Shown here: positions 1 through 64,000 of the stretch, piece after piece
How the letters are laid out: every line of letters starts with the position of its first letter
Position numbering within the stretch: position 1 is the first letter of the stretch
Origin: a bacterium
GTDB taxonomy: Bacteria > Oederibacteriota > JAJYGY01 > DAIDJD01
Assembly: GCA_035485275.1 (NCBI GenBank)
Contig: DATHOE010000037.1
Location: 8,701-72,700 of the forward strand
Reading direction: 5' to 3'
Length of the DNA: 64,000 bases
The notes under the pieces: model-generated
Seen by the model: only the letters and a program-made list of their open reading frames with translations
Database searches by the model: none
What the model was told of the DNA's origin: nothing
Program-made: the position numbers and the translations under genes

Positions 1-88
1 CCCCAAGCCGACCCAGTTCATGCAGAAGATGTTCGGCTAAGGCCAAGAAGGCCTTTATCAGGGCCGCGTTTGGCCCTATCATGTCCGT

Positions 89-724
89 ATGGAGCCCTTG
101 GCAAACCCATCCAGCGTCGCCCAAGCAGCCGGCCGCGGTCTGAACCCGCGCCGGCTGCTGGTCTTGGCCGCGGCGGCGCTTTTTTCCACATTGTTCCTTT
201 GGCGCAGCGATTTCTTTTGGAACGCGCTGTCGCCCGTGACCAACAAGGCCGTCCTCTACAGGCTTTCCGGCCAGACCAAGGTGGATCCCCTGCTTCTGGC
301 CGCCATCGTGCGGGCCGAGAGCGGCTTCGACCCGGCCGCCCAGTCCTCCCGGGGCGCCCTGGGGCTCATGCAGCTCATGCCCGCCACCGCGCGGCAGATG
401 GCCGGTGAGCTCAAGTTCAACTACCAGGACCAGGACGACCTCTACACCCAGGACATAAACCTGACCCTGGGAGCCTTCTATTTCGCCCGCCAGCTTAAAA
501 CCTTCCACGGCAACCTGGTCCTTGCCCTGGCTGCCTACAACGCCGGCCCGGCCAAGGTGCTGACCTGGGGGCTGTCCACCTGGGGGCGCGACCAGGATGA
601 CCTGATCGCGGCCATCCCCCTGCCGGCGACGCGCTCCTATGTCCGGCACGTGCTTTGGTATTACCGGCAATTCAAGAAGCTTCAGTCCGTGAAGCGTTTC
701 CTCAACGGCGATTCCCAACTGTGA
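89..724 (+). CDS. Lytic transglycosylase (SLT domain) with N-terminal membrane anchor
   Basis: Motif ESGFDPAAQSSRGALGLMQLMPATA matches the SLT catalytic region (E-S...GLMQ...AYNAG). Hydrophobic N-terminus. Confidence 0.85.
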   Translation: MEPLANPSSVAQAAGRGLNPRRLLVLAAAALFSTLFLWRSDFFWNALSPVTNKAVLYRLSGQTKVDPLLLAAIVRAESGFDPAAQSSRGALGLMQLMPATARQMAGELKFNYQDQDDLYTQDINLTLGAFYFARQLKTFHGNLVLALAAYNAGPAKVLTWGLSTWGRDQDDLIAAIPLPATRSYVRHVLWYYRQFKKLQSVKRFLNGDSQL

Positions 725-1632
725 TCCTGTCCGCATTGAGCCTTTGCCTGGCCCTCGGCGCGCCCCTGCAGGCCGGCCCCGTCGTGACCCCCCCTCCCCA
801 GGACAGCCCCGTGGCCGCGTCTTCCGTGTCCGCGTCCGCCGCCCCCCTGTCCGAGTCCGGCGCCGCCGGCGGCGTTTCCGGGTCGGCCAAGGCCCTGTCC
901 CAGGCCCGTTTGGACTATGCCCAAGGACGTCCGGACGCGGCCTTGGCCGAACTGGAGGGCGCGGACGCCCTGCCGAGGGACGCGTCGATCCAGCCGGAAT
1001 GGCTGTATTGGCGCGGCCAGAGCCGCCTCGCGCTGAAGCTCTGGGGACCGGCTGAGGAGGATCTCCGGCAATTGAGGGCCTTGTGGCCCGGCGACCCGTA
1101 TGCGGAAGCCGCCGAACTCGGGGTGGCGGATTGCGAGGCCGCCCTGAGGGAGGATGACGCCGCCGGCGAGTCCTACAGCGCCGTGGCCCAGGGCAAGGGG
1201 GCCTTTGTGGCCCAGGCCTTGTGGGGCCTTGGGATCCTGCGCCTGCGCCAGGGGCGCCTGGACGAGGCCCGCGGCGCCCTGGTCGCCCTGAGGACCGACT
1301 ATCCGGAGAGCTTTGAGGCCCAGTCCGTGGGCGGACAGCTGGATAAAATCGCGGCACTCCGGCGCCGCCAGCCCCCCGCCCCGCTTGCGGCGCGCCTGCG
1401 GGGCCGCTGGAGCGTGCAGGTGGGGGCCTATTCCAGGCTGCGCTGGGCCTCGGACTTGGCGCGGCAACTGCGGCGCCACCACTTCAGGGTGAAAGTGCAC
1501 CGGAAAAATCTGGACGGACGCGTCCTCTATCTGGTCCAGGTCGGCCCCTATGGGGCCCGCTCCTCAGCCGCCGCCGCCGCGGAGATCCTGCAGAGCAGGG
1601 AAAAGCTCCCCTACAATCTTGTCGCGGAATAG
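721..1632 (+). CDS. SPOR-domain (peptidoglycan-binding) protein with signal peptide and TPR-like region
   Basis: C-terminal WSVQVGAYSRLRWASDLARQL...YLVQVGPYG resembles a SPOR domain. GTG start at 721 overlaps the upstream TGA (GTGA). Signal peptide VILSALSLCLALGAPLQA. Confidence 0.7.
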   Translation: MILSALSLCLALGAPLQAGPVVTPPPQDSPVAASSVSASAAPLSESGAAGGVSGSAKALSQARLDYAQGRPDAALAELEGADALPRDASIQPEWLYWRGQSRLALKLWGPAEEDLRQLRALWPGDPYAEAAELGVADCEAALREDDAAGESYSAVAQGKGAFVAQALWGLGILRLRQGRLDEARGALVALRTDYPESFEAQSVGGQLDKIAALRRRQPPAPLAARLRGRWSVQVGAYSRLRWASDLARQLRRHHFRVKVHRKNLDGRVLYLVQVGPYGARSSAAAAAEILQSREKLPYNLVAE

Positions 1633-1657
1633 CCATGCCCTTGCGCGCGTACCATTT

Positions 1658-2422
1658 GTGAAGGCCCTCCGCCGCAAGCGCGTCAGCATCGTTGCCAGCC
1701 TGCGTTACGGCCTGCGCCTGACCCTGCGCCACATGCATTCCCTGGTGCCTGGGACGGTGGCCTTCTATCTTCCGGAGCTCTTCGCCCGTTACGGTCTGAC
1801 CGCGCCGGGCGGGGAAGTGGCGTCCACGGTGTTCAAGGTCTTGGTGGGCTGCTGGCTGCTCTGGCACGCCCTGAAGCTGAGCGACCGTGAGACGCGCTCC
1901 AGCCGCTTCCACGAACCCGTGCTTCCGGCCCCCGGCTATCTCGGGCGTTTCCTAGGATCGACCCTTCTGTTCTGGGGCGTGCTGGGCCTGACCCTTTGGC
2001 CCGCCTGGCGCCTGGCCTCGGGCACCTGGGGGGCGGACCCCGGAGCGGCGGCCTGGCTGTATCGCCCCTGGTTGTGGACCGGACCCCAAGCCTTGACCGC
2101 GGCCTGGCTGGCCCTGGCGTCCCTGCCCGCCGGGTTGTGGACGGTCTACGGCTGGTTCCACGGCTATTACGTGGCCGACGAAGGCCAGGGGCCCTGGGAA
2201 TCCATGCGCAGCAGCTTCAAGGCCGTGCGGGGGGCCTTCTGGCCCTGCGTGCTGTTCCTGGGGGTGATCGCGGTGGTGAACGCGCTCGGCCTGGCCCTGT
2301 GGGTGGTGGGCGTGTTCTTCGCGTTCCCGGTGACCCTGATGGCGACGACCTACGTGCATTTGGAATTGAAGCGCCAGACCCCGGAATTGAAAAAAGCGGG
2401 GCCAGGGAAGCCCAAGCGTTAG
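1658..2422 (+). CDS. Hypothetical polytopic membrane protein
   Basis: Several hydrophobic helices (WLLWHAL, LLFWGVLGLTLWPAW, VLFLGVIAVVNALGLALWVVGVFFAF). GTG 1658 is the first in-frame start after the upstream stop; the start is uncertain. Confidence 0.45.
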   Translation: MKALRRKRVSIVASLRYGLRLTLRHMHSLVPGTVAFYLPELFARYGLTAPGGEVASTVFKVLVGCWLLWHALKLSDRETRSSRFHEPVLPAPGYLGRFLGSTLLFWGVLGLTLWPAWRLASGTWGADPGAAAWLYRPWLWTGPQALTAAWLALASLPAGLWTVYGWFHGYYVADEGQGPWESMRSSFKAVRGAFWPCVLFLGVIAVVNALGLALWVVGVFFAFPVTLMATTYVHLELKRQTPELKKAGPGKPKR

Positions 2423-2581
2423 CACAAAAATTTTTTCACTTAATTTTCGTAAGTGTTCGGTGAATCAGTCAGGGGCGGACGGCCCGCGCTTACCGAGGTC
2501 CAGGGCCGCCCCGGGGCCACGGCCCCTGCCATCGAAGCCCAGCTCCGGAAAGCTCCTGGCTGCGTACACCTGTTCCCCCGT

Positions 2582-3232
2582 TCACTTGGCCTTCCTCACG
2601 ACACGGACGTGGGAGACCGTCTTGGACGGGGTGAATTCGCTCACCTCGTAGCGTTCGTCCAAGCCGCCCAACCCTTCAAAGATCCGTTCTCCGTTGCCAA
2701 GCAGTATCGGGGCCAGGACCAGGTGCATCTCATCCACCAGGCCGGCCTTCAAGTACTGGCGCAGGGTCTCGGCGCCCCCTCCGATGCGGACGTCCCTCCC
2801 CTTTGCCGCGGCGAAAGCCTGCTTCAGCGCAGATTCGATGCCGTCGCTGACGAAGCTGAAACTGGTTCCGCCCTCCATGTCGAAGCTCGAATGTTGGTGA
2901 TGGCTGAGCACGAAGACGGGGTGGTGGTAGGGCGGGTTGGGGCCCCACCAGCCTTTCCACTCCTCGTCGGGCCAGGGGCCGCGCTGCGGGCCGAACATAT
3001 TGCGACCCATGATCGTGGCGCCCACATTGTCGTCGGCGCGGACCAGGAAGTCGTTGTCGAGGCCCTCGGCGCCGTCCGCTCGGCCGAGCATCTTGGCGAA
3101 GAATTTCGTGGCGAAGGCCCACTCCATCAGGCGCAGACCGTCCTTGCCGAAGGGGGCCTCCAGGGTCTGGCCCTTGGCCGCGGAATAAGCGTCCAAGGAG
3201 ATGGTAAAGCAGCGGGCGACAAGTTTAGGCAT
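2582..3232 (-). CDS. Dihydrofolate reductase family protein (RibD C-terminal-like reductase domain)
   Basis: 216 aa with the typical YyaP/RibD_C pattern (GRNMFGP..WPDEEWKGWWG...VFVLSH...). Recognised from the translation only. Confidence 0.75.
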   Translation of the reverse strand: MPKLVARCFTISLDAYSAAKGQTLEAPFGKDGLRLMEWAFATKFFAKMLGRADGAEGLDNDFLVRADDNVGATIMGRNMFGPQRGPWPDEEWKGWWGPNPPYHHPVFVLSHHQHSSFDMEGGTSFSFVSDGIESALKQAFAAAKGRDVRIGGGAETLRQYLKAGLVDEMHLVLAPILLGNGERIFEGLGGLDERYEVSEFTPSKTVSHVRVVRKAK

Positions 3233-3308
3233 GCTGGATCCTTGAGCGGGGTTCAGTCACGACGCGCCATCTTCGAACAGCCGGAGACGGCCTGCGGGCT
3301 CACGGCCC

Positions 3309-4598
3309 CTATAGGTCCACCAAAGGCGGGTTCTCCGCCGGATTGTCCCCCCGGTACTTGTGCTGCCCCAGGCGCTGGGCGGAATAGATCCCCGCGTGCC
3401 CCGAGAACAGGTAGCTGGCCACGCAGGCCAGGCCGGCGAAAACGCCCGCCTGGGGGCCGAACAGCTCGAAGGCCATGAAGGTGGAGGCCAGGGGCGTGTT
3501 GGCCGCGCCCGCGAAGACGGCCACAAAGCCCATGCCGGCCATGAGCGGCGCGGGCAGGGCCAATAGGGGCGCCAGGGCGTTGCCCAGGGTGGCGCCTATA
3601 TAGAACAGGGGCGTGACCTCGCCGCCCTTGAAGCCGGCGCCCAGGCTCAGGGTGGTGAACAGGAATTTCCCGAGGAAGTCGAAGGGCCGGACCTGCCCGC
3701 TGAAGGACTGGGCGATAGCCGGGAGGCCCAGTCCGAGGTAGGCGGTGGAGCCGAGGGCGGCGGTGCCCATGAGAACCACGCAGCCTCCCCAAAAGGGCCG
3801 CATGGGGGCGTAGGGGACGAGCCGCTTGGCGAAGGCGGACAAGGCGTGGGTCGTCCTGGCGAAGGCCATGGCCACCAGGCCGAAGGCCGCGCCGGCCGCC
3901 AAGGCCTTTGCCATCCCGTCCAGGCCGAAATCCGGGACCGGCCCGATCTGGTAGACGCTGTGGTGGATGCCCCAGGCCTTGGTCACCAGGTTGGCGCAGA
4001 GGGAGGCCACGAAGCAGGGGAAGATGGCGTTGTAGCGGAGTTTGCCGATGGACAGGACCTCCAGGCCGAAGAGGGCGCCCGACATGGGCACCCCGAAGAT
4101 GGAACCGAAGCCGGCGCTGATGCCGCACATGATGAGGATGCGCCGCTCCTCGGGATCCAGGCGCAGGGGCAGGGCCAGCTGGTCGGCCAGGGTGCCCCCC
4201 ATCTGCACGGCGCTGCCCTCCCGGCCGACCGAGGCGCCGAAGAGGTGGCTGGCCACCGTCCCAAGGAAGATCATCGGGGTCATGCGCCGGGGCAGGCGGG
4301 TCCGGGGGTCGTGGATCTCGTCGATGAGGAGGTTGTTCCCGCGCTCGACGTCGCGCCCGTATTTCAGGTAGAGCCAGCCGACCGCGAAGCCGGCGGGGGG
4401 GAGCCCCAGCAGGATCCAGAGGTGGGATTCGCGCCAGGCGGTGGCCCAGTCCAGGGAGGCGAGCAGGGCGGCCGAAGCGCTGCCGGCGGCCACGGACACG
4501 GCCAAAGCGATCAGCAGCCATTTGAGCAAATAGGCCAGCATGGGGACTGTTTCGGAAAAATGTTTTGTCGGGGTGTTCATGGACTTCCACCTCCTCAT
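3309..4598 (-). CDS. ClC family voltage-gated chloride channel / H+-Cl- antiporter
   Basis: 10-12 TM helices. GREGS (GREGP-like) and GxFxP-like selectivity motifs (ASVGREGSAVQMGG; FGVPMSGALFGLE). Confidence 0.85.
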   Translation of the reverse strand: MRRWKSMNTPTKHFSETVPMLAYLLKWLLIALAVSVAAGSASAALLASLDWATAWRESHLWILLGLPPAGFAVGWLYLKYGRDVERGNNLLIDEIHDPRTRLPRRMTPMIFLGTVASHLFGASVGREGSAVQMGGTLADQLALPLRLDPEERRILIMCGISAGFGSIFGVPMSGALFGLEVLSIGKLRYNAIFPCFVASLCANLVTKAWGIHHSVYQIGPVPDFGLDGMAKALAAGAAFGLVAMAFARTTHALSAFAKRLVPYAPMRPFWGGCVVLMGTAALGSTAYLGLGLPAIAQSFSGQVRPFDFLGKFLFTTLSLGAGFKGGEVTPLFYIGATLGNALAPLLALPAPLMAGMGFVAVFAGAANTPLASTFMAFELFGPQAGVFAGLACVASYLFSGHAGIYSAQRLGQHKYRGDNPAENPPLVDL

Positions 4599-4749
4599 GG
4601 CACAAAGGGTTTCAGGGGGTAGAAGTTATCAGCGTCAAGTCGGACGACCCAAGGCGGTTTCAGGCGAACTTCATCACCTTTGAATTTCGTCCATTTATAC
4701 CTAAACGCAATGCGCTAGGCAAGCCCCTTCGCCGGGACTAGAATCCTCC

Positions 4750-4890
4750 CACTGCTCCCTGGTGCGCGGCTACGGCGACGGAACCGCGAGAATAGGGAAG
4801 CCCGTGAGAAGCGGGCGCGGTGCACGCCACTGTAAGCGAGGGGACCGACCCTTGTGAGCCAGGAGACCTGCCCGGGAGCTGGACCGTCTT
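4750..4890 (+). ncRNA. Cobalamin (AdoCbl) riboswitch aptamer
   Basis: Conserved core GGTGC...AGGGAAGCCCGTGAGAAGCGGGCGCGGTGCACGCCACTGTAAGCGAGG, and B12-box GCCAGGAGACCTGCC at ~4857-4871. Lies directly upstream of cobC. Confidence 0.8.
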
Positions 4891-4930
4891 CCTCCGTGCG
4901 CTGGGGCAGCGGCTCTCCGGGTCTTTTTTC

Positions 4931-4969
4931 GGGACAGGGGACGCTGCCGACAGCGTCCCCCTTTTTTTT
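4931..4969 (+). terminator. Intrinsic terminator of the riboswitch expression platform (second of two tandem hairpin + U-runs)
   Basis: GGGGACGCTGCCGACAGCGTCCCC followed by TTTTTTTT. A first hairpin-like element ending in TCTTTTTTC lies at ~4870-4930. Confidence 0.7.
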
Positions 4970-4977
4970 GCGGACCC

Positions 4978-5718
4978 ATGCGCCTCAGCAACGTTTCGCG
5001 CCCGCCTTTCGAGAAGCACACCCAATGGGCCGATGGCCCCCCCACCAAAATCCTTTTTGTGCGCCACGGCGAGACCGACTGGAACGTCAGGGGCGTCATC
5101 CAGGGCTGGAAAGGCGCGGGCCTGAACAGCCTGGGACTGCGCCAGGCCAGCCTCGCGGCGAAACGGGTCAAAGGCATGGACCTGGACATCAGCGTGGTGC
5201 TTTGCTCGGACCTCAAGCGCGCCCGCCAGACGGCCCAGACCCTGGGCAAGGCCGTGGGCGTCAAGGTCAAGGCGCGCAAAGACCTGCGCGAACGCCGCTT
5301 CGGGACCTGGGAGGGCCTCACCATCGGCCAGGTGCTGGAGCGCTTCAAGCTGGGCAAGGACGCGCGCCAGGACCCTTTCCTGGCCTTTGATCCGCGCGGC
5401 GGCGAGAGCATGACCGTGTTCGCCGGGCGCATGGACCGCTTCCTCAAGGCGGTGCTGAAGGAATACAAGGGCCGCACCGTCGCGGCGGTCACCCACGGCG
5501 GGCCCGTGCGCATCTGCTCCTGCCTGGCCACGGGCATCTCCCCGCAGCGGTATTTCCTGCTGGGACGGCCGGGGAACGTGAGCCTGACCGTGCTGGCCCA
5601 CCAGGGCGGAGTGTGGTGGGTGGAGCTATACAACGACATGGCCCACCTGGAGGGCGCCGGCCCCAAGTCCAAAGGCCCCAAAGCCGCACGCGGGCCCAAG
5701 GCCAAGGGCCGGGGGTGA
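4978..5718 (+). CDS. cobC: Alpha-ribazole-5'-phosphate phosphatase (histidine phosphatase / PGM superfamily)
   Basis: RHGETDWN catalytic motif and histidine-phosphatase fold. First gene after the B12 riboswitch. Sits in an operon with cobU, cobT and cobS. Confidence 0.7.
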   Translation: MRLSNVSRPPFEKHTQWADGPPTKILFVRHGETDWNVRGVIQGWKGAGLNSLGLRQASLAAKRVKGMDLDISVVLCSDLKRARQTAQTLGKAVGVKVKARKDLRERRFGTWEGLTIGQVLERFKLGKDARQDPFLAFDPRGGESMTVFAGRMDRFLKAVLKEYKGRTVAAVTHGGPVRICSCLATGISPQRYFLLGRPGNVSLTVLAHQGGVWWVELYNDMAHLEGAGPKSKGPKAARGPKAKGRG

Positions 5719-6251
5719 ACCTGACCCTGGCCTTCATCGGCGGCATGCGTTCGGGCAAGAGCGCGCTCGCCCAGCGCCGTTTCAGCGAAGAGCTGGCCGG
5801 GCAAGGCCTGCGTTCGCCCGCATACCTGGGGACCCTGCTCGCGGATGCGTCCGAAAAGGACGGGGAGATGGACAGGCGCATAGCGGCGCACCGCGCGGCA
5901 AGGCCCGCGGCTTGGGCCTATGTCGACGTTGGACAGGACCTGCCCGGCGCCGCGAAACGCTGCCTCGAAGCCGGGCACGACGCATGGCTCCTGGACGGGC
6001 TGGGCGCCTGGGCTTCCTTGCGCCTGTCGCAGGCGCAGGCGGCCATGGCCGAATGGGAGGCCTTCATGGCCAGCGCCCGTGAGGTGCCGCTGCTGGTGCT
6101 GGTGCTGGACGAGGTCGGTTTGGGCGGGGTCCCGGGCCATCCCGCGGCGCGGGCCTTCGCCGACCTCAACGGCCTCTTGAACCAGTCCGCCTGCAAAGGG
6201 GCCGCGGAGGTTTGGGGCGCCCAGGCAGGGCTCGCGTGGAGGCTGAAGTGA
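5715..6251 (+). CDS. cobU: Adenosylcobinamide kinase / adenosylcobinamide-phosphate guanylyltransferase
   Basis: P-loop AFIGGMRSGKSALA typical of CobU/CobP. GTG start overlaps the cobC stop (GTGA). Confidence 0.85.
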   Translation: MNLTLAFIGGMRSGKSALAQRRFSEELAGQGLRSPAYLGTLLADASEKDGEMDRRIAAHRAARPAAWAYVDVGQDLPGAAKRCLEAGHDAWLLDGLGAWASLRLSQAQAAMAEWEAFMASAREVPLLVLVLDEVGLGGVPGHPAARAFADLNGLLNQSACKGAAEVWGAQAGLAWRLK

Positions 6252-7351
6252 GGCCTGCGCCTGCCTTCGCGACCCTGCTCCAGCTCCACGGCGCCGACGT
6301 GTACGACTCCAAGGGCGCGGCCTTGGCGGGTCGGGACTTCTCCAGCACCGTGGTCAGCCTGGGCCCCCCGCGGGGATGGAAACGCCGCGCCCGGGAGGCC
6401 ATGGACAGCCTGACGCGCTATCCGCGGCCCCATGGAAGGGGTCTGGACGGTTTTCTCGCGGGAAAACTGGGCCTGGCCCCCTCCTGCGTGCTGGTTTCCA
6501 ACGGGGCCAGCGAGGCGCTGGAATGGTGCGCCCGTTTGGCCGGTGGGCGGCGTGCCCGCCTGCTTGCCCCCTGCTTCGGCGAATACCGGGCCAAGCTGGA
6601 ACGCGCCGGCGCCCGGGTGGACGAGGTCTGGTGGGACCTGTCCAAGGAGCTGGATGTCGACGCCTTGGCCGAGGGATTGGGCGTCGGGGACCAGGTCTGG
6701 GTGGCCAATCCCAGCAATCCCTTCGGCCGCGTGCTTGGGACCCTTGAACTCTCCCGTTTGGAAAGCCGTTGCCGTTCGCGGGGGGTGCTCCTGGTGCTGG
6801 ACGAGGCGCTGATGGCCCAGCGGCTGGACAGCCCGAGTCACGCCGATCCCGGCGCTTTTCCAGGGCAAAAGGACAATCCCTGCCTGGTGGTGGTCCGCTC
6901 CCTGGGCAAGGGCCTGGGCCTTCCCGGCTTGCGTCTGGGCTATCTGGCCGCGGAGCGGGGCTTGGCGGCCCGCCTGAGGCGTTTCCAGGACCCCTGGAGC
7001 GTGAATTCCATGGCCCAGGAGCTGGGGGCCTGGGCTTTTGAGCAGGAGGCCCTCCTCGCTGCCGGCCGCCGTCGCCTGCTCCAGGGCCGGGCCCAGGACC
7101 TCTTCCAACGCCTTTCGGGCTGCCCTGATCTGCAGGCCGCGCCCACCCGCGCCACGGGCTATTTTTGCGTGCGCCTGAAGTCGCCCCGTGCCTCCGGCGT
7201 CGCCGCGCGCCTGGCGGACCTGGGCCTTTTTGTCCGGGATTGCTCCAGTTTCGGCCGCTGGGGCCGCTCCTGGTTGCGCCTGAATCCGCGCAGCGCGCCG
7301 GAGAACCAGGCCCTCGCGCGCGCTCTCCCCAAAGTTTTGGGCCGGGCATGA
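6248..7351 (+). CDS. cobD: L-threonine-O-3-phosphate decarboxylase (class I/II aminotransferase fold)
   Basis: Aminotransferase-fold protein in a cob operon (..VANPSNPFG.., ..SLGKGLGLPGLRLGY..). GTG start overlaps the cobU TGA. Confidence 0.75.
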   Translation: MRPAPAFATLLQLHGADVYDSKGAALAGRDFSSTVVSLGPPRGWKRRAREAMDSLTRYPRPHGRGLDGFLAGKLGLAPSCVLVSNGASEALEWCARLAGGRRARLLAPCFGEYRAKLERAGARVDEVWWDLSKELDVDALAEGLGVGDQVWVANPSNPFGRVLGTLELSRLESRCRSRGVLLVLDEALMAQRLDSPSHADPGAFPGQKDNPCLVVVRSLGKGLGLPGLRLGYLAAERGLAARLRRFQDPWSVNSMAQELGAWAFEQEALLAAGRRRLLQGRAQDLFQRLSGCPDLQAAPTRATGYFCVRLKSPRASGVAARLADLGLFVRDCSSFGRWGRSWLRLNPRSAPENQALARALPKVLGRA

Positions 7352-8850
7352 CGCGCCGGCCCTACCAGGTCCTGGTCCTGGGCACCGGATCCCATGTGGG
7401 CAAGTCCATGGTGGCGGCCGGGCTCTGCCGGGTGCTGTCGGACCGGGGCTGGCGCGTGGCGCCCTTCAAGGCCCAGAATATGGCCCTCAATTCGGCGGTG
7501 GCGGACGACGGCAGCGAGATCGGCAGGGCCCAGTGGCTCCAGGCGATCGCGGCCAGGTCCCGTTCCGAGGCCCGCATGAACCCGGTCCTGCTCAAGCCCA
7601 GCGGTTCGAGGGGCAGCCAGGTGGTGGTCCTGGGGAAGTCCCAGGGCATCCACAGCACCCGCGCCTACTTCCGGCGCTGGCCCAGCGTGGCCAGGCAGGC
7701 CCAGAAGGCCTGGCAGGGTCTGGCCCGGGACTATGAGGCCCTGGTCATGGAGGGGGCCGGTTCCCCGGCCGAGGTGAATCTGAGCCACCGCGACCTGGCC
7801 AACCTTGAGACCGCGCGCTTCAGCGGAGCGCCCTTTATCCTGGTGGCGGACATAGAGCGGGGAGGGGCCTTTGCAGCGGTCGTTGGCACGCTGGGGCTTC
7901 TGCCCGCTTGGTTGCGGAAGCGCTGCCTGGGGGTCGTGTTCAACAAGTTCCGGGGTGACGTCAGCCTGATGGACAGTGGCCTTCTGTGGTTGAAGCGCCG
8001 GGGCATACGGCCCTTGGGGGTGCTGCCCTGGTGCGAAGACTTGGGATTGGAGGACGAAGACAGTCTGGGACTTCCTTCAACTAAAACTTTAGATAAATCA
8101 GAAAAATTATTGTTAATAGATGTCATTAGAAATCGATTCATTTCTAACTTTAACGATTTTTTGCCCCTGCAGGGACTAAAGGGTGTCCAGCTTCGCTGGT
8201 CAGCTCCGGGCCAGGTCCGTAGCCGTCCGGATCTGGTGATCCTGCCGGGCAGCAAAAATAGCCTCGCGGACATGCGGCATTTGAGGATCAGCGGGGAAGC
8301 CAGGCGGCTGGAGCAATGGCGCGGCCAGGGGACCTGGTTTTTGGGGATCTGCGGCGGATTCCAGATGTTGGGACAGTACCTTCAAGATCCCGGGGGCATG
8401 GACGGGGGGCGCAAGGGGGCCTCGGAACAGGGTCTGGGATGGCTGGAGGCCAGCACCTGCATGGCGCCCCACAAGATCCTGGCTCTGCGACGCCTGGTGG
8501 CCCGTACTTCCTTGGGAAGCCTGGACCTGGAAGGCTACGAGATCCACCACGGCCGTACAAGCTTGGGCCAGGGCCTGCGCGTGGAGGCCCAGACGGATAA
8601 AGGGGAGCCCCTTTTGGTGAGCGGGGCCAAGGGCGCGGTTTGGGGCGGCTACCTGCACGGGCTCCTGGACGGCCCGGACTTCCGCAACGCCTTCCTGGCC
8701 CGCCTGGCCCGCAGCCACGGCAAGGTCTTCCGCGGCGCCAGCGGGGAATCCCAAAACGATCGAAGGGAAGCGGGCCTGCGCCGTTGGAGCAGGCACATGG
8801 TCGAACACCTGGACCTGGGCTTTTTGCCGGCCGCGGGCCCGCAGGCATGA
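7348..8850 (+). CDS. cobQ: Cobyric acid synthase
   Basis: N-terminal ATPase domain (VLGTGSHVGKS) plus C-terminal glutamine-amidotransferase domain (..IDVIRNRFISNFNDF.., GICGGFQMLG). ATGA overlap with cobD. Confidence 0.9.
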   Translation: MTRRPYQVLVLGTGSHVGKSMVAAGLCRVLSDRGWRVAPFKAQNMALNSAVADDGSEIGRAQWLQAIAARSRSEARMNPVLLKPSGSRGSQVVVLGKSQGIHSTRAYFRRWPSVARQAQKAWQGLARDYEALVMEGAGSPAEVNLSHRDLANLETARFSGAPFILVADIERGGAFAAVVGTLGLLPAWLRKRCLGVVFNKFRGDVSLMDSGLLWLKRRGIRPLGVLPWCEDLGLEDEDSLGLPSTKTLDKSEKLLLIDVIRNRFISNFNDFLPLQGLKGVQLRWSAPGQVRSRPDLVILPGSKNSLADMRHLRISGEARRLEQWRGQGTWFLGICGGFQMLGQYLQDPGGMDGGRKGASEQGLGWLEASTCMAPHKILALRRLVARTSLGSLDLEGYEIHHGRTSLGQGLRVEAQTDKGEPLLVSGAKGAVWGGYLHGLLDGPDFRNAFLARLARSHGKVFRGASGESQNDRREAGLRRWSRHMVEHLDLGFLPAAGPQA

Positions 8851-9809
8851 CGAGCGGGGTTCTGGCCGCGGCCGCGGCCTTGGACCTGGCCCTGGGGGAT
8901 CCGGAGGGCGCCTGGCACCCGGTGCGCCTCATGGGGGCCCTGATCATGCGGGCCGAAACCTGGGCCCGCGCCAGGCCGCAATACCTCAAACTGCGCGGAG
9001 TGGTCCTGGCGGCCGGGGTGCTGTCCACGACCTTTCTGGCCGGGGAGCTGGCCCTTTGGCTCGCCGCCGGCGCGGACAGGGCCTTAGGATCGAGCGGGGC
9101 GCTGGTCTTCGCGGTCCAGGCCTTGATGCTGTGGTCCTGCCTTGGCATCCGGAGCATGGTCCAGCACGCCCGGGCGGTCTTGGAGGCCCTGCGCCAGGGC
9201 GACATGGCCTGCGCCAGGGCCGCGGTGGCGCGCATCGTCGGTCGCGATGTTTCGGAGCTCGACGAGGCCGGAATCCGCCGCGCCTGCCTTGAGAGCGTGG
9301 CGGAAAGCCTGGGCGACGGGGTGATGGGGCCCCTGCTCTTCGCCCTCCTTGGGGGAGGCCCTTTGGCCCTGGTCTACCGGGCGGCCAACACCCTCGACAG
9401 CATGCTGGGGCACAAGGACGAACGATACCGTGAGTTGGGCTGGGCCTCGGCGCGGCTGGACGACCTGCTGAGCTGGCTTCCTGCCCGCCAGGCGGCCCTG
9501 GCCACCGTGTTGGGGGCGGCCTGCCTGAGGCTGGATTTCCGCGGCGCCTGGCTAGTGGCGCGCAGGGACGCCCCGGGACAGCCCTCGCCCAACAGCGGCT
9601 GGCCCGAGGGGGCCTTCGCGGGCGCCCTCGGGGTGCGCCTCGGCGGGCCCCTCAGCTACCGCGGCCGGGTTGTGGAGAAAGCCTTTCTGGGCCGGGCCAC
9701 GCGCATTCTGGACCAGGCGGTTTGTGAGGAAGGCCTGAAACTGTTCCTGGCGGCCTGCCTGGCGGCCTTGCTCGTCGACGAAGCCCTCCTCTGGTGCCTT
9801 TCGCGCTGA
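8847..9809 (+). CDS. cbiB: Adenosylcobinamide-phosphate synthase (CbiB/CobD family membrane protein)
   Basis: Typical N-terminus ALDLALGDPEGAWHPVRLMG and multiple TM helices. ATGA overlap with cobQ. Confidence 0.85.
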   Translation: MTSGVLAAAAALDLALGDPEGAWHPVRLMGALIMRAETWARARPQYLKLRGVVLAAGVLSTTFLAGELALWLAAGADRALGSSGALVFAVQALMLWSCLGIRSMVQHARAVLEALRQGDMACARAAVARIVGRDVSELDEAGIRRACLESVAESLGDGVMGPLLFALLGGGPLALVYRAANTLDSMLGHKDERYRELGWASARLDDLLSWLPARQAALATVLGAACLRLDFRGAWLVARRDAPGQPSPNSGWPEGAFAGALGVRLGGPLSYRGRVVEKAFLGRATRILDQAVCEEGLKLFLAACLAALLVDEALLWCLSR

Positions 9810-9855
9810 GGCCGCCGCAAGCGGCTGGAGCGCTTGAATCAAGAAAAGGAATGCG

Positions 9856-10422
9856 ATGAAACTGGAACGGGGTCTGATCCACGTCTATACCGGCGAAGGC
9901 AAGGGCAAGACCAGCGCCGCCCTTGGGCTGGCCATGCGGGCGGTGGGCCGCGGCCTGAACGTGCTGGTGCAGCAGTATTTCAAGCTGGAAAGCGAGCCCA
10001 GCGGGGAGCAGGCCTGGCACGAAGGCCTGCGCCCGAAGCCCGCGCTGGACGGCGGCGAGGCAGGGCACCTGATCTTCCGGCGCGGCGACTACCGCCATCC
10101 TTTCTTCGACAAGGAGGCGGACCGCGAGGCCATCCGGGGGAAGGTCCTGGAGCAGACCGCCCTGGTGGCGGCCGAGATGAAGGCGGGATACTGGGACGTG
10201 GTGATCCTGGACGAGGTGAACAACGCCCTGCGGGACAAATTCCTGCTTTTTGAGGAGTTGGAGGCCGTCCTGGAAGCGCGTCCGCCCCAGGTCGAGCTGG
10301 TTTGCACGGGCCGCGGCGCGCCCGCCGCACTCGTCGCCATCGCCGACTACGTCACCGAATTATCCGCGGTGAAGCACCCCGGAGCGCGCAAGATAGCCGC
10401 CCGCAAGGGCATCGAATTCTAA
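9856..10422 (+). CDS. cobO: Cob(I)yrinic acid a,c-diamide adenosyltransferase (CobA/CobO/BtuR family)
   Basis: HVYTGEGKGKTSAALG P-loop, characteristic of ATP:corrinoid adenosyltransferases. Confidence 0.85.
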   Translation: MKLERGLIHVYTGEGKGKTSAALGLAMRAVGRGLNVLVQQYFKLESEPSGEQAWHEGLRPKPALDGGEAGHLIFRRGDYRHPFFDKEADREAIRGKVLEQTALVAAEMKAGYWDVVILDEVNNALRDKFLLFEELEAVLEARPPQVELVCTGRGAPAALVAIADYVTELSAVKHPGARKIAARKGIEF

Positions 10423-10445
10423 TCACCATCGTATAGGAGCTAAGC

Positions 10446-11486
10446 ATGGCCTCGACCATTCCGGCCTTGAGCAGCACGGCCGCATCCGAAGTCCAGAGCC
10501 GCCTGGACCGCAAGACCAAGCCCACAGGCTCCCTGGGGCGCCTGGAGGAGCTCGCCGTCAGCCTGGCCGCCATGAGCGGCAAGGTCGACGGGGTCTTCGC
10601 CCGCAAGGTCGTGCTGGTGGCGGCGGGTGACCACGGGGTGGCCCGCCAAGGGGTGAGCCTGTATCCGCCGGAGGTGACTCCGCAGATGGTGCTCAATTTC
10701 CTGTCCGGCGGGGCGGCCATCAACGTGCTGGCCCGGCGGGCCGGAGCGCGCGTGGTGGTGGCCGACGCGGGCGTGAACAGCGAGGCCCTGCCGAAGCATC
10801 CGGGCCTGCTGAACTTCAGCGCGGGCAGGGGCACGGCAGATTTCAGCCAGGGGCCGGCCATGAGCAAAGCCTTGGCGCAGACCTGCGTCGACAATGGCCG
10901 CGCGGCCCTGCGCATTTTGGCCGCGGAAGGGCTGGATCTGCTTGCCTTGGGCGAGATGGGCATCGGCAACACCAGCGCCTCCTCGGCCCTGTGCGCCTGC
11001 CTGCTGGGCCTGGATGTCGAGGCCGTCACGGGCAGAGGCACGGGCCTGGACGCCGAAGCACGTCAACGCAAGGTGGAGGTCCTGCGCAAGGCCCTGAAGC
11101 TCAACGCGCCGGATCCCGCGGACCCGCTGGATTGCCTGGCCAAGGTGGGTGGCTTCGAGATCGGCCTTCTCGCGGGGGCCATGCTGGAGGCGGCCAGCCA
11201 CCGTATCCCCGTGGTGCTGGACGGTTTCATCACCGGCGCGGCGGCCCTGGTGGCCTGCCGCATGGATCCGGCTCTGAAGGGCTTTCTTCTGGCCTCGCAC
11301 CAGGGCCGGGAGCCGGGCCACCGCCTGGTGCTGGAGCACCTGGGTCTGCGCGCCTACCTCAACCTCGACCTGCGCCTGGGCGAGGGCAGCGGCGCGGCCC
11401 TGTTCCTGCCGCTGGTGGACGTGACCCACTCGCTTTTGGCGGAGATGGCCACTTTTGAGAGCGCGGGTGTGAGCGACAAGGCATGA
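10446..11486 (+). CDS. cobT: Nicotinate-nucleotide--dimethylbenzimidazole phosphoribosyltransferase
   Basis: 346 aa with CobT family features (..KPTGSLGRLEELA.., ..EMGIGNTSASSAL..). Confidence 0.85.
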   Translation: MASTIPALSSTAASEVQSRLDRKTKPTGSLGRLEELAVSLAAMSGKVDGVFARKVVLVAAGDHGVARQGVSLYPPEVTPQMVLNFLSGGAAINVLARRAGARVVVADAGVNSEALPKHPGLLNFSAGRGTADFSQGPAMSKALAQTCVDNGRAALRILAAEGLDLLALGEMGIGNTSASSALCACLLGLDVEAVTGRGTGLDAEARQRKVEVLRKALKLNAPDPADPLDCLAKVGGFEIGLLAGAMLEAASHRIPVVLDGFITGAAALVACRMDPALKGFLLASHQGREPGHRLVLEHLGLRAYLNLDLRLGEGSGAALFLPLVDVTHSLLAEMATFESAGVSDKA

Positions 11487-12277
11487 GGTCCCTGCTGCTG
11501 GCGCTCCAGTTCCTGACGCGCTATCCCGTGCGGCTTCCCGACGGATACGAGCCGGGCGCGCGCGAGTTGGGCCGCGCCACGCGCTGTTTCCCCCTGGTGG
11601 GCCTCTTTGTGGGCCTCGACCTGCTGCTCCTGCGCTTCCTGCTGCAGTGGATGGGGGTCCTGGCCCGCTGGCCCCTGGCGGCCGCAGTCCTTTTGCTGGG
11701 CTATTGGGTCTGGTCCTGCGACAGCCTGCACCTGGACGGCCTGTCCGACACCACCGACGGCCTGGCCTCCCACCGCCTGGGGCCCGACATGCTGGCGGTG
11801 ATGCACGACAGCCGCAGCGGGGCCTTCGGCGTGCAGGCCACGGTGCTGGTGCTGGCCCTGAAGGGGGCCTGGCTTGCCAGCCTTCCCCTGGGCTTGTGGT
11901 GGGCGCTGCCCCTGCCCCTGCTGTTCTCGCGCCTGTTGGCGGCCCTCTTGTGCCAGGCCCGGCCCTACGCGGGCAGGCAGGGAAGCCTGAGCGGCGGCTT
12001 CATTGAAGGCGCCCTGCCCGAGGACGGGCATGCGGCGGTGGCCTTCGCCTTCCTGGGCTTCGCAGCCTTGGCCGGGGCCGCAGTGCTTTCGGGCTTGGCC
12101 GATGCCCTGGATTGCTTCAAGGCCCTGGCCGTGTGCCTGGCGGCCATGGCCGCCGGCTGGAGCCTGGTGATGGTGCCGCGGCGGCGCTTGGGCGGGGTCA
12201 GCGGGGATCTCATCGGCTACGGCATACAGGCCTGCGAAGTGGCTGCGGCCTTCGGCCTGCTCTTCCTCAAGCTGTGA
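11483..12277 (+). CDS. cobS: Adenosylcobinamide-GDP ribazoletransferase (cobalamin synthase)
   Basis: Integral membrane protein MRSLLLALQFLTRYPV...; conserved CobS start. ATGA overlap with cobT. Confidence 0.85.
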   Translation: MRSLLLALQFLTRYPVRLPDGYEPGARELGRATRCFPLVGLFVGLDLLLLRFLLQWMGVLARWPLAAAVLLLGYWVWSCDSLHLDGLSDTTDGLASHRLGPDMLAVMHDSRSGAFGVQATVLVLALKGAWLASLPLGLWWALPLPLLFSRLLAALLCQARPYAGRQGSLSGGFIEGALPEDGHAAVAFAFLGFAALAGAAVLSGLADALDCFKALAVCLAAMAAGWSLVMVPRRRLGGVSGDLIGYGIQACEVAAAFGLLFLKL

Positions 12278-12287
12278 GGCGCCGATT

Positions 12288-13652
12288 TTGAAGCTGCCGC
12301 GCCTGCTCATCGCCGCGCCGGGTTCCAGTTCCGGCAAAACATGCGTCGCCCTCCTGGCGGCGGCCTGGGCGCGCAAGCAGGGACTGGATGTGCGCGCCTT
12401 CAAGGCGGGGCCGGATTTCATCGATCCCCAATACCTGTCCGCGGTCACGGCCCGACCGGTGCCAAGCCTGGATCCCTGGTTCCTGCCCCCACCGGCCTTG
12501 AAAAGGCACTTCATGCGCTGGGGGGCGGGCGCGGATCTGGCCTTGGTGGAGGGCGTGATGGGCCTCTACGACGGCAAACGGGACGAGCCCTTTGGCCGCT
12601 ATTCCAGCGCGGAAGTGGCGCGGACCCTGGATCTCCCGGTTCTGCTGGTCCTCAATGCGCGCAAGGCCGGCCCCACCTTGGCGACGCAGGCCCTGGGCCT
12701 GGTGCGCGCGGACCCGCGCCTCCGTTTCTGCGGCGTGGTCCTGAACCACGTTTCCAGCGCCAAGGGGGCGGTCCCCATCGCGTCGGCGATCAAGAAGCTC
12801 ACCGGCCTTCCGACCCTGGGCTGGCTGCCGACTTTGAGGGACTTGGACCTCCCGGAGCGGCACCTGGGTTTGACCGCGGCGAGCGAAATGGCCCAATGGC
12901 AGGCGCGCCTGGAGGCGGCGCTGCCCGAAGCCGCCAAGAATTTGGATTTCAAAGCCCTGCTGAGGGCCGCCCAAAGCGCCCGGCCCTGGTCCCAGGCCGC
13001 GGTAGCGGAACCGCGGACCCGCAAACCTAGCTTTCGTTTGGCCGTGGCGCGGGATGAGGCCTTCCATTTCTATTACCCCGAAAACCTGCGCCTGTGGGAG
13101 GACCTGGGCGCGGAATTGGCCTTTTTCAGCCCCCTGCATGACACCTGCCTGCCTGAGGGCGTCCAAGGCCTCCTGTTGGGCGGCGGCTTTCCGGAGAGCT
13201 TCGGCGCGGCCCTGGCCGCCAATGTGCGGCTCATGGCCGCGGTGCGAGAGGCTATCGCCGGCGGCCTGCCCTTCTGGGCGGAATGCGGCGGACTCATGTG
13301 GTTGTGCGAACACATGGTCGACGCCGAAGGGAAGAGCCATGCCCTGGTCGGGGCCCTTCCCGCCACCGTGAGCATGGGGGCAAGGCTGCAGAATTTCGGT
13401 TATACCCAGGCGCAGGCGAGGCCGGGCAAAGCCTGGCCCAAGGGCCTCTTCCTGCTCAAAGGGCACGAGTTCCACCACAGCAGCCTGGTCGCGCGCCTCC
13501 CACTCCAGAGCGCCTGGACCTTAAGTCAAAGCAAGAGGCCCGACCGCTCCGAGGGCTGGACCCGGAAGCGCGGCGTGGCGACCTATTTCCACGCCTACCT
13601 GCCTTCCGCCCCGGCTGCGGCGAAGGCTTTCGCGCGGCTTTGCAAGGATTGA
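12288..13652 (+). CDS. cbiA: Cobyrinic acid a,c-diamide synthase
   Basis: N-terminal AAPGSSSGKTCVALLAA ATPase motif plus C-terminal GATase domain. Last gene of the cob operon. Confidence 0.85.
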   Translation: MKLPRLLIAAPGSSSGKTCVALLAAAWARKQGLDVRAFKAGPDFIDPQYLSAVTARPVPSLDPWFLPPPALKRHFMRWGAGADLALVEGVMGLYDGKRDEPFGRYSSAEVARTLDLPVLLVLNARKAGPTLATQALGLVRADPRLRFCGVVLNHVSSAKGAVPIASAIKKLTGLPTLGWLPTLRDLDLPERHLGLTAASEMAQWQARLEAALPEAAKNLDFKALLRAAQSARPWSQAAVAEPRTRKPSFRLAVARDEAFHFYYPENLRLWEDLGAELAFFSPLHDTCLPEGVQGLLLGGGFPESFGAALAANVRLMAAVREAIAGGLPFWAECGGLMWLCEHMVDAEGKSHALVGALPATVSMGARLQNFGYTQAQARPGKAWPKGLFLLKGHEFHHSSLVARLPLQSAWTLSQSKRPDRSEGWTRKRGVATYFHAYLPSAPAAAKAFARLCKD

Positions 13653-13672
13653 CAGGTCCCATTTATTTATAG

Positions 13673-13694
13673 TTAAATGCTATTTAAATGCTAT
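13673..13694 (+). promoter_or_regulatory. Tandem 11-bp direct repeat (TTAAATGCTAT x2), probable antitoxin operator
   Basis: Perfect tandem repeat immediately upstream of the AGGAGG RBS of the antitoxin gene. Confidence 0.4.
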
Positions 13695-13704
13695 AGGAGG
13701 AATT

Positions 13705-13920
13705 ATGCCCGATATATTGATCAAAGATTTGCCGCCGCTTCTCCATCGCCGCCTTAAAGAGGAGGCGAAGTCGCATCATCGTTCGATGAACCAGGAGATT
13801 CGGCAGATTCTTGAAATTCATCTTGAACGTCCAGGAATTCCGGACATAAAGCCCTTTGTGCTCGGTGAGCCGCTAACCGATGACTATATAAAAAAAGCCC
13901 GCCGTGAAGGCCGAGCGTGA
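13705..13920 (+). CDS. Type II antitoxin, FitA/VapB-like (ribbon-helix-helix)
   Basis: 71 aa starting MPDILIKDLPPLLHRRLKEEAKSHHRSMNQEIRQIL. Sits upstream of a PIN toxin and overlaps it. Confidence 0.7.
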   Translation: MPDILIKDLPPLLHRRLKEEAKSHHRSMNQEIRQILEIHLERPGIPDIKPFVLGEPLTDDYIKKARREGRA

Positions 13921-14333
13921 TCATCGTCGACACGGATATCCTGGCCTATTACCTGATCCAAGGGGAACGGACGGACCAGGCGCAGCAACTGAAAAATATC
14001 GACCAAGATTGGCGAGCCCCTCAACTGTGGCGGGCGGAATTCGTCAGCGTGGTGAATAAGCAGCTCAAATCCAAGCGCATTACCTTGGCGCAGGCGCACG
14101 AGATTTTGGCCGCCGCTTCCAGCATATACAACGGAATCGACATGGTGGTCGATATGTCCGAGGTATTGGACGTCGCTTCAGCGACAGGGGCTAGCACCTA
14201 CGACGCCCATTTTTTGGCACTGGCCCATCGCAGCGGCAAGCCTTTGGTTACCGGTGAAAAGCGTCATCCCGGTGCTTCGCATCGTTGGGCGGTCAATATA
14301 GATGATTTTTTGGCCTCAAAGCGGATGGTTTGA
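13917..14333 (+). CDS. vapC: PIN-domain toxin (VapC/FitB-like)
   Basis: MIIVDTDIL...D...YDAHFLALA shows the PIN acidic residues. GTGA overlap with the antitoxin. Local GC is lower than in the flanks. Confidence 0.8.
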   Translation: MIIVDTDILAYYLIQGERTDQAQQLKNIDQDWRAPQLWRAEFVSVVNKQLKSKRITLAQAHEILAAASSIYNGIDMVVDMSEVLDVASATGASTYDAHFLALAHRSGKPLVTGEKRHPGASHRWAVNIDDFLASKRMV

Positions 14334-14392
14334 TCTGATAGGACGGCTCCTGCGTATAGAAGGCATGGGCGTCACCGACACGAGGAGGCTGT

Positions 14393-14794
14393 ATGGACAA
14401 GATGCAAAAGGCGGAAGCGGAGTGGAAGGCCGAGCTGCCTGAGAAGAGTTTTTGCGTGTTGCGCCGTCACGACACGGAGCGGCCCTTTACGGGCGAGTAT
14501 TGGGACAAGCATGACGACGGGGTCTATCTCTGCCGGGGCTGCGGTGCGGAACTCTTCGGTTCCAACACCAAATTCGACAGCGGGACAGGCTGGCCCAGCT
14601 ATTTCCAGCCCCTTGGCGAGGATTCCGTGGCCTTCACCCGTGACGTGACCCTGGGCATGGAGCGGGTTGAGGTGCACTGCGCCCGTTGCGATGGGCACCT
14701 TGGACACGTGTTCAACGACGGTCCGCCCCCGACCGGCCGGCGCTATTGCATCAACTCCGCGTCCCTGACTTTCAAGCCGACGGAGGGGAAGTGA
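14393..14794 (+). CDS. msrB: Peptide-methionine (R)-S-oxide reductase
   Basis: CxxC...CxxC zinc site (CRGCGAELF...CARCDGHLGHVFNDGP) and the RCINSASL motif. Confidence 0.9.
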   Translation: MDKMQKAEAEWKAELPEKSFCVLRRHDTERPFTGEYWDKHDDGVYLCRGCGAELFGSNTKFDSGTGWPSYFQPLGEDSVAFTRDVTLGMERVEVHCARCDGHLGHVFNDGPPPTGRRYCINSASLTFKPTEGK

Positions 14795-15297
14795 AGAAGA
14801 CGGAGACCGCCATTTTCGCCATGGGCTGCTTCTGGCAGCCCGACGAATTTTTCCGCACCGTGCCCGGCGTGCTGGCCACGGAGGTCGGCTATATCGGCGG
14901 GAGCGTCGAGGAGCCCAGTTATGAGCAGGTCTGCGGCCACAGGACGGGCCATGCCGAGGCTGTGAAGATCACCTTCGACCCATCGGTCGTGAGCTATGGA
15001 AAGCTCCTGGACCTTTTTTGGAACAACCACGATCCCACCACCCTGAACCGCCAAGGACCGGACATAGGGGACCAATACCGCAGCGCCGTGTTCTGCGCGG
15101 ACGAGGATCAGCGCCTGGAGGCCGTCGCCAGCCGCGGGCGGGTGGCCCGTGAAAAGCTTTGGGGGGATGATCCCCTGGTCACTGAGATCGTGGTTGCGCC
15201 CCAGTGGTGGCCGGCTGAACAGTACCACCAGAAATACCTGATGAAACGGGGCGTCACCCGTTGCCATCTGCCCACGCCGCCTAGGGGCCGGGCCTGA
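14791..15297 (+). CDS. msrA: Peptide-methionine (S)-S-oxide reductase
   Basis: Active-site GCFWQ (GCFWG-like) and the ..GYIGG..YEQVC.. motif. GTGA overlap with msrB. Confidence 0.9.
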   Translation: MKKTETAIFAMGCFWQPDEFFRTVPGVLATEVGYIGGSVEEPSYEQVCGHRTGHAEAVKITFDPSVVSYGKLLDLFWNNHDPTTLNRQGPDIGDQYRSAVFCADEDQRLEAVASRGRVAREKLWGDDPLVTEIVVAPQWWPAEQYHQKYLMKRGVTRCHLPTPPRGRA

Positions 15298-15503
15298 AGA
15301 TCTGAGTTCGTATAAAGGTCTATCAGCTTCGAATTTTAATTTTCTTGTCAATTTTTCGGCCATGAAGGACCTGTTACGGAACTGTATTTTTTTCGGTGCC
15401 GGCCCAACGGCGTAGATTCCTGGCTTGACGTGGGTCCGGGCGGGAAGAAAATAGGAAGCCTTCCTTTTATAGAATTTTTCAAACCATTTTCACGGAGGAC
15501 TCG

Positions 15504-15998
15504 ATGGGGCAAGCGGTCGTGCATTTTCAGATAGGCGTCGCGGATGACCTGGCCGCCGCGAAATTTTACACCGAACTCTTCGGCTGGATAGCCACCCCCG
15601 TTCCGGGCATGCCGTACCACAGCATTGAGACGGGCGCGGGGCAGGGCATACCCGGAGGCATCGCCAAAGCCGGAAACGAGAGCGAGGCGGTGGTGACCAT
15701 TTACGTGGAAGTGGACGATGTCGCGGAGTCCCTGGCCAAGGCCTCTGGGATGGGGGCCACGGTCACGATGGCGGCCGGTGAGGTGATGCCGGGCCTGGTC
15801 CTGGGCATGTTCAATGATCCCCAGGGCCGCAGCATCGGCTTGGTCCACGACACCCGTCCGCGTCCCGCGGCCGCAGCTGACGCCAAGAAAAAAACCGGCG
15901 CCTCCGCCAAGGCGGAGAAAAAGGTTAGGGCCGGAAAGGGCAAGGATAAGAAACCGAAGAAGGACAAAAAGGGAAAGAAGGGGAAGAAAAAGCGTTGA
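15504..15998 (+). CDS. VOC (glyoxalase/bleomycin-resistance fold) protein with lysine-rich C-terminal tail
   Basis: N-terminal ~120 aa has a glyoxalase-like betaalphabetabetabeta repeat (VVHFQIGV.. / GRSIGLVHD). The last ~45 aa are KKKTGASAKAEKKVRAGKGKDKKPKKDKKGKKGKKKR. Confidence 0.65.
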   Translation: MGQAVVHFQIGVADDLAAAKFYTELFGWIATPVPGMPYHSIETGAGQGIPGGIAKAGNESEAVVTIYVEVDDVAESLAKASGMGATVTMAAGEVMPGLVLGMFNDPQGRSIGLVHDTRPRPAAAADAKKKTGASAKAEKKVRAGKGKDKKPKKDKKGKKGKKKR

Positions 15999-18343
15999 AC
16001 CAAGGAACTGGATCTTCGCGGATTTTGGAATCGATTTCGGCGCTTGATCCGGTGTGCGGCATGAGCGTGGACGTGGCATCGCCCAAGGGCGGGAGCCACG
16101 TCCACGCCGGCCGGACCTATTATTTTTGCAGCGACCATTGCCGCGTCCAATTCGCGGCAGATCCGATCGGTTATTTGGACGGCACGCTTCCTGAAAGCTC
16201 CGATCCCGATGCCATATACACCTGCCCTATGGACCCCGAGATCGAACAAAAGGGGCCCGGTTCCTGTCCGATCTGCGGCATGGCCCTGGAACCCAAGGAT
16301 CCGGCGAGCGTCGACGGAGGGGCCACGCTGAAGGCCGCCCGCAGCCGTTTTCTGCTCAGCGCCCTGTTGGCCGCGCCCCTTGCCGGCCTGGTGATGACGC
16401 AGGAATGGACGGGCTGGCACTGGCCGGCCAGCCCATACGGACGACTGCTTCAGGCCGCCTTGGCCCTTCCGGTGGTGGCTTGGGCGGGCGCTCCCGTTTT
16501 TTCAAAGGCCGCCACCAGCCTCCGTACCCGCAAACTCAACATGTACACCCTCATCGGGCTGGGAACGGGTATGGCCTTGCTTTATAGCCTGGCGGCCCTG
16601 GCGATTCCGGGCGCTTTTCCCTCCGCGTTTTGGCGGCGAGGCCCGGACGGTCCCCAACTGCCCATGTATTTCGAGGCCGCGGCCGTGATCACGGCCCTGG
16701 TCTTGTTGGGGGAATGGCTGGAGCTGCGCGCACGGGGCCAAACCTCCCAGGCTCTCAAAGCCTTGTTGGACCTTCAGGCCCGCACGGCTCGGCGCCTGGA
16801 AGCGGACGGTTCCGAGAGCGAGGTCGACCTCGCTTTGGTTCGGCCGGGCGAGCGTCTGCGCGTGCGTCCCGGAGAGACCGTTCCCGTGGATGGGGAGGTC
16901 TTGGAGGGCCTAAGCTGGGTGGATGAGAGCCGGATGTCCGGCGAGAGCGAGCCGCTGGCCAAGGAGGCCGGGGACGAGGTGCTTGGAGGCACCCTCAACG
17001 GGCAGGGAAGCTTCGTCATGGAGGCCCGCCGGGTGGGCAGGGACAGCCTGCTGGGCCGCATCGTGGCCCAGGTGGCCGAAGCCCAACGCAGCCGCGCGCC
17101 CATCCAAAGGTCGGTGGACCGCGTTTCGGCCGTCTTTGTGCCGGCGGTGGTGGCTTGCGCGGCTGCCAGTTTCATGGTCTGGGCTTTGTGGGGGCCTGAG
17201 CCGCGCCTGGCCATGGCCCTGCTCAACGCCGTGACCGTGCTCATCGTGGCCTGCCCCTGCGCCCTTGGACTGGCCACGCCGATGAGCGTCATGGTGGGCA
17301 TGGGGCGGGCGGCCCAGATGGGGGTATTGTTCCGCGATGCCGAGGCCTTGCAGGCACTGGGAACCGTGGACGTCCTTTGCCTGGACAAAACCGGCACCCT
17401 CACAGAAGGCCGGCCGGCCCTGACTGCCGTTGTAGCTGGGGAAGGCTTGTCCGAAGCGGAATTGCTGGCCCTGGCGGCTGGTTTGGAGCGCCACAGCGAA
17501 CATCCCCTGGCCCGGGCGGTGCTGGAAGCGGCCCAGATGCGCGGATTGTCGCCCCGGCCCTGCGAAGGCTTTTTGTCCGTCGCCGGCCAGGGTGTGGAGG
17601 GGAAAGTGCCGGGCCTGAGCGGAGGCGAAAACCTGGCCGGGGAAGGCCGTTTGCGTATAGGAACCGCCGCCTTCTGCGGTATTAGTGATTTTGCCTGGCT
17701 GGAACGCGCTGAGAGCCTGCGCGCGGAGGGGGCCACGGTCTTTTTCGTGGAACTAGAGGGGCGCACGCTGGGTTTGCTTGCGGTCGCAGATCCGGTCCGC
17801 GCCACGGCCCAGGAGGCCCTGTCCAGGCTCCAAGAGGCTGGATTGCGTTTGATCGTTCTCAGCGGCGACGCTGAAGGCACGGTAAAGGCCGTGGGCAGGC
17901 GAATGGGCCTGACGGAATTGAAGGCCGGGCTTTCTCCCCTTGATAAGGCCGAAGCCGTGCGGAGCCTGCAGTCCGAGGGTTGCCGGGTTGCCATGGCGGG
18001 TGATGGAGTCAACGACGCTCCGGCTTTGGCTGCAGCAACCGTGGGCATCGCCATGGGCACCGGGACGGATGCGGCTAAACTGAGCGCCGGTGTTACCCTC
18101 ATTCGCCCCGACCTAAGGGGCATTCTGAGAGCCCGGTCCTTGTCGAGGGCTGTGCTGCGCAATATCAGCCAGAACCTGTGGTGGGCCTTGCTCTACAACT
18201 CCCTGGGCGTGCCCATCGCGGCCGGCTTGCTTTATCCGTTCACGGGGATGCTGCTCAGTCCTATGTATGCGGCAGCGGCCATGAGCTTGAGTTCATTGTG
18301 TGTCGTGGGCAACGCGCTGAGGCTGAGGCGCTTTGAGAATTGA
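15995..18343 (+). CDS. copA: Copper-translocating P1B-type ATPase with N-terminal TRASH/YHS metal-binding domain
   Basis: Motifs DPVCGM (TRASH/YHS), CPICGM, CPC (ACPCALGLATP), DKTGT, GDGVNDAP. TTG start overlaps the VOC stop (TTGA). Confidence 0.9.
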   Translation: MNQGTGSSRILESISALDPVCGMSVDVASPKGGSHVHAGRTYYFCSDHCRVQFAADPIGYLDGTLPESSDPDAIYTCPMDPEIEQKGPGSCPICGMALEPKDPASVDGGATLKAARSRFLLSALLAAPLAGLVMTQEWTGWHWPASPYGRLLQAALALPVVAWAGAPVFSKAATSLRTRKLNMYTLIGLGTGMALLYSLAALAIPGAFPSAFWRRGPDGPQLPMYFEAAAVITALVLLGEWLELRARGQTSQALKALLDLQARTARRLEADGSESEVDLALVRPGERLRVRPGETVPVDGEVLEGLSWVDESRMSGESEPLAKEAGDEVLGGTLNGQGSFVMEARRVGRDSLLGRIVAQVAEAQRSRAPIQRSVDRVSAVFVPAVVACAAASFMVWALWGPEPRLAMALLNAVTVLIVACPCALGLATPMSVMVGMGRAAQMGVLFRDAEALQALGTVDVLCLDKTGTLTEGRPALTAVVAGEGLSEAELLALAAGLERHSEHPLARAVLEAAQMRGLSPRPCEGFLSVAGQGVEGKVPGLSGGENLAGEGRLRIGTAAFCGISDFAWLERAESLRAEGATVFFVELEGRTLGLLAVADPVRATAQEALSRLQEAGLRLIVLSGDAEGTVKAVGRRMGLTELKAGLSPLDKAEAVRSLQSEGCRVAMAGDGVNDAPALAAATVGIAMGTGTDAAKLSAGVTLIRPDLRGILRARSLSRAVLRNISQNLWWALLYNSLGVPIAAGLLYPFTGMLLSPMYAAAAMSLSSLCVVGNALRLRRFEN

Positions 18344-18393
18344 AGCTGTTCGATGTTTCCCGCCGTCCTATTCACACAAAAATTTAGAAACGA

Positions 18394-18415
18394 CCTATTT
18401 TTTTAAAAAAATAGG
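18394..18415. repeat. Perfect 22-bp AT palindrome CCTATTTTTTTAAAAAAATAGG
   Basis: Lies between the converging copA (+) and XRE (-) genes, at the left edge of the low-GC island. Confidence 0.5.
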
Positions 18416-18474
18416 GAGTTCGGGTGTATGGAAGGGAACAAGATTTAATACCAGGCAAGAAAGATTGATGGGAC

Positions 18475-18786
18475 TCAGAGGTCCTGCCAGGTTTGGATGA
18501 AGTCAGGCTTCTGTCCCAGGAGCCTAATTAGGCGGCTTGCCACCCCATCAGGACGACGGACACCGCGTTCCCAGGCCGTGACACTGTGGGAGCTCACACC
18601 AACCAGATCCGCGAAGCGCGCCTGGGACACGTTCATGCCCTTGCGCGTAGCCTTGACCTCAGCGGGGCTGGCGGGGAGGCGGTCAGATGCGGATTTTCCT
18701 CTGGCCACAACTTGGCTCATTGCGGCGATTGGGCCTGATTCATTTCCTGTAATGGTGGCGGCTTCTTTCATGCTTAGCTTTGGCAT
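18475..18786 (-). CDS. XRE-family HTH protein (HigA/antitoxin-like), orphan
   Basis: C-terminal HTH MNVSQARFADLVGVSSHSVTAWERG. Strong RBS AGGAGG. No partner toxin ORF is detectable upstream. Confidence 0.6.
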   Translation of the reverse strand: MPKLSMKEAATITGNESGPIAAMSQVVARGKSASDRLPASPAEVKATRKGMNVSQARFADLVGVSSHSVTAWERGVRRPDGVASRLIRLLGQKPDFIQTWQDL

Positions 18787-19040
18787 GGCATCCTCCTGTC
18801 AGGTACAGTGTTGAATCTAAGGCTCTCCTATTTTGAGCAAAAGTTGTGCTATAATTTCAGACTAACGTTTTTCTTATAGATAAAATAGCATAATAACAGG
18901 TCATATTATACATAAAACAGAGTCAATAGTTATACTTTGTATATATAAATGTACAAAAATTATAATTATGTATAAATTATATATATTTATAGTGCATACA
19001 AAAAACGAACTAAATTTTTTGGACTGTTTCGTTCGAAACA

Positions 19041-19142
19041 ATGCCCTCGAAAAGGTCAAAGTTAACAGAGGGGCAGATCACCGACGTGCTCAAGCAAGCC
19101 CAAACTGTTATTCTTGCGGTCGAGACAATTCGCAAGTTTTGA
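19041..19142 (+). pseudogene. Relic of IS3-family transposase OrfA N-terminus (33 codons)
   Basis: MPSKRSKLTEGQITDVLKQAQ... resembles IS3/IS407 OrfA N-termini (MPRKRYSAEQIIAKLREAE...). Truncated by an in-frame stop. Sits in AT-rich DNA downstream of an extended -10 (TGcTATAAT at ~18846). Confidence 0.3.
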
Positions 19143-19436
19143 ATGAGCAAGATGACGCTTTGCGAGAATGCTCGGGGGTATATTTGGGTGGTTTCCGGGC
19201 ACTCTTTTTGGCGGGCTTGGTTGTCTTGAACTTTGACTTTTTGGTCAGGCCAGCCGGGGTTTTTCACCCATTGCCCCACGGTCACCGGACGGCCTTTCTG
19301 CGCTTCGTAGAAGGCCATTCGGGTCCCCTTTAGGTCGCCTTCGCCCTTGAGCATCGCTTTTAATTGTTAACGTTAAACATGACAACTTTCGCAAGTCAAT
19401 TTTCAATCGATACAGTCAATGTGCTGTTATGGCGTC

Positions 19437-19474
19437 GAGAGCAAAAGGGCGTAGGACTAAAATTCTTACGCCCC
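19437..19474 (-). terminator. Intrinsic terminator of the low-GC two-gene operon
   Basis: On the minus strand, GGGCGTAAGAATTTTAGTCCTACGCCC followed by TTTTGCTCTC, immediately after the 19502 stop. Confidence 0.55.
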
Positions 19475-19501
19475 GTAGTTAGATTTATGAGCCGGGAAAT
19501 T

Positions 19502-20299
19502 TTAAAACGTCGTCGAAAGTAGTGTAATGTGTGGCTCGAGATTTTGAGCAAAATTCACTTGGGGAATTTGCCAAGATACCTGTTTGTCTTCAATGTGTAT
19601 TAATCCTGAGTCGTCCATTGTTCTCCGGTTACGATTTTTTCCAATGTGCCATAAGATTAAACCAGTAATTCCGTCGGCAGCTCCGAGGGAAGCAATGAGA
19701 ATGCCATAATCCTCCAAGTTCGCACCATTTGCTTCATTGGTCGCATCTGTATCAGCCGCAATATAGTTGCCGTCGCTTAAGTCAGTGCTATAAGAATCAG
19801 CTGCGCTCTGATAACTGTTAATTCCAGAGCCCGCCATAATTACTCCGCCAACAGTTGCAGCTAATCCAGTCCAAAACATGATCCTACCAGTTGAGACCAT
19901 TCCTGAATTTGGTAATGTGTTTTCATTATTTATTATTTCGTAATTTTTTTGATATTTTTTATGATGATAATTTTTTTTAATAATTTCAGAATCATAGGAA
20001 TCATCAGGATCATCGGTATAGTCTTTGAGAGATATACGTTTTCCTTCAGAATCAAATACCTTTTCAATTTTTGTCATGGAAATTTCCTTAATATCGCCAT
20101 TGGGGGATTTCAACGTCACGCCTGTAAGATCAATGCCAATCAAGATTCCAGTTATACCCCCTCCGTCATTTACCAATATCACAGTGACGGATTGGTTTGC
20201 TAATCCATCAGCGGTCAAGTTAAGTGATAGAATAAATGCCAGAATAAAAAAGCAAGCAAACAAAAAATTACTTTGTTTTTTGACTAGTTCTATATTCAT
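19502..20299 (-). CDS. Hypothetical membrane protein (signal/TM1 + two C-terminal TM helices), low GC
   Basis: About 35% GC. N-terminal hydrophobic segment FLFACFFILAFILSL and TM segments GRIMFWTGLAATVGGVIMAG and GILIASLGAADGITGLILW. No recognisable domain. Confidence 0.5.
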   Translation of the reverse strand: MNIELVKKQSNFLFACFFILAFILSLNLTADGLANQSVTVILVNDGGGITGILIGIDLTGVTLKSPNGDIKEISMTKIEKVFDSEGKRISLKDYTDDPDDSYDSEIIKKNYHHKKYQKNYEIINNENTLPNSGMVSTGRIMFWTGLAATVGGVIMAGSGINSYQSAADSYSTDLSDGNYIAADTDATNEANGANLEDYGILIASLGAADGITGLILWHIGKNRNRRTMDDSGLIHIEDKQVSWQIPQVNFAQNLEPHITLLSTTF

Positions 20300-20367
20300 A
20301 GTATTCCTTAAGTTGGAGTATTATTGATGAATCTATTTCGTATTTTTATATTTGTATTCCTGCTAGG

Positions 20368-20823
20368 TTAATCAATCCAATAACCGTAACCATTCCCAAT
20401 ACAGCCAAAATGCAATTCGTTGCAACACGATGAAGATGCAGACGAAGAACTTATGACAGCTGCAGTGGAATAATTGCAGCCATTTAATGTTACTGTATGA
20501 GCATAATTAGATGCATAAGGGCCAACCGCATATGCGGTTCCACCAGAAAGTGTAATTGGAATGCCGCTATCAACTTGAAATACTACAGAGGTGCAGTCTG
20601 ACGCATTTTGAATTAAAAACCAATTTCCCGAAGTTGGAAACGTGTTAAGAAATACATTACTGAAGTTTGCCGAACAAGATTGAGATACAGGCGTTGGGTT
20701 GCTGTTGGGGTTAAAAGGATTGTTGGCATGGTTACAGCTGAGACAGAAACCTACAACTATGAAAATTAGATAGTAAAAAAATGCGGGGGATTCCACCTGT
20801 TCTAGCACAATTTTTTTCCGCAT
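20368..20823 (-). CDS. Hypothetical Cys-rich secreted/lipoprotein-like protein, low GC
   Basis: Signal peptide FFYYLIFIVVGFCLSC. Mature part carries ~9 Cys and is Ser/Asn/Thr-rich. Co-oriented with 19502..20299 and 68 nt upstream of it. Confidence 0.45.
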   Translation of the reverse strand: MRKKIVLEQVESPAFFYYLIFIVVGFCLSCNHANNPFNPNSNPTPVSQSCSANFSNVFLNTFPTSGNWFLIQNASDCTSVVFQVDSGIPITLSGGTAYAVGPYASNYAHTVTLNGCNYSTAAVISSSSASSSCCNELHFGCIGNGYGYWID

Positions 20824-20924
20824 TGCCCAGTCACCCCCAAGCTTCGAGAACCAAAAGTTTTGAAAAGTATATCAAATACGTATTTGTGGGTCAAAATTAA
20901 AGTGAGGCAGTGACTAGGATGGTC

Positions 20925-20952
20925 TTGACATGCTCATCATATATGATGTAAT
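20925..20952 (+). promoter_or_regulatory. Sigma70-like promoter (TTGACA-16-TGTAAT) with embedded 14-bp perfect palindrome CATCATATATGATG
   Basis: -35 at 20925-30, -10 at 20947-52. The palindrome at 20935-48 overlaps the spacer and -10, as a classic autoregulatory toxin-antitoxin operator would. RBS GGGGGA 5 nt before ATG 20967. Confidence 0.6.
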
Positions 20953-20966
20953 TTATTGGGGGATCG

Positions 20967-21278
20967 ATGCAAAGACGTTACGATACATCCGAAAGCCAGA
21001 GAATGGTGAATACCATCCTCACTGGTCAGGAATGGGATTCGCTGGACATCCAACTTACTTGTATCGACCGAGGTTTGGGAATGTTCGGTCGAAGGGATAT
21101 CCGCATCGAGGCCGCGAAGAGAACGATCATAATTACGGTCTATGTTTCTTCGCAGCTTGATGCGATCTATGTCTTGGGCTATCACCTAGAAAGGAAAGGT
21201 GAGCCGACTGACAACCAGAGGATGCGAATTGTCGAGTATATTGCTGAGATTCAGGCCCTTGAAAAAAATAGGAGCTGA
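20967..21278 (+). CDS. Type II toxin, Gp49/HigB-like (RelE/ParE superfamily)
   Basis: ~100 aa, with ..RTIIITVYV..AIYVLGYHLERKGEPTD..RIVEYIAEI resembling the Gp49/HigB pattern (..IILLHGFiKKtqKTP..eie.A). Immediately followed by an XRE antitoxin gene. Confidence 0.55.
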   Translation: MQRRYDTSESQRMVNTILTGQEWDSLDIQLTCIDRGLGMFGRRDIRIEAAKRTIIITVYVSSQLDAIYVLGYHLERKGEPTDNQRMRIVEYIAEIQALEKNRS

Positions 21279-21279
21279 C

Positions 21280-21633
21280 ATGAAGACCTCTGTTTTGGAA
21301 AGGGAACATAAAGGTGCAAGCAAGCTGGCGCCCAGCATCTTCGATCCCAGTTGGCAAGGAACAGATGAAGATACTCTGTTTAAAAAAAATAGGCCTGATC
21401 TATTTGGACAGAAGAAAAAACCAAGTGAAAAGCATCGACTGGCCCGACAACTCTTTACGTTACGCAAGGCCGCTGGACTTTCCCAAGGCCAGATAGCCAA
21501 GAGGGCGGGCATAGGATCAGCCACTTATCAACGTATTGAGGAGTGTCAGCCGGTGGCCAATCCCGGCCTGGATATTCTTGTTAAGCTGGCCCGCGCTTTT
21601 GGCGTCGACATTCAAAGTCTTTTCCCCAAATAG
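21280..21633 (+). CDS. XRE-family HTH antitoxin (HigA-like)
   Basis: HTH LRKAAGLSQGQIAKRAGIGSATYQRIEEC. Starts 2 nt after the toxin stop. Confidence 0.65.
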   Translation: MKTSVLEREHKGASKLAPSIFDPSWQGTDEDTLFKKNRPDLFGQKKKPSEKHRLARQLFTLRKAAGLSQGQIAKRAGIGSATYQRIEECQPVANPGLDILVKLARAFGVDIQSLFPK

Positions 21634-21786
21634 ATCTTTTGACGCTCTATGGTTTTCGTAGATTCTTGCTGGATTGAGACACTTCAGGCAAAGTCCGGCT
21701 AATGTTCAGAATGTAGGGAATAAAGGCATCCAGAGGTACATTCTATAGTGAGATTTCATACGCATGAGAGCCGGAGGTATGCATTC

Positions 21787-21963
21787 ATGAAGAAAAAGCC
21801 CTTTAAAGTGCTTCAATGGGCCCTGTTCCTGGTAGGACTCTCTGTCATCTGTGCCGGATGTTTCTGGGGCTACGGAGGCCGTGGCTATCATGACGGTCGC
21901 GGTGGTTGGAGAGGCGATGGAGACAGAGGCGGTTACGGACACGATGGCGGTTACGGCCGTTAG
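21787..21963 (+). CDS. Small secreted Gly/Arg/Tyr/Asp-rich peptide (58 aa)
   Basis: MKKKPFKVLQWALFLVGLSVICAGC signal peptide, then the low-complexity stretch FWGYGGRGYHDGRGGWRGDGDRGGYGHDGGYGR. RBS GGAGG upstream and its own terminator downstream. Confidence 0.4.
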   Translation: MKKKPFKVLQWALFLVGLSVICAGCFWGYGGRGYHDGRGGWRGDGDRGGYGHDGGYGR

Positions 21964-21973
21964 GGCCGTCGTT

Positions 21974-22020
21974 AAACCGGGTCATGCGTCCGTCCCTTGG
22001 GAAGCATGACTCGGTTTTTA
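21974..22020 (+). terminator. Intrinsic terminator
   Basis: AAACCGGGTCATGC...GCATGACTCGGTTT stem (one G-U pair) followed by TTTTT. Confidence 0.6.
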
Positions 22021-22144
22021 GCGACCCTGGGGGGCCGCTGTACGCCTCCCTTTTTTCCATTACTTAGTTAACCTCGTCTTAACGATTTTTTCCGCGTCTT
22101 TTGGTACCATCAATCCCTTTGATGCCCTAAGACCCAGGATAGCC

Positions 22145-23485
22145 ATGCCCCCCGTTTTTAAAGCTCCTAAACTCCCTTTGGCCGTTCTGTGCCTGTTCTT
22201 GTCCGCCCCAGTGGGACTGGCGGCTGATACCGCCATTGCCGCCCCGTCCGACGCGTGGTGGTCTGCCCACGGCCAGACCACCGCCATCGCGCAATACCAT
22301 CCCCCCTTTTACGCCCGATACAGCGGCGCCAACAGCCTCGGCGACGGGAATCAATTCGATCCGTCTTTCACCGTCACACTTTTCCTTGGCGCCCGGATTA
22401 TGCCGGGCTTGGAAGCATATCTAGATCCGGAATTGAGCGCAGGCAGCGGGTTCAGCGGCACAACGGGCCTGGCGGACTTTCCCAATGGTGAGATCTCCAA
22501 GGTGGGTTCCCCACGCCCAGCGGTCAAGGTCGCCCGCGCATACCTTCAGTGGGAGCTCGGCTTTGGGGGTCCCACGGAGACCCTTGCGAGCGCGGCCAAC
22601 CAGGTTCCAGAGACCAGGGACCTGTCCCGTCTGACGCTTTTGGCGGGGAAGTTCAGCCTTTCTGATTTTTTTGACGTCAATTCCTATGCCCAGGACGCGC
22701 GCAGCCAGTTCCTGAACACGGGACTGATCGATAACGGCGCCTGGGACTTCGCGGCGGACACCTTCGGCTACACGGACGGCCTCTATGCGGAGCTGAATCA
22801 GCGGGCCTGGGCCCTGCGTTTCGCCGAGGTTCAGGAGCCGGCGGTTGCCAATGGCGCTGTGCTGGACAGCGACCTGGAGCACGCCCATTCCGAAAATCTC
22901 GAAGCGGAGGGGCGTTGGTGGGCATGGACGCATCCCGGTAAGTTGCGTTTTTTGACCTTCTGGAACCGGGCCGACATGGGTAACTACCGCGTGAGCCTGG
23001 CCGCGCCTGCCTCGGACGGGGTCAACATCCACGATTCCGAGGTGCCCGGTACCCTTAAGTACGGATTCGGCCTGAATTTGGAACAGGAGATCACGGCCAG
23101 CCTGGGCCTGTTTTCGCGAGTGGGATGGAACAACGGCCAGACCGAAACTTGGGCTTTCATGGAAATCGACCAGGACGCAAGCGTCGGGTGTCAGTTGCAA
23201 GGCGACGCATGGGGCAGGCCCCAGGACCATTGCGGCCTGGCCTACGTGATCAGCGGACTGTCCGCGCCCCATTTGGAGTACCTGGCCGCTGGAGGCTACG
23301 GTTTCATCATAGGAGACGGGGCTTTGGACTACGCCCCGGAACAGGTCATTGAGACCTACTATTCCTGGTGCCCGGTGGATGGTCTGACTCTAAGCCCGGA
23401 TTACCAGTTTTTTGACCATCCTGCCTACAACCAGGCACGTGGACCTGTGGACGTATTTTCGTTGAGAATTCACTACGAACTTTGA
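22145..23485 (+). CDS. Carbohydrate-selective porin, OprB family
   Basis: Signal peptide. OprB-like features (..AQYHPPFYARYSGANSL.., ..QWELGFGGP.., C-terminal ..RIHYEL). Confidence 0.75.
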   Translation: MPPVFKAPKLPLAVLCLFLSAPVGLAADTAIAAPSDAWWSAHGQTTAIAQYHPPFYARYSGANSLGDGNQFDPSFTVTLFLGARIMPGLEAYLDPELSAGSGFSGTTGLADFPNGEISKVGSPRPAVKVARAYLQWELGFGGPTETLASAANQVPETRDLSRLTLLAGKFSLSDFFDVNSYAQDARSQFLNTGLIDNGAWDFAADTFGYTDGLYAELNQRAWALRFAEVQEPAVANGAVLDSDLEHAHSENLEAEGRWWAWTHPGKLRFLTFWNRADMGNYRVSLAAPASDGVNIHDSEVPGTLKYGFGLNLEQEITASLGLFSRVGWNNGQTETWAFMEIDQDASVGCQLQGDAWGRPQDHCGLAYVISGLSAPHLEYLAAGGYGFIIGDGALDYAPEQVIETYYSWCPVDGLTLSPDYQFFDHPAYNQARGPVDVFSLRIHYEL

Positions 23486-23664
23486 TTCGATGGGGGCGCA
23501 GGTTCGATGGGGTTTTACCAAAATAGTTAAAGTTTTAGTTTTTTAGAACGTGATTTAATATTAAAAAACATGAATTTTCGTATAAAGTCTAAGAACTTTC
23601 GCTAAGCTGGGCCTTGGCTCCGAAGCCAGAACCAAAGCGCCGCCCTTGCATTGTGGAGCAGACC

Positions 23665-24525
23665 ATGGACATCGGATTCCTCGGAACCGGAAGTATGGGC
23701 CTACCCATGGCCCGTAATCTTCTCAGGGCTGGACATACCCTGAAGGTATGGAACCGTTCGCCGGAAAAGGCCCGGATTCTCGTGTCTGAGGGCGCCACTT
23801 TAGCCCCCAGCCCGGCCCAGGCCGTGACGCCAGGTGGCATCGCCGTAACCATGCTCAGCGACGACACGGCCCTGGAAGGGGTGACCAAGGGGCCTGAGGG
23901 CTTCCTAACATCCTTAGGACAAGGCCTGCACCTGAGCATGTCCACGGTCAGCCCTGATTTGAACCGCCGCCTCGCCAAGGAGCAGGCCCTTCTTGGAGGG
24001 GCCCTGGTCGCCGCCCCAGTCTTTGGCCGTCCGGACGCTGCTGCTGCGGCCAAACTCAACATCCCTTGCTCCGGGCCGGAGGCCGCACGGGCCAGGGCAC
24101 TGCCTTTGCTTGAGGTTTTGGGCCAGTGCGTGCGGGATTTTGGCGAGGATCCGGGTGCAGCGAATGTGGTCAAATTGTGCGGAAATTTCCTGATTTTATC
24201 GGCCACCCAGGCCCTGGCCGAGTGCCTCTCCGTGGCGCAGGCCAACGGGCTGGACCGTGGCGCGGTGATGGACTTCTACTCCAGCACCAATTTCGCCTGC
24301 CCGGTATATAAGGCCTATGGAGGGCGCTTGGCGGCTGAAGACTATTCCGAAGGCGGCTTCAAACTGAGCCTGGCAGCCAAGGATCTGCGCTTGTTCGCGG
24401 GGCAGAAGGGAAGCGGCCACCTGAAACTTCGGGCCCTGCTGGAGGAATTGTTCGCGTCGGCTTCCGCCAGAGGCTGGGATAATGAGGACGTGACTGCCTT
24501 GGCCCGGCTAGTGGCAAAACCGTGA
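23665..24525 (+). CDS. NAD(P)-dependent oxidoreductase, 3-hydroxyisobutyrate/6-phosphogluconate dehydrogenase family
   Basis: N-terminal MDIGFLGTGSMGLPMARNL Rossmann motif. Confidence 0.8.
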   Translation: MDIGFLGTGSMGLPMARNLLRAGHTLKVWNRSPEKARILVSEGATLAPSPAQAVTPGGIAVTMLSDDTALEGVTKGPEGFLTSLGQGLHLSMSTVSPDLNRRLAKEQALLGGALVAAPVFGRPDAAAAAKLNIPCSGPEAARARALPLLEVLGQCVRDFGEDPGAANVVKLCGNFLILSATQALAECLSVAQANGLDRGAVMDFYSSTNFACPVYKAYGGRLAAEDYSEGGFKLSLAAKDLRLFAGQKGSGHLKLRALLEELFASASARGWDNEDVTALARLVAKP

Positions 24526-24798
24526 ATCCGGTGATAGGGAACCCGGAGCGTGACTCTTGCAAAAATGTCGCCGCTGACGTAATGTTCTTTTGTGTGACGG
24601 CCTAACCAAGCGCTGATTATGCGGCTTGGCGTTTCAAGGAAAGCGGAGCTCTTCTGGCGAACGCTTGAAACTATTGATCGACATTGAAGAATTCCGCTTT
24701 GATGCATTTGAAAATCCTAACAAGCATCCTGCAATTGGTGGGTTTAAGCCGGCTAATGTGAGCCGGTGGTCCTTTCGAATTTCCCCTAAGGAGACTCC

Positions 24799-25461
24799 AT
24801 GCGACACAAACGTTCAACGGTTTTGGCCCTGGCTTCGGCCCTGATGCTGACCTTGCCGGCTTTAGGCTGGGCGCGCCACAGGATGACCGAGGACCAAGAT
24901 ACGGACCAGGCGGCTGCGGCTCAGCCGGCCCCCCAGTGGGGCGTCGGCGCGGCCTACCTGCCCAGCCCGACCGGCCCTCTGGACGCCCTCACCGGCACCT
25001 TCAAGCCGAACCCGGACCTTGCCCTGGATGGCCTTTTGTTGGCCGGCAGCGGCTCCGTGGATGAAGGCGGCACGGATTCGTCAGGAAACGAGGTCAATGA
25101 CAGCATCGGAAGCTTCGGATTGGGCGTCCAGGGCCGTTACGACCTCCTCCATCCCACCGACTACTTGGCTTTCCAGGTGGTGGGCAGGCTCTCTTGGGTG
25201 GACGAAGGCGACACCCATACCGTGGCCGGGCACGCCAGTTCCACCAGCGAAAGCCAGTTCGGAATCTTCGCTGGCGCGGGTTTTGAAGGCTTCATTCCGT
25301 CCTGGAAGAGCGTTTCGGTCGAGGTCAACAGCGGCCTGAACATCGCCTTCACCGGTGCGAGCGGCGGCGGCGCCAGCTCCAGCGACGACACCGTCAATCT
25401 CGGCGGCAGCGGCGGCGCGGCTTTCTTCCCCTTTAACTTTGCCGTGCACTACTACTTCTAG
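24799..25461 (+). CDS. Hypothetical outer-membrane beta-barrel protein
   Basis: Signal peptide, alternating beta-strand pattern, C-terminal aromatic residue (..FAVHYYF). Confidence 0.5.
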   Translation: MRHKRSTVLALASALMLTLPALGWARHRMTEDQDTDQAAAAQPAPQWGVGAAYLPSPTGPLDALTGTFKPNPDLALDGLLLAGSGSVDEGGTDSSGNEVNDSIGSFGLGVQGRYDLLHPTDYLAFQVVGRLSWVDEGDTHTVAGHASSTSESQFGIFAGAGFEGFIPSWKSVSVEVNSGLNIAFTGASGGGASSSDDTVNLGGSGGAAFFPFNFAVHYYF

Positions 25462-25476
25462 CGCCTCGGAGCACCA

Positions 25477-26517
25477 TTGCCTCGCAATACAGGGGCCGCG
25501 GGTCCGGCGATCGAGACCCGCGGCCTCGCCAAATCCTATGTCCAGAGGGTGGTGCAAGCGGGTCTGATGGGCTCGATCAAGGGCCTGTTCCACGCCGAAA
25601 AAAAGGTGGTGACGGCCCTCAAGGGCCTGGACCTGAGGGTTGAACGCGGGGAGGCGGTGGGCCTCATCGGCGAGAACGGCGCCGGTAAAAGCACGACCAT
25701 GAAGCTGCTGACCGGGATCCTCCACCCGAGCGGCGGGCACTTGAGCGTGCTGGGCCACCAGCCCTCGCGGGAACGCAAACTCCTGGCCCGCAAGATCGGC
25801 GTGGTCTTCGGCCAGAAACCGCAGCTGTTGTGGGACATCGCCGTGCGGGAGACCTTCGAGCTCCTGCGGGTGATGTACCGCATCCCCGACGCGGTGTACG
25901 CGGAAACCTCGGCGCTTACCGCGAAATTGCTCGGCCTGGAGCCCCTTTTGGGGGTCCCGGTGCGCCTGCTTTCCCTGGGCCAGCGCATGCGGGCCGATTT
26001 GGCCTGCTCTTTTTTGCACGCCCCCCAGTTGGTTTTTTTGGACGAACCCACCATCGGTCTGGACGTTTTGGCCAAGGAACAGGCCCGCCAGTTGATCAAG
26101 ACCATGCGCTCCCGTTTCGGCATGAGCCTGATCCTCACCACCCACGACCTGAAGGACATCACCGACACCTGTGAACGGGTGGTGCTTCTGGACAAGGGAA
26201 GCCTGCTCTTCGACGGCAGCCTGCCGGCCTTTGAGCACAAATTCGCGCGGGAAAAACGCATCGTGGTGCAGTTGGAGCGTCCCCTGGACGCCGCGTCCCG
26301 CAAGGCGCTGGGCGCCCGGATCGCCCGCCTCGGCGGCAAGCTGCAGAGGGCGTCCGGCATCGAGGTGGCGGTGGCCTATGAGCGGCCTGCGGCGGTGCGC
26401 GGACTGACCCAGCTGCTGGTGACCAAGCTGGATGTCGCGGATATGGCCTTCGAAAAAAGCGACATGGAAAGCATCGTGCGCCGCATCTACGGGCGCCCCG
26501 GGGCCCGGCGTGGGTGA
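25477..26517 (+). CDS. ABC transporter ATP-binding protein (ABC-2 exporter type)
   Basis: Walker A GENGAGKST, signature LSLGQRMR, Walker B LVFLDEPT. Confidence 0.85.
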   Translation: MPRNTGAAGPAIETRGLAKSYVQRVVQAGLMGSIKGLFHAEKKVVTALKGLDLRVERGEAVGLIGENGAGKSTTMKLLTGILHPSGGHLSVLGHQPSRERKLLARKIGVVFGQKPQLLWDIAVRETFELLRVMYRIPDAVYAETSALTAKLLGLEPLLGVPVRLLSLGQRMRADLACSFLHAPQLVFLDEPTIGLDVLAKEQARQLIKTMRSRFGMSLILTTHDLKDITDTCERVVLLDKGSLLFDGSLPAFEHKFAREKRIVVQLERPLDAASRKALGARIARLGGKLQRASGIEVAVAYERPAAVRGLTQLLVTKLDVADMAFEKSDMESIVRRIYGRPGARRG

Positions 26518-27322
26518 ATTGTCGCTGGTGGCGCGCACCGGGCGGGTGCTGTTCAGCCGGGCCGTCCAAGGCCGCCTGGCCTATGCCAAATATTTTTTCA
26601 TCAGTTTGCTGGGGTTTTTCGTCGGCTTCGGCCTGACCCTGATGCTTTGGCTCTACGTCAACGACCACCGCGCAGGCGGCTTGGCCGTGGGCAGGGACGA
26701 CCTGATCGCCTACCTGGCCCTGGCCTTGGTCATCAATTTCACCCTGTCCCTGTCCTTGGACTCCATCCTTTCCAGCCGCATCCGCACCGGCCAGGTGGCG
26801 GTGGACCTGCTCAAGCCCATCAGTTTCCAGTGGATGTATTTCTTCATCTCGATGGCGGACATCGTCATCCAGGCCTGCATGGGGGCCGTGGTCCTGGTGG
26901 TGGCCTTCTTCGTGCTGTCCGTGAAGCCTTTGAGGCTGGAAGCCGTCCAGATGGCTGTCTTTTTCGTGAGCCTGGTGCTGGCGATATTGGTTCAGTACGG
27001 CATCTGCTTCATCTTCACCCTGGGCGCCTTTTTCACCAATTTCGGGTACGGCATGTTCAACCTGCGCCTGATGACCCAGGCCACCTTTTCAGGCGTTTTC
27101 GCGCCGCTGCTGCTGTATCCGATGAGCCTGCGGGCCGTGGCCTATGCCCTGCCCTTCCATTGCGTGGTGCACACCCCCGCCCTCATCGGACTTGGATGGG
27201 TGTCCCCGGTCCAGGCCCTGCCCTTGCTGGCCGAGCAGTTGGCCTGGGCCGCGGGCCTTTTCGCCGCGGGGCAGCTCGGATTCCGTTGGATTTTGGCCCG
27301 TTTCAGCATCCAGGGCGGCTGA
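26510..27322 (+). CDS. ABC-2 family transporter permease
   Basis: 6-TM membrane protein directly downstream of the ATPase. GTG start overlaps the ATPase stop. Confidence 0.65.
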   Translation: MGELSLVARTGRVLFSRAVQGRLAYAKYFFISLLGFFVGFGLTLMLWLYVNDHRAGGLAVGRDDLIAYLALALVINFTLSLSLDSILSSRIRTGQVAVDLLKPISFQWMYFFISMADIVIQACMGAVVLVVAFFVLSVKPLRLEAVQMAVFFVSLVLAILVQYGICFIFTLGAFFTNFGYGMFNLRLMTQATFSGVFAPLLLYPMSLRAVAYALPFHCVVHTPALIGLGWVSPVQALPLLAEQLAWAAGLFAAGQLGFRWILARFSIQGG

Positions 27323-28105
27323 GTGGGCGAACTGGGGATCTATTTCAAGGCCTTCAAGTCGATGCTCGCCACGCGCTTTGAGTACCGCACGGACGTGGTG
27401 CTGAGCCTGCTGGGCTCGCTCTTTTACCAGCTGAGCCCCCTTGTCACCTATGCCGTGATCGCGACGCAGGTCCCCAACCTGGACGGCTGGAACTCCACGC
27501 AGATACTGTTTTTGTTCGGATTGTGGGCCCTGGCCATGGGGCTTTCCGAGCTGCTTTTCGACCGGGTCTGGTACGTGGGCGGCATGGTGAACCTCGGGCA
27601 ATTCGACCGCCTCCTGCTCTGCCCGGTGGAGACCCTGCCTTTCTGCCTGGTCACGGAACCCCAATTGCATTCGGTGGGCAATATTTTCTGCGGCTGCGCC
27701 ATGCTGGGCTTCGCAGGCTATTCGCTCCATTTCGCCTGGTGGATCTGGCCGCTCCTGCCTTTTTGGGGCGCCTGCGGCGCGGTCATCTATTCCGGCATTT
27801 TGGTGGTCTTTTCCACGATCCTCATCGTCCTGCCCGGGAACGGCGTGAACGTGGCCCAATTGGTGCAACAGGCCGGCAACGCCACGCGTTTCCCTTTGGG
27901 CGTCTTTCCGGGCGCGGTGAAATGGATTTTGCTCTTTGTGGTGCCTTTGGGAGCCTACCAATTTTTGCCGGGCCTCTGGCTCTTCCACGGCGGTTCGCCC
28001 GTGGCCGGCCTCCTGGCCCCGCCAGCCGCGGCCCTGGCGACGGCCGCCCTGGCCTGGTTCGCCTGGGAAAGCGCGTTGAACCACTATGAAAGCACTGGAA
28101 ACTGA
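27323..28105 (+). CDS. ABC-2 family transporter permease (second subunit)
   Basis: Polytopic membrane protein contiguous with the preceding permease. Confidence 0.65.
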   Translation: MGELGIYFKAFKSMLATRFEYRTDVVLSLLGSLFYQLSPLVTYAVIATQVPNLDGWNSTQILFLFGLWALAMGLSELLFDRVWYVGGMVNLGQFDRLLLCPVETLPFCLVTEPQLHSVGNIFCGCAMLGFAGYSLHFAWWIWPLLPFWGACGAVIYSGILVVFSTILIVLPGNGVNVAQLVQQAGNATRFPLGVFPGAVKWILLFVVPLGAYQFLPGLWLFHGGSPVAGLLAPPAAALATAALAWFAWESALNHYESTGN

Positions 28106-28135
28106 AGGTTTAGGCCCCGGCCTAGCCCGTTTTTC

Positions 28136-28729
28136 TCACAGCAACATCTGCACGCCATGCCGGATCATCATCACGGCTATGGAGGCCAGCAATATATACG
28201 ACAATTTGGACAGGGCTTGGGTGCCCCGTTCGCCGAAGAATCGCCCCAGACGCGGGGATTGGTCCAGGATCATCCAAGACACCAGGCAATTGAGAAGGAT
28301 GGACGCGAGCGTGACCAAAAGGCCGTAGCTGCTGAGCAGGATGACCGTCGTGGCCATGGCGGCCGGTCCGGCGAGCAGGGGCGTGGCCAGGGGCACGATG
28401 CCGAACTCCAGGGCCGCCGCGGGCAGGGGCTTGTCCGGATCCAGGAGCAGGGCCTTGATGGACAGGACGAGCAGGAGCAGCCCGCCGGCCACCAGGAAGT
28501 CCGAATCGGTCACGCCCAGGACCAGGAAAACGGCCTTGCCGATGAACAGGAAGGTGACAAGGATCAGTCCCGCCGCCGCCGCACCCTCGCGCATGGCTTT
28601 TTTCCGTTTGGCCTCGTCCATGCCCCGGGTCATGGCGAGGACCATGGGCAGAAAATCGAAGGAGCCCATGGCTATGAACAGGGGGATGAAACTCAGGATA
28701 TAGGGACGCAGGATTGCGTAGATGGGCAT
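28136..28729 (-). CDS. MarC family (UPF0056) integral membrane protein
   Basis: 197 aa with 6 TM helices. The sequence pattern is typical of MarC/YhgN proteins. Confidence 0.75.
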   Translation of the reverse strand: MPIYAILRPYILSFIPLFIAMGSFDFLPMVLAMTRGMDEAKRKKAMREGAAAAGLILVTFLFIGKAVFLVLGVTDSDFLVAGGLLLLVLSIKALLLDPDKPLPAAALEFGIVPLATPLLAGPAAMATTVILLSSYGLLVTLASILLNCLVSWMILDQSPRLGRFFGERGTQALSKLSYILLASIAVMMIRHGVQMLL

Positions 28730-28780
28730 GATTGGCGCCGGTGTGCCTCTGGGAGGCCTCCGGCGGCTCCTAGGGCCGCT

Positions 28781-29494
28781 TTAGGCGGTGAAGAGGTGGT
28801 CCGGAACGGCGCGCATGACGGCGTCCACCCATGCGCGGGCCTGGGGATCGGGAAGGACTGATTCACCCGCGTCGGCTCCGGCGCCGGCCTCCGGGGCCTT
28901 CTCCTCGTCCCAGGCGGCCTCGGAGCGGGCCAGGCGCACCCTCAGGGGCGCGGCCAGGGCGGGATCCTTGATTAAATTCAGGTTCACCTGGACGTTTTCC
29001 GCGGAGGCCGACAGCGCCGCCTTGGCCAGGCTGCGGGCGACGTTCACGTCGCTCAGGACCCTAGGATTGCCGATGCGCGCGAGCACGCGCACGGCGCCTC
29101 GGGCGCCCAAAAGGTGGGCGCAGAGTTCATGCACGGCCAGCGGGACGCGGGCGGCGTCGCCAAGGGCGGCCTGCATGCCAGCGGAGCGGTCCGCGGCGCC
29201 TTCGGGGCTGTCCTTGGGGCGGGCGGCGGCCAGGCCGTAGGACTGGAAGGCCAGGCTGTCCGCGTCCGCAAGGCGCTCGGCCGCGGCCTTTACCGCCAGC
29301 GCGTCCTCCAAAATGAGCGCCAGGGAAGCCTCGTGGCGCAGGGCCTGGGCCTTGCCCTGGGTCAGCCGGGCCACCATGCACAAAAGGGCCGCCGCCTGGG
29401 CCAGGGTCCAAGCCGCCGCCGCGCCGCCGCCGGGGGTGGGGGCCGCGCTCGCCAGGGCGTCCAAATATGAGCCTAGGCTCTCAGAACGGGGCAT
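28781..29494 (-). CDS. fchA: Methenyltetrahydrofolate cyclohydrolase / formiminotransferase-cyclodeaminase-like protein
   Basis: SAAPTPGGGAAAAW matches the S-x-P-x-PGGGS-AA motif of FchA/FTCD C-terminal domains. All-alpha composition. Confidence 0.7.
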   Translation of the reverse strand: MPRSESLGSYLDALASAAPTPGGGAAAAWTLAQAAALLCMVARLTQGKAQALRHEASLALILEDALAVKAAAERLADADSLAFQSYGLAAARPKDSPEGAADRSAGMQAALGDAARVPLAVHELCAHLLGARGAVRVLARIGNPRVLSDVNVARSLAKAALSASAENVQVNLNLIKDPALAAPLRVRLARSEAAWDEEKAPEAGAGADAGESVLPDPQARAWVDAVMRAVPDHLFTA

Positions 29495-30386
29495 GGCCGG
29501 CCTCCGGACGCAGATGGTGGTCTTCGAACAGCCGTAGGGCGTTGCGCAGGCACATGGCCACGGTGACCGGGCCCACCCGCGGAATGTAGAGCCCGGCTTT
29601 GTCCTTGGATTCCTCCTCGAAATTCTGGAGCGAGGAAATGTTGATGCAGACCGCGCCCGGCCTCAGTTCGTCCGCGCGGATCTTCTCGAAATGACGGGAG
29701 GGGACCGCGGTGATGACCACGTTGGATTCCCGCAGCGCCTGGGAGCGTTCCACCGCCTGGCGGGACGGGTCGTCGCGGGTGATGGCCATGCCGCCGTCTA
29801 CGTCGAAGGAATAGACCAGGGCTCCGTCGTTGGCGAGCATGTGGGCCAGGGGCTTTCCGACCACGTCCGAGCGGTTGAAGAGGCTCACGGTCTGGCCGCT
29901 GAAGGGGAGGCCGACCTCGGAATGGGCTTCGGTCTCCTCCAGCAGCTTCAGCACCGCCAGGGGGGTGCAGGGGAGCAGGCATTTGTGCAGGCGTCCGGGG
30001 TCGTCGAAACGTTCGTTGGCGTATAGTTTCTGCATCCAATGGGAGCAGAGGCCCTCGACGTCCTTGTAGGGGTCGACCAGGTCCTTGATGCCGGAGTCGC
30101 GGGCGTCCCCGAAGATCGGATAGTATACGAAGATGCCGTGCACCCCGGGATCCCGGTTGGCGGCCTTGATGAGTTCGGCCACGTTGGCCTGGGTGGCCGT
30201 GACGAGGCTGAAACGCAGTCCGACGGCTTCGCAGCGGGCGCGGGTGTATTCGGCGTAGGTCTGGCAGGATTTGTCCTCGGACACCAGGAAGCCGGTGACA
30301 TGCAGCGCATAGCCCTTGGCTTGGATGCGGGCCGCCACGTCGTCGCGGTGGAAGGACGCCAGGATATCGGGATCGAGTTTGTTCAT
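29481..30386 (-). CDS. Monofunctional methylenetetrahydrofolate dehydrogenase (MtdA/Mtd1-like)
   Basis: ~301 aa FolD-like fold without the cyclohydrolase signature (..GIFVYYPIFG.., ..VVGKPLAHML..). Overlaps the fchA start by 14 nt. Confidence 0.6.
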   Translation of the reverse strand: MNKLDPDILASFHRDDVAARIQAKGYALHVTGFLVSEDKSCQTYAEYTRARCEAVGLRFSLVTATQANVAELIKAANRDPGVHGIFVYYPIFGDARDSGIKDLVDPYKDVEGLCSHWMQKLYANERFDDPGRLHKCLLPCTPLAVLKLLEETEAHSEVGLPFSGQTVSLFNRSDVVGKPLAHMLANDGALVYSFDVDGGMAITRDDPSRQAVERSQALRESNVVITAVPSRHFEKIRADELRPGAVCINISSLQNFEEESKDKAGLYIPRVGPVTVAMCLRNALRLFEDHHLRPEAGHAPF

Positions 30387-30649
30387 CGTTTTTCCGCTCC
30401 GGCCGAACGCATCAATTCGGCCACGCTGGTGCCCAAGGCGTCGGCAAGGGCCTCCAGGCTGAGCAGCGTGAAGTTGGTGTCGGGGGCGGCGCGTTCGATG
30501 GTATAGAGCGTCTTCAGGGACACCCCGGCGCGTTTGGCTAGGCTGGCCTGGGTCAGGCCGGCCGCGGCACGCAAGGCCGCGATTTTGGATCCCACGAGGA
30601 GGCGGTAGTTTTCCTTGTCCGTCGGCTTCAAGGTCGTGCTCAAGGGCAT
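30383..30649 (-). CDS. XRE-family HTH transcriptional regulator
   Basis: HTH LRAAAGLTQASLAKRAGVSLKTLYTIERA. Its stop overlaps the mtd ATG (ATGA). Confidence 0.65.
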   Translation of the reverse strand: MPLSTTLKPTDKENYRLLVGSKIAALRAAAGLTQASLAKRAGVSLKTLYTIERAAPDTNFTLLSLEALADALGTSVAELMRSAGAEKR

Positions 30650-30771
30650 GGGCCTGTCCTTTTTCCGGAAATTGTCGTCCTTCCAGCATGCTTTAGCTGG
30701 GGCCAAAGGACAAGTATTATACTACCGATTCCACGGGACTCCGCAGGGGGCGTCCCAAAGGGGAGCTCGCA

Positions 30772-32985
30772 TTGCAAAAAATCATGGCTTTATGGTTTCT
30801 GTGCATGGCTATGCTGGGATCGGCGGCTTTGCCCGCGCTGGAGCTCCGCTCGCTTTCCGGGACCGTGGCGGTTTCCATGGAAGCCGACGGCTCCTACGGC
30901 GTGTCGGACGGAGCCTCGGGATGGCTGTTCAAGGGCGCCTTGCCGTCCGCCGCCGCCGGGCTGAAGTCCAGACAGGGAAGCGACACACTGGGGCCCTACC
31001 AGGAGCTCGATTTCCGCTACCGGGATCCCGCGGGTGCGGTTCGCGGAAGCCTGCGACTGTACCCGTCAAAAGGCCTGGTCGTGTTCGGACAGAGATTGAT
31101 TCAGGCATCTGTCCAGGCGCCCCAGCCTTTTCCGGACTTCAGGACGCTCCCCCAGGGATTGTATGACTTCAGCTTCAAGCCTGAAAATTTCGCCCCTCCC
31201 GTATTTTCCCTCCCCGAAGCCTGCACACCGTGGATGCTGTTCAACGCGCGGGACCAGGCTATGGTCCTTTCTCCGGCCTCCAATTTCCCTATGGCCAGCC
31301 TGTGGGGAGACGGCAAGGCCCGCATGGCCAGCGGCTTCAATGGGGGCGTGACCCGGCTTCCGGCCGGCTTCACCCAGAGATCCCTGATGGCCCTGGGCCA
31401 GGGCGTCAACGCCACCTGGGAGGCCTGGGGCCGGGCCCTGTGCGCGCTCCAGGGCAAGACCAGGCCCGCCAGCGACGCGGACAGGCTGCTCAAGTATTTC
31501 GGCTACTGGACCGATGCGGGCGCGGCGTATTGGTACAACTACGATCCCGGCCTTGGTTACGCCGGCACCTTGCGGCATCTGGTCGCGACATACCGGCAAG
31601 AGGGCATCCCGCTGGGTTATATGCAGCTAGACAGCTGGTGGTACCACAAGTCGCTCAGCGACCCCTCCGGCAAACAGGGCGGCGCAAGGAACGCCAAGCT
31701 CCCCCAGGGCGACTGGAACCGCTACGGCGGACTCATGGACTACAGCGCCCACCCTTTCGTCTTCCCCCAGGGACTCAAGGCCTTCACGCAGTCGATCGGG
31801 CTGCCCGTCGCCAACCACGACCGCTGGGTGGACCGGGCCAGTCCCTACCACAGGCGTTTCAGGATTTCGGGCATCGCTGCGGTGGATCCGGGTTTTTGGG
31901 ACGAAATTGCGGCCTACCTTCACGACGGCGGATCCGTGGACTATGAGCAGGACTGGCTCAGCGAAATCTACCGCCATTCGCCGGAGCTGGCCCGAGAGCC
32001 GGGCCTGGGGGACGCCTTCATGGACAACATGGCCGCGGCCTTTGAGAAGCGGGGCATGTCCCTCCAATACTGCATGGCCTTGCCCATGCAGTTCCTGCAG
32101 GGCAGCCGTTACAACAACCTCACCACCATCAGGGTCTCGGACGACGGCTTCAAACCAGACCACTACCATAATTTCCTGTACGCGTCCCGCCTGGCCTCGG
32201 CCCTGGGCATCTGGCCCTGGTGCGACGTGTTCATGAGCCACGAGACGGACAACCTGATCCTGGCGGTGCTCTCCGCCGGGCCGGTGGGCTGCGGCGATTT
32301 CCTGGGGCAGGAGGACAAGGCCAACATCCTGCGGGCGGTGCGCGCGGACGGCGTGATCGTCAAGCCGGACGCGCCGCTCCTTCCCAGCGACGCGAGCTAT
32401 TTGGCCGAAGCGCAGGGAAGGGACAGGCCCCTGGTGGCATCCACCTATACCGACCACGCGGGGCTTCGGACCGTTTATGGGATCGCCTACAGGACATCGG
32501 ACGGCCAAGCGGACAGCCTGTCCGTGGATCCGAAGGAACTAGGTGTCTCGGGAGCGGTCTATTTTTATGATGAACTCTCGGGTTCCGGTGTGGTTTTGAA
32601 GCAAGGAGAGGCCCTTCCGATCGATTTTCACGAGGGCAGCCTGTCCTATTTTGCGGTGGCACCCCTGGGAGCGAGCGACATGGCCTTGCTGGGGGATGCG
32701 GGCAAGCTGGTGGGCACCGGGAAAAAACGCATCGCTTTTTACAGCCAAAATGCAGCCGGAATGACCGTGTCGGTGCTATTTGCTCCGGGAGAAGGAAAGC
32801 TCAGCCTCCACGGATACGCGAAATCGGAGCCCAAGGTGAGGGCCGGGACCGCGCGGCCGCCGGTGGCCTATGATCCGTCCAGCGGGCTGTTTTCAGTGGA
32901 TGTGGCCCCGGATCAGGCCCTGGCCGGGGCGGATTCCGGCGGGGATAAGGTAAGGGTCTTGGACGTGGAGTTCTCGAAACACTGA
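30772..32985 (+). CDS. Large secreted protein, probable glycoside-hydrolase-like enzyme (family not assignable)
   Basis: Signal peptide, 737 aa. Acidic/aromatic motifs (GYMQLDSWWY, CDVFMSHETDN) resembling TIM-barrel glycosidase active sites. No confident family match from the sequence alone. Confidence 0.55.
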   Translation: MQKIMALWFLCMAMLGSAALPALELRSLSGTVAVSMEADGSYGVSDGASGWLFKGALPSAAAGLKSRQGSDTLGPYQELDFRYRDPAGAVRGSLRLYPSKGLVVFGQRLIQASVQAPQPFPDFRTLPQGLYDFSFKPENFAPPVFSLPEACTPWMLFNARDQAMVLSPASNFPMASLWGDGKARMASGFNGGVTRLPAGFTQRSLMALGQGVNATWEAWGRALCALQGKTRPASDADRLLKYFGYWTDAGAAYWYNYDPGLGYAGTLRHLVATYRQEGIPLGYMQLDSWWYHKSLSDPSGKQGGARNAKLPQGDWNRYGGLMDYSAHPFVFPQGLKAFTQSIGLPVANHDRWVDRASPYHRRFRISGIAAVDPGFWDEIAAYLHDGGSVDYEQDWLSEIYRHSPELAREPGLGDAFMDNMAAAFEKRGMSLQYCMALPMQFLQGSRYNNLTTIRVSDDGFKPDHYHNFLYASRLASALGIWPWCDVFMSHETDNLILAVLSAGPVGCGDFLGQEDKANILRAVRADGVIVKPDAPLLPSDASYLAEAQGRDRPLVASTYTDHAGLRTVYGIAYRTSDGQADSLSVDPKELGVSGAVYFYDELSGSGVVLKQGEALPIDFHEGSLSYFAVAPLGASDMALLGDAGKLVGTGKKRIAFYSQNAAGMTVSVLFAPGEGKLSLHGYAKSEPKVRAGTARPPVAYDPSSGLFSVDVAPDQALAGADSGGDKVRVLDVEFSKH

Positions 32986-33068
32986 TTCTGTTTACGGGAG
33001 GGCTTTAATAGTTTTGGCTTGCCCTATATAATTCCGATTCGGAATAGGGTCCCTTGCCGGAGACATGA

Positions 33069-34037
33069 ATGAGCAAACGATTTCTCGCTGTCGTGGCCTT
33101 GCTGGCCGTGGCTGGACCTGTTTTTGCGGATAAGGACGTAGCGTACGCGGATTATAGGGAAGGGATTGTCCAGGAGAGGACTCGAGATTATCCGGGCGCC
33201 GTGGCCTCGTTCAAAGCCGCCCTGAACGAAGAACCATCCCTGATCTATGCGGAAAAACAATTGGGGAACTGCTTTTATTATCTCGGCGATGATCGCGCCG
33301 CACTCAAGCATTATGATCTCTATTTGGCCATCGATCCCAGCGACGCCGCTACCGAAAAATTCGCGGAATATTTGAGAGCCAGAAGCGCTGGCCGCGCGCC
33401 CCAGAACGCGGACGGCCGCGGCAGCGGGTATTCGTTGGACAGCCCCGGTTTGATCCATTCGCGTTTTTACGTGGGCGGCAGCTTGGGCCTGTTGGATATT
33501 TCCGACAGCGACCTGAACAACCTGATAGGATCCAGCTACACCGTGGAGTCGGATGCGGCGTTTTTCGGTGATCTCCATGTGGGGTACCAATGGCAAAACG
33601 GTATTGCCCTGGAGATCGGCGAGGAGGCTTTGGCGCGGGTCGCGGTGATTCAGGACAGCTTCGGGGACGATCTGACCTTCGAAGGCACCGAGGATGCCCT
33701 CTGCGTCGAACCTCTGTACCGTTTCACCCTGAGCAGGCGGACCGCCGTGTTGACGGGGCTAAAGCTGGGCATAGGGTCCGCCTCGGCGGTCTTCACCGGG
33801 GACTCGGGCAGCACCACCTTGGCTTCCGTCGGCTCGACGCTGGTCGAACCTGACCTGCGCTTCCAGTTCATGCTCGGGCGCATGGTCGGATTGGAAGCCG
33901 GGCTTGACTACCGTTTCGCGGCCTACAACTTCGACCTGGATTCCGGCGGCGGCTCCGGCGGCACTTGGCGCATGGTGGATGACGGCCTGGTTGAGAGCAT
34001 CGGTGTGGACGTGTATTTCGGACATATTGTTAATTAG
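33069..34037 (+). CDS. Secreted TPR-repeat protein with C-terminal beta-rich domain
   Basis: Signal peptide. TPR-like helices (AVASFKAALNEEP...ALKHYDLYLAIDP). C-terminal alternating hydrophobic pattern. Confidence 0.55.
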   Translation: MSKRFLAVVALLAVAGPVFADKDVAYADYREGIVQERTRDYPGAVASFKAALNEEPSLIYAEKQLGNCFYYLGDDRAALKHYDLYLAIDPSDAATEKFAEYLRARSAGRAPQNADGRGSGYSLDSPGLIHSRFYVGGSLGLLDISDSDLNNLIGSSYTVESDAAFFGDLHVGYQWQNGIALEIGEEALARVAVIQDSFGDDLTFEGTEDALCVEPLYRFTLSRRTAVLTGLKLGIGSASAVFTGDSGSTTLASVGSTLVEPDLRFQFMLGRMVGLEAGLDYRFAAYNFDLDSGGGSGGTWRMVDDGLVESIGVDVYFGHIVN

Positions 34038-34713
34038 GGAGCTGCGCGCCCGGGCTGCTTAAGGGTTTGGTCCGCCTCGATGAGGGCGCCCGCTTCAATG
34101 GCGTCGCTCATCATGACCAGGAACGCCATTCCGGGTTTTTGAAGTTTCAAATCTTTGAACCCGGTGAGCGCCATTCCTTCCACATGCAGATGTTTGCCGC
34201 CGCTTCTCACGGCAAAAACGGGGAAGTTCAAGGGAACCGACGCATCGGCGACGGTCAGGGAACCGTGGGCCGTCACGGTCACACCCGATGTGTCCAATAG
34301 ATGCATGCTGAAGGGATCGACCGAAACCAGCGTGAACACGATGGCCGGGTGGTCCTTGGCGTGCACAATATCCTGGACCTTGCCGTCGCGTGTGGTGTTT
34401 CCGCTTTTCAAGGTCACCGGATCGATCTTCAGGATCCCCGTCACGGTCGGGCTCACGCCTTCAAATAGGCGGATTTCCCCGCTGATCCGGCCTTCGCGCC
34501 CGTGCACCGTCTCCGGGACAAAGAAATTCAGGGCATGGACGATATAGCGCGCGCTGCTCTTGGGGCCCACCGTGTAAGGAGTATAGCGTTCCGTCGCCGC
34601 GCCGCGGTCGGCCGGAACCGGGGAAGGCTTCGCCGGGCCGCCGGGATCCGCCCCCGCCGCGGCGAGGCCCAAGGAGGCGGCGCAAATTAGGAACAGCCCC
34701 ATCCATCGATTCA
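34034..34713 (-). CDS. YceI-like periplasmic polyisoprenoid/lipid-binding protein
   Basis: Signal peptide MNRWMGLFLICAASLGLAAA. YceI-like pattern (..VHALNFFVPETVHGREGRISGEIRL..TVTAHGSLTV..). Confidence 0.75.
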
Positions 34714-35949
34714 TGAGCGATCCTCCCAGCGTTTGAATATAAGTGAGGTGTTGATGCCGCCAAAGGCGAAATTGTTGGTCATCACCGCGCCGGTTTCGAG
34801 GGGACGCCAGGTTCCGCGCACATAATCCAGGTCCGCGCATAGGGGGTCCACGTTATCCAGATGCACGGTGGGGGCGACCCAAGCCTCCTTGAGCATGCCG
34901 ATGCTCATCCACGCCTCCAGGGCGCCGCAGGCGCCCAGGGTGTGCCCCATATAGCTTTTCAGCGATGAAATGGCCACGGGCCGGCGGAACACCATCGCCG
35001 TGGCCTGGGACTCGGTGATGTCCCCTTGCTGGGTCGCGGTGCCGTGCGCGTTGACATAGCCGATCTGCTCGGTGGCCAGCCCCGAATCGTCGACCGCCAT
35101 TTGCACCGCATGGGCCATGGTCTCGGCCGAAGGCTGGGTCACGTGGGCTCCGTCGCAATTGGTGCCGAAGCCGACCAGCTCGGCGTGGATACGGGCGCCG
35201 CGTTTGACGGCGTGGTCCAGTTCCTCCAGCACCAGGGTGCCGGCGCCTTCCCCGACTACCAGGCCGTCCCGGTCCCGGTCAAAAGGACGGGGGGTGGAAC
35301 CGGGCGAGGCGTTGCGCACGGAGGTGGCGAATAGGGTGTCGAAGACGGCGGCTTCGGTGGGCGTCAATTCCTCGCCTCCGCCGGCCAGCATGACCAGCTG
35401 CTTGCCCGTTTTGATCGCCTCATAGGCGTACCCGATGGCCTGGCTGCCGGAGGTGCAGGCGCTTGAGGTCGTGTAGACCCGGCCCTTCAGGCCGAAAAAG
35501 ACGGCGATGTTCACGGGCGTGGTATGGGGCATCATGCGAATGTAGGTCGTGGCGGTGATGCCATCGGTACTCTTGTCGATGAGCATGCGGGCGAAGTCGC
35601 CGACGGCGTCCGGGCTTCCGGTGGAGGACCCATAGGCGACGCCGGCTCCGCCTCCGCCCAACACGGGGTGTCCGACCAATCCGGCGTCCTGCAGGGCCAA
35701 GTCGCAGGCCCGCACCGCCATCCGCGAGACCCGCCCCATGGAGCGCGTGGCCTTTCGCGAGTAACGCTCAGGCGGAAGTTCAAAGGGCGCAGCCGGAGCC
35801 GCCAGGAGGGTGTTCAGGCCGCGATACTGCTCCCAGTCGGCCATCCGCACCACCGCGCCTCGGCCCTCGCGCAGGCGCTCCCGCACCGTGGCCCAGTCGT
35901 TGCCCAGGGGAGAAATACCGGCCATGCCCGTCACCACCACCCGTTTCAA
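34711..35949 (-). CDS. Beta-ketoacyl-ACP synthase (FabF/FabB-like KS) of the aryl-polyene-type cluster
   Basis: KRVVVTGMAG start, active-site SSACTSG, HGTAT, GHTLGACG. A TTG start overlaps the FabG stop (TTGA), which is preferred over a longer ATG-initiated ORF. Confidence 0.85.
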   Translation of the reverse strand: MKRVVVTGMAGISPLGNDWATVRERLREGRGAVVRMADWEQYRGLNTLLAAPAAPFELPPERYSRKATRSMGRVSRMAVRACDLALQDAGLVGHPVLGGGGAGVAYGSSTGSPDAVGDFARMLIDKSTDGITATTYIRMMPHTTPVNIAVFFGLKGRVYTTSSACTSGSQAIGYAYEAIKTGKQLVMLAGGGEELTPTEAAVFDTLFATSVRNASPGSTPRPFDRDRDGLVVGEGAGTLVLEELDHAVKRGARIHAELVGFGTNCDGAHVTQPSAETMAHAVQMAVDDSGLATEQIGYVNAHGTATQQGDITESQATAMVFRRPVAISSLKSYMGHTLGACGALEAWMSIGMLKEAWVAPTVHLDNVDPLCADLDYVRGTWRPLETGAVMTNNFAFGGINTSLIFKRWEDRS

Positions 35950-36671
35950 GCGCTCAGCCCTCCATCCACGGCCATGACCTGCCGCGTCACATAGGCCCCT
36001 TCGTCCGAAAAAAGCCATGCCACCAAGCCGGCCACTTCCTTGACCGTTCCCGGGCGCCGCAAGGGAACAAGGTCCATGACCTCGGGCGGCACCCCCGCGG
36101 CCATGTCGCCCTCGATCAGGCCGGGCGCCACGCAGTTGACGGTGATGGCGCGTTTGGCCAATTCCAGGGCCAGGGATTTGCTGGCGGCGATCAGGCCCCC
36201 TTTGGCGGCCGCGTAATTGGTCTGGCCCCGGTTGCCGACCAGGCCGGAGACGGAGGCCACGGACACGATCCTTCCTCCGCGGCGCAGCTGCACCATCGGC
36301 ATGACCAGGGGACGCAGCACATTGAAGAAGCCGTCCAGATCGGTCCTCAACACCGCGTCCCAGTCCTCCCCGCTCATGCCCGCCAGCGGCGCGTCGCGGG
36401 TGATACCCGCGTTGCATACCACACCCCATAGGGCGCCGTGGGACTCCACCTCGGCCTCCAAAACGGCGCGGGCGCCGGCGCGGTCCGCGACGTCGAAATA
36501 CAGTCCCCGCCCGCCGCCGCCCAGCGCGGCGACTGCCTCGGCCGCCTGTTCCGCGGCCGGAGAGGGCGTGCGGCCGTGGGTGAGCACCTCAAAGCCGGCC
36601 AGGGCGAGCCGCTCGGCGATCGCCCTGCCGATTCCGCGGCTGGACCCGGTGACTAGAACCCTTTCCTTCAT
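35946..36671 (-). CDS. fabG: 3-oxoacyl-ACP reductase (SDR family)
   Basis: VTGSSRGIGRAIA cofactor motif. Catalytic NAG...YAAAK. Confidence 0.9.
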   Translation of the reverse strand: MKERVLVTGSSRGIGRAIAERLALAGFEVLTHGRTPSPAAEQAAEAVAALGGGGRGLYFDVADRAGARAVLEAEVESHGALWGVVCNAGITRDAPLAGMSGEDWDAVLRTDLDGFFNVLRPLVMPMVQLRRGGRIVSVASVSGLVGNRGQTNYAAAKGGLIAASKSLALELAKRAITVNCVAPGLIEGDMAAGVPPEVMDLVPLRRPGTVKEVAGLVAWLFSDEGAYVTRQVMAVDGGLSA

Positions 36672-37141
36672 GGTCGCGACACCTCGTCAAGCGCCGCCAT
36701 GGTCGGCAGCTGGATCACGGTCAATTGGGCCTGGGCAAGTTCCATTCCGGTCGGGTCCTGGATGGAGCATTCCATGGCGCTGATCCCATTATCCTGTTGA
36801 AGCACCTTGCGCGCCACGATCCTCAGGGTCTCGCCGGCAAAAAATTGCTCCCGCCCGCTGCTGTAGGTGCGCGCACCCAGCAATAGGCCCGGCAGCACGT
36901 CACGGCCGGCCAATGCGCCCTCGACCCCGGAAAAGAGGCCCACGGTCTGCGCCATATACTCCAAGCCTATCCAGGCCGGGACGCCCCCTTCCTCGAAGAA
37001 GGGACTGTGTTCGCTGATGTCCACTTCGGCGACAAAGGCCTCGTCTTCCATGCCCGCGGCCCGTGTGAGCAGAATCATTGGATCGCGGTGCGGCATCAGT
37101 GCGTCCAGCGGCCGACGGAGGATTTCATCAAGATCGTTCAT
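36668..37141 (-). CDS. Hotdog-fold 3-hydroxyacyl-ACP dehydratase (ApeP/FabZ-like)
   Basis: 157 aa hotdog-fold protein (..HSPFFEEGGVPAWIGLEYMAQ..). ATGA overlaps on both sides. Confidence 0.65.
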   Translation of the reverse strand: MNDLDEILRRPLDALMPHRDPMILLTRAAGMEDEAFVAEVDISEHSPFFEEGGVPAWIGLEYMAQTVGLFSGVEGALAGRDVLPGLLLGARTYSSGREQFFAGETLRIVARKVLQQDNGISAMECSIQDPTGMELAQAQLTVIQLPTMAALDEVSRP

Positions 37142-38328
37142 GGTTTCTCGAGCACCAAGGACACGTTGCTGCCGCCGAATCCGAAGGAATTGGTCATGAC
37201 GCGGCGCAACCCGGAATGGCGCTCCACGCGCCGGACCAGTGCCAACGGAGGCAGGGCGGAATCGGTTTCCCCGTCAAAATAGTGCGGCGGCAGCCCTTGT
37301 TCCGCGGCCCGGCCCGCCAGGAGGTCCCAGCAGAGGGCCGCCTCGAGGGCCCCGGACGCGCCGAGGGCGTGTCCGGTCAGAGGCTTGGTCGAGGAGCAGG
37401 GCAGCCCCTCGGGAAACACACGCGCCGTGGCGGCGGCTTCCATGGAGTCATTTTGGACCGTGCCCGTGCCGTGCAGATTCAGGTATCCGACCTGGGCCGG
37501 TGCCAGGCCCGCGTCCTTGAGCGCCATGCGCATGGCGGCCTCGGCGCCCTCACCGCCGGGCAAAGGGGCGGACACATTGTAGGCGTCATTGGCGTCGCCG
37601 CAGCCCGCCAAACGTGCCGGCCCCTCCCTCCTGGTGACCAGGCAAAAGGCCGCGGCTTCGCCGATGTTGATGCCGTGGCGGTTGCGGCTGAAAGGGTTGC
37701 AGCGTTCCTCGGACAGGGCGCCCAGGGCCGCAAACCCGTGCACCGTGAAGCGGCATAGGGTGTCGACCCCGCCGCACAGCACGGCGTCGCATGCGTCCAA
37801 GCGCAGCAGGCGGCGCGCGGTGGCCAGGGCCTTGGCCGATGAGGAGCAGGCCGTGGAAACGGTCAGAGCCGGCCCACCCAGGTCCAGGGCCCGGGCCAAA
37901 AAGGCCGCCGGAGCGCCCAATTCCTGTTGATGGTAGCGGAAATCCGGCCCCAGGCCCCTACCCGATGCACGCCGGGCGAAGGCCCGTTCGGCTTCAAGCA
38001 TGCCCGAGGTGCTGGTGCCGACCACCACCGCCACGCGGGCCGCACCATGCCTGGCGAGCGCGTCCTCGAGGGCCGCCCTCAGCGGTTGCACCGCGGTCCA
38101 GGCCATGCGGTTGTTGCGGCTGTCGAAGTCGGGCTCCAAGCCGGGCGGATCGGCCAGGGGATGTTCCACCTCCCCCACAGGGAAGGCCTGCCCGGCGGGA
38201 CTGAAGCGCGCGCCCGCCTTCATGCCCGGGCTTAGGCCGGTGCGCATGGCCAGGGCCAGCGCATCGAGGCCCGCGCCCGCCGCCGACAGCACGTAAAAGC
38301 CGTGCAGGAAGGCCTCCGCCTTAGGCAT
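37138..38328 (-). CDS. Beta-ketoacyl synthase (ApeO-like KS)
   Basis: Active-site Cys TVSTACSSS, HGTGT, GHALGASG. Confidence 0.8.
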   Translation of the reverse strand: MPKAEAFLHGFYVLSAAGAGLDALALAMRTGLSPGMKAGARFSPAGQAFPVGEVEHPLADPPGLEPDFDSRNNRMAWTAVQPLRAALEDALARHGAARVAVVVGTSTSGMLEAERAFARRASGRGLGPDFRYHQQELGAPAAFLARALDLGGPALTVSTACSSSAKALATARRLLRLDACDAVLCGGVDTLCRFTVHGFAALGALSEERCNPFSRNRHGINIGEAAAFCLVTRREGPARLAGCGDANDAYNVSAPLPGGEGAEAAMRMALKDAGLAPAQVGYLNLHGTGTVQNDSMEAAATARVFPEGLPCSSTKPLTGHALGASGALEAALCWDLLAGRAAEQGLPPHYFDGETDSALPPLALVRRVERHSGLRRVMTNSFGFGGSNVSLVLEKP

Positions 38329-40627
38329 TGCGGGCCTCTTTGGGGGAGAAACAGGGGGCGCTCAGCCAGGCGGCCAGGCAGCCCACGCTCAAGACCAATC
38401 CAAAAGACCTGAGGGCGGGTGTGCCGCTGAATGCGAGGACGCCCACGGCCGCGATGTTGGTCAGGGCCGCCACATGCACCGCCAAGAATGAGGACAGGCG
38501 GTCGCCGCCGTCCTGCATGTAAATGCCGAAATCAATGCCCGTGCCCAGGAGCAGCAGGAGGGCTAGGAGAACGAACAGGTTCAGGGGCAGGCCGGCGAGG
38601 CCCAGCGTGCCCAGGGCGAGTACCGCACCGAGGACCGTGGGAGCACCGGCGGCGAGGGCCGCGGGGCCCAATCGCAGGGTCAAAAGTCCGAACACCACCA
38701 GGCTTCCGGCGGCGAGCATCCAAGACAGCAGGCGCCGCAAAGCGGCCAGCAACTCGCTCGCGCTCCGTAGCTGATCGATGTATTGGACGCCCGGCAACGC
38801 CGAGGCCGGTCCGGCCAAACGGTCGGCATCCGCGGGAGTCAGGCCCGGACCGGGCAAAACCATGGATTCCATGGTTCCATCCGGCTGGGACAGCCATAGG
38901 CCGCGATAGGGGATGGAGGCCGGATCCGCCAGCCATGCCTCGGGTGTCAGGGGCGCGTCGCCCTGCTTCAAGGCCGCGCGCAGCTTGAGCTCCAGGGCCG
39001 GTTGCCCTATACGCTCCGCAAGGCGTCGGGCCAGCCGGCCGGGCCCGAAAAGGGCGCGTTGCAGGGCCAGGCGGTCCGACTGCTGGCGGGCCAGGGACGG
39101 GACGAAGTCGCTCAGGGCCATCCATTGATGCGTCCGGCCGCCGTCCAAAACTTTGGTGAGGGCCTCTTCTCTGCGCAACAACTCCTGGGGATCGGCGGCT
39201 TGGACCACGAAAAATGAGGTGGCTGTGCCCAGGCCCGTCAGGGCCTGGGCCTGTCGCTGCTCTTGATCCAATGTTTGGTCATGGGCGTAAAGCAGCCGCA
39301 CGTCGTCGTCCACCCTCAGCCGAAGACATCCGACCCCGGCCAACAGAAGCAGTACCGCCAGGAGTCCTTTGAGCCAGGGCCGGCCCCAGCCAGGCCAGGC
39401 CCGGCGCAGCGCGGCGACCGCGGCGATCCGCGATTGCGGCGCCGACTCCAGGGACCGAGTCAGGCGAGGATACCACAGCACCACCCCGGCCCAATCCGCG
39501 GCGAGGCCCACCGCGGCAAACACGGCAACCTGCTTCAGCGCGGGTATTGGGAACAGGACTAGGGCGGCGTAAGCCAGCACTGAGGTGGCCATGGCGAGGG
39601 CCAAGGGGCCGACGGCCAGGCGGGCGCGGCGGTCCGAGTCCCAGGGTTTGTCGTAGATCCCGCTCAAAAAATACAGGCCGTAGTCGTCGGCCACCCCCAC
39701 CACCGTGCTGCCGAAGACCATGGCGACCGCGTGCACGCGCGACCAAAGGAGCAGGACCGCCGCCGCGCCGGCAAGGCACCCCACCATCGCCGGCAGGAGA
39801 GCAAGCAGGATGGGCCGGCGGCGGCGGAACGCGAACCAAAGGAGCACCGCCAGCAGCGCGGTCGACAGCGCGCCGACGCTGCCCACCTCGCGCATCGCCT
39901 GGCGGGCGGCCGCGTGTTCCTGGAACACGAAGCCCGAACGCAAGAGGCCTGTCGCACCCAGGCCGCGGGCGGCGGCGGCGGCCGTTTGAAGCGAAGCGTC
40001 AAAGGCGCGCATGGCCCCTGCGTCCAAGCTCGGCGCGGCGACCGCGTTCACCGCCACCCAGGTGAGGCCTCCGGAATCGATCTCGAGGTGGCCGTCACGC
40101 AGGCTTAAATTCCCGGACAGCGCGGCGTTTCCCTCAAGCCAGCGTCCGAAGGTCCCCAAAGGATCCGTTTCAAAGCTTCCGCCGAATCCCGGGGGGAGAT
40201 AAAGGCCCAGTTCAGCCTGCCGAAGCAGGCCGTCGCCCCCCGCGGACAAAAGGACGCGGTCCGGGGCGGACAAGAGGCCGGCGCGATGCGCCCGGAAACA
40301 GGATAGGGCCGTGGAAAGGGCGTTCGCGGGGACGGCGCAGACCACGGATGAAACGCCGTTTGTCCGGTGCAGGACAGTGGCGTAGCCCTCGGCCGCCCTT
40401 TCAGCGACCCTCGGATCCGCGGCGCCCACGAACACCTGGAAACGGCTTTCCACTTGCCGGCGGAGGGCCAGGGTCGCGGCCGCGGCCGCCGGATTGGGGG
40501 CTTTCCACGGCACCAACTCAAAAATACTGGTCTCCAGGCCCGCCGACGGAAGCCTCAGCGCCAGCCAGAGCAGGGCCGCGACAAATGCGGCCAGCCATGC
40601 GAATGCCAGGCCGCGCCTAAGGCCCAA
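38321..40627 (-). CDS. MMPL/RND-superfamily exporter (ApeM-like)
   Basis: 768 aa with two clusters of ~6 TM helices separated by periplasmic domains, as in MMPL exporters of aryl-polyene clusters. Confidence 0.75.
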   Translation of the reverse strand: MGLRRGLAFAWLAAFVAALLWLALRLPSAGLETSIFELVPWKAPNPAAAAATLALRRQVESRFQVFVGAADPRVAERAAEGYATVLHRTNGVSSVVCAVPANALSTALSCFRAHRAGLLSAPDRVLLSAGGDGLLRQAELGLYLPPGFGGSFETDPLGTFGRWLEGNAALSGNLSLRDGHLEIDSGGLTWVAVNAVAAPSLDAGAMRAFDASLQTAAAAARGLGATGLLRSGFVFQEHAAARQAMREVGSVGALSTALLAVLLWFAFRRRRPILLALLPAMVGCLAGAAAVLLLWSRVHAVAMVFGSTVVGVADDYGLYFLSGIYDKPWDSDRRARLAVGPLALAMATSVLAYAALVLFPIPALKQVAVFAAVGLAADWAGVVLWYPRLTRSLESAPQSRIAAVAALRRAWPGWGRPWLKGLLAVLLLLAGVGCLRLRVDDDVRLLYAHDQTLDQEQRQAQALTGLGTATSFFVVQAADPQELLRREEALTKVLDGGRTHQWMALSDFVPSLARQQSDRLALQRALFGPGRLARRLAERIGQPALELKLRAALKQGDAPLTPEAWLADPASIPYRGLWLSQPDGTMESMVLPGPGLTPADADRLAGPASALPGVQYIDQLRSASELLAALRRLLSWMLAAGSLVVFGLLTLRLGPAALAAGAPTVLGAVLALGTLGLAGLPLNLFVLLALLLLLGTGIDFGIYMQDGGDRLSSFLAVHVAALTNIAAVGVLAFSGTPALRSFGLVLSVGCLAAWLSAPCFSPKEARNA

Positions 40628-41192
40628 GCAGGGCCTCCTCGTCGGGGCTCAGCAAGCCCGGCCCCCGCTCCAGGTCCTTGAAATCGATCACCGACTCGTC
40701 ACCGCTGCTTTCCACGAGCCTGGCCCGCCGCGCATAGTCCGTGCCCTCGGTCTCGATGCTCCTGAAGACGCCGGCCAGGGGGCCCGGCCGAGGGGCCAGG
40801 ACGAGGCGCCAGGACCGCGCCCCACCCTCCTGCCGCAGCGTAAAGGTCCGTTTCAGGGCCTTGACGTCCCCGGTTAGGAGCTGCCGCATCAAGGTCAGGG
40901 CATCCGACCCGGAGGTCAGGCGGCGCCGCCCTGTTGCGCCCACTTCAAAGACGCCCTTGGAGGACACCACAACCGTGGCGCGCACGGGGCTCTCCGTGCG
41001 CCACACCAGGCCCCTTCCCGGCAGGAGCGCGAAGCTCCCATCGCTGAGCAGCGCTTTGTCCAGTCTCCTCAGCGTCTTGGACTGCACAAAACGGCCGTGG
41101 ATGGCCCCTTGAAGCGTCGGACTCGGCAGGGTCTCCTGACCCCAAAGTCCCGCGCCGCAGATGAGCGCCAAGAACAACATGCGGGATCTCAT
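40617..41192 (-). CDS. LolA-like outer-membrane lipoprotein carrier-fold protein
   Basis: Signal peptide, ~190 aa beta-rich. Position matches the LolA-like gene of aryl-polyene clusters. Confidence 0.6.
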   Translation of the reverse strand: MRSRMLFLALICGAGLWGQETLPSPTLQGAIHGRFVQSKTLRRLDKALLSDGSFALLPGRGLVWRTESPVRATVVVSSKGVFEVGATGRRRLTSGSDALTLMRQLLTGDVKALKRTFTLRQEGGARSWRLVLAPRPGPLAGVFRSIETEGTDYARRARLVESSGDESVIDFKDLERGPGLLSPDEEALLGP

Positions 41193-41608
41193 GGCTGTTT
41201 CCTCAGCGCGCGCTCCACGCGTTCGACCAATTCCGCGGGGCAGACAAAGTTCAGCTCCCCGGTGGCCGCGTTCACCGCGACCTGGGTGGTGCTGGCTTTG
41301 GTTAGGCGCAGGGAAGTCAGGGCGTCCCGAATCTCATAGGTGATGACCAGGCGATTCTCCCATTCCGCAAGTTCGGCCCGCACGACCAGGCGCTGCCCCA
41401 AAACAGCGGGCTTCACATAATGCAGACTCAGGTCCACCACCGGGAAGGACCACCCCGAGGCGCGCATCCGTTCATAGCCGTAGTCCAAGGACTCCAAGAG
41501 GGCGCCCCGGCCGATTTCCAGGAAACGCACGTAGTTCCCGTGCCAGACCACCTGCAGGGGGTCGATATCGTAAAATTCGGGACGGACTTCGACTTCGGCC
41601 CAGATCAT
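41189..41608 (-). CDS. Acyl-CoA/ACP thioesterase, 4HBT (YbgC-like) hotdog family
   Basis: MIWAEVEVRPEFYDIDPLQVVWHGNYVRFLE is a typical 4HBT N-terminus. Confidence 0.7.
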   Translation of the reverse strand: MIWAEVEVRPEFYDIDPLQVVWHGNYVRFLEIGRGALLESLDYGYERMRASGWSFPVVDLSLHYVKPAVLGQRLVVRAELAEWENRLVITYEIRDALTSLRLTKASTTQVAVNAATGELNFVCPAELVERVERALRKQP

Positions 41609-43146
41609 GGGCGCACCCCATACGGATGGAGTCCGCGCGCGCGCAGGACCGCGATGATGCGGCGCAGGTCCGCCTCGAGGGCCCGGTCCTCCCTCAGGGG
41701 GGCCGAGTGGGAGCGCACGAAAGCGAGGGTTTCGGCGGCTCCGCCCCTCAGCGTCGCGGGCTCCAATCCCTCGGAGGCCAGCCTCAGTTCCAGGGCCTGG
41801 CATGCCGCCAAAAGCCCGCAGGCGGCCACCTGCTCGGACAGCTCAAGGACCCTCCGGCAGTCACGCGCGGCGATGGTGCCCAGGCTTACCTTGTCCTGGT
41901 TGTGGCTTTCAGTGGACCGGGAAAACGCGGAGGCAGGCATCGTCAGCTTTTGGGCTTCGGCCGCGCAGGCTGAGGCCGTGATTTGCAGCGCCTTGAGTCC
42001 GTGGTGCGCGGAAGCCCCGGAACCTCCAATTCCGCGCAGGTTCGGGGCCAGGCCCTGACTGTAGCGGGCGTCGACCAAGAGGGCGATCTGGCGGTCCACC
42101 AGGTCGGCCAGCGATGCGCAGGCGGCCTTCATGGAATCCATGACGTGGCAGATGTGGCCGCCGTAGAAATGGCCCCCGTGGTAGACGGCGTCCTTGACCG
42201 GATCCAGCAGCGGATTGTCGTTGCTGCTGTTGAGTTCGGTCTCGATGAAGGCCCGGTACCAGGGCAGGCTGTCCTCCAGCACCCCGAGGACATGCGGCGC
42301 GCAGCGGATGGAGTAGCGCTCCTGCAGGCGGCCGGGGCCTCCCACTCGCCCGCTTTCGAGCAGGTCCTGGCGGATGCGCGAAGCGGCCAAGGCCTGGCCC
42401 ACGAAGGGCTTGGTCTCGAAGAGCCCGGCTTCGAAATGCGCCGTTCCGGCCTTTAAGGCCAGGGCGCCCAGGCTGGTGACGCGGGTGCAAACGGCGGCAA
42501 GTTGCCTGGCCCGTTCATAGTTGAGGCATGCGAGCCCAGTCATCACGGCCGTGCCGTTCATCAGCGCCAAGCCCTCTTTGGGCCGTAGGCGGTAGGGTTT
42601 CAGGCCCTGCGCCGCGAGCGCCTGGGAAGCGTCGACCCGGACGCCCCGGGCGATGGCCTCGCGGCGTCCGCAAAGCACGGCGGAGACGTAGGACAGGGGT
42701 GTCAGGTCACCGCTGGCGCCGACGGAGCCTTCTTCCGGGATCAAGGGAACTATGTCCAGGTTCAGCAGGGCCGCAAGGCCCTCCAGAAGGGCGAAACTCA
42801 CGCCCGAAAAGCCGCGGCCCAACGAGGACAGGCGCGCGGCCAAAATCGCGCGCGTCTCCAAGGGCGAAAAATGGTTGCCCAGTCCGACGCCGTGGTATTC
42901 CGTAAGGTGCTCCGGCAACAAGGCCACCTGCCCGGGTTCGATGGACAGGGTCACCGAGTCGCCGTAGCCGGTATTGACCCCGTAAATTTGGACGCCCTCG
43001 TTCAGGAGCCGGTCAACCATGGCCGCTCCGGCGTCGATGCGGGCGCGAAATCCGGGTCCGCCCAGGCGGGCTTCGGCGCCGTCGGCCACGGCCACGACCT
43101 GTTCCAGGCTCAAGGTCCCGCCGTCGAAGTCGACCCTGTCCTTCAT
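41605..43146 (-). CDS. Aromatic amino acid ammonia-lyase (tyrosine/histidine ammonia-lyase, MIO-dependent)
   Basis: MIO-forming GASGDL (GSVGASGDLTPLS) plus flanking conserved HAL/PAL/TAL motifs (..GVNTGYGD.., ..NSSNDNPL..). Start taken at MKDRVDF. Confidence 0.85.
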   Translation of the reverse strand: MKDRVDFDGGTLSLEQVVAVADGAEARLGGPGFRARIDAGAAMVDRLLNEGVQIYGVNTGYGDSVTLSIEPGQVALLPEHLTEYHGVGLGNHFSPLETRAILAARLSSLGRGFSGVSFALLEGLAALLNLDIVPLIPEEGSVGASGDLTPLSYVSAVLCGRREAIARGVRVDASQALAAQGLKPYRLRPKEGLALMNGTAVMTGLACLNYERARQLAAVCTRVTSLGALALKAGTAHFEAGLFETKPFVGQALAASRIRQDLLESGRVGGPGRLQERYSIRCAPHVLGVLEDSLPWYRAFIETELNSSNDNPLLDPVKDAVYHGGHFYGGHICHVMDSMKAACASLADLVDRQIALLVDARYSQGLAPNLRGIGGSGASAHHGLKALQITASACAAEAQKLTMPASAFSRSTESHNQDKVSLGTIAARDCRRVLELSEQVAACGLLAACQALELRLASEGLEPATLRGGAAETLAFVRSHSAPLREDRALEADLRRIIAVLRARGLHPYGVRP

Positions 43147-43183
43147 GATTCCACCCGAGGGTAGTGCGCGCATGGATACCGCG

Positions 43184-43951
43184 TCATCGCAGCCTTCGCG
43201 ACAAGAGCCGCGGGCTGCGCGCAAGCATGCCGAAAAAGAGCCGGGTGTGCATCCATGAGATACGCGTATTGTCCTCAAAGGAGCGAAAACCGGAAATCCC
43301 GCCGGCCGGATAGCGTACGGCCGAGGGCAGGAACCGCAAAGGCAGGCCCGCCCAGACCAGGCGCACCAAAATTTCGGGATCAAAATCCATGCGGTCCCCG
43401 GTGGGGCCAAGGAAAGGGAGGGTCCCGGCGAGGGGATAGATCCGGAAGCCGCACATGCCGTCGGGGATCGACCCCGAAAGGCTGTTTACCGCGACCCAGA
43501 AGTTGGTCAGGCGCCGCCAGCGCAAACGGGACGGGGGTGCGTCGGGTCCGAACACGGGCTCGGCGCAGATGACGGCTCCCGGTTCGCGACGGGAGGCGTC
43601 AAGAAATCTGGGCAGGGAGGCCAGGTCGTGCTGGCCATCCGCGTCCACTTGGACGGCATGGGTGAAGCCGAGATCCGCGGCCCAGCGCAACCCGTCCTTC
43701 ACCGCTGCGCCCTTACCCCCGTTTTTTTCGCGGCGCCTGAGGCGGATCGCCGCCCCCGGGGAGTCGGGGCCGGCCATTGCCCGCAGCGCCGCCGAGCACT
43801 CGGCGCCGCTGCCGTCGTCCACGAGGAGTATGGTGAGGCCCAGTGCCCTCAGGGCGGGAAGCTGTTGCCCCAGGGAAGCGTGGTGCCCATAGACCGGGAG
43901 CACCAGGCAGGCCCTGAACGCATCATCCGAGGACGATATGGCCGCTGGCAT
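43184..43951 (-). CDS. Family 2 glycosyltransferase (ApeJ-like)
   Basis: LVLPVYGHH...DDGSGAEC...VDADGQHD show GT-A DxD features. Confidence 0.7.
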   Translation of the reverse strand: MPAAISSSDDAFRACLVLPVYGHHASLGQQLPALRALGLTILLVDDGSGAECSAALRAMAGPDSPGAAIRLRRREKNGGKGAAVKDGLRWAADLGFTHAVQVDADGQHDLASLPRFLDASRREPGAVICAEPVFGPDAPPSRLRWRRLTNFWVAVNSLSGSIPDGMCGFRIYPLAGTLPFLGPTGDRMDFDPEILVRLVWAGLPLRFLPSAVRYPAGGISGFRSFEDNTRISWMHTRLFFGMLARSPRLLSRRLR

Positions 43952-45587
43952 GTCTCCCCTCCTCTGAGGCGTAACGGAATTCGACGCCGCCCTGCGCCAG
44001 CACCAGGGAAAGGGTCACCCTCTGTCCGGGCCTCAGTGGCCGCATGAACTTCAGCGCCCGCAAGCCCCTGAAGGCGCCGTGGACTCCGAGGTGCTCACGC
44101 GCCGCCCGCACAGCCCAATGCAATTGCACGACGCCCGGCAGCAGAGGATGCCCCGGGAAATGCCCCTTGAACCAGCGCAGGGAAGCGGGCAGGAACAGGT
44201 CGATATCGACGCCCTGGTCCCGGTGTTGCACATAAAGGCATTCCGCCTCCCGGGTTTCCTCATCCATGAAGAGAGCCTCAAGCGCGGCCAGCGGATTCTT
44301 CCCCATGGAGTCCGCGGGCAAGGAGTCCACGAAGCGCCAACGTCGCGGAAGGGGCGCCACCCCGTCTTCATCCAAATGCCTGCGCAGTTCCTCGGACCTG
44401 GCCCGCCTTTCGGCCGCGCCTGCCGGAGCGGGATCCTTGAGGCGGACCACCGCGCCCAAAAGGTCCCGGACACCCTTGAGGAGCAGCACCCGGGCTTCCT
44501 CCACGGAGGGATGGGCGGCCAAGCGCCGCTCCAGGCCTGCCAGCGAGACCCGTTTTTCCTCGACCTTGGCGATGCGGTCGACTCTTCCCAGCAGATGGAA
44601 ACCGGGCTCCGCCGGCGTCGCCCGGTCCTCGGAGCGCGTCCATTCCGGCCTGTTTCCGTGCCGGGAACGCAGCGACAGGACACCATCCGGATCAACGCGG
44701 GTTTCCACCCCGGGCAGCGGGATCCAGGGATCCGCCTCAGTGCCACGCCTGCGCCAGCCGACCCCGCCGTTTTCGGAGCTGCCGTAGACCTCGACGGGCG
44801 TCTGTCCCAAAGCGGCCCGGCTGCGGCGGACCGCGTCGAAAGGGAGGGGGCCGCCTGAGGAGAACACCGCCACCAGGGAGGCCTTGGCCGGGGCCAGGAC
44901 CTCCAGGGAAGCCGGGGAGCCGCCGATGCGTTTGAGCAGCGCCGGGGAAGTCACCAAAACGCAGCGCCGTGCGCGGGCCGCGGCGGCCGCGATCTCCTCG
45001 GGCAGGCGCAGCTGCCCCGATAGAAAAGAGCGCGAGGCCGCGAGCGGCCAAAGGATCTTGAACAGGAGTCCGTAATAATGCTGGTGGGAAACCGATGACA
45101 AAAATGCGGCATCGCCCACCCCGTCACCGAAGGCCGTTTCCAAAGCCTCCAATTCGTTTTGGATGCAATGCGACGGTTTGGCGATCGCCGCGGGATCACC
45201 GCTGCTGCCGGAGGTGAAGACCACGATGGGCACGTCGGGCATGCGGGCGGGCCCTGGCGCCGGCAGGACGGGCAGGTCGGGCGGCGGCGTTTCGTCGCCG
45301 ATGAAGAGGCGCCCCACCTTCGAGCGCAATGAAGCCGCCGTTTCGCGGCCATTGTCCCCGGGCAGGTAGACGCTCACCCCGGCGGACCAGGCCCCCAAGA
45401 GGGCCGCGGCGAATTCAAAACCGTCGGCCAGGTGAAGGGCGATGGGATCCGGCGAACCGCTGAGGGCGCTTGCCCAGGCTGCGCGCCGGCGCGCCAGCCT
45501 GCCCCGGGTCTGGCCGGCGTCCAAGCCCACCGCCCGGTCGTCCGCCGGAAGTGCGAGCAGGCCGGGCAGGGAGATCAGAGGGGCCAT
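43923..45587 (-). CDS. AMP-dependent ligase (adenylation) fused to C-terminal FabA/FabZ-like hotdog dehydratase domain
   Basis: AMP-binding motif VVFTSGSSGDPAAIAKP. C-terminal HFPGHPLLPGVVQLHW matches the FabZ/ApeI hotdog motif. Confidence 0.75.
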   Translation of the reverse strand: MAPLISLPGLLALPADDRAVGLDAGQTRGRLARRRAAWASALSGSPDPIALHLADGFEFAAALLGAWSAGVSVYLPGDNGRETAASLRSKVGRLFIGDETPPPDLPVLPAPGPARMPDVPIVVFTSGSSGDPAAIAKPSHCIQNELEALETAFGDGVGDAAFLSSVSHQHYYGLLFKILWPLAASRSFLSGQLRLPEEIAAAAARARRCVLVTSPALLKRIGGSPASLEVLAPAKASLVAVFSSGGPLPFDAVRRSRAALGQTPVEVYGSSENGGVGWRRRGTEADPWIPLPGVETRVDPDGVLSLRSRHGNRPEWTRSEDRATPAEPGFHLLGRVDRIAKVEEKRVSLAGLERRLAAHPSVEEARVLLLKGVRDLLGAVVRLKDPAPAGAAERRARSEELRRHLDEDGVAPLPRRWRFVDSLPADSMGKNPLAALEALFMDEETREAECLYVQHRDQGVDIDLFLPASLRWFKGHFPGHPLLPGVVQLHWAVRAAREHLGVHGAFRGLRALKFMRPLRPGQRVTLSLVLAQGGVEFRYASEEGRHASGHIVLG

Positions 45588-45588
45588 G

Positions 45589-46149
45589 TCACAGCCCCTT
45601 GTCCTGTGTCCCTGTCCGGCCCAGCACCCGTTGGCGCACGAGCCATTCGGCCCCGAACATGATACCCATGAGCCCGTAGGCGATGGCGCCGTTGTAGAGC
45701 GCCCATACCCGGTCACTGGCGGCCACCGCCGTGGCCAGCGAAAGAGCCCCATTTAAGGCGAAAAAAAAGCACCAGGCCTTGGTCACCGTCCGCGTGTAGC
45801 GCACACCGGTTTCATCCAGGGGCCCCTGTCGAAGGGTCGCGATGCGCTCCACCGCGCTGGGCCCCCGCCACAAACTCAGGCCGAACACGGCCAAAAGGCC
45901 CAGGTTGACGCAGATGGGGTAGGCCCTCAAGGAAAGGTCCGCGTGCCTTAGCGCCAGCCAGGCGCAGGCCGCCGTCCCCAGGCCCAGCGCCAGCGATCCC
46001 CGCAGCTGCAGCCAGGGGCCCCATCTCCAAAGCGCCAGCCCCGCCAGAAGGCAGGCCAACAGCATCCGATTTACGCCCGTCCAGATCCCTATCAGCACCA
46101 GCGCCGGGAACACCAGGGCGGCGACCGCGGCCATGGACCGGGACTTCAA
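45589..46149 (-). CDS. Hypothetical integral membrane protein of the aryl-polyene cluster
   Basis: 186 aa with 5-6 TM helices. Its stop lies 1 nt from the downstream ligase start, and its start overlaps the ACP stop. Confidence 0.5.
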   Translation of the reverse strand: MKSRSMAAVAALVFPALVLIGIWTGVNRMLLACLLAGLALWRWGPWLQLRGSLALGLGTAACAWLALRHADLSLRAYPICVNLGLLAVFGLSLWRGPSAVERIATLRQGPLDETGVRYTRTVTKAWCFFFALNGALSLATAVAASDRVWALYNGAIAYGLMGIMFGAEWLVRQRVLGRTGTQDKGL

Positions 46150-46403
46150 TGCTCAGGACCGTTGACAAGGCCGTCGATGACGGAGACCACGTCGTCGAGC
46201 GTCCGCACCGCCTTGAAGGCTTCGGGTTGAATGCGTCGGCCGATAAGCTTCTGCATCTTCACCATGAGGTCGATGGCGTCGATGCTGTCGATGTCCAGGT
46301 CGGTGTAAAGGTCGGCATCCGGCCTCAGGAGCTCGCGTTTAATGCCGAAATTTTCGTGGAGCTCCGATTCCACCGCATGACGGATCTCGTCCCTAGTCTT
46401 CAT
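46146..46403 (-). CDS. Acyl carrier protein
   Basis: 85 aa with a DLDIDSID phosphopantetheine-attachment motif. Confidence 0.8.
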   Translation of the reverse strand: MKTRDEIRHAVESELHENFGIKRELLRPDADLYTDLDIDSIDAIDLMVKMQKLIGRRIQPEAFKAVRTLDDVVSVIDGLVNGPEH

Positions 46404-46514
46404 GATTTCCTAAGCGTAGTTGCGCAAGGTAATATAAGCTGCCGGCTCTAGAAGTGGGCGGCCGCACCCCAATACTAAGTACTGTAGAATAGGACACGCC
46501 CACATTTTGGTCAA

Positions 46515-46541
46515 CCGCACGGGGTTTTGGCCTCCGTGCGG
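46515..46541. promoter_or_regulatory. Stem-loop CCGCACGG-N11-CCGTGCGG in divergent ACP/halogenase intergenic region
   Basis: Perfect 8-bp inverted repeat located 30 nt upstream of the halogenase ATG. Confidence 0.3.
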
Positions 46542-46570
46542 CCCGTGTGTAGATTAGCGAGGATTGAACG

Positions 46571-47830
46571 ATGCCCCTGGACGCGGATGTGTTGATCATC
46601 GGAGCCGGCCCGTCCGGTTCATTGGCTGCGGCCAATCTGTTGCGGCGGGGCCACAGCGTGCTCATCGTCGAACGCGAAAAATTTCCGCGTTTTTCGATCG
46701 GGGAGAGCCTGCTCCCCCAAACCATGGGGCTGTTGGAGGAAGCGGGTCTGCTTCGCGCCGTGGTGGAGTCCGGCTTCCAGCACAAGAACGGCGCGGTGTT
46801 CGAACGCGGCCACGAACGCACCGAATTTGATTTTCGCGACAAATCCACGTCGGGCTGGGGGACCACTTATCAGGTGCAGCGCGCCGCCTTCGATAAGGCG
46901 CTCGCGGATGGGGTCGAACAGGCGGGAGCGCGGATCCTTTACCGCCACGAGATCACGGGCGCCCAGGTGGACGGAGATGCCGCCCGACTGGACCTTCGCG
47001 ATGCGGACGGGAAGGCCCTGCGGCTCCAGGGGCGTTTCGTGCTGGATGCCTCGGGCAACGCCAAGGTGCTGGCGCGGTTGCTTAAACTTGAGAGGCCGTC
47101 CGGATTCCCCATGCGGCAGGCCGTCTTCACCCATGTGGGCGACAACATTCCCCGGACCGGCGGCTTTGACCGTAACAAGATCCTCATCACCGTGCATCCG
47201 GAGCATAAGGACGTCTGGTATTGGCTCATTCCGTTCTCCAACGGGCGGTGCTCCCTGGGGGTGGTGGCGAGCAGCGTCTTCCTGGCTCCCTACGAAGGCG
47301 ACCTGGACGCGGGCCTGAAGGAGCTGCAGTTTCAGGCGCCCGGCCTCAAAACGCTGCTGAAGGACGCCCTGTGGGACACCCCCGCGCGCCAGATAAAGGG
47401 CTATTCCTCCGATGTTTCCTCCCTGTATGGGCCCAATTTCGCCCTCTTGGGCAATGCCGGGGAATTCCTGGATCCGGTTTTCTCTTCCGGAGTCACCATC
47501 GCCTTCAAGTCCGCCGCCTTAGCGGCCGAGCTCTTGCACCGGCGCTTCACGGGCGTCGCCGTGGACTGGGAAGCCGAATATTCAAAAACCCTGCGCCGGG
47601 GCGTGGACTGTTTCCGCGAGTTCGTCGAGGCCTGGTACCAGGGTACCTTCCAGGACATCATTTTCCACGGGAAACACGATCCCCACATCCGCCGCATGAT
47701 CTGCTCCATCCTGGCGGGATATGCCTGGGATCCCCTGAATCCTTACGTCGCGGATCCGCGACGTTTGAGGACCTTGGCGGGAATTTGCGCGCCAAACGGC
47801 CCCTTCGCGGAGGCGGGGAAGCAGCCATGA
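46571..47830 (+). CDS. Flavin-dependent halogenase (tryptophan-halogenase family)
   Basis: N-terminal FAD motif VLIIGAGPSGS and the WxWxIP halogenase signature (DVWYWLIPF). Confidence 0.8.
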   Translation: MPLDADVLIIGAGPSGSLAAANLLRRGHSVLIVEREKFPRFSIGESLLPQTMGLLEEAGLLRAVVESGFQHKNGAVFERGHERTEFDFRDKSTSGWGTTYQVQRAAFDKALADGVEQAGARILYRHEITGAQVDGDAARLDLRDADGKALRLQGRFVLDASGNAKVLARLLKLERPSGFPMRQAVFTHVGDNIPRTGGFDRNKILITVHPEHKDVWYWLIPFSNGRCSLGVVASSVFLAPYEGDLDAGLKELQFQAPGLKTLLKDALWDTPARQIKGYSSDVSSLYGPNFALLGNAGEFLDPVFSSGVTIAFKSAALAAELLHRRFTGVAVDWEAEYSKTLRRGVDCFREFVEAWYQGTFQDIIFHGKHDPHIRRMICSILAGYAWDPLNPYVADPRRLRTLAGICAPNGPFAEAGKQP

Positions 47831-48759
47831 CCGATACGGGCGGGCGGGACGGAGCCGCCCATTGGGCAGAGATGACGGAACTCGGCTCCGCCCTGGGTCT
47901 GGGTTTTCTTTATTTCATTTACCGTTGGTCCGGCCGCTGGCTCTTCCGGCTGTTCCTGCTGCCGGTGGTCGGGTATTTTTTGGTCTTCGCCGGAACGCAG
48001 CGGAGGGCGTCGAAGGAATACCTCAGGCGGGCCGGGGTTTCCGGACCGCTTTGGCTGGCCTTGCCGCGGCACTTCTGGGCTTTCGCCGAAGCCGTCCTGG
48101 ACAAGTTGGTTGCATGGAAGGGCGGCATCCGTTTGGAGGATGTCACTTTTGAGGGCCGCGGGCCGGTGCAGGACTTGCTGGCGCATGGGCGCGGTCTCCT
48201 GTTGATCGGCTCCCATCTGGGGAACCTGGAGGTGGGCAGGGTCATTGCCCGCCTGCGGCCGGGCCTTGTGGTGCATGTCCTGGTCCATACTCGCCATGCC
48301 GGGAATTTCAACCGCCTGCTCCATCGCCTGGACCCCAGCGCGGGGGTCAATCTGGTGCAGGTCTCGGAATTCGGCGCCGGACAGGCGGCCTGGCTGGCCG
48401 AAAGAATCGGGCGCGGCGAAGTGGTGCTGATCGCGGGGGACCGGCGGCCCTTGGGCAAGGGCCGGATTTTGAACGTCGAGTTTCTCGGCGCGCAAGCGCC
48501 CTTTCCCCAGGGGCCCTTCGCGATGGCCGCCGCCCTGGCTTGCCCGGTATACCTTATGTTTTGTCTGAAGCAAAAGCATGGTTTTCGAATCGTTTACGAA
48601 CCTTTTGCGGAGGAGATCCTCGCGGGGCGCGGGGCGCGGGGCGCGGCCCTCCAGAACGCGGCTCAGCGCTACGCCCTGCGCCTGCAGCACCAGTGCCTGC
48701 AGACGCCGTTTCAATGGTTCAATTTCTATCCGTTTTGGTCACAGGAAGGGCGGTCTTAG
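47827..48759 (+). CDS. Lysophospholipid/lipid A-type acyltransferase (LPLAT superfamily, HtrB/ApeD-like)
   Basis: N-terminal TM helix followed by an acyltransferase domain. ATGA overlap with the halogenase. Assignment rests on the overall pattern only. Confidence 0.55.
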   Translation: MTDTGGRDGAAHWAEMTELGSALGLGFLYFIYRWSGRWLFRLFLLPVVGYFLVFAGTQRRASKEYLRRAGVSGPLWLALPRHFWAFAEAVLDKLVAWKGGIRLEDVTFEGRGPVQDLLAHGRGLLLIGSHLGNLEVGRVIARLRPGLVVHVLVHTRHAGNFNRLLHRLDPSAGVNLVQVSEFGAGQAAWLAERIGRGEVVLIAGDRRPLGKGRILNVEFLGAQAPFPQGPFAMAAALACPVYLMFCLKQKHGFRIVYEPFAEEILAGRGARGAALQNAAQRYALRLQHQCLQTPFQWFNFYPFWSQEGRS

Positions 48760-49016
48760 CTCCGGTTTTTTTGGTCCGGGGCCTGCGAGGCCACAAAGGC
48801 CGCCAGGCTGCGCACGTTGGCGAAATGGCGCTTACTTTCCTGCGGATCCTGGGTCATTTTGAGCCCATATTTCTTCTGCAAGGCCACGCCCAGCTCCAGC
48901 GCGTCGATGGAGTCCAAGCCGAGGCCGCCGCCGAAAATGAGGGCTTCGCTGTCAATGGACTCGGGGGAGACATCTTCCAGTCTGAGCGCGCCGACGATCA
49001 GGACCTTGATTTCCAT
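48756..49016 (-). CDS. Acyl carrier protein (second ACP)
   Basis: GLGLDSIDALE motif. Start taken at MEIKVLIVG. Confidence 0.7.
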   Translation of the reverse strand: MEIKVLIVGALRLEDVSPESIDSEALIFGGGLGLDSIDALELGVALQKKYGLKMTQDPQESKRHFANVRSLAAFVASQAPDQKNRS

Positions 49017-49029
49017 TTCCAGTGCGCTC

Positions 49030-49854
49030 TCATCCACGTTCAAGCACCTCATCAAAACGCCGCTCCAGCAGGTCAATGAGTTCCCGGGCGGCAAGCCTGG
49101 TTTGGCCGCCATGGCGTTCGATCACGGGGGCGGTTTCGTACGCTGGGAACGCATGCACGCGCATGAGCATCTTCCGGACGGGCGCCAGATACCACCGCCC
49201 GCCGCGTTCCAAATTGCTCTCTCTGCAGTCGATGACGACCTGCGTCATAGTCGGGGCGCAGCGCAACGCCAGTTGGACTGCTCCGCTCTTTAGGCGCAGG
49301 GCTTTCCCGGGTGTTGATCGGGTTCCTTCGGGGAAGATCACGATGGAATTCCCGGACTCAAGGCTGCTTTTGCACAGACCCAAGGTCTTCTCGCCCCGGT
49401 CGTTGGGGATATAGCCGGCCAGGGACACGGGCCAGCGCATGGCCCAATGGCTTAACAGCGACGATTTCACGAGGCAATCGGCCCGGGGTACGATGCCGGC
49501 CAGCACCACGAAATCGATGAGCGTGGGATGGTTGGCGAGGATCAGCAGGTCTTTCTCCTGCAGGTGTTCCAGTCCCAGTATTTCCAGGTCGAGCACGCCC
49601 AGCGCCCGCATGAGCCAGGTGAAAAAACGGAAGAAAATCCGCGTCAGGGCTTTTCCGGCGCGTTTGCGCCTGCCCCGGCGGTCCGGGATAAGGAACAAGG
49701 GGGCCGCGAAAGGCATGGTCAGAAAACTTCCGGCCATGAAAACGCCGAAACACGCCAAGGTGGCCGCCGTCCGCCACGCGCGGTTGGCCAGCCTCAGGCC
49801 GGGATTCCCCAGGTCCAGCGATGCCTGCCGTTGAACCAATGCTCCTCTCCCCAT
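49030..49854 (-). CDS. 1-acyl-sn-glycerol-3-phosphate acyltransferase-like (PlsC/LPLAT)
   Basis: NHPTLIDFVV (HX4D block) and FPEGTRS (block III). Confidence 0.75.
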   Translation of the reverse strand: MGRGALVQRQASLDLGNPGLRLANRAWRTAATLACFGVFMAGSFLTMPFAAPLFLIPDRRGRRKRAGKALTRIFFRFFTWLMRALGVLDLEILGLEHLQEKDLLILANHPTLIDFVVLAGIVPRADCLVKSSLLSHWAMRWPVSLAGYIPNDRGEKTLGLCKSSLESGNSIVIFPEGTRSTPGKALRLKSGAVQLALRCAPTMTQVVIDCRESNLERGGRWYLAPVRKMLMRVHAFPAYETAPVIERHGGQTRLAARELIDLLERRFDEVLERG

Positions 49855-50693
49855 CCTTTGGCCAGCAGCCGGGCCACCGCCAAGGCCTGGGGCCCGGCGT
49901 CACCTCCGTCGTCCGCGGTTTCGTCTTCCAGTTTCATGTCGAGCGCAGTCCCGTCTTGGTGCCCCAACACGAGGGCGAGAGACCAGCCCGCCGCTTCGCC
50001 GTCCCAATAGGTGTCCAGGGCCTTCGGCGGGTCTTCGTCATGGTATACCGCCAGCACCCGCCCCGCGCCTTCATCCAGCAGCGCCTGGGATTCGAGCAAG
50101 GCCGCCGAAAAAGATTCCCGTCCGCCGGCCAGGGCGCTTGCCGGAGAACGGTCACCCCGGGCGATGGAGAAAAAACCGGCTGTCGCGTTGTGCACCGACA
50201 CGCTGAAATCCATGGGAGACATCGGAGTCCCCTGTGCCAGGGACTCCAAAAGGCCGGTCGAACGCAGGATCTGTCCGTGGCGTGATGCGAAGACGCTGGG
50301 AATGTTCGCGCCCTTGGGCGCCAGGGCGTAGGCCACTTCCAAGGCCAATCGGTCGCTGAGCCCTGCCCGCCGCCGAAGGATGGGAGGCACCGCGTCGGCG
50401 GGCGGCACCGCGCCGCTGGCCGGCCAAGGAACCGCTCTGTCCAGGCGGGAAGCGGACGGAGACCGCGCCCATTCCTGCCAGGCGCTCTTGTTTTCCAAGC
50501 CCGGGGCCCAAGCGGCCCAATCAAGTACGCGCAGCCGCAGTTTCAGGCATAGCGTCCCGTTCCCGCCGTCAGATGGCTCGCCCCTGATAGCCCCTCCCCA
50601 CAGTGCCCCGGATCCCTTTTTTTTCCAGAACAAGGATCCGCCCTTAGACCTGGAAACAATCGTAGCGCTTGGCCCCCTGTGGGGCCAGCCCAA
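49794..50693 (-). CDS. Beta-ketoacyl synthase N-terminal-domain-like protein (CLF/ApeC-like), start uncertain
   Basis: LKLRLRVLDWAAWAPGL resembles the conserved start of the KS-like partner in aryl-polyene clusters. No canonical start codon sits adjacent to this motif. The ATG at 50693 adds an odd 48-aa N-terminus. Confidence 0.45.
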   Translation of the reverse strand: MGWPHRGPSATIVSRSKGGSLFWKKKGSGALWGGAIRGEPSDGGNGTLCLKLRLRVLDWAAWAPGLENKSAWQEWARSPSASRLDRAVPWPASGAVPPADAVPPILRRRAGLSDRLALEVAYALAPKGANIPSVFASRHGQILRSTGLLESLAQGTPMSPMDFSVSVHNATAGFFSIARGDRSPASALAGGRESFSAALLESQALLDEGAGRVLAVYHDEDPPKALDTYWDGEAAGWSLALVLGHQDGTALDMKLEDETADDGGDAGPQALAVARLLAKGWGEEHWFNGRHRWTWGIPA

Positions 50694-50905
50694 TGCATTT
50701 TATCCCGTGCCCCCGGGCGCTGTTTTCACCGCCCCTCTTCAGGCCCAGGCGGGCCAGCGGGCGCAGGGAAGCAGGGGCAAGATCGGCCCGGATGCCGGCT
50801 CAATCCACCCGGGCCTCGGGCCGTCAGGAGCAGAAGCGGCGGGCCGGGGAGCAGGGAGTTCCATAGGACGTCCATGGACGAAGGGCCACCTAGATGAGCG
50901 CGGGC

Positions 50906-51316
50906 CTAATGGTAGCTGGCTTTGATGACGCTGCGAACGATTATTCCTCCGGCCAGGCACAGGCAGCGGTCGCGGCTAGCACTTTCCATGTTCCCGGCAT
51001 AGGTGCGCACGTCGACGACTCTCTCCCCCTTTTGGAGCGCCTTCTTTTGAAATTTCAGGAAACCGCCCAGCAGAGCCCAGCGGCAAGCCTCGGCCTTGGT
51101 TTTATTGAAACCGTTGGTGCTGACATGGGCGCTCTTTTCGTCGCCTCCGCGGGACTTTCCGAAGCTGAAAAGCTTGGGGTCCAAGCTTTCACCCCGCTTA
51201 TTCTCAAGCTGGGCTATGGAGTCGAATGTGACGCTCACCACCTGGTTCTCCGCCCGGACAGGGATCGACGCGCATAGGCTTAGGGCTAGCAGGCAGGCCC
51301 AAACTGGGTATTTCAT
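50906..51316 (-). CDS. Hypothetical secreted protein, first gene of the cluster transcript
   Basis: Signal peptide MKYPVWACLLALSLCASIPVRA. 136 aa. Confidence 0.45.
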   Translation of the reverse strand: MKYPVWACLLALSLCASIPVRAENQVVSVTFDSIAQLENKRGESLDPKLFSFGKSRGGDEKSAHVSTNGFNKTKAEACRWALLGGFLKFQKKALQKGERVVDVRTYAGNMESASRDRCLCLAGGIIVRSVIKASYH

Positions 51317-51469
51317 GGTGGTCTCCGAGGAGGGCGGGATTAAGCGGGGTGGGTGACGAATGCTGCTTTTGCAGGCGGATTCGAATTTCGAACTATTCTA
51401 ACCCATCCGAATGTCATTGGAACATAAGCGTTTATCAGGCGCGCTCATTTTCACGTAGCCGGACCTTCA

Positions 51470-51497
51470 TTGTCGCATAAGAATGATTATGCGACAA
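51470..51497. promoter_or_regulatory. Perfect 11-bp inverted repeat TTGTCGCATAA-N6-TTATGCGACAA
   Basis: Lies ~150 nt upstream of the first gene of the aryl-polyene-type cluster. Confidence 0.45.
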
Positions 51498-51553
51498 TAT
51501 TGTTTTGGGGCATAGCCATCCGGAAACCTGGATGGCTGCCCGCCCAGGCTTCC

Positions 51554-52138
51554 CTATTTCACCAGCATCAGTTTGGAGATGTTGAAGTCGTAGTCCGTGT
51601 CCGTGATCGTGGTTCCGAAGACCAGCTTGTCCACGTCCTTGAAGTCCGCGGGGACGGATTTGCCCCAGTCGGAGGGCTGGTCGAAATGGGTCAGGGGGAT
51701 GGTCACCAGGGTCCAGTCCTTGGGGGCCGTGAAGTAGGCCTGATGAAAGCAGAAATCCTTGACCGCAAGGCGGCAGATCTGGACGCGGTAGTGCCCCCCG
51801 TCGCCTTTGGCGTAGAAGCGCAGGGCCCTGTAGGGGCGGAAATCGGGCTGGGACATGTGCAGGGACATGCAGGCCCAGGGCCAGGGGGCCACGCCTTTGC
51901 CCAGGTGGCCGTGGATGCGGGCGCTGCCTTTGGGGTGGGTGAAAGGCTGGGGGGCCAGGGTGGTCCCCAGCTGGGCGGAGTCGCAGCCGGACCACCAGCT
52001 CTGGCCGTTGCTTGCAGCGGGGCCGCTGAAATCGTCCAGGAGGAGATCGCCGCCCGCAGGGGCGGCCGCGTCCGCGCGCGCGATGGTGGGGTGCAGCAAA
52101 AGCGTTCCGGCCAGAAAGATAGCCCCTAAAAACTTCAT
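51554..52138 (-). CDS. Secreted hypothetical protein, possible carbohydrate-binding-module fold
   Basis: Signal peptide. Beta-rich and aromatic-rich. Adjacent to the GH42 gene. Confidence 0.45.
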   Translation of the reverse strand: MKFLGAIFLAGTLLLHPTIARADAAAPAGGDLLLDDFSGPAASNGQSWWSGCDSAQLGTTLAPQPFTHPKGSARIHGHLGKGVAPWPWACMSLHMSQPDFRPYRALRFYAKGDGGHYRVQICRLAVKDFCFHQAYFTAPKDWTLVTIPLTHFDQPSDWGKSVPADFKDVDKLVFGTTITDTDYDFNISKLMLVK

Positions 52139-52191
52139 GTCGCCTCCGTAATGGGTTGAAGCAACATGCTTACAGGGCCCGGCGCGCAGGG

Positions 52192-54171
52192 CTAATCGGT
52201 TTCCGCCTTTTTGACCTCAATTACAGCTACATCCCAGGCTTTCAAGGACAGGCTTCCGCGGCAGGCCCTGTCCTTGAGGACTTCCCTCCCGGCGGGCGCC
52301 TTCACTTGCCGGGTTTTCGAAGAATGGTTGAGCACGAAGAGCAGTTCCGAGCCGTCCGTAGAAGTGCGGGAGGCGAATTCAATGTCCTTTGGCCCGGTGA
52401 AGCGCTGTTTCAGGCCCGCCAGCTTGAACATCCGAGCCATGACCTTGTCCGTCAACGCCGGGTCAAAGCAGCCCGCCAGGTAGGCGACCCGGCCCTTGCC
52501 CGCCTTGCGCAGCGTGACCGCTGGACGGCCCTGGAGCCAGCCATTGCCGCTTCCAAAGGACGCCAGCACACGCACGTCCGGGCTTTCCAGGCGCAGTCGC
52601 TCCCCCCAAAGCGTGGCCGTTCCCTTGAGGGCCGGCGCCTCTGCTCCCCTGACCTGCACCTTGCCGGTGAGCACCAAGGCCTCCTCGGCCACCAGGCCGG
52701 CCAGCGCCGCCAGGGGGCCGGGCGGCAGCGATGGATAGAGGCGGTTTAGGGGATCTTTGCAGCCGCTGCGCTGGGTGAGCACCAGAAGGCCCCCCGCGTG
52801 GACAAAGTCGCGTAAGCGTCCCGCCATGGCGTCATCCAGCAGCCACAGTGCGGGGGCGGCCACCAATTTGTAGCCCTCAATGCTTTCGTGGGCGTTGATG
52901 ACGTCCACGCCCAGGTGGCGTCCGAAAAACGGCTTATGCAGCGCCTGGACCACGCTTTGATAGTCGTAGTCCTGGTGGTGGCGCTGGAAGTCGATGGCCC
53001 ATTGGGATTCGTATGAAAAAAGGATGGCTGCCTCGGACCTGCAGCTGGTGCCACGCAGGAGCGGGGCCGCTCGGCTGAATTCGGCGCCCAAGGCCTTGAT
53101 TTCAGGGAAACAGGGCCTGGGTTCCCCGTCCTGGCCGATCACGCTGCCGTGCAGTTGTTCCTGGCCGCCCAGTGCGTTGCGCCATTGCCAATACAGCACG
53201 GCGTCCGCCCCGTGGGCCACGAACTGCCAATTGCGCAGGCGCAGGCGGCCGGGCTCCAGAAGGGTGTTTTTTGAGGCCCAGTTCACGCCTGATGGCTGGG
53301 TTTCCATCATCCAAAAATTCTTCCGCTTCCATCCCCGTTCAAAGTCGCCCATGAAGGCCTCGTTGGCCGGGTCGGGCTGGTCCGTGGGCCAGTAGCGGTC
53401 ATTGGAAAGGAAGTCCAGGTCCGCTCCGATGGCGTAATAGTCGAGTTCCTTGAACAGCCCCATGCAGTTGGTCGTGATCCACTGGCCCTCGGAATGGGCC
53501 CGGATGGCCCGGGACTGGATCAGGAGATAGTCAACGTAGCTGGACGTGCAGAAGCGCTTCCACTCCAGGCGCAGACCAGGGTTGTCCCGGACGTCCGGCA
53601 AAGGGATCTGGGTCCAGTCGGAATAGGTCTGGCTCCAATAGGCAGTGGTCCAGTCCGCGTTGAGCCGGTCCAGGGTCCGGTACTTGTCCTGGAGCCAGGA
53701 GTGGAAGGCCGCCCGGGTCTCCGGGTCAAAGGACGCACGGTTGATCTCGTTGTCGAGCTGCCAGCCGATCACCGAGGGATTCTTGCCGTAGCGTTCCGCC
53801 ATTTTTCCGGCGATGCGGGCGCAATAGTCCCTGTAGACCCGGCTGTTGGGGTTGAAATGGCAACGGGAGCCGTGGCGCAGGGCCCGGCCGTTCTCCTCAA
53901 GGGCCAGCACTTCGGGATGGGCCTGGGTCAGCCAGGCCGGAGGCGCGGCCGTGGGGGTGCCCAGGACCGTTTCCATGCCGGCCTCTCCGAGAAGCCGGAT
54001 GGCGTCGTCCAGCCAGGCGAATTCGTAGCTCCCTTCCGCGGGTTCCAGGCTGGACCAGGCGAATTCCGCGACGCGAGCCACGTTCATATGGGCTTTGCGC
54101 ATCAGCGCGATGTCGACAGGCCAGCGTTCCTTGGGCCAGTGTTCCGGATACCAGGCGCATCCGAACTTCAT
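52192..54171 (-). CDS. Beta-galactosidase, glycoside hydrolase family 42
   Basis: MKFGCAWYPEHWP...GWQLDNE (catalytic acid/base region) ...WMMETQPS (nucleophile region) is the GH42 architecture. ~660 aa. Confidence 0.85.
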   Translation of the reverse strand: MKFGCAWYPEHWPKERWPVDIALMRKAHMNVARVAEFAWSSLEPAEGSYEFAWLDDAIRLLGEAGMETVLGTPTAAPPAWLTQAHPEVLALEENGRALRHGSRCHFNPNSRVYRDYCARIAGKMAERYGKNPSVIGWQLDNEINRASFDPETRAAFHSWLQDKYRTLDRLNADWTTAYWSQTYSDWTQIPLPDVRDNPGLRLEWKRFCTSSYVDYLLIQSRAIRAHSEGQWITTNCMGLFKELDYYAIGADLDFLSNDRYWPTDQPDPANEAFMGDFERGWKRKNFWMMETQPSGVNWASKNTLLEPGRLRLRNWQFVAHGADAVLYWQWRNALGGQEQLHGSVIGQDGEPRPCFPEIKALGAEFSRAAPLLRGTSCRSEAAILFSYESQWAIDFQRHHQDYDYQSVVQALHKPFFGRHLGVDVINAHESIEGYKLVAAPALWLLDDAMAGRLRDFVHAGGLLVLTQRSGCKDPLNRLYPSLPPGPLAALAGLVAEEALVLTGKVQVRGAEAPALKGTATLWGERLRLESPDVRVLASFGSGNGWLQGRPAVTLRKAGKGRVAYLAGCFDPALTDKVMARMFKLAGLKQRFTGPKDIEFASRTSTDGSELLFVLNHSSKTRQVKAPAGREVLKDRACRGSLSLKAWDVAVIEVKKAETD

Positions 54172-54866
54172 GCGATGTCGAAGAGCAGGAACTCGGACCG
54201 GAAGTCCGCGGTGATGGACAGGGTCTTTTCGCCGTCCACAGCCAGGCCGTCACCGGATTTCATGGGGCTTCCGTTGAGCTTCAGGGCGCCATAGATCAAC
54301 TGCAGCCAGGCCCCCCGCCCCTGGCGAAGCGGCAGTTCCAGTGATTTCCCGGGCTCCAGGATGGACGCGTAAAGGTCGATGTCCTGGTGGATTTTCACGG
54401 AGCCCTCGCGCCCGGACTTCGAACCTATGAGTTTGAGGGTGTTGGTCTTGGCCTCGTCGGAAAAATGCTTTTCGGCGTAGCCCGGTTTGAGCCCGTTCTC
54501 CCCGGGGACCATCCAAATCTGCAGGAAATGCACCGCTTCGGACTTCGAGGCGTTGAATTCGCTGTGGGCGATCCCCGTTCCGGCGCTGATGATCTGCACG
54601 TCGCCGGGCTTGAGGATGGAGCCCGACCCGGTGCTGTCCTTGTGCTCGAGCGCCCCCTCGATCACGTAGGACAGGATCTCCATGTCCGCGTGGCTGTGCC
54701 GCCCGAAGCCGTGGCCGGGATCGACCCGGTCCTCGTTGATTACGATCAGGGAACGGAAGCCGGTGAAGCGGGGGTCGTAGTAGTTGGCGAATGAAAAGGT
54801 GTGGCGGCTTTCCAGCCAGCCGTGTTGGGCGAGTTCCCGGTCTTCCGAAAGCCGGATCTTCATCAT
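54168..54866 (-). CDS. Pirin family protein (quercetin 2,3-dioxygenase-like bicupin)
   Basis: HGFGRHSHADMEILSYVIEG matches the pirin N-terminal cupin motif (H.H...E). ATGA overlap with GH42. Confidence 0.85.
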   Translation of the reverse strand: MMKIRLSEDRELAQHGWLESRHTFSFANYYDPRFTGFRSLIVINEDRVDPGHGFGRHSHADMEILSYVIEGALEHKDSTGSGSILKPGDVQIISAGTGIAHSEFNASKSEAVHFLQIWMVPGENGLKPGYAEKHFSDEAKTNTLKLIGSKSGREGSVKIHQDIDLYASILEPGKSLELPLRQGRGAWLQLIYGALKLNGSPMKSGDGLAVDGEKTLSITADFRSEFLLFDIA

Positions 54867-54916
54867 GGTTCGACCCCCATGGGGATTGGATGGACCGCCT
54901 GGGATTTGGAGAGGAA

Positions 54917-55531
54917 TCAGTCCAGGCCGAAAGAAGCCAGCGCGCGCCGGGTCGTGCCCTCATCCTTGTGAAGGATGCCCCTGATCCCAAGGGCGGCGGC
55001 GCTCTTGATGAACAAGGCCGTGTTTTCGACGTAAAGGACCCGGGACGGGGCAGTCTGGACCAGGTCCAGGGCCAGGCGGTAGATGTCCGGATCCGGTTTG
55101 CGCAGGTGGACGAAGCTGGAGCTGACAAAGCAGTCCGCCAGGCGGTCGAGGCCCGCCAGCCTGACGCGGTGGGCGTTCAGCTCGCGGCCCTCGTTGCTGA
55201 CCACGGCGACCTTCAGGCGATGGCGGGCCTTGAGGCGCGCGACCAGGGACAGCATGGAGGGATAGCAGGCGGACTGGGCGTGCATGAAGCGCGTGAAGGT
55301 TTCGCGGGAAAAGGGCCGTTTTTTATGGAACACCACCTGGTCCAGGTAGTCGTCGAGGCTTAGCTTGCCTTCCTCATAGGCCCCAGACACCAGGTGGTTG
55401 CGGTCCTCGAGCTCGCCCAGGTCCAGTTTGAAGGCGACGGCCGCCCGTCCCCGGGCGGCGCGGTCCCATCCGTTGCTCATCAGCACCCCGCCGATGTCCA
55501 GGAAGAGGCACTGGATCCTTGGGCCTTTCAT
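54917..55531 (-). CDS. HAD-superfamily hydrolase
   Basis: The motif I DxG in LFLDIGGVLMS is DIG, aspartate followed by glycine. Confidence 0.7.
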   Translation of the reverse strand: MKGPRIQCLFLDIGGVLMSNGWDRAARGRAAVAFKLDLGELEDRNHLVSGAYEEGKLSLDDYLDQVVFHKKRPFSRETFTRFMHAQSACYPSMLSLVARLKARHRLKVAVVSNEGRELNAHRVRLAGLDRLADCFVSSSFVHLRKPDPDIYRLALDLVQTAPSRVLYVENTALFIKSAAALGIRGILHKDEGTTRRALASFGLD

Positions 55532-56649
55532 GATGCCTTGGAACGCTGGGCCACAGCCGCCAGCAGCTTCTCGAAGGGTTGGTTGAATTTTTCGACGCCT
55601 TCGTCCTCGAGCTGCTGGGTGACCTTATCCAAATCGATGCCCAGCGCGGGCAGATTTTTCACGAGGTTTTTGGCCTCATCCAAGCCCGCTTCCAGGCGCG
55701 CCTGGGGCTGTCCGTGTTCGCGGTAGGCGTTGATGGTCTCCAGGGGCGCGGTGTCCACGGTCTCCTTCCCGATCAAGGCCTCCACGTACTTCACGGGGCT
55801 GTCGGCCGGATTTTTGGTGCTCGTGCTGGCCCATAGGAGGCGCTGGACCCGGGCTCCCTGGTTGGACAGCTTCCGGAAGCGCTCGGTGGCGAAGAGTTCC
55901 TTGTAGATCTGGTAGGCCAGCTTCGCGCTGGCGATGGCGGTCCGGCCCTGGGCCTCCTTGGCCAGGCCGGCCTCCTTGGGCCCGCGGGCGGCGGCCTTTT
56001 CGAGCAGGGGGTCGACCAGGGTGTCGATGCGGCTGACGAAGAAGCTGGCCACGGACGCCACGCCCTTCAGGGGGCGGCCTTTGGCGGCCAGGTCTTCGAG
56101 CCCGCCGATGTAGGCCTCGGCCACCTCGCGGTAGCGCGGCAGTCCGAAGAGCAGGGTCACGTTGACGTTGACGCCCTCCCCGATGAGCTGGCGGATCACC
56201 GGCAGGCCTTCGCGGGTGGCGGGGACCTTGATGAAGACGTTGGGCCGTTTCAGGTCCGCCCAGAGGCGCCGCGCCTCGTTCAGGCTTCCCTGCGTGTCGC
56301 GGGCCAGGTGGGGGTTGACCTCCAGGCTGACGTAGCCGTCCGCCCCGTCGGTGCGGCGGTAGACCGGCTCGAATTCGTCGGCCGCGCTTTGCACGTCTTT
56401 TTGGCTGAGGGCGTCGTAAATCGCGAAGGGGGCCTTCCCTTGCCCGGCCAGGGACTTGATCTCCGCGTCGTAGTCGTGGCTTTCGACGATGGCCTTCTCG
56501 AAGATCGCAGGATTCGAGGTCATGCCGCGGAGGCCGTCATCCTCGATCAGGCGCTTGAGGGCCCCGCCGGTGATGAGGTCGCGGCGGATATAGTCCAGCC
56601 AGAGGGACTGTCCGAGCGTTTCCAGCTGCTTTAGGGGGTTGTTCGCCAT
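55528..56649 (-). CDS. tal: Transaldolase (long, ~370-aa type)
   Basis: ..[23 protein letters not shown].. and ..[11 protein letters not shown].. (Schiff-base Lys region). Start at MANNPLKQ. Confidence 0.85.
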
Positions 56650-56862
56650 GGCGGTTCCGAAGTGAAGGGGGTATGTCAGCGCCGAAGTCCCGACAGATTC
56701 CTTAGGAGGATTTTGACCCAAGGGCCGCGGCTTCTCAAGGCCGCGCATTGTTATGGAAAGGCTAAATCGGGGGAGGCCGCGGCCTTGGGGGCTGTTCACC
56801 CCGAAAGGGCTTTGGTATCCTTTAGACCCTCATGGACAACCCGACTACGGAGCAGGACCCCC

Positions 56863-58494
<1,632 letters not shown>

Positions 58495-58504
58495 GGCCGC
58501 GGCG

Positions 58505-59944
58505 GTGAAAGCCGGCCCAACGCACAGGATCTCGGAGCGCCTGCAGGCGCTTCTGCCCTGGCTGGTTGCGGTGGCCTTCTTCATGGAGGCCCTGGACACC
58601 ACGGTCCTGAACACGGCCATGCCCACCATGGCCCAGGTGCTGGGCGTGGCCCCCCTGAGCATGAAGTCGGTGCTCAGCAGCTATACCCTGGCGGTGGCCG
58701 TGTTCATACCGCTGAGCAGCTGGATGGCGGACCGCTTCGGCACGCGGCGCGTGTTTTTCTCCGCCATCGCGGTGTTCACCCTGGGTTCGGTCCTGTGCGG
58801 GCTCAGCAGCGAGATCCACACGCTGGTGTTTTTCCGGATCCTGCAGGGTTGCGGCGGGGCGATGATGGTGCCGGTGGGAAGGCTGACGCTGGTGCGGGCC
58901 GTGGACCGCGCCCGCCTGGTGAATGCCATGAGCCTGGTCGCCATCCCGACCCTGATCGGGCCCATGCTGGGGCCCGTGATCGGCGGCTTCTTCGTCACCT
59001 ACCTGTCGTGGCGGGCGATTTTTTTCGTCAATCTCCCCATCGGCCTGATTGGGATCTATTGCGTCCACCGCTGGTTGCCGGACTTCCGTTCCGCCAAGGT
59101 GGCTCCCTTGGACAAGGTCGGGCTCATTTTGTTCGGCTCGGGCATCGCGCTGTTTTCCTACGTCATCGAAGTTTTCGGCGAGACCGGCCTGTCCCTCCGC
59201 GAGGTCGGGGGCCTGACCGGCCTTTCCCTGCTGCTCCTGGCCGGCTACGGGCTCCACGCCCGCACCCTGGCCAAGCCGCTGCTGGACCTGGGCCTGTTCC
59301 GCGTCCGGACCTTCAGGGCCTCGACCGCCGGCAACCTGGTGACCCGCCTGGGGGCCGGCGGCCTGCCCTTCCTGCTGCCGCTCATGTACCAGGTGGGGCT
59401 CGGCTTCTCGCCGGTGAAGGCCGGCCTGCTGATGGTCCCCCAGTCCCTGGCCGCCTTCGCGTTCAAGATGACCATGCCCCCCATTTTGAGGCGCTTCGGA
59501 TACCGGCGGGTCCTGCTCTTCAACACCGCCGCCATCGGCGGCTCCATCGTCCTGTTCGGGCTGGTCGGACCCGGAACCGGGATCCTGACCCTGGTGCTGC
59601 TTTCCTCCTTTTTCGGGTACTGCTCTTCCCTGCAGTTCACGAGCATGAACACGCTGGTGTACGCGGACGTCAGCGCCCCCCGGGTCGGGATGGCCAGCAC
59701 CATCCTGAGCTCGGTGCAGCAGCTCTCGATCAGCTTCGGCGTGGCCGGGGCCTCGCTGCTGGCCGCGGTCTTCATCCCGGACCGCTTCCACTCCAGCGTG
59801 CCCGAGCTCATGCGCGGCCTGCACTGGGCCTTCTTTTTGTTGGGCGGATTGACCCTTTTGTCGGGCCTGATCTTTTGGGAACTGAAGGCCGAGGACGGAG
59901 ACGCCATAAGCCGCCACACCCCGGAACTGGCCATGGGGCACTAA
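58505..59944 (+). CDS. MFS transporter, DHA2 (14-TM, EmrB/QacA-like) family
   Basis: ..ALDTTVLNTAMP.., ..MADRFGTRRVFF.. and 14 predicted TM helices. Confidence 0.8.
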   Translation: MKAGPTHRISERLQALLPWLVAVAFFMEALDTTVLNTAMPTMAQVLGVAPLSMKSVLSSYTLAVAVFIPLSSWMADRFGTRRVFFSAIAVFTLGSVLCGLSSEIHTLVFFRILQGCGGAMMVPVGRLTLVRAVDRARLVNAMSLVAIPTLIGPMLGPVIGGFFVTYLSWRAIFFVNLPIGLIGIYCVHRWLPDFRSAKVAPLDKVGLILFGSGIALFSYVIEVFGETGLSLREVGGLTGLSLLLLAGYGLHARTLAKPLLDLGLFRVRTFRASTAGNLVTRLGAGGLPFLLPLMYQVGLGFSPVKAGLLMVPQSLAAFAFKMTMPPILRRFGYRRVLLFNTAAIGGSIVLFGLVGPGTGILTLVLLSSFFGYCSSLQFTSMNTLVYADVSAPRVGMASTILSSVQQLSISFGVAGASLLAAVFIPDRFHSSVPELMRGLHWAFFLLGGLTLLSGLIFWELKAEDGDAISRHTPELAMGH

Positions 59945-62160
59945 TACTCCGCTTCCACCCCGATGTTCGGGAAGCGCGGCAGGTCCGGGACGGTGCCGGT
60001 CTGCCCTGAATTGTTGACGAACTCCATCGCTATGTTCTTCCGGTCCAGGATGTTGATGATCTCGAAATACGCGGTGAGGGTCCACACATCGAAGCGCCAC
60101 TTGCGCTCCGTCCGCAGGTCCAAGCGCAGGTAATAAGGCAGGCGGTCGGATCCATCGTAGGTGTCGTCGCCCTGGGGCAGGACCAGGTTGCCCGAGTTAT
60201 AGCGCAGCTTGCATCCGAAGGTCCAGCGCGGGCTGGTGCTGTAGCTGGCGACCGCGTTCAGGATGTTCGGCTGGTCATACTGGTACAGGCCCCAGGCTTG
60301 GGCCGGCAGGTCCAGGCGGCTGGAATCGGACAGCGAATAGGACAGCGTCCCGAAAAAATGATCCCCCAGGTTCTCGGTGAGGTAAAGGTCCAGGCCTTTG
60401 ACGTCGCCGACGCCCTTGTTGTCGTAGAGGCACGGATTGGACGGGTCGGACACCACCAGGTCCGACAGCGCCTTGTAGTAGACGTCCACTTTCCCGGTCA
60501 AGTTCGGGTTGAAATCATGGTCGTAACTGAGGGTCGTGTGCTCGGCGGATTCCGGCTCCAGCCCCGGATTGCCGTACTGGGGGTTCACCTGGAGCGCCGA
60601 GGGGGCCTGATCGTACAGGCCCCAGGTGGCGCACAGCTTTTCGCCCCGCCTGGGTTTGAATTCGAGGCTCAGGCGCGGGCCGAGCTCCCCGTCGGCCACC
60701 AGGCTGTCGCTGTCGTAGTGCGCTCCCACGGTCAGCGCCCATGATTCGTCCCATTGGGCGCGGTCCTGGACGTAGGCGTAGCTGTTCAGTCCGTGGGAGA
60801 GCACGGTGGACTCAACCTCCGGCAGGGACGTCAGGTCGCTGAAGCTTATGTTGGCCGTGGAGGTCACCCGCGGCAGCGAGCCGTAGAAGGTGTATTGGGT
60901 CGATTCAATGTCCGCGCCCGCGGCCACCTCATGCTTGGCGCCCAGCAGGGTGCCGGCGGCCCAGAGGGTTTCTTCCTTCAGCCCATAGGTGCTTTGGTAG
61001 CTGTCGTCGGCCAGCGTGGAGACCTGCAAAATGGTGTCGCTGTGGCAGGCGTAGGGCGTGAGCGTGGACACGAAACCGGGCAGGGCCGTGTTGATCCAGC
61101 TCAGGCCGCCGCTCCCGAAGCCCTCGTCATATTGGATGGATCCGCTGAAATCGCCGCCGCCGCTGATCACGTCGTTGAATGCGTCGTTGGAGCCCAGCAT
61201 CAGCGCGTGGAAGCGGTTGTTGGGATCCAGGCTGAAATCCAGCGCCCCCTGGGAGTCCCAATAGGCCGGTAGATGGGGGTATCCGGCGAGATTGCCCACC
61301 AGGTCGAAGTAGGACCGCCGGCCGGTGAGGGTGAAGGTGGCGTTTCCGAGGCCCAGCGGACCGGACAGGGCCGCGGAGGCCTGGAGGATGCCCAGGTCGG
61401 CGTCCGCGTGCAGGCGGTCCCGGGAGGGCGCCTGGGTTTGGGCATTCACCACGCCCGCCAGGGCGCCTCCCCAACGGGCGGAATAACCGGCCTCAAAAAG
61501 GTCGACCGATTTCAGCAGGTCGGGGCTCACCGTGGATGCCAGGCCGCCGAAATGGTAGGGGATGGGCCAGGGGATGGAGTCGATCAGGTAGAGGTTGTCC
61601 TCGGGACCGCCTCCCTGGACCAGCAATTGCCCCGACAGGTCGCTGGCGAGGCCGACGCCCGGCAGGATGGCCAGGGCCCGCAGGGCGTCCCCGAAGGTTC
61701 CGGGAATCTCCTTGATCTGGGCCCGGGTGACGGAAGCCTGGATGGCCTGGGGGCGCTGGACGTGGCCCAAAACATCCACCTCCGCCTCCTGGAATCCGGT
61801 CGGGACCAGGCCCGGGTTCAGGGTATCCGCGGCTCCGGCTTTCAGGCGCACGGTTTTTGTCAGGGGGGCGTATCCGTCCGCTTGGACGGAAAAGGTCCAC
61901 AGCCCGGCTGGGCCGGAGGCGCTGAAGCGCCCGCGCCGGTCCGCTGTCAGGACCAGGGGCGGCGCCTGGAACCTTAAGGTCGCGTAGGGGATGGGGTCGG
62001 GGGAGCCCTGGGCGTGCACCTGGCCCCGCAGCGTGGCCCAGGCCCCGGAGGAGGGCGCCGGCTTGTCAGCCAGGCAGGGGCTCCCAAGGGCCAGGCAGGC
62101 CAGGGCCAAAAGAAGCGCCGGGGCGCTTCCCATGGGGCGTTCCCGTCCGGATCGTGCCAA
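59941..62160 (-). CDS. TonB-dependent receptor-like outer-membrane protein with N-terminal carboxypeptidase-regulatory-like domain
   Basis: Signal peptide. N-terminal ..LRGQV...YATLRF.. Ig-like domain. Plug region (..IKEIPGTFGDALRALAILPGV..). Large beta-barrel. Confidence 0.7.
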   Translation of the reverse strand: MARSGRERPMGSAPALLLALACLALGSPCLADKPAPSSGAWATLRGQVHAQGSPDPIPYATLRFQAPPLVLTADRRGRFSASGPAGLWTFSVQADGYAPLTKTVRLKAGAADTLNPGLVPTGFQEAEVDVLGHVQRPQAIQASVTRAQIKEIPGTFGDALRALAILPGVGLASDLSGQLLVQGGGPEDNLYLIDSIPWPIPYHFGGLASTVSPDLLKSVDLFEAGYSARWGGALAGVVNAQTQAPSRDRLHADADLGILQASAALSGPLGLGNATFTLTGRRSYFDLVGNLAGYPHLPAYWDSQGALDFSLDPNNRFHALMLGSNDAFNDVISGGGDFSGSIQYDEGFGSGGLSWINTALPGFVSTLTPYACHSDTILQVSTLADDSYQSTYGLKEETLWAAGTLLGAKHEVAAGADIESTQYTFYGSLPRVTSTANISFSDLTSLPEVESTVLSHGLNSYAYVQDRAQWDESWALTVGAHYDSDSLVADGELGPRLSLEFKPRRGEKLCATWGLYDQAPSALQVNPQYGNPGLEPESAEHTTLSYDHDFNPNLTGKVDVYYKALSDLVVSDPSNPCLYDNKGVGDVKGLDLYLTENLGDHFFGTLSYSLSDSSRLDLPAQAWGLYQYDQPNILNAVASYSTSPRWTFGCKLRYNSGNLVLPQGDDTYDGSDRLPYYLRLDLRTERKWRFDVWTLTAYFEIINILDRKNIAMEFVNNSGQTGTVPDLPRFPNIGVEAEY

Positions 62161-62168
62161 GGGTTTCG

Positions 62169-62609
62169 TCAGGAGGGCGGCGATCCCAAACCATAGGTGA
62201 AGACCAAGGTGGCCCCCAAGTGGGCCGTGAGCACCAAAGAGACCAGGCCCAGGGCCCAGGCGGCCAAAATCCAGCCGCGGACGCGGTCCCGCGTGAGGAT
62301 CTGCGCCGCCGCCACGGCGGTGAATATCCAGGCCGTGATATAGGCGTGCTGTTTGTGGTCGGCCATGACCTCCCAGGCCGCGGGGACGTGGGGGGCGTAG
62401 CGTTCAGCCAGCAGGCCGAGCCCCAGGACCAGCCAAAGGAACAGCGTCCCGGCGATCAGCGTCCAGGGCGCGGCGGGCTTGAACCAGGCCGGCGAGCGCG
62501 GATGCAGGGACGCCACGCCGATCCACCAGCCCAGCGCCAGGAGGGCGATGGGAAAGTGGACCAGCATGGGGTGCCATAGGTAGACGGGAACGTCGAAACC
62601 GCTTCCCAT
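62169..62609 (-). CDS. DUF2231-family membrane protein
   Basis: HPMLVHFPIALL at the start and 4 TM helices. Confidence 0.55.
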   Translation of the reverse strand: MGSGFDVPVYLWHPMLVHFPIALLALGWWIGVASLHPRSPAWFKPAAPWTLIAGTLFLWLVLGLGLLAERYAPHVPAAWEVMADHKQHAYITAWIFTAVAAAQILTRDRVRGWILAAWALGLVSLVLTAHLGATLVFTYGLGSPPS

Positions 62610-62615
62610 CGTGGT

Positions 62616-63017
62616 CTATTGTTTTTCGGCGTCGTCGATGCGCAGGCAATGGGTGCCCGCGCGGTCCTGCATCACGCCCGTGATCTTGACCCGCTGCCCG
62701 CCCATGTCGCGGACCCGGTCATAGAACTTCATTTTTCCCTTGGATTCGTTGGCGGTCAAAAAATAGGCCTTCCCGTCGTCGGTCAGGAGCCCGACCGGGG
62801 ACCCGTTGTTCAGGCACATCACCGCGCAGTCGCGGTGCTTCGCGCCATGGGCTCCCTCGTTCATGAAGCAGTCCATGTCCAGGACCTCGCCGACCAGGGT
62901 GACGGTCTTGGCGGGGGCGCCTTTCATGTCCATCGCGCCCATGTCGTCGGCATGGACCAGGCCCGCGCCGGCAAGGCACAGCGCGGTCAGACCCGCGAGC
63001 AGAATGCGTTTGTTCAT
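62616..63017 (-). CDS. Hypothetical secreted protein
   Basis: Signal peptide MNKRILLAGLTALCLAGAGLVHA. 133 aa. Confidence 0.45.
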   Translation of the reverse strand: MNKRILLAGLTALCLAGAGLVHADDMGAMDMKGAPAKTVTLVGEVLDMDCFMNEGAHGAKHRDCAVMCLNNGSPVGLLTDDGKAYFLTANESKGKMKFYDRVRDMGGQRVKITGVMQDRAGTHCLRIDDAEKQ

Positions 63018-63088
63018 GGGAACTCCGTGAAAAAGGGGGATCCTGGCAGAGGCCTATATTATACGTTTGAATCGGCCGTTCGGTTTTT

Positions 63089-64000
63089 CTAGTGGGTCGG
63101 CGCCGCCTCTTCCTCTTCCTCCATAAAGGCCGCAAAGCGTTTCTTTTCAAGGGATTTCAGGTAGGCGGTCTTCGCCGTGATCTTCCCTTCCTTGTAGAAG
63201 CGTTCCAGGCACATATCCATGGTCTGCATGCCCAGGCTGCCGGAGGTCTCCATCAGGGACAGGATGGCCGCGGCCTTGCCCGCCCGGATGAGGTTGGGCA
63301 GGGAGGGATGGTAGCTGAGCACCTCCACGGCGGCGCAGCGGCCCTTGCCGTCCTTGGTCGGGCACAGCTGCTGGGCCACGATGCCGCGCACGGCGCCGGC
63401 CAGGAGGCCGCGGGCCGAGTCGCGTTCGTCGGAGGGATAGACGTTGATGATGCGGTCCACGGTCTTGGCCGCGGAATTGGTGTGCAGGGTGCCGAAGACG
63501 AGGATGCCCATCTCCGCGGCGGTGAGGGCCAGGGAGATGGTCTCGTAGTCGCGCATTTCACCCACGAGGATCACGTCTGGATCCTGGCGCATGGAGGAGC
63601 GCAGGGCCGCCTTGAAGTTGTGCGTGTCGCGATGGACCTCGCGCTGGGTGATCTTGCAGCGCTTGGGCTGGTGCACGAACTCGATGGGATCCTCGATGGT
63701 CAGGATGTTGGCGTCGCGGGTCTCGTTGATGATGTTGATGATGGCCGCCAGCGTGGTGCTTTTGCCGCTGCCGGTCGGGCCGGTGACCAGCACCAGGCCC
63801 TTCTTGGCCAGGCCCATGTCCGCCACGGTCTTGGGCATGCCCAGTTCCGCGGCGGTCTTGATGATGGTCGGGATGGTCCGGAAGACCGCGGCGATGCCCT
63901 GCTGGTTGAAGAAGATGTTGCCGCGGAAGCGGGCCAGCCCGGGGACCTCGTAGGCGTAGTCGAAGTCGTGCATGGTCATGGACTGGGTCCACTGCGCGTC
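63089..64000 (-). CDS. pilT: Type IV pilus retraction ATPase PilT (N-terminus beyond window end)
   Basis: Walker A GPTGSGKSTT, Asp box, Walker B ILVGEMRD, His box and the PilT-specific ..AIRNLIRE..-like region. The ORF is open to the window edge. Confidence 0.85.
   Translation of the reverse strand, partial: DAQWTQSMTMHDFDYAYEVPGLARFRGNIFFNQQGIAAVFRTIPTIIKTAAELGMPKTVADMGLAKKGLVLVTGPTGSGKSTTLAAIINIINETRDANILTIEDPIEFVHQPKRCKITQREVHRDTHNFKAALRSSMRQDPDVILVGEMRDYETISLALTAAEMGILVFGTLHTNSAAKTVDRIINVYPSDERDSARGLLAGAVRGIVAQQLCPTKDGKGRCAAVEVLSYHPSLPNLIRAGKAAAILSLMETSGSLGMQTMDMCLERFYKEGKITAKTAYLKSLEKKRFAAFMEEEEEAAPTH

Follow-up and report, generated by a model that had tools for sequence, protein, structure and literature searches.

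The cobQ gene of this bacterium is interrupted, in frame, by a 90-base AT-rich island of rare codons that is real and that lies where the ATPase domain of the encoded enzyme gives way to the amidotransferase domain (Table 1). The island recurs at the same codons in diverged relatives, and its composition is maintained by selection. We tentatively favour the explanation that it is a run of slowly decoded codons, which would give the ATPase domain time to leave the ribosome and fold while the amidotransferase domain is still to be synthesised. All positions refer to the window, that is, the whole stretch of 64,000 nucleotides that was analysed.

Table 1. Coordinates of the features discussed in the text
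Feature	Position in window	Strand	Basis
Cobalamin riboswitch, heads the co-directional row of B12 genes	4743..4889	+	Rfam RF00174, 76.1 bits
cobQ (adenosylcobyric acid synthase), 500 aa, N-terminus MTRRPYQ	7348..8850	+	ORF, Pfam, homologue names, AlphaFold
Coding sequence of the disordered inter-domain linker, residues 238-254	8059..8109	+	AlphaFold pLDDT <50 at 238-250
AT-rich, G-poor rare-codon island (patch), codons 243-272, 23.3% GC, 6 of 30 codons G/C-ending	8074..8163	+	GC, %MinMax, relatives
Maximal AT-scoring core, 87 bp, 20.7% GC	8076..8162	+	Maximum-scoring-segment computation over the gene
First GATase strand LLIDVI (residues 255-260), loop and NFND motif; A/T-ending synonymous codons	8110..8163	+	DSSP on the model
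Perfect 8-bp inverted repeat TTAGAAAT-N6-ATTTCTAA, hairpin	8126..8147	.	Inverted-repeat and hairpin search
Equivalent ATPase-GATase_3 junction of the paralogue cbiA/cobB (gene 12288-13652), mild GC3 dip	12993..13079	+	Same Pfam architecture

An initial annotation of this DNA had described a low-GC patch of about 100 bp, and the sequence that it quoted is indeed found at that place, with a GC content of 30.6% over positions 8060-8170 and of 27.0% over 8066-8165. The cobQ sequence flanking the patch has 68.5% and 67.1% GC on its two sides, and the rest of the gene 68%. The drop extends to all three codon positions (GC1/2/3 of 0.21/0.24/0.17 in the patch, 0.67/0.51/0.89 upstream and 0.70/0.51/0.80 downstream), with GC3 falling from about 0.84 outside the patch to 0.2 inside. 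The reading frame is unbroken and the patch translates as KTLDKSEKLLLIDVIRNRFISNFNDFLPLQ, as the annotation had it. When the amino acids are held fixed and codons are sampled according to the usage of 35 other genes of the window, 24.2 +/- 2.1 of the 30 codons are expected to end in G or C, while 6 are observed (z = -8.6); none of 200,000 simulations gave fewer than 13. The run of AT-ending codons is far beyond chance.

The codon usage along the gene, a check that the annotation had proposed, bears the patch out in the same way. By the genome's own codon usage, %MinMax is negative and reaches -81 in the patch, and the log-likelihood over 30 codons is -101 there, compared with a gene median of -41. 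Rare codons in the patch include three TTA (1% of leucine codons in the window), AGA (2%), CGA (3%), two TCA and one TCT (3% each), two ACT (4%) and ATA (7%). Among the about 45 coding ORFs of the window, cobQ is the sole gene with an internal 60-nt interval below 0.35 GC (0.20 in cobQ); the other low-GC stretches are intergenic or lie within a low-GC island at 18.7-22 kb.

The gene is a cobQ by its architecture, its family residues and its cobalamin-biosynthesis context. Pfam places CbiA (residues 9-233, 7e-21) and AAA_26 ahead of GATase_3 (257-444, 1.7e-38), and CobQ homologues carry the name adenosylcobyric acid synthase. C335, H400 and H437 are among the residues invariant in a 24-sequence alignment; the cysteine motif GICGGFQ and the histidine motif YEIHHG are present, and from what is known of the family we take their Cys and His to have the catalytic roles. 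Solved structures with detectable sequence similarity to CobQ were not found, and the AlphaFold model (mean pLDDT 88.5) was used. Behind the riboswitch, the B12 genes follow in the order cobC-cobU-cobD-cobQ-cbiB-cobO-cobT-cobS-cbiA (identities via Pfam), which is the same in relatives.

The patch had been placed exactly at the linker between the ATPase and GATase domains. According to Pfam and the model, residues 243-272 do cover the distal half of the linker and the start of the GATase domain, but they extend past the linker into strand beta1 and the NFND motif, with which the first GATase helix begins. The last strand of the N-terminal domain spans residues 222-227, and the next strand begins at residue 255. 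At the equivalent junction of the paralogue cbiA/cobB, GC3 over 15 codons is 0.60 (residues 236-250), the gene-wide minimum, versus about 0.85 elsewhere in that gene. Apart from cobQ and this mild dip, no AT dip was found in other multidomain genes of the window.

Comparison with relatives offers a greater level of detail about the age of the patch. An AT-rich trough occupies the same alignment columns and codons in nine independently assembled relatives of 64-80% protein identity (Logan SRR33744910, SRR30413542, ERR14790938 and SRR35365466; JGI Ga0182024, 3300035696 and 3300048930; NCBI GCA_027451505.1; ENA ERZ27310456), so that 10 of the 14 cobQ genes of the clade carry it, on both main branches. 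Patch-bearing genes have a GC3 of 0.17-0.59 in the patch and of 0.60-0.91 in the rest of the gene, and the island keeps about 20-40% GC inside genes of 57-74% GC across deep divergence. The mean GC3 profile contains one trough only, at residues 236-270. Alignments are colinear, and the nucleotide sequence of the patch differs between lineages. At flanking synonymous sites, the observed identity of 0.40-0.68 is near saturation, as composition alone would give 0.37-0.55. Since the composition of the patch has been kept while synonymous sites of the same lineages are near-randomised, selection maintains it.

Outside the clade, the patch is absent from 29 GC-rich cobQ genes (GC3 >0.7), where the difference between patch and gene is only -0.13 to +0.16, which rejects a general trait of cobQ or of GC-rich cobQ. 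It was likewise not seen in 80 outgroup cobQ genes, which are distant homologues among the matches listed of a peptide-pattern scan of a genome collection, and a DNA-pattern scan of metagenomes added one close relative only (L160). Judged from these comparisons, the patch is an ancient trait confined to a clade near candidate division FCPU426. The alignment with relatives that the annotation had called for thus reveals a lineage-specific trough. The annotation had also held that a linker identical throughout the genus would be ancient and unremarkable; ancient and shared it is, but its sequence varies from lineage to lineage, and that it has outlasted a synonymous divergence close to saturation makes it more remarkable.

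Four clade members do not have the patch, namely three relatives with a GC3 of at least 0.92 and one basal relative. Its loss in three nested lineages implies that the selection is weak or replaceable. In one relative (L182), the AT-richness is lost, yet codon optimality at the patch site is almost the gene minimum (1 of 468 windows lower). This is the only clade member that separates rarity from AT content; elsewhere both are confounded, and the amino-acid composition shifts as well.

The bias within the patch is uneven between codon families and between bases. At third positions, A is enriched 4.4x and T 2.9x. Codons for K, E and Q end in A in 95% of cases in the patch versus 33% in the flanks, and codons for D, N, F, Y and H end in T in 56% versus 35%. 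For the latter, one tRNA reads both endings, whereas the A-ending K/E/Q codons would need a separate minor tRNA. G falls from a fraction of 0.34-0.40 to 0.10-0.23, and C, at 0.13-0.28, stays under its flank level of 0.24-0.34; the factors of change are 0.25x for G and 0.56x for C, a purine/pyrimidine asymmetry, and C exceeds G in 9 of 10 sequences. GC12 is 0.25-0.47 in the patches versus 0.60, and linker residues are rich in K/S/T/E in patch-bearing genes and in P/A/R/G in patch-lacking ones.

Some synonymous choices are kept across relatives, as in nnA-RTA-GAT-GTT-ATT and AAC-TTT-AAC-GAT. In the alignment read by eye, ATA is used in all seven sequences that carry Ile at column 257, and several arginine codons of the patch are CGA and none CGT; valine is encoded by GTT and not by the rarer GTA. 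The protein motif D-V-[IV]-R-x-R...NFNDFLPLQGL is common to the patch and to a GC-rich version of the clade (L003).

The initial annotation had listed an embedded nucleic-acid element or translational pausing among its explanations. Both survive, and of the two we rank translational slowing first, with a mechanism that we infer as follows. About 85% of codons in the genome end in G or C, and a run of TTA, ATA, AGA, CGA, TCA, ACT, AAA and GAA would need minor tRNAs, and the ribosome would be slowed over some 30 codons. Given that the exit tunnel holds ~30-40 residues, slow codons at 243-272 would coincide with the emergence of the last part of the ATPase domain (strand 222-227), and this domain could then fold, or bind substrate, ahead of the appearance of the GATase domain. 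Owing to the dependence of the patch on rare tRNAs, CobQ output could also follow their supply.

Several observations argue for slow decoding. The position of the patch fits the domain geometry in Pfam and the model, and the bias is stronger where a separate minor tRNA is needed (K/E/Q) than where it is not. A rarer codon is chosen despite an equally AT-rich alternative in the case of ATA and of CGA over CGT. Codon optimality is low without AT-richness in L182, and the cbiA paralogue has its GC3 minimum at the same junction. Searches for a promoter, a conserved RNA structure, an Rfam family and a conserved alternative ORF gave none. Other observations argue against it. The shift also affects codon positions 1 and 2 and the amino acids of the linker, which a pure decoding-speed model does not require, and valine codons are GTT rather than GTA. 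The pattern is confined to the clade: besides the 29 GC-rich genes with no dip, 81 outgroup genes have an own-gene codon optimality at the junction that is not different from that of control windows (leave-window-out RSCU test, biased downward). Three nested lineages do without the patch, the dip of the paralogue is mild, and no other multidomain gene of the window has one.

Control by a single rare codon is a related case. In Streptomyces, the TTA codon, rare for leucine in a high-GC genome, is decoded by the regulated tRNA bldA. The genome studied here is also GC-rich, TTA makes up 1% of leucine codons and cobQ contains three of them, so that gating by a minor tRNA is possible; the patch, however, strings together about 30 codons, with many rare types among them, and is not a single codon. 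A bldA-like TTA control was rejected, as TTA is not conserved and is missing from the patch of L177, L179 and L180; the sole TTA of L004 lies just upstream of the patch, at residue 234. No tRNA genes were found within the window, and we know of no regulated tRNA in the lineage of the clade.

Conserved rare-codon clusters are an established phenomenon (PMC5438181), and the patch resembles them in being a cluster at the same alignment position in diverged homologues that is detectable by %MinMax: the score is negative, and the columns are the same in the 10 clade genes, with flanks near saturation. As with slow stretches for co-translational folding, the slowdown would come when a complete folding unit has cleared the exit tunnel. 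Compared with typical clusters, the patch is far more extreme (21-23% GC in a 68% GC gene), shifts codon positions 1 and 2 and the amino acids, occurs in one clade rather than family-wide and has a predicted effect on translation. It also sits at a domain junction, while conserved rare-codon clusters are under-represented near domain boundaries (Chaney et al. 2017, PMC5438181), which is a further point against slow decoding.

The main rival to slow decoding, which we consider somewhat unlikely, is that the linker harbours an element acting at the level of RNA or DNA. As an RNA element, in our estimate an improbable one, the A/U-rich, G-poor and weakly structured ~90 nt would be the place where an RNase E-type endonuclease, Rho, an sRNA with a chaperone, or S1 enters or binds, and would set the stability or polarity of the distal B12 operon (cbiB-cobO-cobT-cobS-cbiA). 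The shift to A/T takes in all three codon positions as well as the amino acids of the linker, as selection on nucleic acid predicts, and the depletion of G is strand-asymmetric. In each of the eight relatives with a dip over the threshold, the 4-7.5 kb of operon sequence contain no other deep AT dip, and lineage specificity is typical of regulatory elements. At about 90 nt, the patch is near the size of a primary Rho binding site. The structure prediction that the annotation had suggested yielded no conserved RNA structure in the patch (RNAalifold consensus -0.85 kcal/mol, 3 pairs, no compensatory changes); this agrees with an unstructured site, whereas the failure to find an Rfam match even at E<=1 speaks against a known element. 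No motif is conserved beyond the amino acids and the A/T-ending codons, and the predicted unpaired probability is modestly above the flanks (0.36-0.59 vs 0.28-0.36). Classical rut sites are ~70-80 nt, C-rich, G-poor and unstructured; the patch is G-poor, but its C is depleted relative to the flanks. Moreover, cleavage or termination in mid-cobQ would destroy cobQ expression.

As a DNA element, which we find decidedly improbable, the patch would be an internal or antisense promoter, for riboswitch-independent expression of downstream salvage genes or for a cis-antisense RNA, or a nucleation site from which an AT-binding nucleoid protein would silence the operon. Known examples of intragenic AT-rich DNA are the downstream silencer elements to which H-NS/Lsr2-type proteins bind; we know of no binding protein for the cobQ patch. 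Its 21-23% GC resembles the intergenic promoter regions of the genome. In GC-rich mycobacteria, AT-rich synonymous recoding creates internal TANNNT promoters and intragenic transcription starts (PMC10055193). The cobQ patch is likewise a short AT-rich island in a GC-rich coding region, enriched in TANNNT on both strands (1-5 per strand in patch-bearing vs 0-1 in patch-lacking genes). Antisense TAACAT (residue 258) and TAAAGT (residue 267) are position-conserved in 9 of 10 sequences, and a weak minus-strand arrangement TTAGCx-16-TAACAT is present in 8 of 10.

These motifs, however, follow from the D-V-I and N-F-N residues together with T-ending codons, and the antisense arrangement, found under permissive settings, matches at just 7-8 of 12 positions and does not occur in the window, where the patch is strongest. 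An internal sigma-70 promoter was rejected: on either strand of the window, no -35/-10 pair with 16-18 nt spacing and at least 9 of 12 matches occurs in 7600-8700. The asymmetry between A-for-G (95%) and T-for-C (56%) replacement and between the losses of G and C is unexpected for a property of the duplex. About 690 nt also separate the patch from cbiB downstream of it. The operon promoter has no second copy of any motif nearby, and the conserved cores have none within the 64 kb, which rules out a repeated operator.

Some smaller elements within the patch were considered and set aside. The 8-bp inverted repeat is genome-specific, with TCT or TCA (Ser) in relatives at the window's AGA (Arg), and we judge it to be incidental. 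The sole open alternative frame (-1) contains stops in L002, L178 and L179 (3 of 10), which rejects an overlapping or antisense ORF. An out-of-frame ATG arising from GAT-GTT is not kept in L002 or L179, and the peptides differ. For a slippery or poly-A frameshift site, runs of A6-7 exist in some relatives and none in the window.

A neutral origin appears very improbable. The patch would then be an unameliorated ancient AT-rich tract, of foreign or other origin, from the clade ancestor, or the result of relaxed GC pressure in an unconstrained linker exposing AT-biased mutation. The trough is graded (patch GC3 0.17-0.59), and the three lineages of highest GC do not have it, as partial amelioration would give; drift has been invoked for the rare codons of disordered regions (discussion in PMC5438181). 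With flanking synonymous sites near saturation, however, a neutral tract should have equilibrated, and no other gene of the window shows such decay. The trough reaches beta1 and NFND, which are structured and conserved, particular synonymous codons are kept at their positions, and no donor-like similarity is seen. The P/A/R/G linkers of patch-lacking relatives are GC-rich, which indicates a default pressure towards GC.

The initial annotation had also offered a short tract recombined from a low-GC donor and the remains of an excised insertion, and had asked for a chimeric assembly to be excluded; none of these holds. A recent foreign or gene-conversion tract is rejected, as the patch is common to ten diverged lineages, its protein motif is continuous with the GC-rich versions of the clade, and no special match to a donor was found among the 80 outgroup cobQ genes, low-GC ones included (best 54% nt, 48% aa). 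Mosaic genes with recombination tracts share the abrupt in-frame change of composition, here over about 90 bp; the cobQ tract differs from them in being clade-wide with diverged sequence. Colinear alignments with no indel at the patch rule out an insertion scar, and a truncated-looking homologue (P0058), which might have hinted at an integration site, is a frameshifted call at the linker, probably from assembly indels, with no insertion. A chimeric join with the cobQ of a low-GC organism, or another sequencing artefact, deserves next to no credence, as nothing but the abruptness of the change suggests it and nine independent public assemblies, whose nucleotide sequences have each diverged, have the trough at identical codons.

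Clear natural cases of synonymous and near-synonymous composition held against strong genomic GC pressure are rare, and the cobQ island also pulls the linker amino acids with it. This makes it an unusually clean test case for distinguishing rare-codon runs that serve folding at domain junctions from composition-based regulatory elements in coding sequence. We hypothesize, with considerable doubt, that the island might be a lineage-specific regulatory checkpoint and not a folding aid, acting either as a codon gate or as an A/U-rich RNA or DNA site in the cobQ linker. As a codon gate, it would make CobQ synthesis dependent on how well minor tRNAs are supplied, and the distal B12 genes too, by way of translational coupling or polarity; as an A/U-rich site, it would provide riboswitch-independent control of the downstream salvage genes. 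Selection on nucleic acid would then have remodelled the protein sequence of the linker, in a candidate phylum without cultured members. On the practical side, a metagenome-assembled gene whose composition changes abruptly and in frame should not be written off as a chimera, and the way in which this stretch is recoded may matter when patch-bearing cobQ genes are expressed in a foreign host.

The cobQ gene carries a sharply delimited stretch of AT-rich, rarely used codons. The low-GC patch flagged in the initial annotation is present where it was placed, and the composition of individual spans (see table) confirms the observation against a window GC of 64%. Across codons 243-272, GC drops at all three codon positions (GC1/2/3 of 0.21/0.24/0.17 versus ~0.68/0.51/0.85 elsewhere in cobQ). 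With the protein held fixed and codons sampled from the usage of 35 other window genes, 24.2 +/- 2.1 G/C-ending codons are expected, versus 6 of 30 observed (z = -8.6); the simulated count never fell below 13 in 200,000 draws. The codon-rarity measure %MinMax has a minimum of -81 at the patch, which holds TTA three times (a codon used for 1% of Leu in the window) together with AGA (2%), CGA (3%), TCA twice and TCT (3% each), ACT twice (4%) and ATA (7%). Of the ~45 coding ORFs, cobQ alone contains an internal 60-nt stretch below 0.35 GC; other low-GC stretches are intergenic or lie within the low-GC island at 18.7-22 kb.

Features of the cobQ patch and its surroundings (window coordinates)
Feature	Position	Strand	Details
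CLC-type channel gene	3309-4598	-	
Fluoride riboswitch	4613-4687	-	40.1 bits; precedes CLC-type channel gene
Cobalamin riboswitch	4743-4889	+	76.1 bits; head of cob operon
cobQ	7348-8850	+	500 aa; Pfam CbiA 9-233, GATase_3 257-444
cobQ upstream of patch	7348-8073		GC 68.5%
Patch as initially annotated	8066-8165		GC 27.0%
Codons 243-272	8074-8163	+	GC 23.3%
Maximal AT segment	8076-8162		GC 20.7%
Perfect 8-bp inverted repeat	8126-8147		TTAGAAAT-CGATTC-ATTTCTAA (N6 spacer); within patch; private to this genome
cobQ downstream of patch	8164-8850		GC 67.1%
cbiA/cobB (paralogue)	12288-13652	+	CbiA + GATase_3, same two-domain architecture
FitA-like RHH antitoxin gene	13705-13920	+	overlaps PIN-domain toxin gene
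PIN-domain toxin gene	13917-14333	+	VapBC-type pair with FitA-like gene
Large ORF flanking low-GC island	15995-18343	+	CPC and DKTGT motifs in translation
HTH/XRE-type gene, MqsA-like	18475-18786	-	low-GC island
Low-GC island	18700-22000		25-45% GC; 100-nt minimum 0.15
Predicted protein, 265 aa	19502-20299	-	low-GC island; no Pfam match; hydrophobic N-terminus
Predicted protein, 151 aa	20368-20823	-	low-GC island; no Pfam match; hydrophobic N-terminus
HTH/XRE-type gene	21199-21633	+	low-GC island
OprB-family porin gene	22145-23485		other flank of low-GC island

CobQ is an ordinary family member in an ordinary riboswitch-headed B12 operon. In its AlphaFold model (mean pLDDT 88.5), the N-domain ends with a strand at 222-227, the linker is disordered (pLDDT < 50 at 238-250), and the first GATase strand (beta1, 255-260) precedes a helix from 268. 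Judged from these predicted positions, the earlier placement of the patch precisely on the linker is close to correct: the patch would span the distal linker, then beta1 and the NFND motif where the helix begins. Around the operon, the fluoride and cobalamin riboswitches lie back to back, and their divergent promoters must share the ~55-bp spacer. The VapBC-type pair directly follows the cob operon, with a good TTGACA-type promoter upstream at ~13650. The low-GC island was probably acquired horizontally, and the large ORF beside it looks, from its translation, like a heavy-metal P-type ATPase.

A protein search places CobQ in a compact clade of uncultivated-bacterium proteins at 52-80% identity (nearest named member: candidate division FCPU426, 53%), with the next matches at 47% or below. 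Independent public assemblies supplied DNA of 13 clade members for comparison, and 9 of these cobQ loci (L001, L002, L160, L004, L177, L178, L179, L180 and L181) display an AT-rich trough at identical codons, with patch GC3 of 0.17-0.59 versus 0.60-0.91 over the remainder of each gene. Averaged over the window gene and eight of these relatives (L181 left out), GC3 stays at ~0.8 gene-wide with a single trough at residues 236-270 (minimum 0.21). The weakest trough, in L180, gives no dip above the threshold of the AT-dip scan; in the other eight, the patch is the sole passing dip in 4-7.5 kb of operon sequence. Patch nucleotide sequences diverge between lineages, and the region is free of indels. 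In L003, L180 and L181, an additional alpha/beta-hydrolase gene (Abhydrolase_6) lies between cbiB and cobO of the otherwise conserved operon, an insertion absent in the window and its closest relatives.

The patch is absent in L003, L182 and L183, which rank highest in GC3 (0.92-0.94) and fall inside the clade in a neighbour-joining tree; that only the most GC-extreme genomes lost it is consistent with a distributed property under weak selection. Nor is it present in basal L184. On that ENA contig (contig_258259_np1212, 1925-3014) the cobD aminotransferase gene is fragmented into short ORFs of 63, 87 and 126 aa, which suggests frameshift errors of long-read assembly, so composition results for L184 need caution. 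A homologous public protein (P0058, 49-kb contig) is called as 393 aa, its frame being lost where the linker and patch region begins, right after EDSLGLPS (window residue ~244), with the CobQ frame briefly back ~115 residues on, a pattern that suggests indel errors from an error-prone assembly, or a pseudogene.

The flanks of clade members share a synonymous identity of 0.40-0.68, only a little above the 0.37-0.55 expected from codon usage alone, and synonymous sites are therefore near saturation. Over such divergence, a neutral AT tract should have come into equilibrium with the local GC3 (~0.8). Judged from these comparisons, persistence of the patch in ten lineages implies selection, or a standing local force.

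At several positions the ten genes share synonymous choices: CCT at residue 243, GAA-AAA at 252-253, nnA-(A/G)(T/C)A-GAT-GTT-ATT at 256-260 and AAC-TTT-AAC-GAT at 267-270, with third-position A at 256 and 257 in 10/10 despite varying amino acids (L/V/K/Q and I/V/A). The codons of K/E/Q end in A in 95% of cases in the patch (39:2) versus 33% in the flanks, and those of D/N/F/Y/H end in T in 56% versus 35%; Ile is ATA or ATT in 83% versus 29%, Leu is TTA in 32% versus 2%, and four-fold codons end in A or T in 72% versus 16%. Third-position patch/flank ratios are 4.4x for A, 2.9x for T, 0.56x for C and 0.25x for G. G is depleted at positions 1 and 2 too, and the patch has more C than G in 9/10 sequences, the reverse of the flanks. 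The patch is A-rich in its first half and T-rich in its second. In patch-bearing genes the linker is rich in K/S/T/E, in patch-lacking ones in P/A/R/G; nucleotide-level selection has therefore pulled dispensable amino acids with it.

Our preferred reading, held tentatively and at less than even confidence, is that the patch acts via translation rate, through steps that we infer throughout. A run of the genome's rarest codons would be decoded slowly; its ~30 codons match the ribosome exit tunnel in length, and the last ATPase-domain elements (ending ~227-237) would emerge while the ribosome is within the slow stretch. A-ending K/E/Q codons, TTA, ATA and A-ending four-fold codons would need a separate minor tRNA, whereas NAY codons share one tRNA; the stronger shift at the former fits selection on decoding speed. 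In the alignment, read by eye, rarer codons are also preferred to equally AT-rich ones at some columns: ATA at column 257 in 7/7 sequences with Ile there, and CGA at several patch Arg codons with CGT at none. In L182, AT-richness is lost, yet junction codon optimality is nearly the gene's lowest (1/468 windows lower). The paralogue cbiA/cobB has its gene-wide GC3 minimum at the equivalent junction (residues 236-250, ~12993-13037; 0.60 versus ~0.85), a weak counterpart of the cobQ island. Against a role in translation rate stand the shift at codon positions 1 and 2 and in amino acids, which slow decoding does not require, the clade-specificity of the island, a negative family-wide optimality test at the junction, and Val encoded by GTT although GTA is the less used codon. 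Domain boundaries are also reported to hold fewer conserved rare-codon clusters than expected (PMC5438181).

A composition-based nucleic-acid element, rather unlikely even with its RNA and DNA forms combined, is favoured by the shift at all codon positions, the lineage specificity and the site in the operon interior. As RNA, an A/U-rich, G-poor site for a nuclease, Rho, an sRNA or S1 is improbable; as DNA, an AT-rich internal or antisense promoter or nucleoid-protein site (compare PMC10055193) is slightly more so. Depletion of C, a strand-asymmetric composition, modest accessibility and the lack of a motif speak against one form or another, and a duplex DNA property would shift G-to-A and C-to-T alike. 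Predicted unpaired probability rises only modestly (0.36-0.59 versus 0.28-0.36 in flanks), as the A-rich half may pair weakly with the U-rich half. Neither strand has a sigma-70-type promoter; TANNNT motifs are more numerous than in patch-lacking genes, and a weak antisense TTAGCx-16-TAACAT arrangement (7-8 of 12 matches), absent from the window, recurs in 8/10 relatives because the D-V-I and S/A-N codons are conserved. We detected no conserved RNA structure (consensus -0.85 kcal/mol, zero compensatory pairs), no Rfam match for the patch at E<=1, no alternative frame open in all relatives and no repeat of the conserved cores elsewhere in the 64 kb. The inverted repeat stems from AGA (Arg) in this genome in place of the TCT/TCA (Ser) of relatives, possibly by a 3-nt inversion, AGA being the reverse complement of TCT.

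A neutral relic is very improbable as the origin, and part of the probability goes to none of the readings named here. The recombination tract proposed at first, as a recent import from a low-GC donor, does not hold, since the patch protein sequence runs on from the clade's GC-rich versions (window DVIRNRFISNFNDFLPLQGL, L003 DVVRHRCMANFNDFLPLQGL) with entirely different codons; among 80 outgroup genes, low-GC ones included, the best patch match reached <=54% nt and <=48% aa. The suggested remnant of an excised insertion fares no better, as alignments show no length change at the patch. A general cobQ property is ruled out by 29 outgroup genes with GC3 > 0.7, none with a dip at the patch (patch-minus-gene difference -0.13 to +0.16). 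An artefact is of negligible probability, and an assembly chimera is ruled out by the trough in nine independent assemblies of different samples, drawn from Logan, JGI, NCBI and ENA.

The existence and conservation of the island are established, as is its maintenance by selection, and it matches no known RNA family, sigma-70 promoter or recombination tract. Lack of TTA conservation also sets it apart from a bldA-type TTA switch. Its nearest counterpart in action would be a conserved rare-codon cluster, of which it has two sequence-level characteristics, but it differs in being compositional at all codon positions, reshaping the amino acids of the linker, being limited to one candidate-phylum-level clade and sitting at a domain junction. 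The cobQ island is a clean natural case, open to experiment.

Follow-up and report, generated by a model that had tools for sequence, protein, structure and literature searches.

Two adjoining genes of low GC content, lying in an otherwise GC-rich bacterial contig and coding for a cysteine-rich exported protein (A) and a membrane protein (B), raise the question of whether they are genuine genes, whether they belong together and what their products might do. The DNA considered is a stretch of 64,000 nucleotides, hereafter the window, taken from a metagenome-assembled genome. The first-pass annotation had described the gene pair and proposed that it could be an effector/immunity or abortive-infection system. 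The observation was confirmed, and the interpretation was partly supported.

Composition, surroundings and conservation of the gene pair

Gene A (20368..20823, minus strand; 151 aa, an ORF with one homolog, P0004) and gene B (19502..20299, minus strand; 265 aa, an ORF with two homologs) are adjacent and co-oriented in the ORF list, with 68 nt between them; these coordinates agree exactly with the lengths, orientation and spacing first described. Both lie in a mosaic islet of low GC content (18344..22100, no strand assigned) made up of small accessory genes of mixed GC. The islet is limited by a gene for a CopA-like copper ATPase, which ends at 18343, and by a gene for an OprB-like porin, which starts at 22145. 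The genes neighbouring the islet code for CopA, MsrA, a glyoxalase, OprB and a dehydrogenase, and the host is taken to be diderm because the OprB porin gene adjoins the islet. Across the islet, GC drops from ~0.65 to 0.25–0.52 and comes back up near 21800–22100. Gene A has 39.9% GC and gene B 37.6%, versus 57–71% in the remainder of the 64-kb window; the low GC reported earlier is thus correct, although its figure of ~35% was slightly below the actual values. GC3 is 0.33 in both genes, versus 0.76 in the CopA gene and 0.72 in the OprB gene. No prophage or phage gene and no integrase was found near the module or in the related loci, the Rfam search gave no match in 17.5–22.5 kb, and the scan with the flanking porin gene found no island-free relative.

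Divergent from A/B, on the plus strand, are ORF103 (20967-21278) and the gene for an XRE-type HTH protein (21280-21633; HTH_3 match, E 3.8e-11), which display a toxin–antitoxin (TA)-like layout with ORF103 as the putative toxin. No match to ORF103 was found in any profile library searched or in PDB sequences. On the minus strand, at 18475..18786, there is a NadS/MqsA-family HTH antitoxin-like gene of host-like GC (0.60), which matched TIGR03830 (E 2.6e-10) and NadS (E 2.6e-9), both under the curated cut-offs. TA or HTH genes adjoin the module in all three loci known (the window, L004 and L007). The adjacent toxin–antitoxin module of the first-pass annotation is therefore in agreement with the layout and with the recurrence of such genes, but its putative toxin has no family match.

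Concerning the homologous loci, the arrangement of L004 is that of the window, with homologs of both A and B, at ~42% identity each, and with order and orientation kept, while L007 carries B (51–55% identical) without A; B is followed there by a gene of 274 aa that has no relationship to A. An exhaustive search of 1.84 billion representatives yielded a single other homolog of A (P0004: 42% identity, equal length, E 1.5e-18), and it adjoins a B homolog. Scans of genomes, metagenomes, viruses, phages and plasmids added no further locus, and no copy of A/B turned up in the collections of phages, plasmids and viruses that were searched. In all pairs of A and of B homologs pN was lower than pS (0.41 versus 0.76 for A and its homolog), and dN/dS was ~0.26 for the closest B pair. 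So, A and B are genuine conserved genes. Their composition is foreign, the module being a low-GC outlier in all three loci: in L004 the GC3 of A/B is 0.47–0.48 versus 0.77 in the neighbouring VapB-like gene, and in L007 B has 36% GC versus 63% in the flank. The recurrence of both homologs in the independent locus L004, with order and orientation unchanged, bears out that A and B are a real unit, and their similar divergence fits inheritance as one unit. The homologs are not only scattered singletons, but the conservation of the pairing is incomplete: since B occurs without A in L007, A and B are often but not always paired and, with three loci known, an obligatory A–B complex is not established.

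The expression signals were also considered. A sigma-70-like promoter is predicted upstream of gene A (20866..20894, minus strand), with TTGACC, a 17-nt spacer, TATACT and an extended −10 TG. It agrees with 10 of the 12 consensus positions, the best score in the region, as a consensus match only, and would work as a promoter of the module. The A–B spacer (20300..20367, minus strand, 68 nt) contains a ribosome-binding site, AAGGAA, 6 nt before the start codon of B; the minus-strand scan reported neither a terminator-like nor a promoter-like site in it, and A and B would be co-transcribed. At 27 nt after the stop codon of B there is a hairpin, GGGGCGUA...UACGCCCU, followed by U's (19442..19474, minus strand). 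Its RNA fold has an 8-pair stem at 19446-19474 (seven Watson–Crick pairs and one G–U) and four U, and the DNA fold gives the same stem. What had been called a clean intrinsic terminator is more modest than that: the stem and the U's are there, but the pattern scan for terminators did not call the hairpin, and the 86-nt stretch around it folds no better than shuffles. A modest intrinsic terminator is plausible.

Two other features of these regions deserve mention. A motif of ~20 nt, AAAAA[CT]TGAC.CAA.AGTT, is common to the L007 element and the window (19/22 and 18/20 matches); the test with dinucleotide shuffles gave 0/1000 and 5/1000, among 44 comparisons, and the motif may be explained simply by an A-tract together with a −35 hexamer. 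In L007, ~100-nt repeats bracket B. An integron cassette was considered, taking as the attC criterion an imperfect long hairpin with R''/R' (RYYYAAC / GTTRRRY) at the 3' end of the cassette and intI nearby, and was rejected: the L007 repeats and the window region downstream of B fold no better than shuffles (z >= 0 on either strand), the window has no flanking repeats, and there is no integrase among the genes in and around the islet.

Predicted architecture of the two proteins

Protein A starts with a signal peptide (residues 1–30) that ends in a lipobox-like CLSC, continues with a tether rich in Pro, Asn and Ser (residues 31–49) and ends with a domain of ~100 aa (residues 50–151) with six conserved Cys (C50, C77, C116, C133/134, C141). 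The signal peptide proposed earlier was thus recovered, and an export signal was found in B as well. The total number of Cys in A is eight, one fewer than the approximate nine first counted; the six conserved ones are in the mature part. The lipobox was assayed with the PROSITE PS51257-type pattern {DERK}(6)-[LIVMFWSTAG](2)-[LIVMFYSTAGCQ]-[AGS]-C. P0004 agrees with the strict pattern (AASC at C21) and contains also a classical LSGC at C25, whereas the A protein of the window deviates from it (Cys at −3) and agrees with the relaxed pattern (CLSC at C30). Also conserved is a CC/CGC-x-ELH motif (C-x0-1-C-x-ELH). It seems reasonable to interpret that A would be exported through its lipoprotein-type signal and tethered to a membrane by the flexible Pro/Asn-rich linker, most likely, as position +2 is occupied by a residue other than Asp, to the outer membrane, and that its ~100-aa domain is probably beta-rich and probably held by three disulfides.

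The AF2 model of A was all-beta, of low confidence (pLDDT 51.4, pTM 0.44). Structural relatives sought with it by Foldseek against the PDB were rejected as noise (best E 0.11, TM-scores <=0.26). Protein A gave no reportable match in Pfam, NCBIfam or PADLOC, and one match at noise level in PHROGs, to a family of unknown function (E 0.24). An Ig-like or adhesin nature, suggested by a weak phmmer match (E 6e-4) to a 1283-aa cadherin/Big_9 repeat protein, was discarded with an hhalign probability of 0.6%. The resemblance of A to a disulfide-rich toxin or adhesin found no support, there being no family match, and a lipoprotein-like protein would be tethered to a membrane, not freely released as a toxin. 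Gene A appears to be absent from the NCBI and Logan gene calls, two gene callers having skipped it, and its annotation is warranted in view of this apparent absence.

Protein B starts with a Sec-type signal peptide (residues 1–30; 20210..20299, minus strand), with a basic n-region, an h-region of 15–17 aa and the cleavage sequence LTA|DG. The three B homologs contain SPase-I-type (−3,−1) sites at the same aligned position (LTA|DG, LAA|DD and LIS|DD). Since this N-terminal hydrophobic segment looks like a cleavable signal peptide, B is better described as a signal peptide plus a two-helix hairpin than as the three-TM protein of the first-pass annotation.

The signal peptide is followed by a predicted small SH3/Sm-like beta-barrel domain (residues 31–92; 20024..20209, minus strand), 50% invariant in the three homologs. 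All three matched the NCBIfam model NF047433 (Lepto_7_Nterm), with a best E of 4.9e-5, under the curated cut-off. In the case of the B protein of the window, the score was 16.4 bits (E 0.0057) versus a cut-off of 43 bits for a model of 63 positions, and the match spans residues 37–82 only, the rest of B having no counterpart. We read this as remote domain homology rather than family membership. Further weak matches of the N-domain were to Pfam BPL_C (2.6e-4), LSM and KOW, and to NCBIfam RimP. For window B, no match was obtained in Pfam, PADLOC or PHROGs, the weak NCBIfam match of the N-domain being the sole one in the libraries.

Then comes a variable linker of low complexity (residues 93–132; 19904..20023, minus strand), first acidic (DDPDDSYDSE) and then basic and His-rich (KKNYHHKKYQK), with 10% invariant columns and indels, in which a His cluster is kept in the three homologs. 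It leads to a predicted hydrophobic helix, H1 (residues 133–159; 19823..19903, minus strand; KD hydropathy ~1.5), a variable acidic loop (residues 160–197; 19709..19822, minus strand; 0 K/R and 8 D/E) and a second hydrophobic helix, H2 (residues 198–220; 19640..19708, minus strand), with D/N209 in its middle. Glycines 138/145/152/159 of H1 (G-x6-G three times) are invariant, as are 199/206/213/220 of H2 plus G210; the heptad register was found in 1.0% of composition-matched shuffles for H1 and in 0.2% of shuffles for H2. Two helices with four invariant glycines each, in heptad register, would make a distinctive membrane motif. The C-terminal tail (residues 221–265 plus the stop codon; 19502..19639, minus strand) is conserved, with 48% invariant columns and the consensus DSGLI.IE.K..SW..P..N.AQ...P.ITLLS..F, Phe being the last residue.

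An AF2 model of B obtained from a two-sequence alignment was discarded (pLDDT 31.6), and the profile matches to PDB sequences, among them ZnT8, a viral coat protein and a designed Kelch protein, were insignificant and composition-driven. Hence the fold and sequence checks directed at the identity of the pair, Foldseek having been run on the A model, returned only noise.

From these features, B would be exported by Sec and anchored in a membrane by two antiparallel helices of 22 residues, packed as a hairpin through their glycine stripes, while its SH3/Sm-like domain and its conserved C-terminal tail would lie in the periplasm. In which membrane B sits, and in which orientation, is uncertain because this predicted topology violates the positive-inside rule: with the signal peptide cleaved, the loop that would face the cytoplasm has no K/R and 8–12 acidic residues, while its flanks are basic.

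Possible roles of the pair and rival explanations

The explanation that we prefer, and to which we give about an even chance of being right, is that A/B is a horizontally acquired, largely self-contained accessory module of the cell envelope, the products of which act together there. Once in the periplasm, A and B would form a complex associated with a membrane and alter some property of the envelope; this interaction and the function, like the topology, the lipidation and the disulfides considered above, we infer.

Other explanations have to be weighed against this one. That the islet is non-functional foreign DNA or an assembly artefact, either a chimeric join or a decaying remnant, is hardly credible and largely refuted. 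The origin of the window in a metagenome-assembled genome, the 27-point drop in GC and the omission of gene A by two gene callers would agree with it. However, both islet junctions are reproduced by a Logan contig (L002/L006), which is a second assembly of the same run, SRR7093796; the intact ORFs of A and B are above the 99th percentile (139 aa) of the longest stop-to-stop ORFs in 500 shuffles of the region, one of which gave an ORF of 195 aa; the homologs are under purifying selection, with conserved patterns of Cys, Gly and motifs; and ribosome-binding sites and a promoter-like site are present. It could also be that B alone is the functional unit, A being an independent travelling cassette without interaction with B. 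In favour of this are the L007 locus, with B alone and its own upstream repeat element, the long A–B spacers (68 and 120 nt in the two paired loci) with a ribosome-binding site for each gene, and the character of the regions, which are mosaics of small unrelated genes. Nevertheless, we consider it unlikely, as order, orientation and close spacing are kept at ~42% identity in two different hosts, and the only other A homolog among the 1.84 billion representatives adjoins B.

In an effector/immunity or abortive-infection system, B would be a membrane-permeabilising hairpin that the lipoprotein A neutralises or triggers, and the system would kill competitors or infected cells. Pore formers include Gly-rich helical hairpins with oligomerisation motifs, and the helices of B are glycine-rich with a mid-helix Asp; the TA or HTH genes adjacent in every locus, the foreign composition and the patchy distribution of A/B also point in this direction. 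Against it, there was no toxin, immunity or defence match in PADLOC, Pfam or NCBIfam, nor any match in these libraries or PHROGs beyond the weak N-domain one and noise. Moreover, A and B each have a Sec-type signal, which means that B would enter the envelope of the producer itself; neither immunity proteins nor delivered effectors typically carry a signal of their own such as that of B. There is no secretion-system, delivery or sensor gene near A/B, and the presence of B without A in L007 is awkward for a toxin needing A. So, this proposal of the first-pass annotation is not supported and we take it as distinctly improbable; nothing marks A/B as a toxin system, and we do not think that the pair works in the cytoplasm as toxin and antitoxin, or that it consists of a released toxin and a protein giving immunity to it. 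Periplasmic metal handling, with copper or zinc bound to the Cys-rich A and to the His/Asp-rich B linker, would be in line with the adjoining CopA-type ATPase gene, the nearby MsrA gene, the His cluster kept in the three B linkers and the CC/CGC-x-ELH motif of A. It is nonetheless very unlikely indeed: no metal-related genes occur in L004 or L007, the linker is of low complexity and poorly conserved, the ZnT8 match is insignificant and composition-driven (E 0.18), and the even count of conserved Cys in the exported A fits disulfides equally well.

Returning to the envelope module acquired horizontally, its context suggests, tentatively and with considerable doubt, a barrier or exclusion-type function such as mobile DNA often carries. 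A bolder version is something of a long shot: A/B would be an undescribed, envelope-acting protection system that spreads with TA modules, of a new architecture outside the known defence and exclusion families. In such a system B would form an oligomer of glycine-heptad hairpins, with A, as a tethered and disulfide-rich lipoprotein, acting as its partner or its gate, and the two would keep phage or foreign DNA out of the cell or, when the envelope is attacked, make the membrane collapse. If the inference is true, A/B represents two new envelope protein families, extremely rare as a pair, which move together with TA genes between unrelated bacteria of soil or sediment, and is a possible new example of envelope remodelling by mobile DNA. 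As long as it has no function assigned, the pair counts among a great many orphan pairs of accessory genes, and its immediate impact is modest.

Comparison with known systems

The 'moron' units of phages are defined by foreign GC plus a promoter and a terminator of their own, and often encode TA genes too (PMC3594210). Compared with phage morons such as HK97 gp15 and the lipoprotein-type superinfection-exclusion genes (PMC3594210), A/B shares the sharp GC contrast and likewise has promoter-like and terminator-like elements, as judged from sequence; both code for small envelope proteins, and TA genes are the neighbours of A/B. However, A/B is not inside a phage or prophage and has no match in the phage and viral collections, so that 'moron-like' is to be taken as an analogy only. 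No sequence similarity of A/B to known exclusion proteins was found.

In the Rz/Rz1 spanins and the TraT plus TraS exclusion pairs, a small Cys-containing lipoprotein is encoded beside a membrane-anchored periplasmic protein in mobile DNA. Like them, A is a lipoprotein-type protein with Cys, encoded beside the membrane-anchored B. Unlike them, A/B is without lysis cassette, conjugation genes or sequence similarity, and the gene order differs; in place of the coiled-coil periplasmic domain that i-spanins have besides an N-terminal TM, B has a beta domain and a C-terminal hairpin. A and B had no match to spanins, holins or endolysins of PHROGs, and no lysis genes are nearby.

As for the exported-protein families of Leptospira that have the Lepto_7_Nterm domain (the N-terminal domain of LA_0442/LA_0875), and also the LIC20036 and LIC_13076 families, B resembles them in that the signal peptide runs straight into a beta domain of ~50–60 aa. 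One family member is listed merely as a predicted outer-membrane hypothetical protein (PMC5348505), and nothing on function was found in publications on the Leptospira locus tags.

Finally, what defines the glycine-zipper 2TM family of outer-membrane lipoproteins is the presence of GXXXG repeats, in two short helices, in a polypeptide that also carries the lipid anchor (bioRxiv 10.64898/2025.12.22.696046). Pfam Gly-zipper/Rick_17kDa_Anti gave no match at lax limits, with an E of 1 or less in the case of window B and of 5 or less in that of its two homologs. Like SlyB, YfgH, OsmB and YiaD, B would be exported and anchored by a glycine-rich two-helix hairpin beside a small periplasmic domain and, as with the proteins of that family, would belong to a lipoprotein-associated system, here with the lipoprotein-type protein A. 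Unlike them, B contains a single GxxxG, its glycines being arranged in G-x6-G heptads; its helices are much more hydrophobic, its acidic loop is of 38–44 aa and its signal is of the Sec type, the lipobox-like sequence being on a separate protein, A.

The low-GC gene pair and its signals

Genes A (20368-20823, 151 aa) and B (19502-20299, 265 aa) were read on the minus strand as two co-oriented ORFs spaced by 68 nt, as the first-pass annotation had described them, and its observation of a low-GC two-gene unit was confirmed. GC content is 57-71% across the 64-kb window, with the sole exception of 18.3-22.1 kb, an islet between the genes of the copper ATPase CopA and an OprB-like porin. The GC content of A is 39.9% and that of B 37.6%, and GC3 is 0.33 in both, versus 0.76 in the copper ATPase gene and 0.72 in the OprB-like porin gene. 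Both GC junctions were reproduced in a Logan contig of the same sequencing run (SRR7093796), which argues against a chimeric assembly. When the region was shuffled 500 times, the longest ORF had a 99th percentile of 139 aa, which both genes exceed (195 aa was reached in one shuffle). A is listed from the JGI gene call only, while the Logan calls on the same DNA omit it, and it probably went unannotated in the GenBank MAG record, although a homolog of equal length is conserved. The NCBI accession listed for B is HTB22999.1; none is listed for A.

The region's best match to a sigma-70-type promoter (TTGACC-17 nt-TATACT plus an extended -10 TG; 10/12) lies upstream of A at 20866-20894, and a purine-rich ribosome-binding site can be read before each gene. 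At 19446-19474, 27 nt past the stop codon of B, a hairpin of seven Watson-Crick pairs and one G-U is followed by UUUU. It is plausible as a terminator, but the clean intrinsic terminator announced earlier was not borne out: the site is absent from the pattern-scan calls, and the 86-nt stretch around it folds no better than shuffles.

Recurrence of the pair and its neighbours

In word-indexed searches of 5.8 billion clusters B had a single homolog (P0002) and A had none, while exhaustive phmmer against 1.84 billion representatives gave one true homolog of A (P0004; 151 aa, 42% identity, E 1.5e-18). The locus of the latter, the 2.2-kb contig L004, carries 120 nt downstream and on the same strand a gene for a 271-aa product that shares 42% identity with B (E 4e-57). 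So, the A-B pair recurs with equal divergence of both members and with order and orientation kept. A third B homolog, 51-55% identical depending on the alignment, is carried by contig L001 and by a longer contig, L007 (3.4 kb), reached via cluster look-up. On L007 an RHH/PemK toxin-antitoxin (TA) pair comes before B and an unrelated gene after it, with no A-like sequence anywhere on the contig; pairing thus holds in two of the three loci. Between the window and L001 copies of B, dN is 0.32 and dS 1.25; in all other A and B comparisons dS is saturated, but pS (0.72-0.76) is still about twice pN (0.36-0.41). Selection on both genes is thus purifying.

The module is a compositional outlier in every locus. 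On L004, GC3 is 0.47-0.48 for A and B versus 0.77 for the adjoining VapB-like gene, and on L007 B (36% GC) lies beside a methyltransferase gene fragment of 63% GC and the TA pair of 50-54% GC. TA-type or HTH genes adjoin the module in all three loci. In the window, ORF103 (20967-21278) and an XRE-type HTH gene (21280-21633), adjacent on the plus strand and divergent from A/B, have a toxin-antitoxin layout; since the putative toxin ORF103 matches nothing in Pfam, NCBIfam, PADLOC, PHROGs or PDB sequences, "TA module" describes the layout only, and ORF103 might represent a toxin family not yet described, or might be no toxin at all. Downstream of B lies a NadS/MqsA-family HTH antitoxin-like gene (18475-18786, minus strand) of host-like 60% GC. 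It has no recognisable toxin partner; upstream of it, overlapping palindromes lie in a spacer of 25-30% GC (18800-19010), and a 114-aa ORF (19010-19354, minus strand) could not be assigned. A 57-aa ORF (21790-21963, plus strand) has a lipoprotein-like signal (…LVGLSVICAGC), a Gly/Arg/Asp/Tyr-rich tail and no Pfam match, and is followed by the region's best terminator-like site (22029-22050).

On L004 the pair is flanked by the start of a divergent XRE-type HTH gene (1-67, minus strand; MHPFYKRLGQRLREQRHAKGLT) and, 13 nt past B, by a VapB-like antitoxin gene (1704-1958, plus strand; E 2e-4, just under the Pfam cut-off) that is not directly followed by a VapC gene. The 274-aa low-GC gene after B on L007 (2034-2858, plus strand), with a hydrophobic Cys-containing N-terminus, has no Pfam family, is unrelated to A and is another orphan cassette of the same islet. 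B there lies between two copies of a direct repeat of about 100 nt (926-1030 and 1926-2030). Its core motif, AAAAA[CT]TGAC.CAA.AGTT, occurs twice in the window islet, at 18910-18931 (plus; 19/22 matches) and about 19384-19403 (minus; 18/20), levels that dinucleotide shuffles reached in 0/1000 and 5/1000 trials. One possible explanation is a shared promoter or operator, another a mere A-tract plus -35 hexamer.

Domain organization of A and B

The N-terminus of A is basic and leads into a hydrophobic core ending in CLSC. P0004 has a strict PROSITE-type lipobox and, in addition, a classical LSGC, while the window copy, because of a Cys at -3, passes only the relaxed pattern. A tether rich in Pro, Asn and Ser (about 20 residues) leads to a domain of about 100 aa, in which six Cys and motifs including QNA[ST].C, FQVD.G.PIT and C.ELH..C are common to both sequences. 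AF2 modelling suggests an all-beta fold, though only at pLDDT 51, with which Foldseek found nothing. A weak match to a cadherin-repeat protein failed confirmation, and A belongs to no family in any library searched.

All three B homologs have a basic n-region, an h-region of 15-17 residues and, at the identical aligned position, an SPase-I-type site (LTA|DG, LAA|DD, LIS|DD). Residues 31-92 are 50% invariant and match, in the three homologs, the Leptospira signal-proximal domain model NF047433 (best E 4.9e-5, under the curated cut-off); scattered weak matches to Pfam BPL_C, LSM and KOW and NCBIfam RimP are all to small SH3/Sm-like barrels. An acidic, then basic/His-rich linker follows. Two hydrophobic segments are separated by an acidic loop of 38-44 residues; loop and linker are variable and of low complexity (10-13% invariant columns). 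Each segment has four invariant Gly in exact heptad register (G138/145/152/159 and G199/206/213/220), a register found in 1.0% and 0.2%, respectively, of composition-matched shuffles, and position 209, mid-helix, is D/N. Small residues striped at heptad spacing are a mark of tight, often antiparallel packing along one side of an alpha-helix, so the segments are read as a putative helical hairpin. The beta strands of the AF2 model were given no weight, the model being unusable. The last 45 residues are 48% invariant, ending in ITLLSxxF.

Proposed envelope location and comparison with known systems

Both proteins would leave the cytoplasm. Cleavage of the B signal peptide would leave its conserved N-domain and conserved tail together at the periplasmic face of the hairpin. 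The tethered A domain would lie there too, so the simplest reading is an A-B complex in the periplasm. There is a real inconsistency: the loop has no Lys or Arg and the hairpin flanks are basic, whereas the positive-inside rule predicts the reverse if the hairpin spans the inner membrane with its loop in the cytoplasm. B may thus be an outer-membrane protein that exposes its variable acidic loop, or be inserted otherwise. We give roughly even chances to A/B being a horizontally acquired accessory envelope complex and, within that reading, a low probability to an exclusion or barrier-type role, the preferred specific guess. As to the earlier interpretation, a real, recurrent pair of exported proteins beside TA-type genes stands, while the toxin/immunity or abortive-infection reading found no positive evidence. 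Family-library searches of A and B likewise gave no support for spanins, TA systems or PADLOC defence systems.

Beyond the islet the window has the genes of an ordinary chromosome (cobyrinate-type amidotransferase, MsrA, glyoxalase, CopA, OprB, dehydrogenase). The genes examined in the islet and its surroundings include no integrase; no tRNA, flanking direct repeats or Rfam family was found, nor was the module found in the phage, plasmid and viral collections searched. An integron cassette was excluded, as neither the L007 repeats nor the stretch downstream of B in the window show attC-like folding. Envelope proteins that act in phage exclusion are often encoded by phage "morons". The A/B unit resembles morons formally in its foreign GC, own promoter and hairpin, patchy distribution and TA neighbours, but it differs in having no phage context, so that the comparison (definition from PMC3594210) is an analogy only.

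Of the known systems tested, none fits A/B in every respect. Glycine-zipper 2TM lipoproteins (SlyB/YfgH) by definition combine GXXXG repeats with a lipid anchor in a single chain; B differs from them in its heptads, Sec signal and lack of a Pfam match. Its relation to the Leptospira N-domain is read as remote homology, confined to one domain. The protein families of A and B are new and extremely rare, but a foreign, self-contained accessory envelope cassette is a familiar type of genetic element.

Follow-up and report, generated by a model that had tools for sequence, protein, structure and literature searches.

The locus described here raises two questions: what would be made by an aryl-polyene (APE) block that contains its own MIO ammonia-lyase and a flavin-dependent halogenase, and how unusual is such a block? 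A Pfam and NCBIfam domain search of the products encoded in the window, as we call the whole 64-kb stretch of DNA that was analysed, revealed an intact APE cluster at 34.0–51.3 kb. An APE is a yellow membrane-bound pigment-lipid, and the gene set for it is complete here. We consider it likely that the block is a functional cluster for the biosynthesis and export of an APE/APEL-type lipid, belonging to a widespread subtype with its own MIO lyase and halogenase. Judged by its genes, a tyrosine-primed, halogenated APE lipid is the most likely product.

Gene content and extent of the cluster

All of the APE components named in an earlier, sequence-only reading were recovered by the domain searches or, for the MMPL exporter, by identity to E. 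coli ApeM (Table 1). Its description of the block as a type II PKS-lipid cluster of the APE/flexirubin type, which contains both an MIO lyase and a flavin-dependent halogenase that is bona fide by sequence, is likewise supported. The extent proposed then (34711–51497, ~16.6 kb) needed correction: the core block runs from 34711 to 50693, and flanking genes for a small secreted protein (to 51316) and a YceI-like protein (to 34034) can be added. Sixteen products match E. coli apeC–apeR in order at 30–59% protein identity (tblastn), with ApeH and ApeI fused and ApeJ split relative to the E. coli genes. Gene roles were taken from studies in E. coli and Xenorhabdus (PMC8253772; bioRxiv 10.1101/2020.12.19.423268). 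Only two cluster genes, those of the halogenase and the LpxL-type acyltransferase, lie on the + strand. Neighbouring genes overlap by 4–8 nt, which indicates operons; in ATGA junctions of this kind the start codon of the LpxL-type acyltransferase overlaps the halogenase stop codon, and the ATG of the ApeK-like gene similarly overlaps the stop codon of the lyase.

Table 1. Features of the APE cluster and its flanks, with window coordinates
Feature	Position	Strand	Evidence
YceI-like lipid-binding periplasmic protein	34034..34570	-	PF04264 7e-09
ApeR-like ketosynthase	34711..35949	-	PRK09116 684 bits (cut-off 470); 59% to ApeR
FabG-type ketoreductase (ApeQ-like)	35946..36671	-	PF13561 4.4e-50; FabG model 340 bits
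ApeP-type hotdog dehydratase	36668..37141	-	PF22817 3.5e-17; 37% to ApeP
ApeO-like ketosynthase	37138..38328	-	PRK09185 464 bits (cut-off 407); 41% to ApeO
ApeM-like RND/MMPL exporter	38321..40627	-	30% over 769 aa to E. coli ApeM
LolA-like periplasmic carrier (ApeL position)	40617..41192	-	PF19574 23.1 bits, at cut-off
ApeK-like 4HBT/YbgC-type thioesterase	41189..41608	-	PF03061; TIGR00051 70.8 bits, above cut-off; 47% to ApeK
MIO aromatic amino-acid ammonia-lyase, 513 aa	41605..43146	-	PF00221 6.1e-145, 484 bits; GASGDL
GT2 glycosyltransferase	43184..43951	-	PF00535 6.2e-10; 46% to E. coli ApeJ N-terminal half
ApeH-like adenylating/ACP-loading + ApeI-type dehydratase fusion	43923..45587	-	PF00501 + PF22818
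ApeG-like membrane protein (COG4648 family)	45589..46134	-	41% to E. coli COG4648 protein at apeG position
ACP, ApeF-like	46146..46403	-	PF00550 2.3e-08; 43% to E. coli ApeF; DIDSI attachment site
Flavin-dependent halogenase, variant-B type	46571..47830	+	PF04820 6.9e-25
LpxL-type acyltransferase	47827..48759	+	PF03279 3.3e-07; 38% to E. coli ApeJ C-terminal half
ACP, ApeE-like	48756..49052	-	PF00550; 49% to E. coli ApeE; GLDSI attachment site
ApeD-like PlsC-type lysophospholipid acyltransferase	49030..49737	-	PF01553 2.2e-20; 41% to ApeD; ATG 49737
ApeC-like chain-length-factor partner	49794..50693	-	PF13723 9.4e-53; 30% to E. coli ApeC
Small secreted protein, 136 aa, signal peptide	50906..51316	-	homologs beside apeR in relatives
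Perfect inverted repeat, 12-nt arms, 6-nt spacer	51469..51498	.	ATTGTCGCATAA N6 TTATGCGACAAT

Catalytic residues are in place in both ketosynthases, as are the attachment serines of the two ACPs, the His motif of the dehydratase and the MIO triad. Both ketosynthases keep their catalytic Cys and His (C161, HGTGT and GHALGASG in the ApeO-like enzyme; C165, HGTAT and KSYMGH in the ApeR-like one). The ApeC-like partner consists of a KS N-terminal domain without the catalytic Cys or the Cys/His motifs; its alignment offset to the closest related cluster, L081, points to a probable real start within 50498–50693. The ketoreductase is 52% identical to E. coli FabG2/ApeQ. In the fusion protein, which has the GHFPGHPLLPGV hotdog motif and is 31% identical to ApeH and 39% to ApeI, the top NCBIfam match of the adenylating domain is 4-coumarate-CoA ligase, a weak match (84 bits against a cut-off of 335).

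Among the transport genes, the ApeG-like protein has no Pfam match, and the exporter has none either, with weak NCBIfam matches to HpnN/HAE3. The LolA-like protein (30 bits to LolA2_flexi, under its cut-off) shares the position of E. coli ApeL with no tblastn match to it. The window cluster lacks a LolB-like ApeN gene (DUF3261). E. coli has this gene, and so do L081, L083 and the P0014 contig, the three context-resolved relatives in which the position is covered. Neither a flavin reductase nor a PPTase gene lies within the window cluster. The small secreted protein matches no Pfam or NCBIfam model, and homologs with 25–37% identity and a conserved C-terminal pattern directly follow apeR in 25 of the 80 related loci described below; we regard its gene as an accessory component conserved in this subtype of APE cluster. 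The YceI-like gene is a possible accessory gene as well, its product being 61% identical to the YceI protein at the matching end of L081.

Relatives and characterised counterparts

Scanning species-representative genomes with the lyase yielded 80 loci, 59 of which contain all 15 core genes in collinear order. An ortholog of the halogenase (50–64% identity) occupies a fixed position in 48 of these 59 complete clusters, many of the 48 being in high-GC Beta- and Gammaproteobacteria. Genomes with such loci include Stenotrophomonas, Pseudoxanthomonas, Herbaspirillum, Collimonas, Shewanella, Marinobacter, Corallococcus and a Fibrobacteres MAG. The suggestion that the architecture is unusual is thus not borne out: at the genomic level the block aligns end to end with an APE family that includes both additional genes. 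The window cluster belongs to a very common family, in which it is unexceptional: dozens of other bacterial species share its layout. In the literature we found no member of precisely this lyase-plus-halogenase subtype whose product has been characterised chemically.

Within the family, clusters of the Stenotrophomonas/Pseudoxanthomonas type have the lyase and the 15 core genes collinear as in the window (59 loci), with the halogenase between apeM and DUF3261/apeO on the shared strand and the LpxL-type acyltransferase after GT2. In contrast, the window has no DUF3261, and its halogenase/acyltransferase pair stands in inverted orientation between the genes of the two ACPs. The same arrangement is found in its two nearest relatives, whose lyases are 82–84% identical to that of the window. 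antiSMASH surveys of one Stenotrophomonas and one Pseudoduganella genome list an 'arylpolyene' region with APE Vf as the nearest known cluster, although the subtype may differ.

The ape cluster of E. coli CFT073 and Xenorhabdus doucetiae (apeA–R), which makes APELs, shares with the window the order C-D-E-F-G-H-I-J-K-L-M-O-P-Q-R. E. coli ape and the window have in common the KS/CLF pair, two ACPs, KR, two dehydratases and adenylating loader, as well as the anchoring acyl- and glycosyltransferases, thioesterase, LolA and RND exporter. They differ in that E. coli ape has neither lyase nor halogenase, using a 4-hydroxybenzoate starter from UbiC, whereas the window has both genes, lacks the ApeB methyltransferase, ApeA and the DUF3261 protein ApeN, and has the ApeJ acyltransferase half relocated together with the halogenase. 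The xanthomonadin or Lysobacter yellow-pigment cluster resembles the window in its type II PKS with a KS and Cys-less partner, but its gene order is different and its 3-/4-hydroxybenzoate starter comes from the XanB2 chorismatase; the window has an MIO lyase instead of a XanB2-type gene. Xanthomonas, too, has a halogenase, and its outer membrane contains a brominated aryl polyene (PMC3691225).

The flexirubin cluster of Chitinophaga pinensis and Flavobacterium johnsoniae (FlxA TAL, FlxY ligase, DarAB) resembles the window in having an in-cluster MIO lyase to prime a type II FAS-like polyene synthase with an aryl unit derived from Tyr, and in its LolA, exporter, GT and acyltransferase genes; chlorinated flexirubins are also known (PMC3992019). 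Unlike that cluster, the window has an ApeH-type fusion as loader rather than a stand-alone CoA ligase, and no DarAB. A flexirubin-type product, for which DarAB genes elsewhere in the genome would supply a dialkylresorcinol to be esterified with the halogenated aryl-polyene acid, is nonetheless the alternative that survives best. Two extra genes lie divergently upstream of apeC in the two closest relatives, which have the same inverted halogenase block: one encodes a StlD/DarB-family ketosynthase (528 bits; cut-off 450) and the adjacent one a protein of 306–310 aa. The ketoreductase and LolA-like protein also have sub-threshold matches to flexirubin models, and the top PDB match of the halogenase is from Cytophaga hutchinsonii. 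However, the reported absence of DarAB holds across the entire 64-kb window, where tblastn with DarB of L081 and its neighbour found nothing at E < 0.01. The matching position is filled by unrelated genes (the small secreted protein, a CIA30-like gene and GH42), DarB lies nearby in only one of the 80 genome loci (L030), and the lipid-anchoring set of ApeD, GT2 and LpxL-type acyltransferase is complete. We therefore regard the flexirubin-type product as unlikely.

Proposed origin and halogenation of the aryl head group

The lyase (motifs GASGDL, Y84-H85 and HNQD) scores under the cut-off of every NCBIfam equivalog model; with 290 bits on the FlxA model against a cut-off of 700, it is not an FlxA equivalog. 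Its mixed motif pattern is nonetheless like that reported for FlxA, the proven flexirubin TAL, in which a HAL-like motif 1 is combined with a TAL/PAL motif 2 and which, with its non-canonical motif 1, prefers Tyr ~1000-fold (PMC3992019). The substrate of an MIO lyase is not reliably predictable from sequence (PMC3992019). All 82 family members examined have HNQD, with the Gln of the TAL/PAL type, and the top PDB matches are RsTAL (237 bits) and the tyrosine aminomutase SgTAM (235 bits). The lyase occupies the same in-cluster position in 59 of 59 complete related loci, and no hut genes lie near the window lyase. These features point to a predicted tyrosine ammonia-lyase, and the proposed in-cluster starter from Tyr via 4-coumarate is supported as the best reading.

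The selectivity-switch position complicates this assignment. Canonical TALs have His-Leu there, whereas the window lyase has Tyr-His and 31 of 82 relatives have Phe-His; at the residue aligned with RsTAL His89, Phe is the PAL-type state. The enzyme could thus be a phenylalanine ammonia-lyase or, given that the scores of SgTAM and AdmH (227 bits) nearly equal that of RsTAL, an aminomutase, leaving a phenyl head group that is unsubstituted or otherwise substituted in place of 4-hydroxyphenyl. We find this improbable. The halogenase accompanies the YH form (24 loci) and the FH form (21 loci) equally, and flavin-dependent halogenases require an electron-rich, activated ring such as a phenol, so a phenol head group fits. 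The His at the following position aligns with SgTAM His93, which we take to be the phenol-contacting residue, FlxA retains its strong preference for Tyr with a non-canonical motif 1, and all known APE head groups are hydroxylated.

The halogenase contains all four signature motifs of its class (GAGPSG, K72, WYWLIP and FLDPVFSSG), K72 aligning with the Lys of the CndH segment GFPIKRGG. Its best PDB match is 3nix (333 bits), a C. hutchinsonii protein without an assigned function, followed by CndH, ChlB4, Mpy16/Bmp2, CmlS and PltA. The anonymity of 3nix, the public annotation as only an NAD(P)/FAD-dependent oxidoreductase and the lack of a flavin reductase gene in the cluster would also suit a plain flavin monooxygenase, a hydroxylase acting in the synthesis of a pigment without halogen. 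That reading is very unlikely: WxWxIP, FxxPxxSxG and the catalytic Lys are conserved, the ten PDB matches ranking after 3nix are all named halogenases, and p-hydroxybenzoate hydroxylases reach only ~30 bits.

Least probable by far is the reading of the lyase as a housekeeping HutH histidase that came to lie here by accident. Automatic annotation often names it a histidine ammonia-lyase and the HutH model gives 377 bits, but this is under the model's cut-off of 539, and the HAL-diagnostic site has Gln rather than Glu. The gene is fixed in position in every complete cluster; in the window its start and stop codons overlap or abut adjoining cluster genes, and neither hutU nor hutI is near. The identity is rejected, and a His starter, the other option raised previously, is disfavoured with it.

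For the favoured tyrosine-primed, halogenated APE lipid, the gene content was observed directly and the order of events follows homology. L-Tyrosine would be deaminated by the MIO lyase to 4-coumarate, and the aryl acid loaded onto the ApeE-like ACP by the ApeH-like adenylating domain of the ApeI fusion. Iterative malonyl extension by the ApeO ketosynthase with Cys-less ApeC, the ApeQ ketoreductase and the ApeI/ApeP dehydratases would then give a conjugated polyene. The halogenase may chlorinate or brominate the phenol ring, probably on a carrier-bound substrate and with reduced flavin supplied in trans. ApeR and the second ACP would make a second acyl chain, while the PlsC-type acyltransferase, GT2 and LpxL-type acyltransferase (the split ApeJ) would attach the pigment to an anchor, either a glycolipid or a phospholipid. 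ApeK, the thioesterase, may aid release, and the ApeG-like protein, ApeM-like RND pump and LolA-like protein would bring the product to the outer membrane.

The upstream inverted repeat

A perfect 11-bp inverted repeat had also been noted upstream of the first gene. The repeat is real, although its arms are 12 nt long (51469–51480 and 51487–51498) and a link to the cluster is not supported. It is flanked by the CIA30-like gene, whose stop is at 51554, and by the gene for the small secreted protein, whose start is at 51316. The repeat is upstream of both the latter gene (by 152 nt) and the longest ApeC ORF (by ~780 nt), and has a T-run on the + strand side only. The upstream region that contains it has no blastn match in L081, L083 or L084, and in L081 and L084 DarAB-like genes take its place. 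Perfect inverted repeats with arms of at least 11 nt and a loop of at most 20 nt occur at five places in the window against about one expected; the repeat is thus non-random, yet it has no specific tie to the cluster.

Gene content and correspondence to the E. coli ape locus

ORFs across the aryl-polyene (APE) block were called with GC3 guidance and assigned to families by Pfam and NCBIfam scans, and every component listed in the earlier sequence-only reading was present (see table). Many gene junctions overlap by 4–8 nt, three of them as ATGA start/stop overlaps, which indicates an operon organisation. Two antisense ORFs, 46393–46866 (−) and 47743–48714 (−), were set aside as spurious, having no family matches and overlapping the halogenase and acyltransferase genes. 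The flanks are unrelated: one holds GH42, pirin, HAD and transaldolase genes, the other a gene for a TPR/beta-barrel protein. No xanthomonadin-type XanB2 chorismatase was found among the ORFs of 34.0–51.3 kb, all of which belong to other families or encode a small secreted protein.

Features of the APE cluster and of other loci, in window coordinates
Feature	Position	Strand	Remarks
CLC-family channel gene	3309–4625	−	
Fluoride riboswitch	4613–4687	−	40 bits
Cobalamin riboswitch	4743–4889	+	76 bits
Cobalamin salvage/lower-ligand operon	4858–13652	+	
Inverted repeat	16066–16106		perfect, at least 11 nt
Inverted repeat	18394–18415		22-nt loopless palindrome
Low-GC island	18400–22000		GC 0.44–0.47
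Inverted repeat	25494–25525		perfect, at least 11 nt
YceI-like protein	34034–34570	−	directly 3′ of apeR
Second ketosynthase	34711–35949	−	
FabG-type ketoreductase	35946–36671	−	
ApeP dehydratase	36668–37141	−	
Ketosynthase	37138–38328	−	ApeO; Cys and His residues present
RND/MMPL transporter	38321–40627	−	
LolA-like protein	40617–41192	−	
4HBT thioesterase	41189–41608	−	
MIO lyase	41605–43146	−	PF00221, 484 bits
GT2	43184–43951	−	
AMP-ligase fused to ApeI-type dehydratase	43923–45587	−	
Membrane protein	45589–46134	−	
Second ACP	46146–46403	−	
Flavin-dependent halogenase (predicted)	46571–47830	+	between two ACP genes
LpxL-type acyltransferase	47827–48759	+	between two ACP genes
ACP	48756–49052	−	
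PlsC-type acyltransferase	49030–49737	−	
Cys-less KS-N/CLF-like protein	49794–50693	−	PF13723, 9.4e-53
Small secreted protein	50906–51316	−	
Inverted repeat	51469–51498		12-nt perfect arms, 6-nt loop
Inverted repeat	52242–52277		perfect, at least 11 nt

As the E. coli reference we used one annotated ape locus, with which the window proteins were compared by tblastn; a distant blastn search with the KS–KR segment over 5,426 complete E. coli genomes found the ape locus in 825. The genes correspond one-to-one and in the same order, with identities of 30% for ApeC, 41% for ApeD, 49% for ApeE, 43% for ApeF, 41% for ApeG (COG4648), 31% for ApeH, 39% for ApeI, 47% for ApeK, 30% for ApeM, 41% for ApeO, 37% for ApeP, 52% for ApeQ and 59% for ApeR. 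ApeJ is matched in two parts, its N-terminal half by the window GT2 (46%) and its C-terminal half by the LpxL-type acyltransferase (38%), a match that rules out the latter as ApeA. E. coli also has ApeA, the methyltransferase ApeB and the DUF3261 protein ApeN, all three of which are missing from the window, whereas the window has gained the lyase and the halogenase and carries ApeH and ApeI as a fusion.

Both ketosynthases retain their catalytic Cys and His residues, the two ACPs their serines and the dehydratase its His motif; together with the ordered, gene-for-gene match these residues identify the block, as judged from its sequence, as an APE cluster. A type II ketosynthase related to ApeO is accompanied by a Cys-less PF13723 partner related to ApeC, and the fused AMP-ligase (PF00501) is the predicted aryl-acid adenylating and ACP-loading enzyme. 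The core set that Grammbitter et al. use for calling an ape gene cluster (apeO/R, apeE/F, apeC, apeI/P, apeQ and apeM) is present in full, each gene homologous to its E. coli counterpart. By analogy, gene roles can be transferred to the window from the studies in E. coli and Xenorhabdus (PMC8253772; bioRxiv 10.1101/2020.12.19.423268).

Of the set associated with outer-membrane localisation, the window has a homolog of ApeM and a weak match to LolA but no DUF3261 protein. In E. coli, in one of the two nearest relatives (L081) and in two other relatives (L083 and the P0014 contig), the DUF3261 gene lies between the exporter (or halogenase) gene and apeO; in the window, by contrast, the stop codon of apeM and the start codon of apeO overlap at 38321–38328, and the gene for this LolB-like ApeN is cleanly missing. 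The YceI-like periplasmic protein belongs to a lipid/polyisoprenoid-binding family and recurs in L081, there too directly 3′ of apeR (19685–20317; 61% identity), and it is a possible lineage-specific carrier of the pigment lipid.

The small secreted protein, encoded before apeC, matches no Pfam or NCBIfam model. Its family consists of signal-peptide proteins of ~135–150 aa, encoded in 25 proteobacterial loci by the gene right after apeR (for example, L001 20712–20912 and L078 20841–21257), with a clearly conserved C-terminal region and the shared pattern KTN-x-F-x-K...AC-x-W...GA-x-AVV...C-x-AG. It is probably an accessory member that extends the cluster to 51316.

Predicted activities of the ammonia-lyase and the halogenase

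The lyase carries the MIO triad (GASGDL) at residue 143, and its IYG, NGT, YSIR and NQD motifs align with the catalytic Tyr, Asn, Tyr/Arg and Asn-Gln in the active site of the characterised tyrosine ammonia-lyase (TAL) RsTAL; the Ala-Ser-Gly triad and these residues place it in the MIO-dependent lyase/aminomutase superfamily. It falls below all curated equivalog cut-offs, scoring 376.6 bits against HutH (TIGR01225; cut-off 539.15), 391 against the BagA/FevW TAL model (cut-off 1000) and 290 bits against the model for FlxA, the flexirubin tyrosine ammonia-lyase (cut-off 700), and its motifs follow the pattern reported for FlxA. Among solved structures the closest are RsTAL (237 bits) and the tyrosine aminomutase SgTAM (235 bits), with histidases and PALs slightly lower, and these nearly equal scores indicate that it forms a clade of its own.

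At the Watts selectivity switch, aligned with His89-Leu90 of RsTAL, the lyase has Tyr-His, and the canonical RsTAL/Sam8-type His-Leu switch is not found in it. The residue at the Berner site is Gln (HNQD), the TAL/PAL state, as opposed to the Glu of HAL. Among 82 family members HNQD is invariant and the switch reads YH in 46 and FH in 31; the choice of Tyr or Phe does not track the presence of the halogenase (present and absent at 24 and 10 YH loci, and at 21 and 1 FH loci, respectively). A housekeeping HutH histidase, which the sequence-only reading had named as one half of a result that would overturn its interpretation, is rejected by the score below the HutH cut-off and by Gln in place of the HAL-specific Glu. 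The missing His-Leu switch makes membership in the canonical TAL clade less probable; TAL activity would nonetheless be compatible with it, because FlxA too is without the canonical switch. FlxA has motif 1 in a HAL-like and motif 2 in a TAL/PAL form, the same combination as in the window lyase, and was shown to be a TAL that prefers Tyr over Phe by ~1000-fold and is inactive on His (Schoener et al., PMC3992019). TAL is thus the best prediction for the window lyase, subject to the caution of Schoener et al. that the specificity of MIO lyases is unpredictable from sequence alone (PMC3992019). Of the earlier proposal that the aryl starter is made in-cluster from Tyr or His, the general logic is plausible and the histidase reading falls away.

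The earlier call of a WxWxIP halogenase is supported by all four signature motifs of flavin-dependent halogenases (GxGxxG, catalytic Lys, WxWxIP and FxxPxxSxG), found as GAGPSG (11), K72 in GFQHKNG, WYWLIP (216) and FLDPVFSSG (299); K72 aligns with the Lys in the GFPIKRGG segment of CndH. The top PDB match is 3nix, a Cytophaga hutchinsonii flavoprotein without an assigned function (333 bits), followed by CndH, ChlB4, Mpy16/Bmp2, CmlS, PltA and RadH, whereas p-hydroxybenzoate hydroxylases reach only ~30 bits. Because several of these matched halogenases act on carrier-bound substrates, we infer that the phenol ring would be halogenated on the ACP.

Relatives and distribution of the subtype

The closest relatives are two metagenomic contigs, L084 and L081, whose lyases are 84% and 82% identical to that of the window; the nearest named cluster relatives are Fibrobacteres MAGs. 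In both contigs, as in the window, the halogenase/acyltransferase block is inverted and lies between the ACP genes. Divergent from apeC, they also carry a StlD/DarB-family ketosynthase gene (528 bits, cut-off 450) and, beside it, a flavodoxin-like gene of 306–310 aa (the pair at L081 274–2380 and L084 129–2235), which suggests flexirubin-like resorcinol esters in a non-Bacteroidota lineage. L081, unlike the window, has DUF3261 as well. By tblastn, the 64-kb window contains no DarB, no gene in the DarA position and no DUF3261, so that the earlier observation of a cluster without DarAB holds for this stretch, where the linkage of DarA/DarB to polyene genes that marks the flexirubin type is not found. 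DarB and its neighbour were either lost by the window cluster or never present. Canonical gene order is seen both in a 72% relative (L083), which has no halogenase and an O-methyltransferase nearby, and in a 68% relative, which has the halogenase. Taken with the absence of DarB, its neighbour and DUF3261, this order indicates that the window version is a derived variant. Its product would be either a non-resorcinol APE lipid or one made with darAB located elsewhere in the genome.

Homologs of the lyase at 55–60% identity number in the thousands, and the family of the halogenase is just as large, with likewise generic annotation; in this subtype the lyase is labelled 'histidine ammonia-lyase' and the halogenase 'FAD-dependent oxidoreductase'. 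A genome scan with the lyase yielded 80 loci, and tblastn with the proteins of the window recovered almost the entire cluster from most of them. The full set of 15 core genes occurs in conserved order in 59 loci; in 48 of these 59 it is accompanied by a halogenase ortholog (50–64% identity), placed on the same strand between apeM and apeO. Among the hosts are Herbaspirillum, Collimonas, Janthinobacterium, Massilia, Stenotrophomonas maltophilia, Pseudoxanthomonas, Arenimonas, Shewanella, Marinobacter, Pseudoalteromonas, Corallococcus and a Fibrobacteres MAG. With so many collinear loci in such widespread hosts, the claim of an unusual architecture fails: the sequence-only reading had the right kind of cluster and was wrong about its rarity. 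The window cluster is one more intact example of a known and very widespread kind, and the locus holds nothing that would surprise a specialist. In antiSMASH-based surveys, one Stenotrophomonas and one Pseudoduganella genome have an 'arylpolyene' region, possibly of this subtype, nearest to the known APE Vf cluster. One of the loci of the scan (L023) lies in an actinomycete-labelled assembly, Nocardiopsis yanglingensis strain A18 (Scaffold6), with a complete proteobacterial-type APE cluster whose identities resemble those of Stenotrophomonas loci, suggesting assembly contamination or recent transfer.

APE clusters are regarded as among the most widespread bacterial biosynthetic families, and their products shield cells from oxidative stress and influence biofilm formation. 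The literature searched yielded no characterised APE cluster outside the Bacteroidota that combines an ammonia-lyase with a halogenase, and no characterised representative among proteobacterial genomes with the lyase–halogenase subtype. No member of this subtype seems to have been studied chemically so far, which holds for the family as a whole and is not peculiar to the window locus. It is possible, if not quite probable, that this thinly sampled lineage makes a tyrosine-primed, halogenated APE lipid, distinct from flexirubin in having no resorcinol, from xanthomonadin in not starting from hydroxybenzoate, and from the methylated APE lipids of E. coli and Xenorhabdus, and reaching the outer membrane without a LolB-like ApeN; that the [Tyr/Phe]-His lyases are an unrecognised TAL subfamily; and that this chemotype is common to dozens of proteobacterial genomes with the lyase and halogenase. 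Because the subtype is very common, generically labelled and apparently chemically uncharacterised, one representative lyase assay and one pigment mass spectrum would annotate thousands of genes at once.

Inverted repeats and other loci in the window

The perfect inverted repeat previously noted upstream of the cluster is real, with arms of 12 nt rather than 11, and is located 152 nt 5′ of the gene for the small secreted protein. Perfect inverted repeats of at least 11 nt with short loops occur five times in the window, against approximately one expected. In the repeat at 51469–51498 the T-run is confined to the plus-strand side, which disqualifies it as a canonical terminator of the upstream minus-strand gene; a role as terminator of that CIA30-like gene was rejected on this ground. 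No sigma-70-like promoter was found in 50.5–51.7 kb, and blastn of the repeat-bearing upstream region gave no match to the nearest related loci, which have DarAB-like genes at that position.

The low-GC island (~0.65 GC elsewhere), with the loopless palindrome at its edge, contains only short ORFs, the largest tested of which has no Pfam match. The island is flanked by genes for a Cu/heavy-metal P-type ATPase and an OprB-type porin, and it may have been acquired horizontally. The glucose-6-phosphate isomerase of the window carries no clear taxonomic signal, with matches at ~80% identity in Planctomycetes, Acidobacteria and Desulfobacterales alike. The cobalamin riboswitch is directly upstream of an operon encoding a CobC-like phosphatase, an aminotransferase, CobQ, CbiB/CobD, CobO, CobT and a CobB/CbiA-like amidase. 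Divergent from it, the fluoride riboswitch lies immediately 5′ of the CLC-family channel gene, which presumably encodes a CLC-F fluoride exporter.
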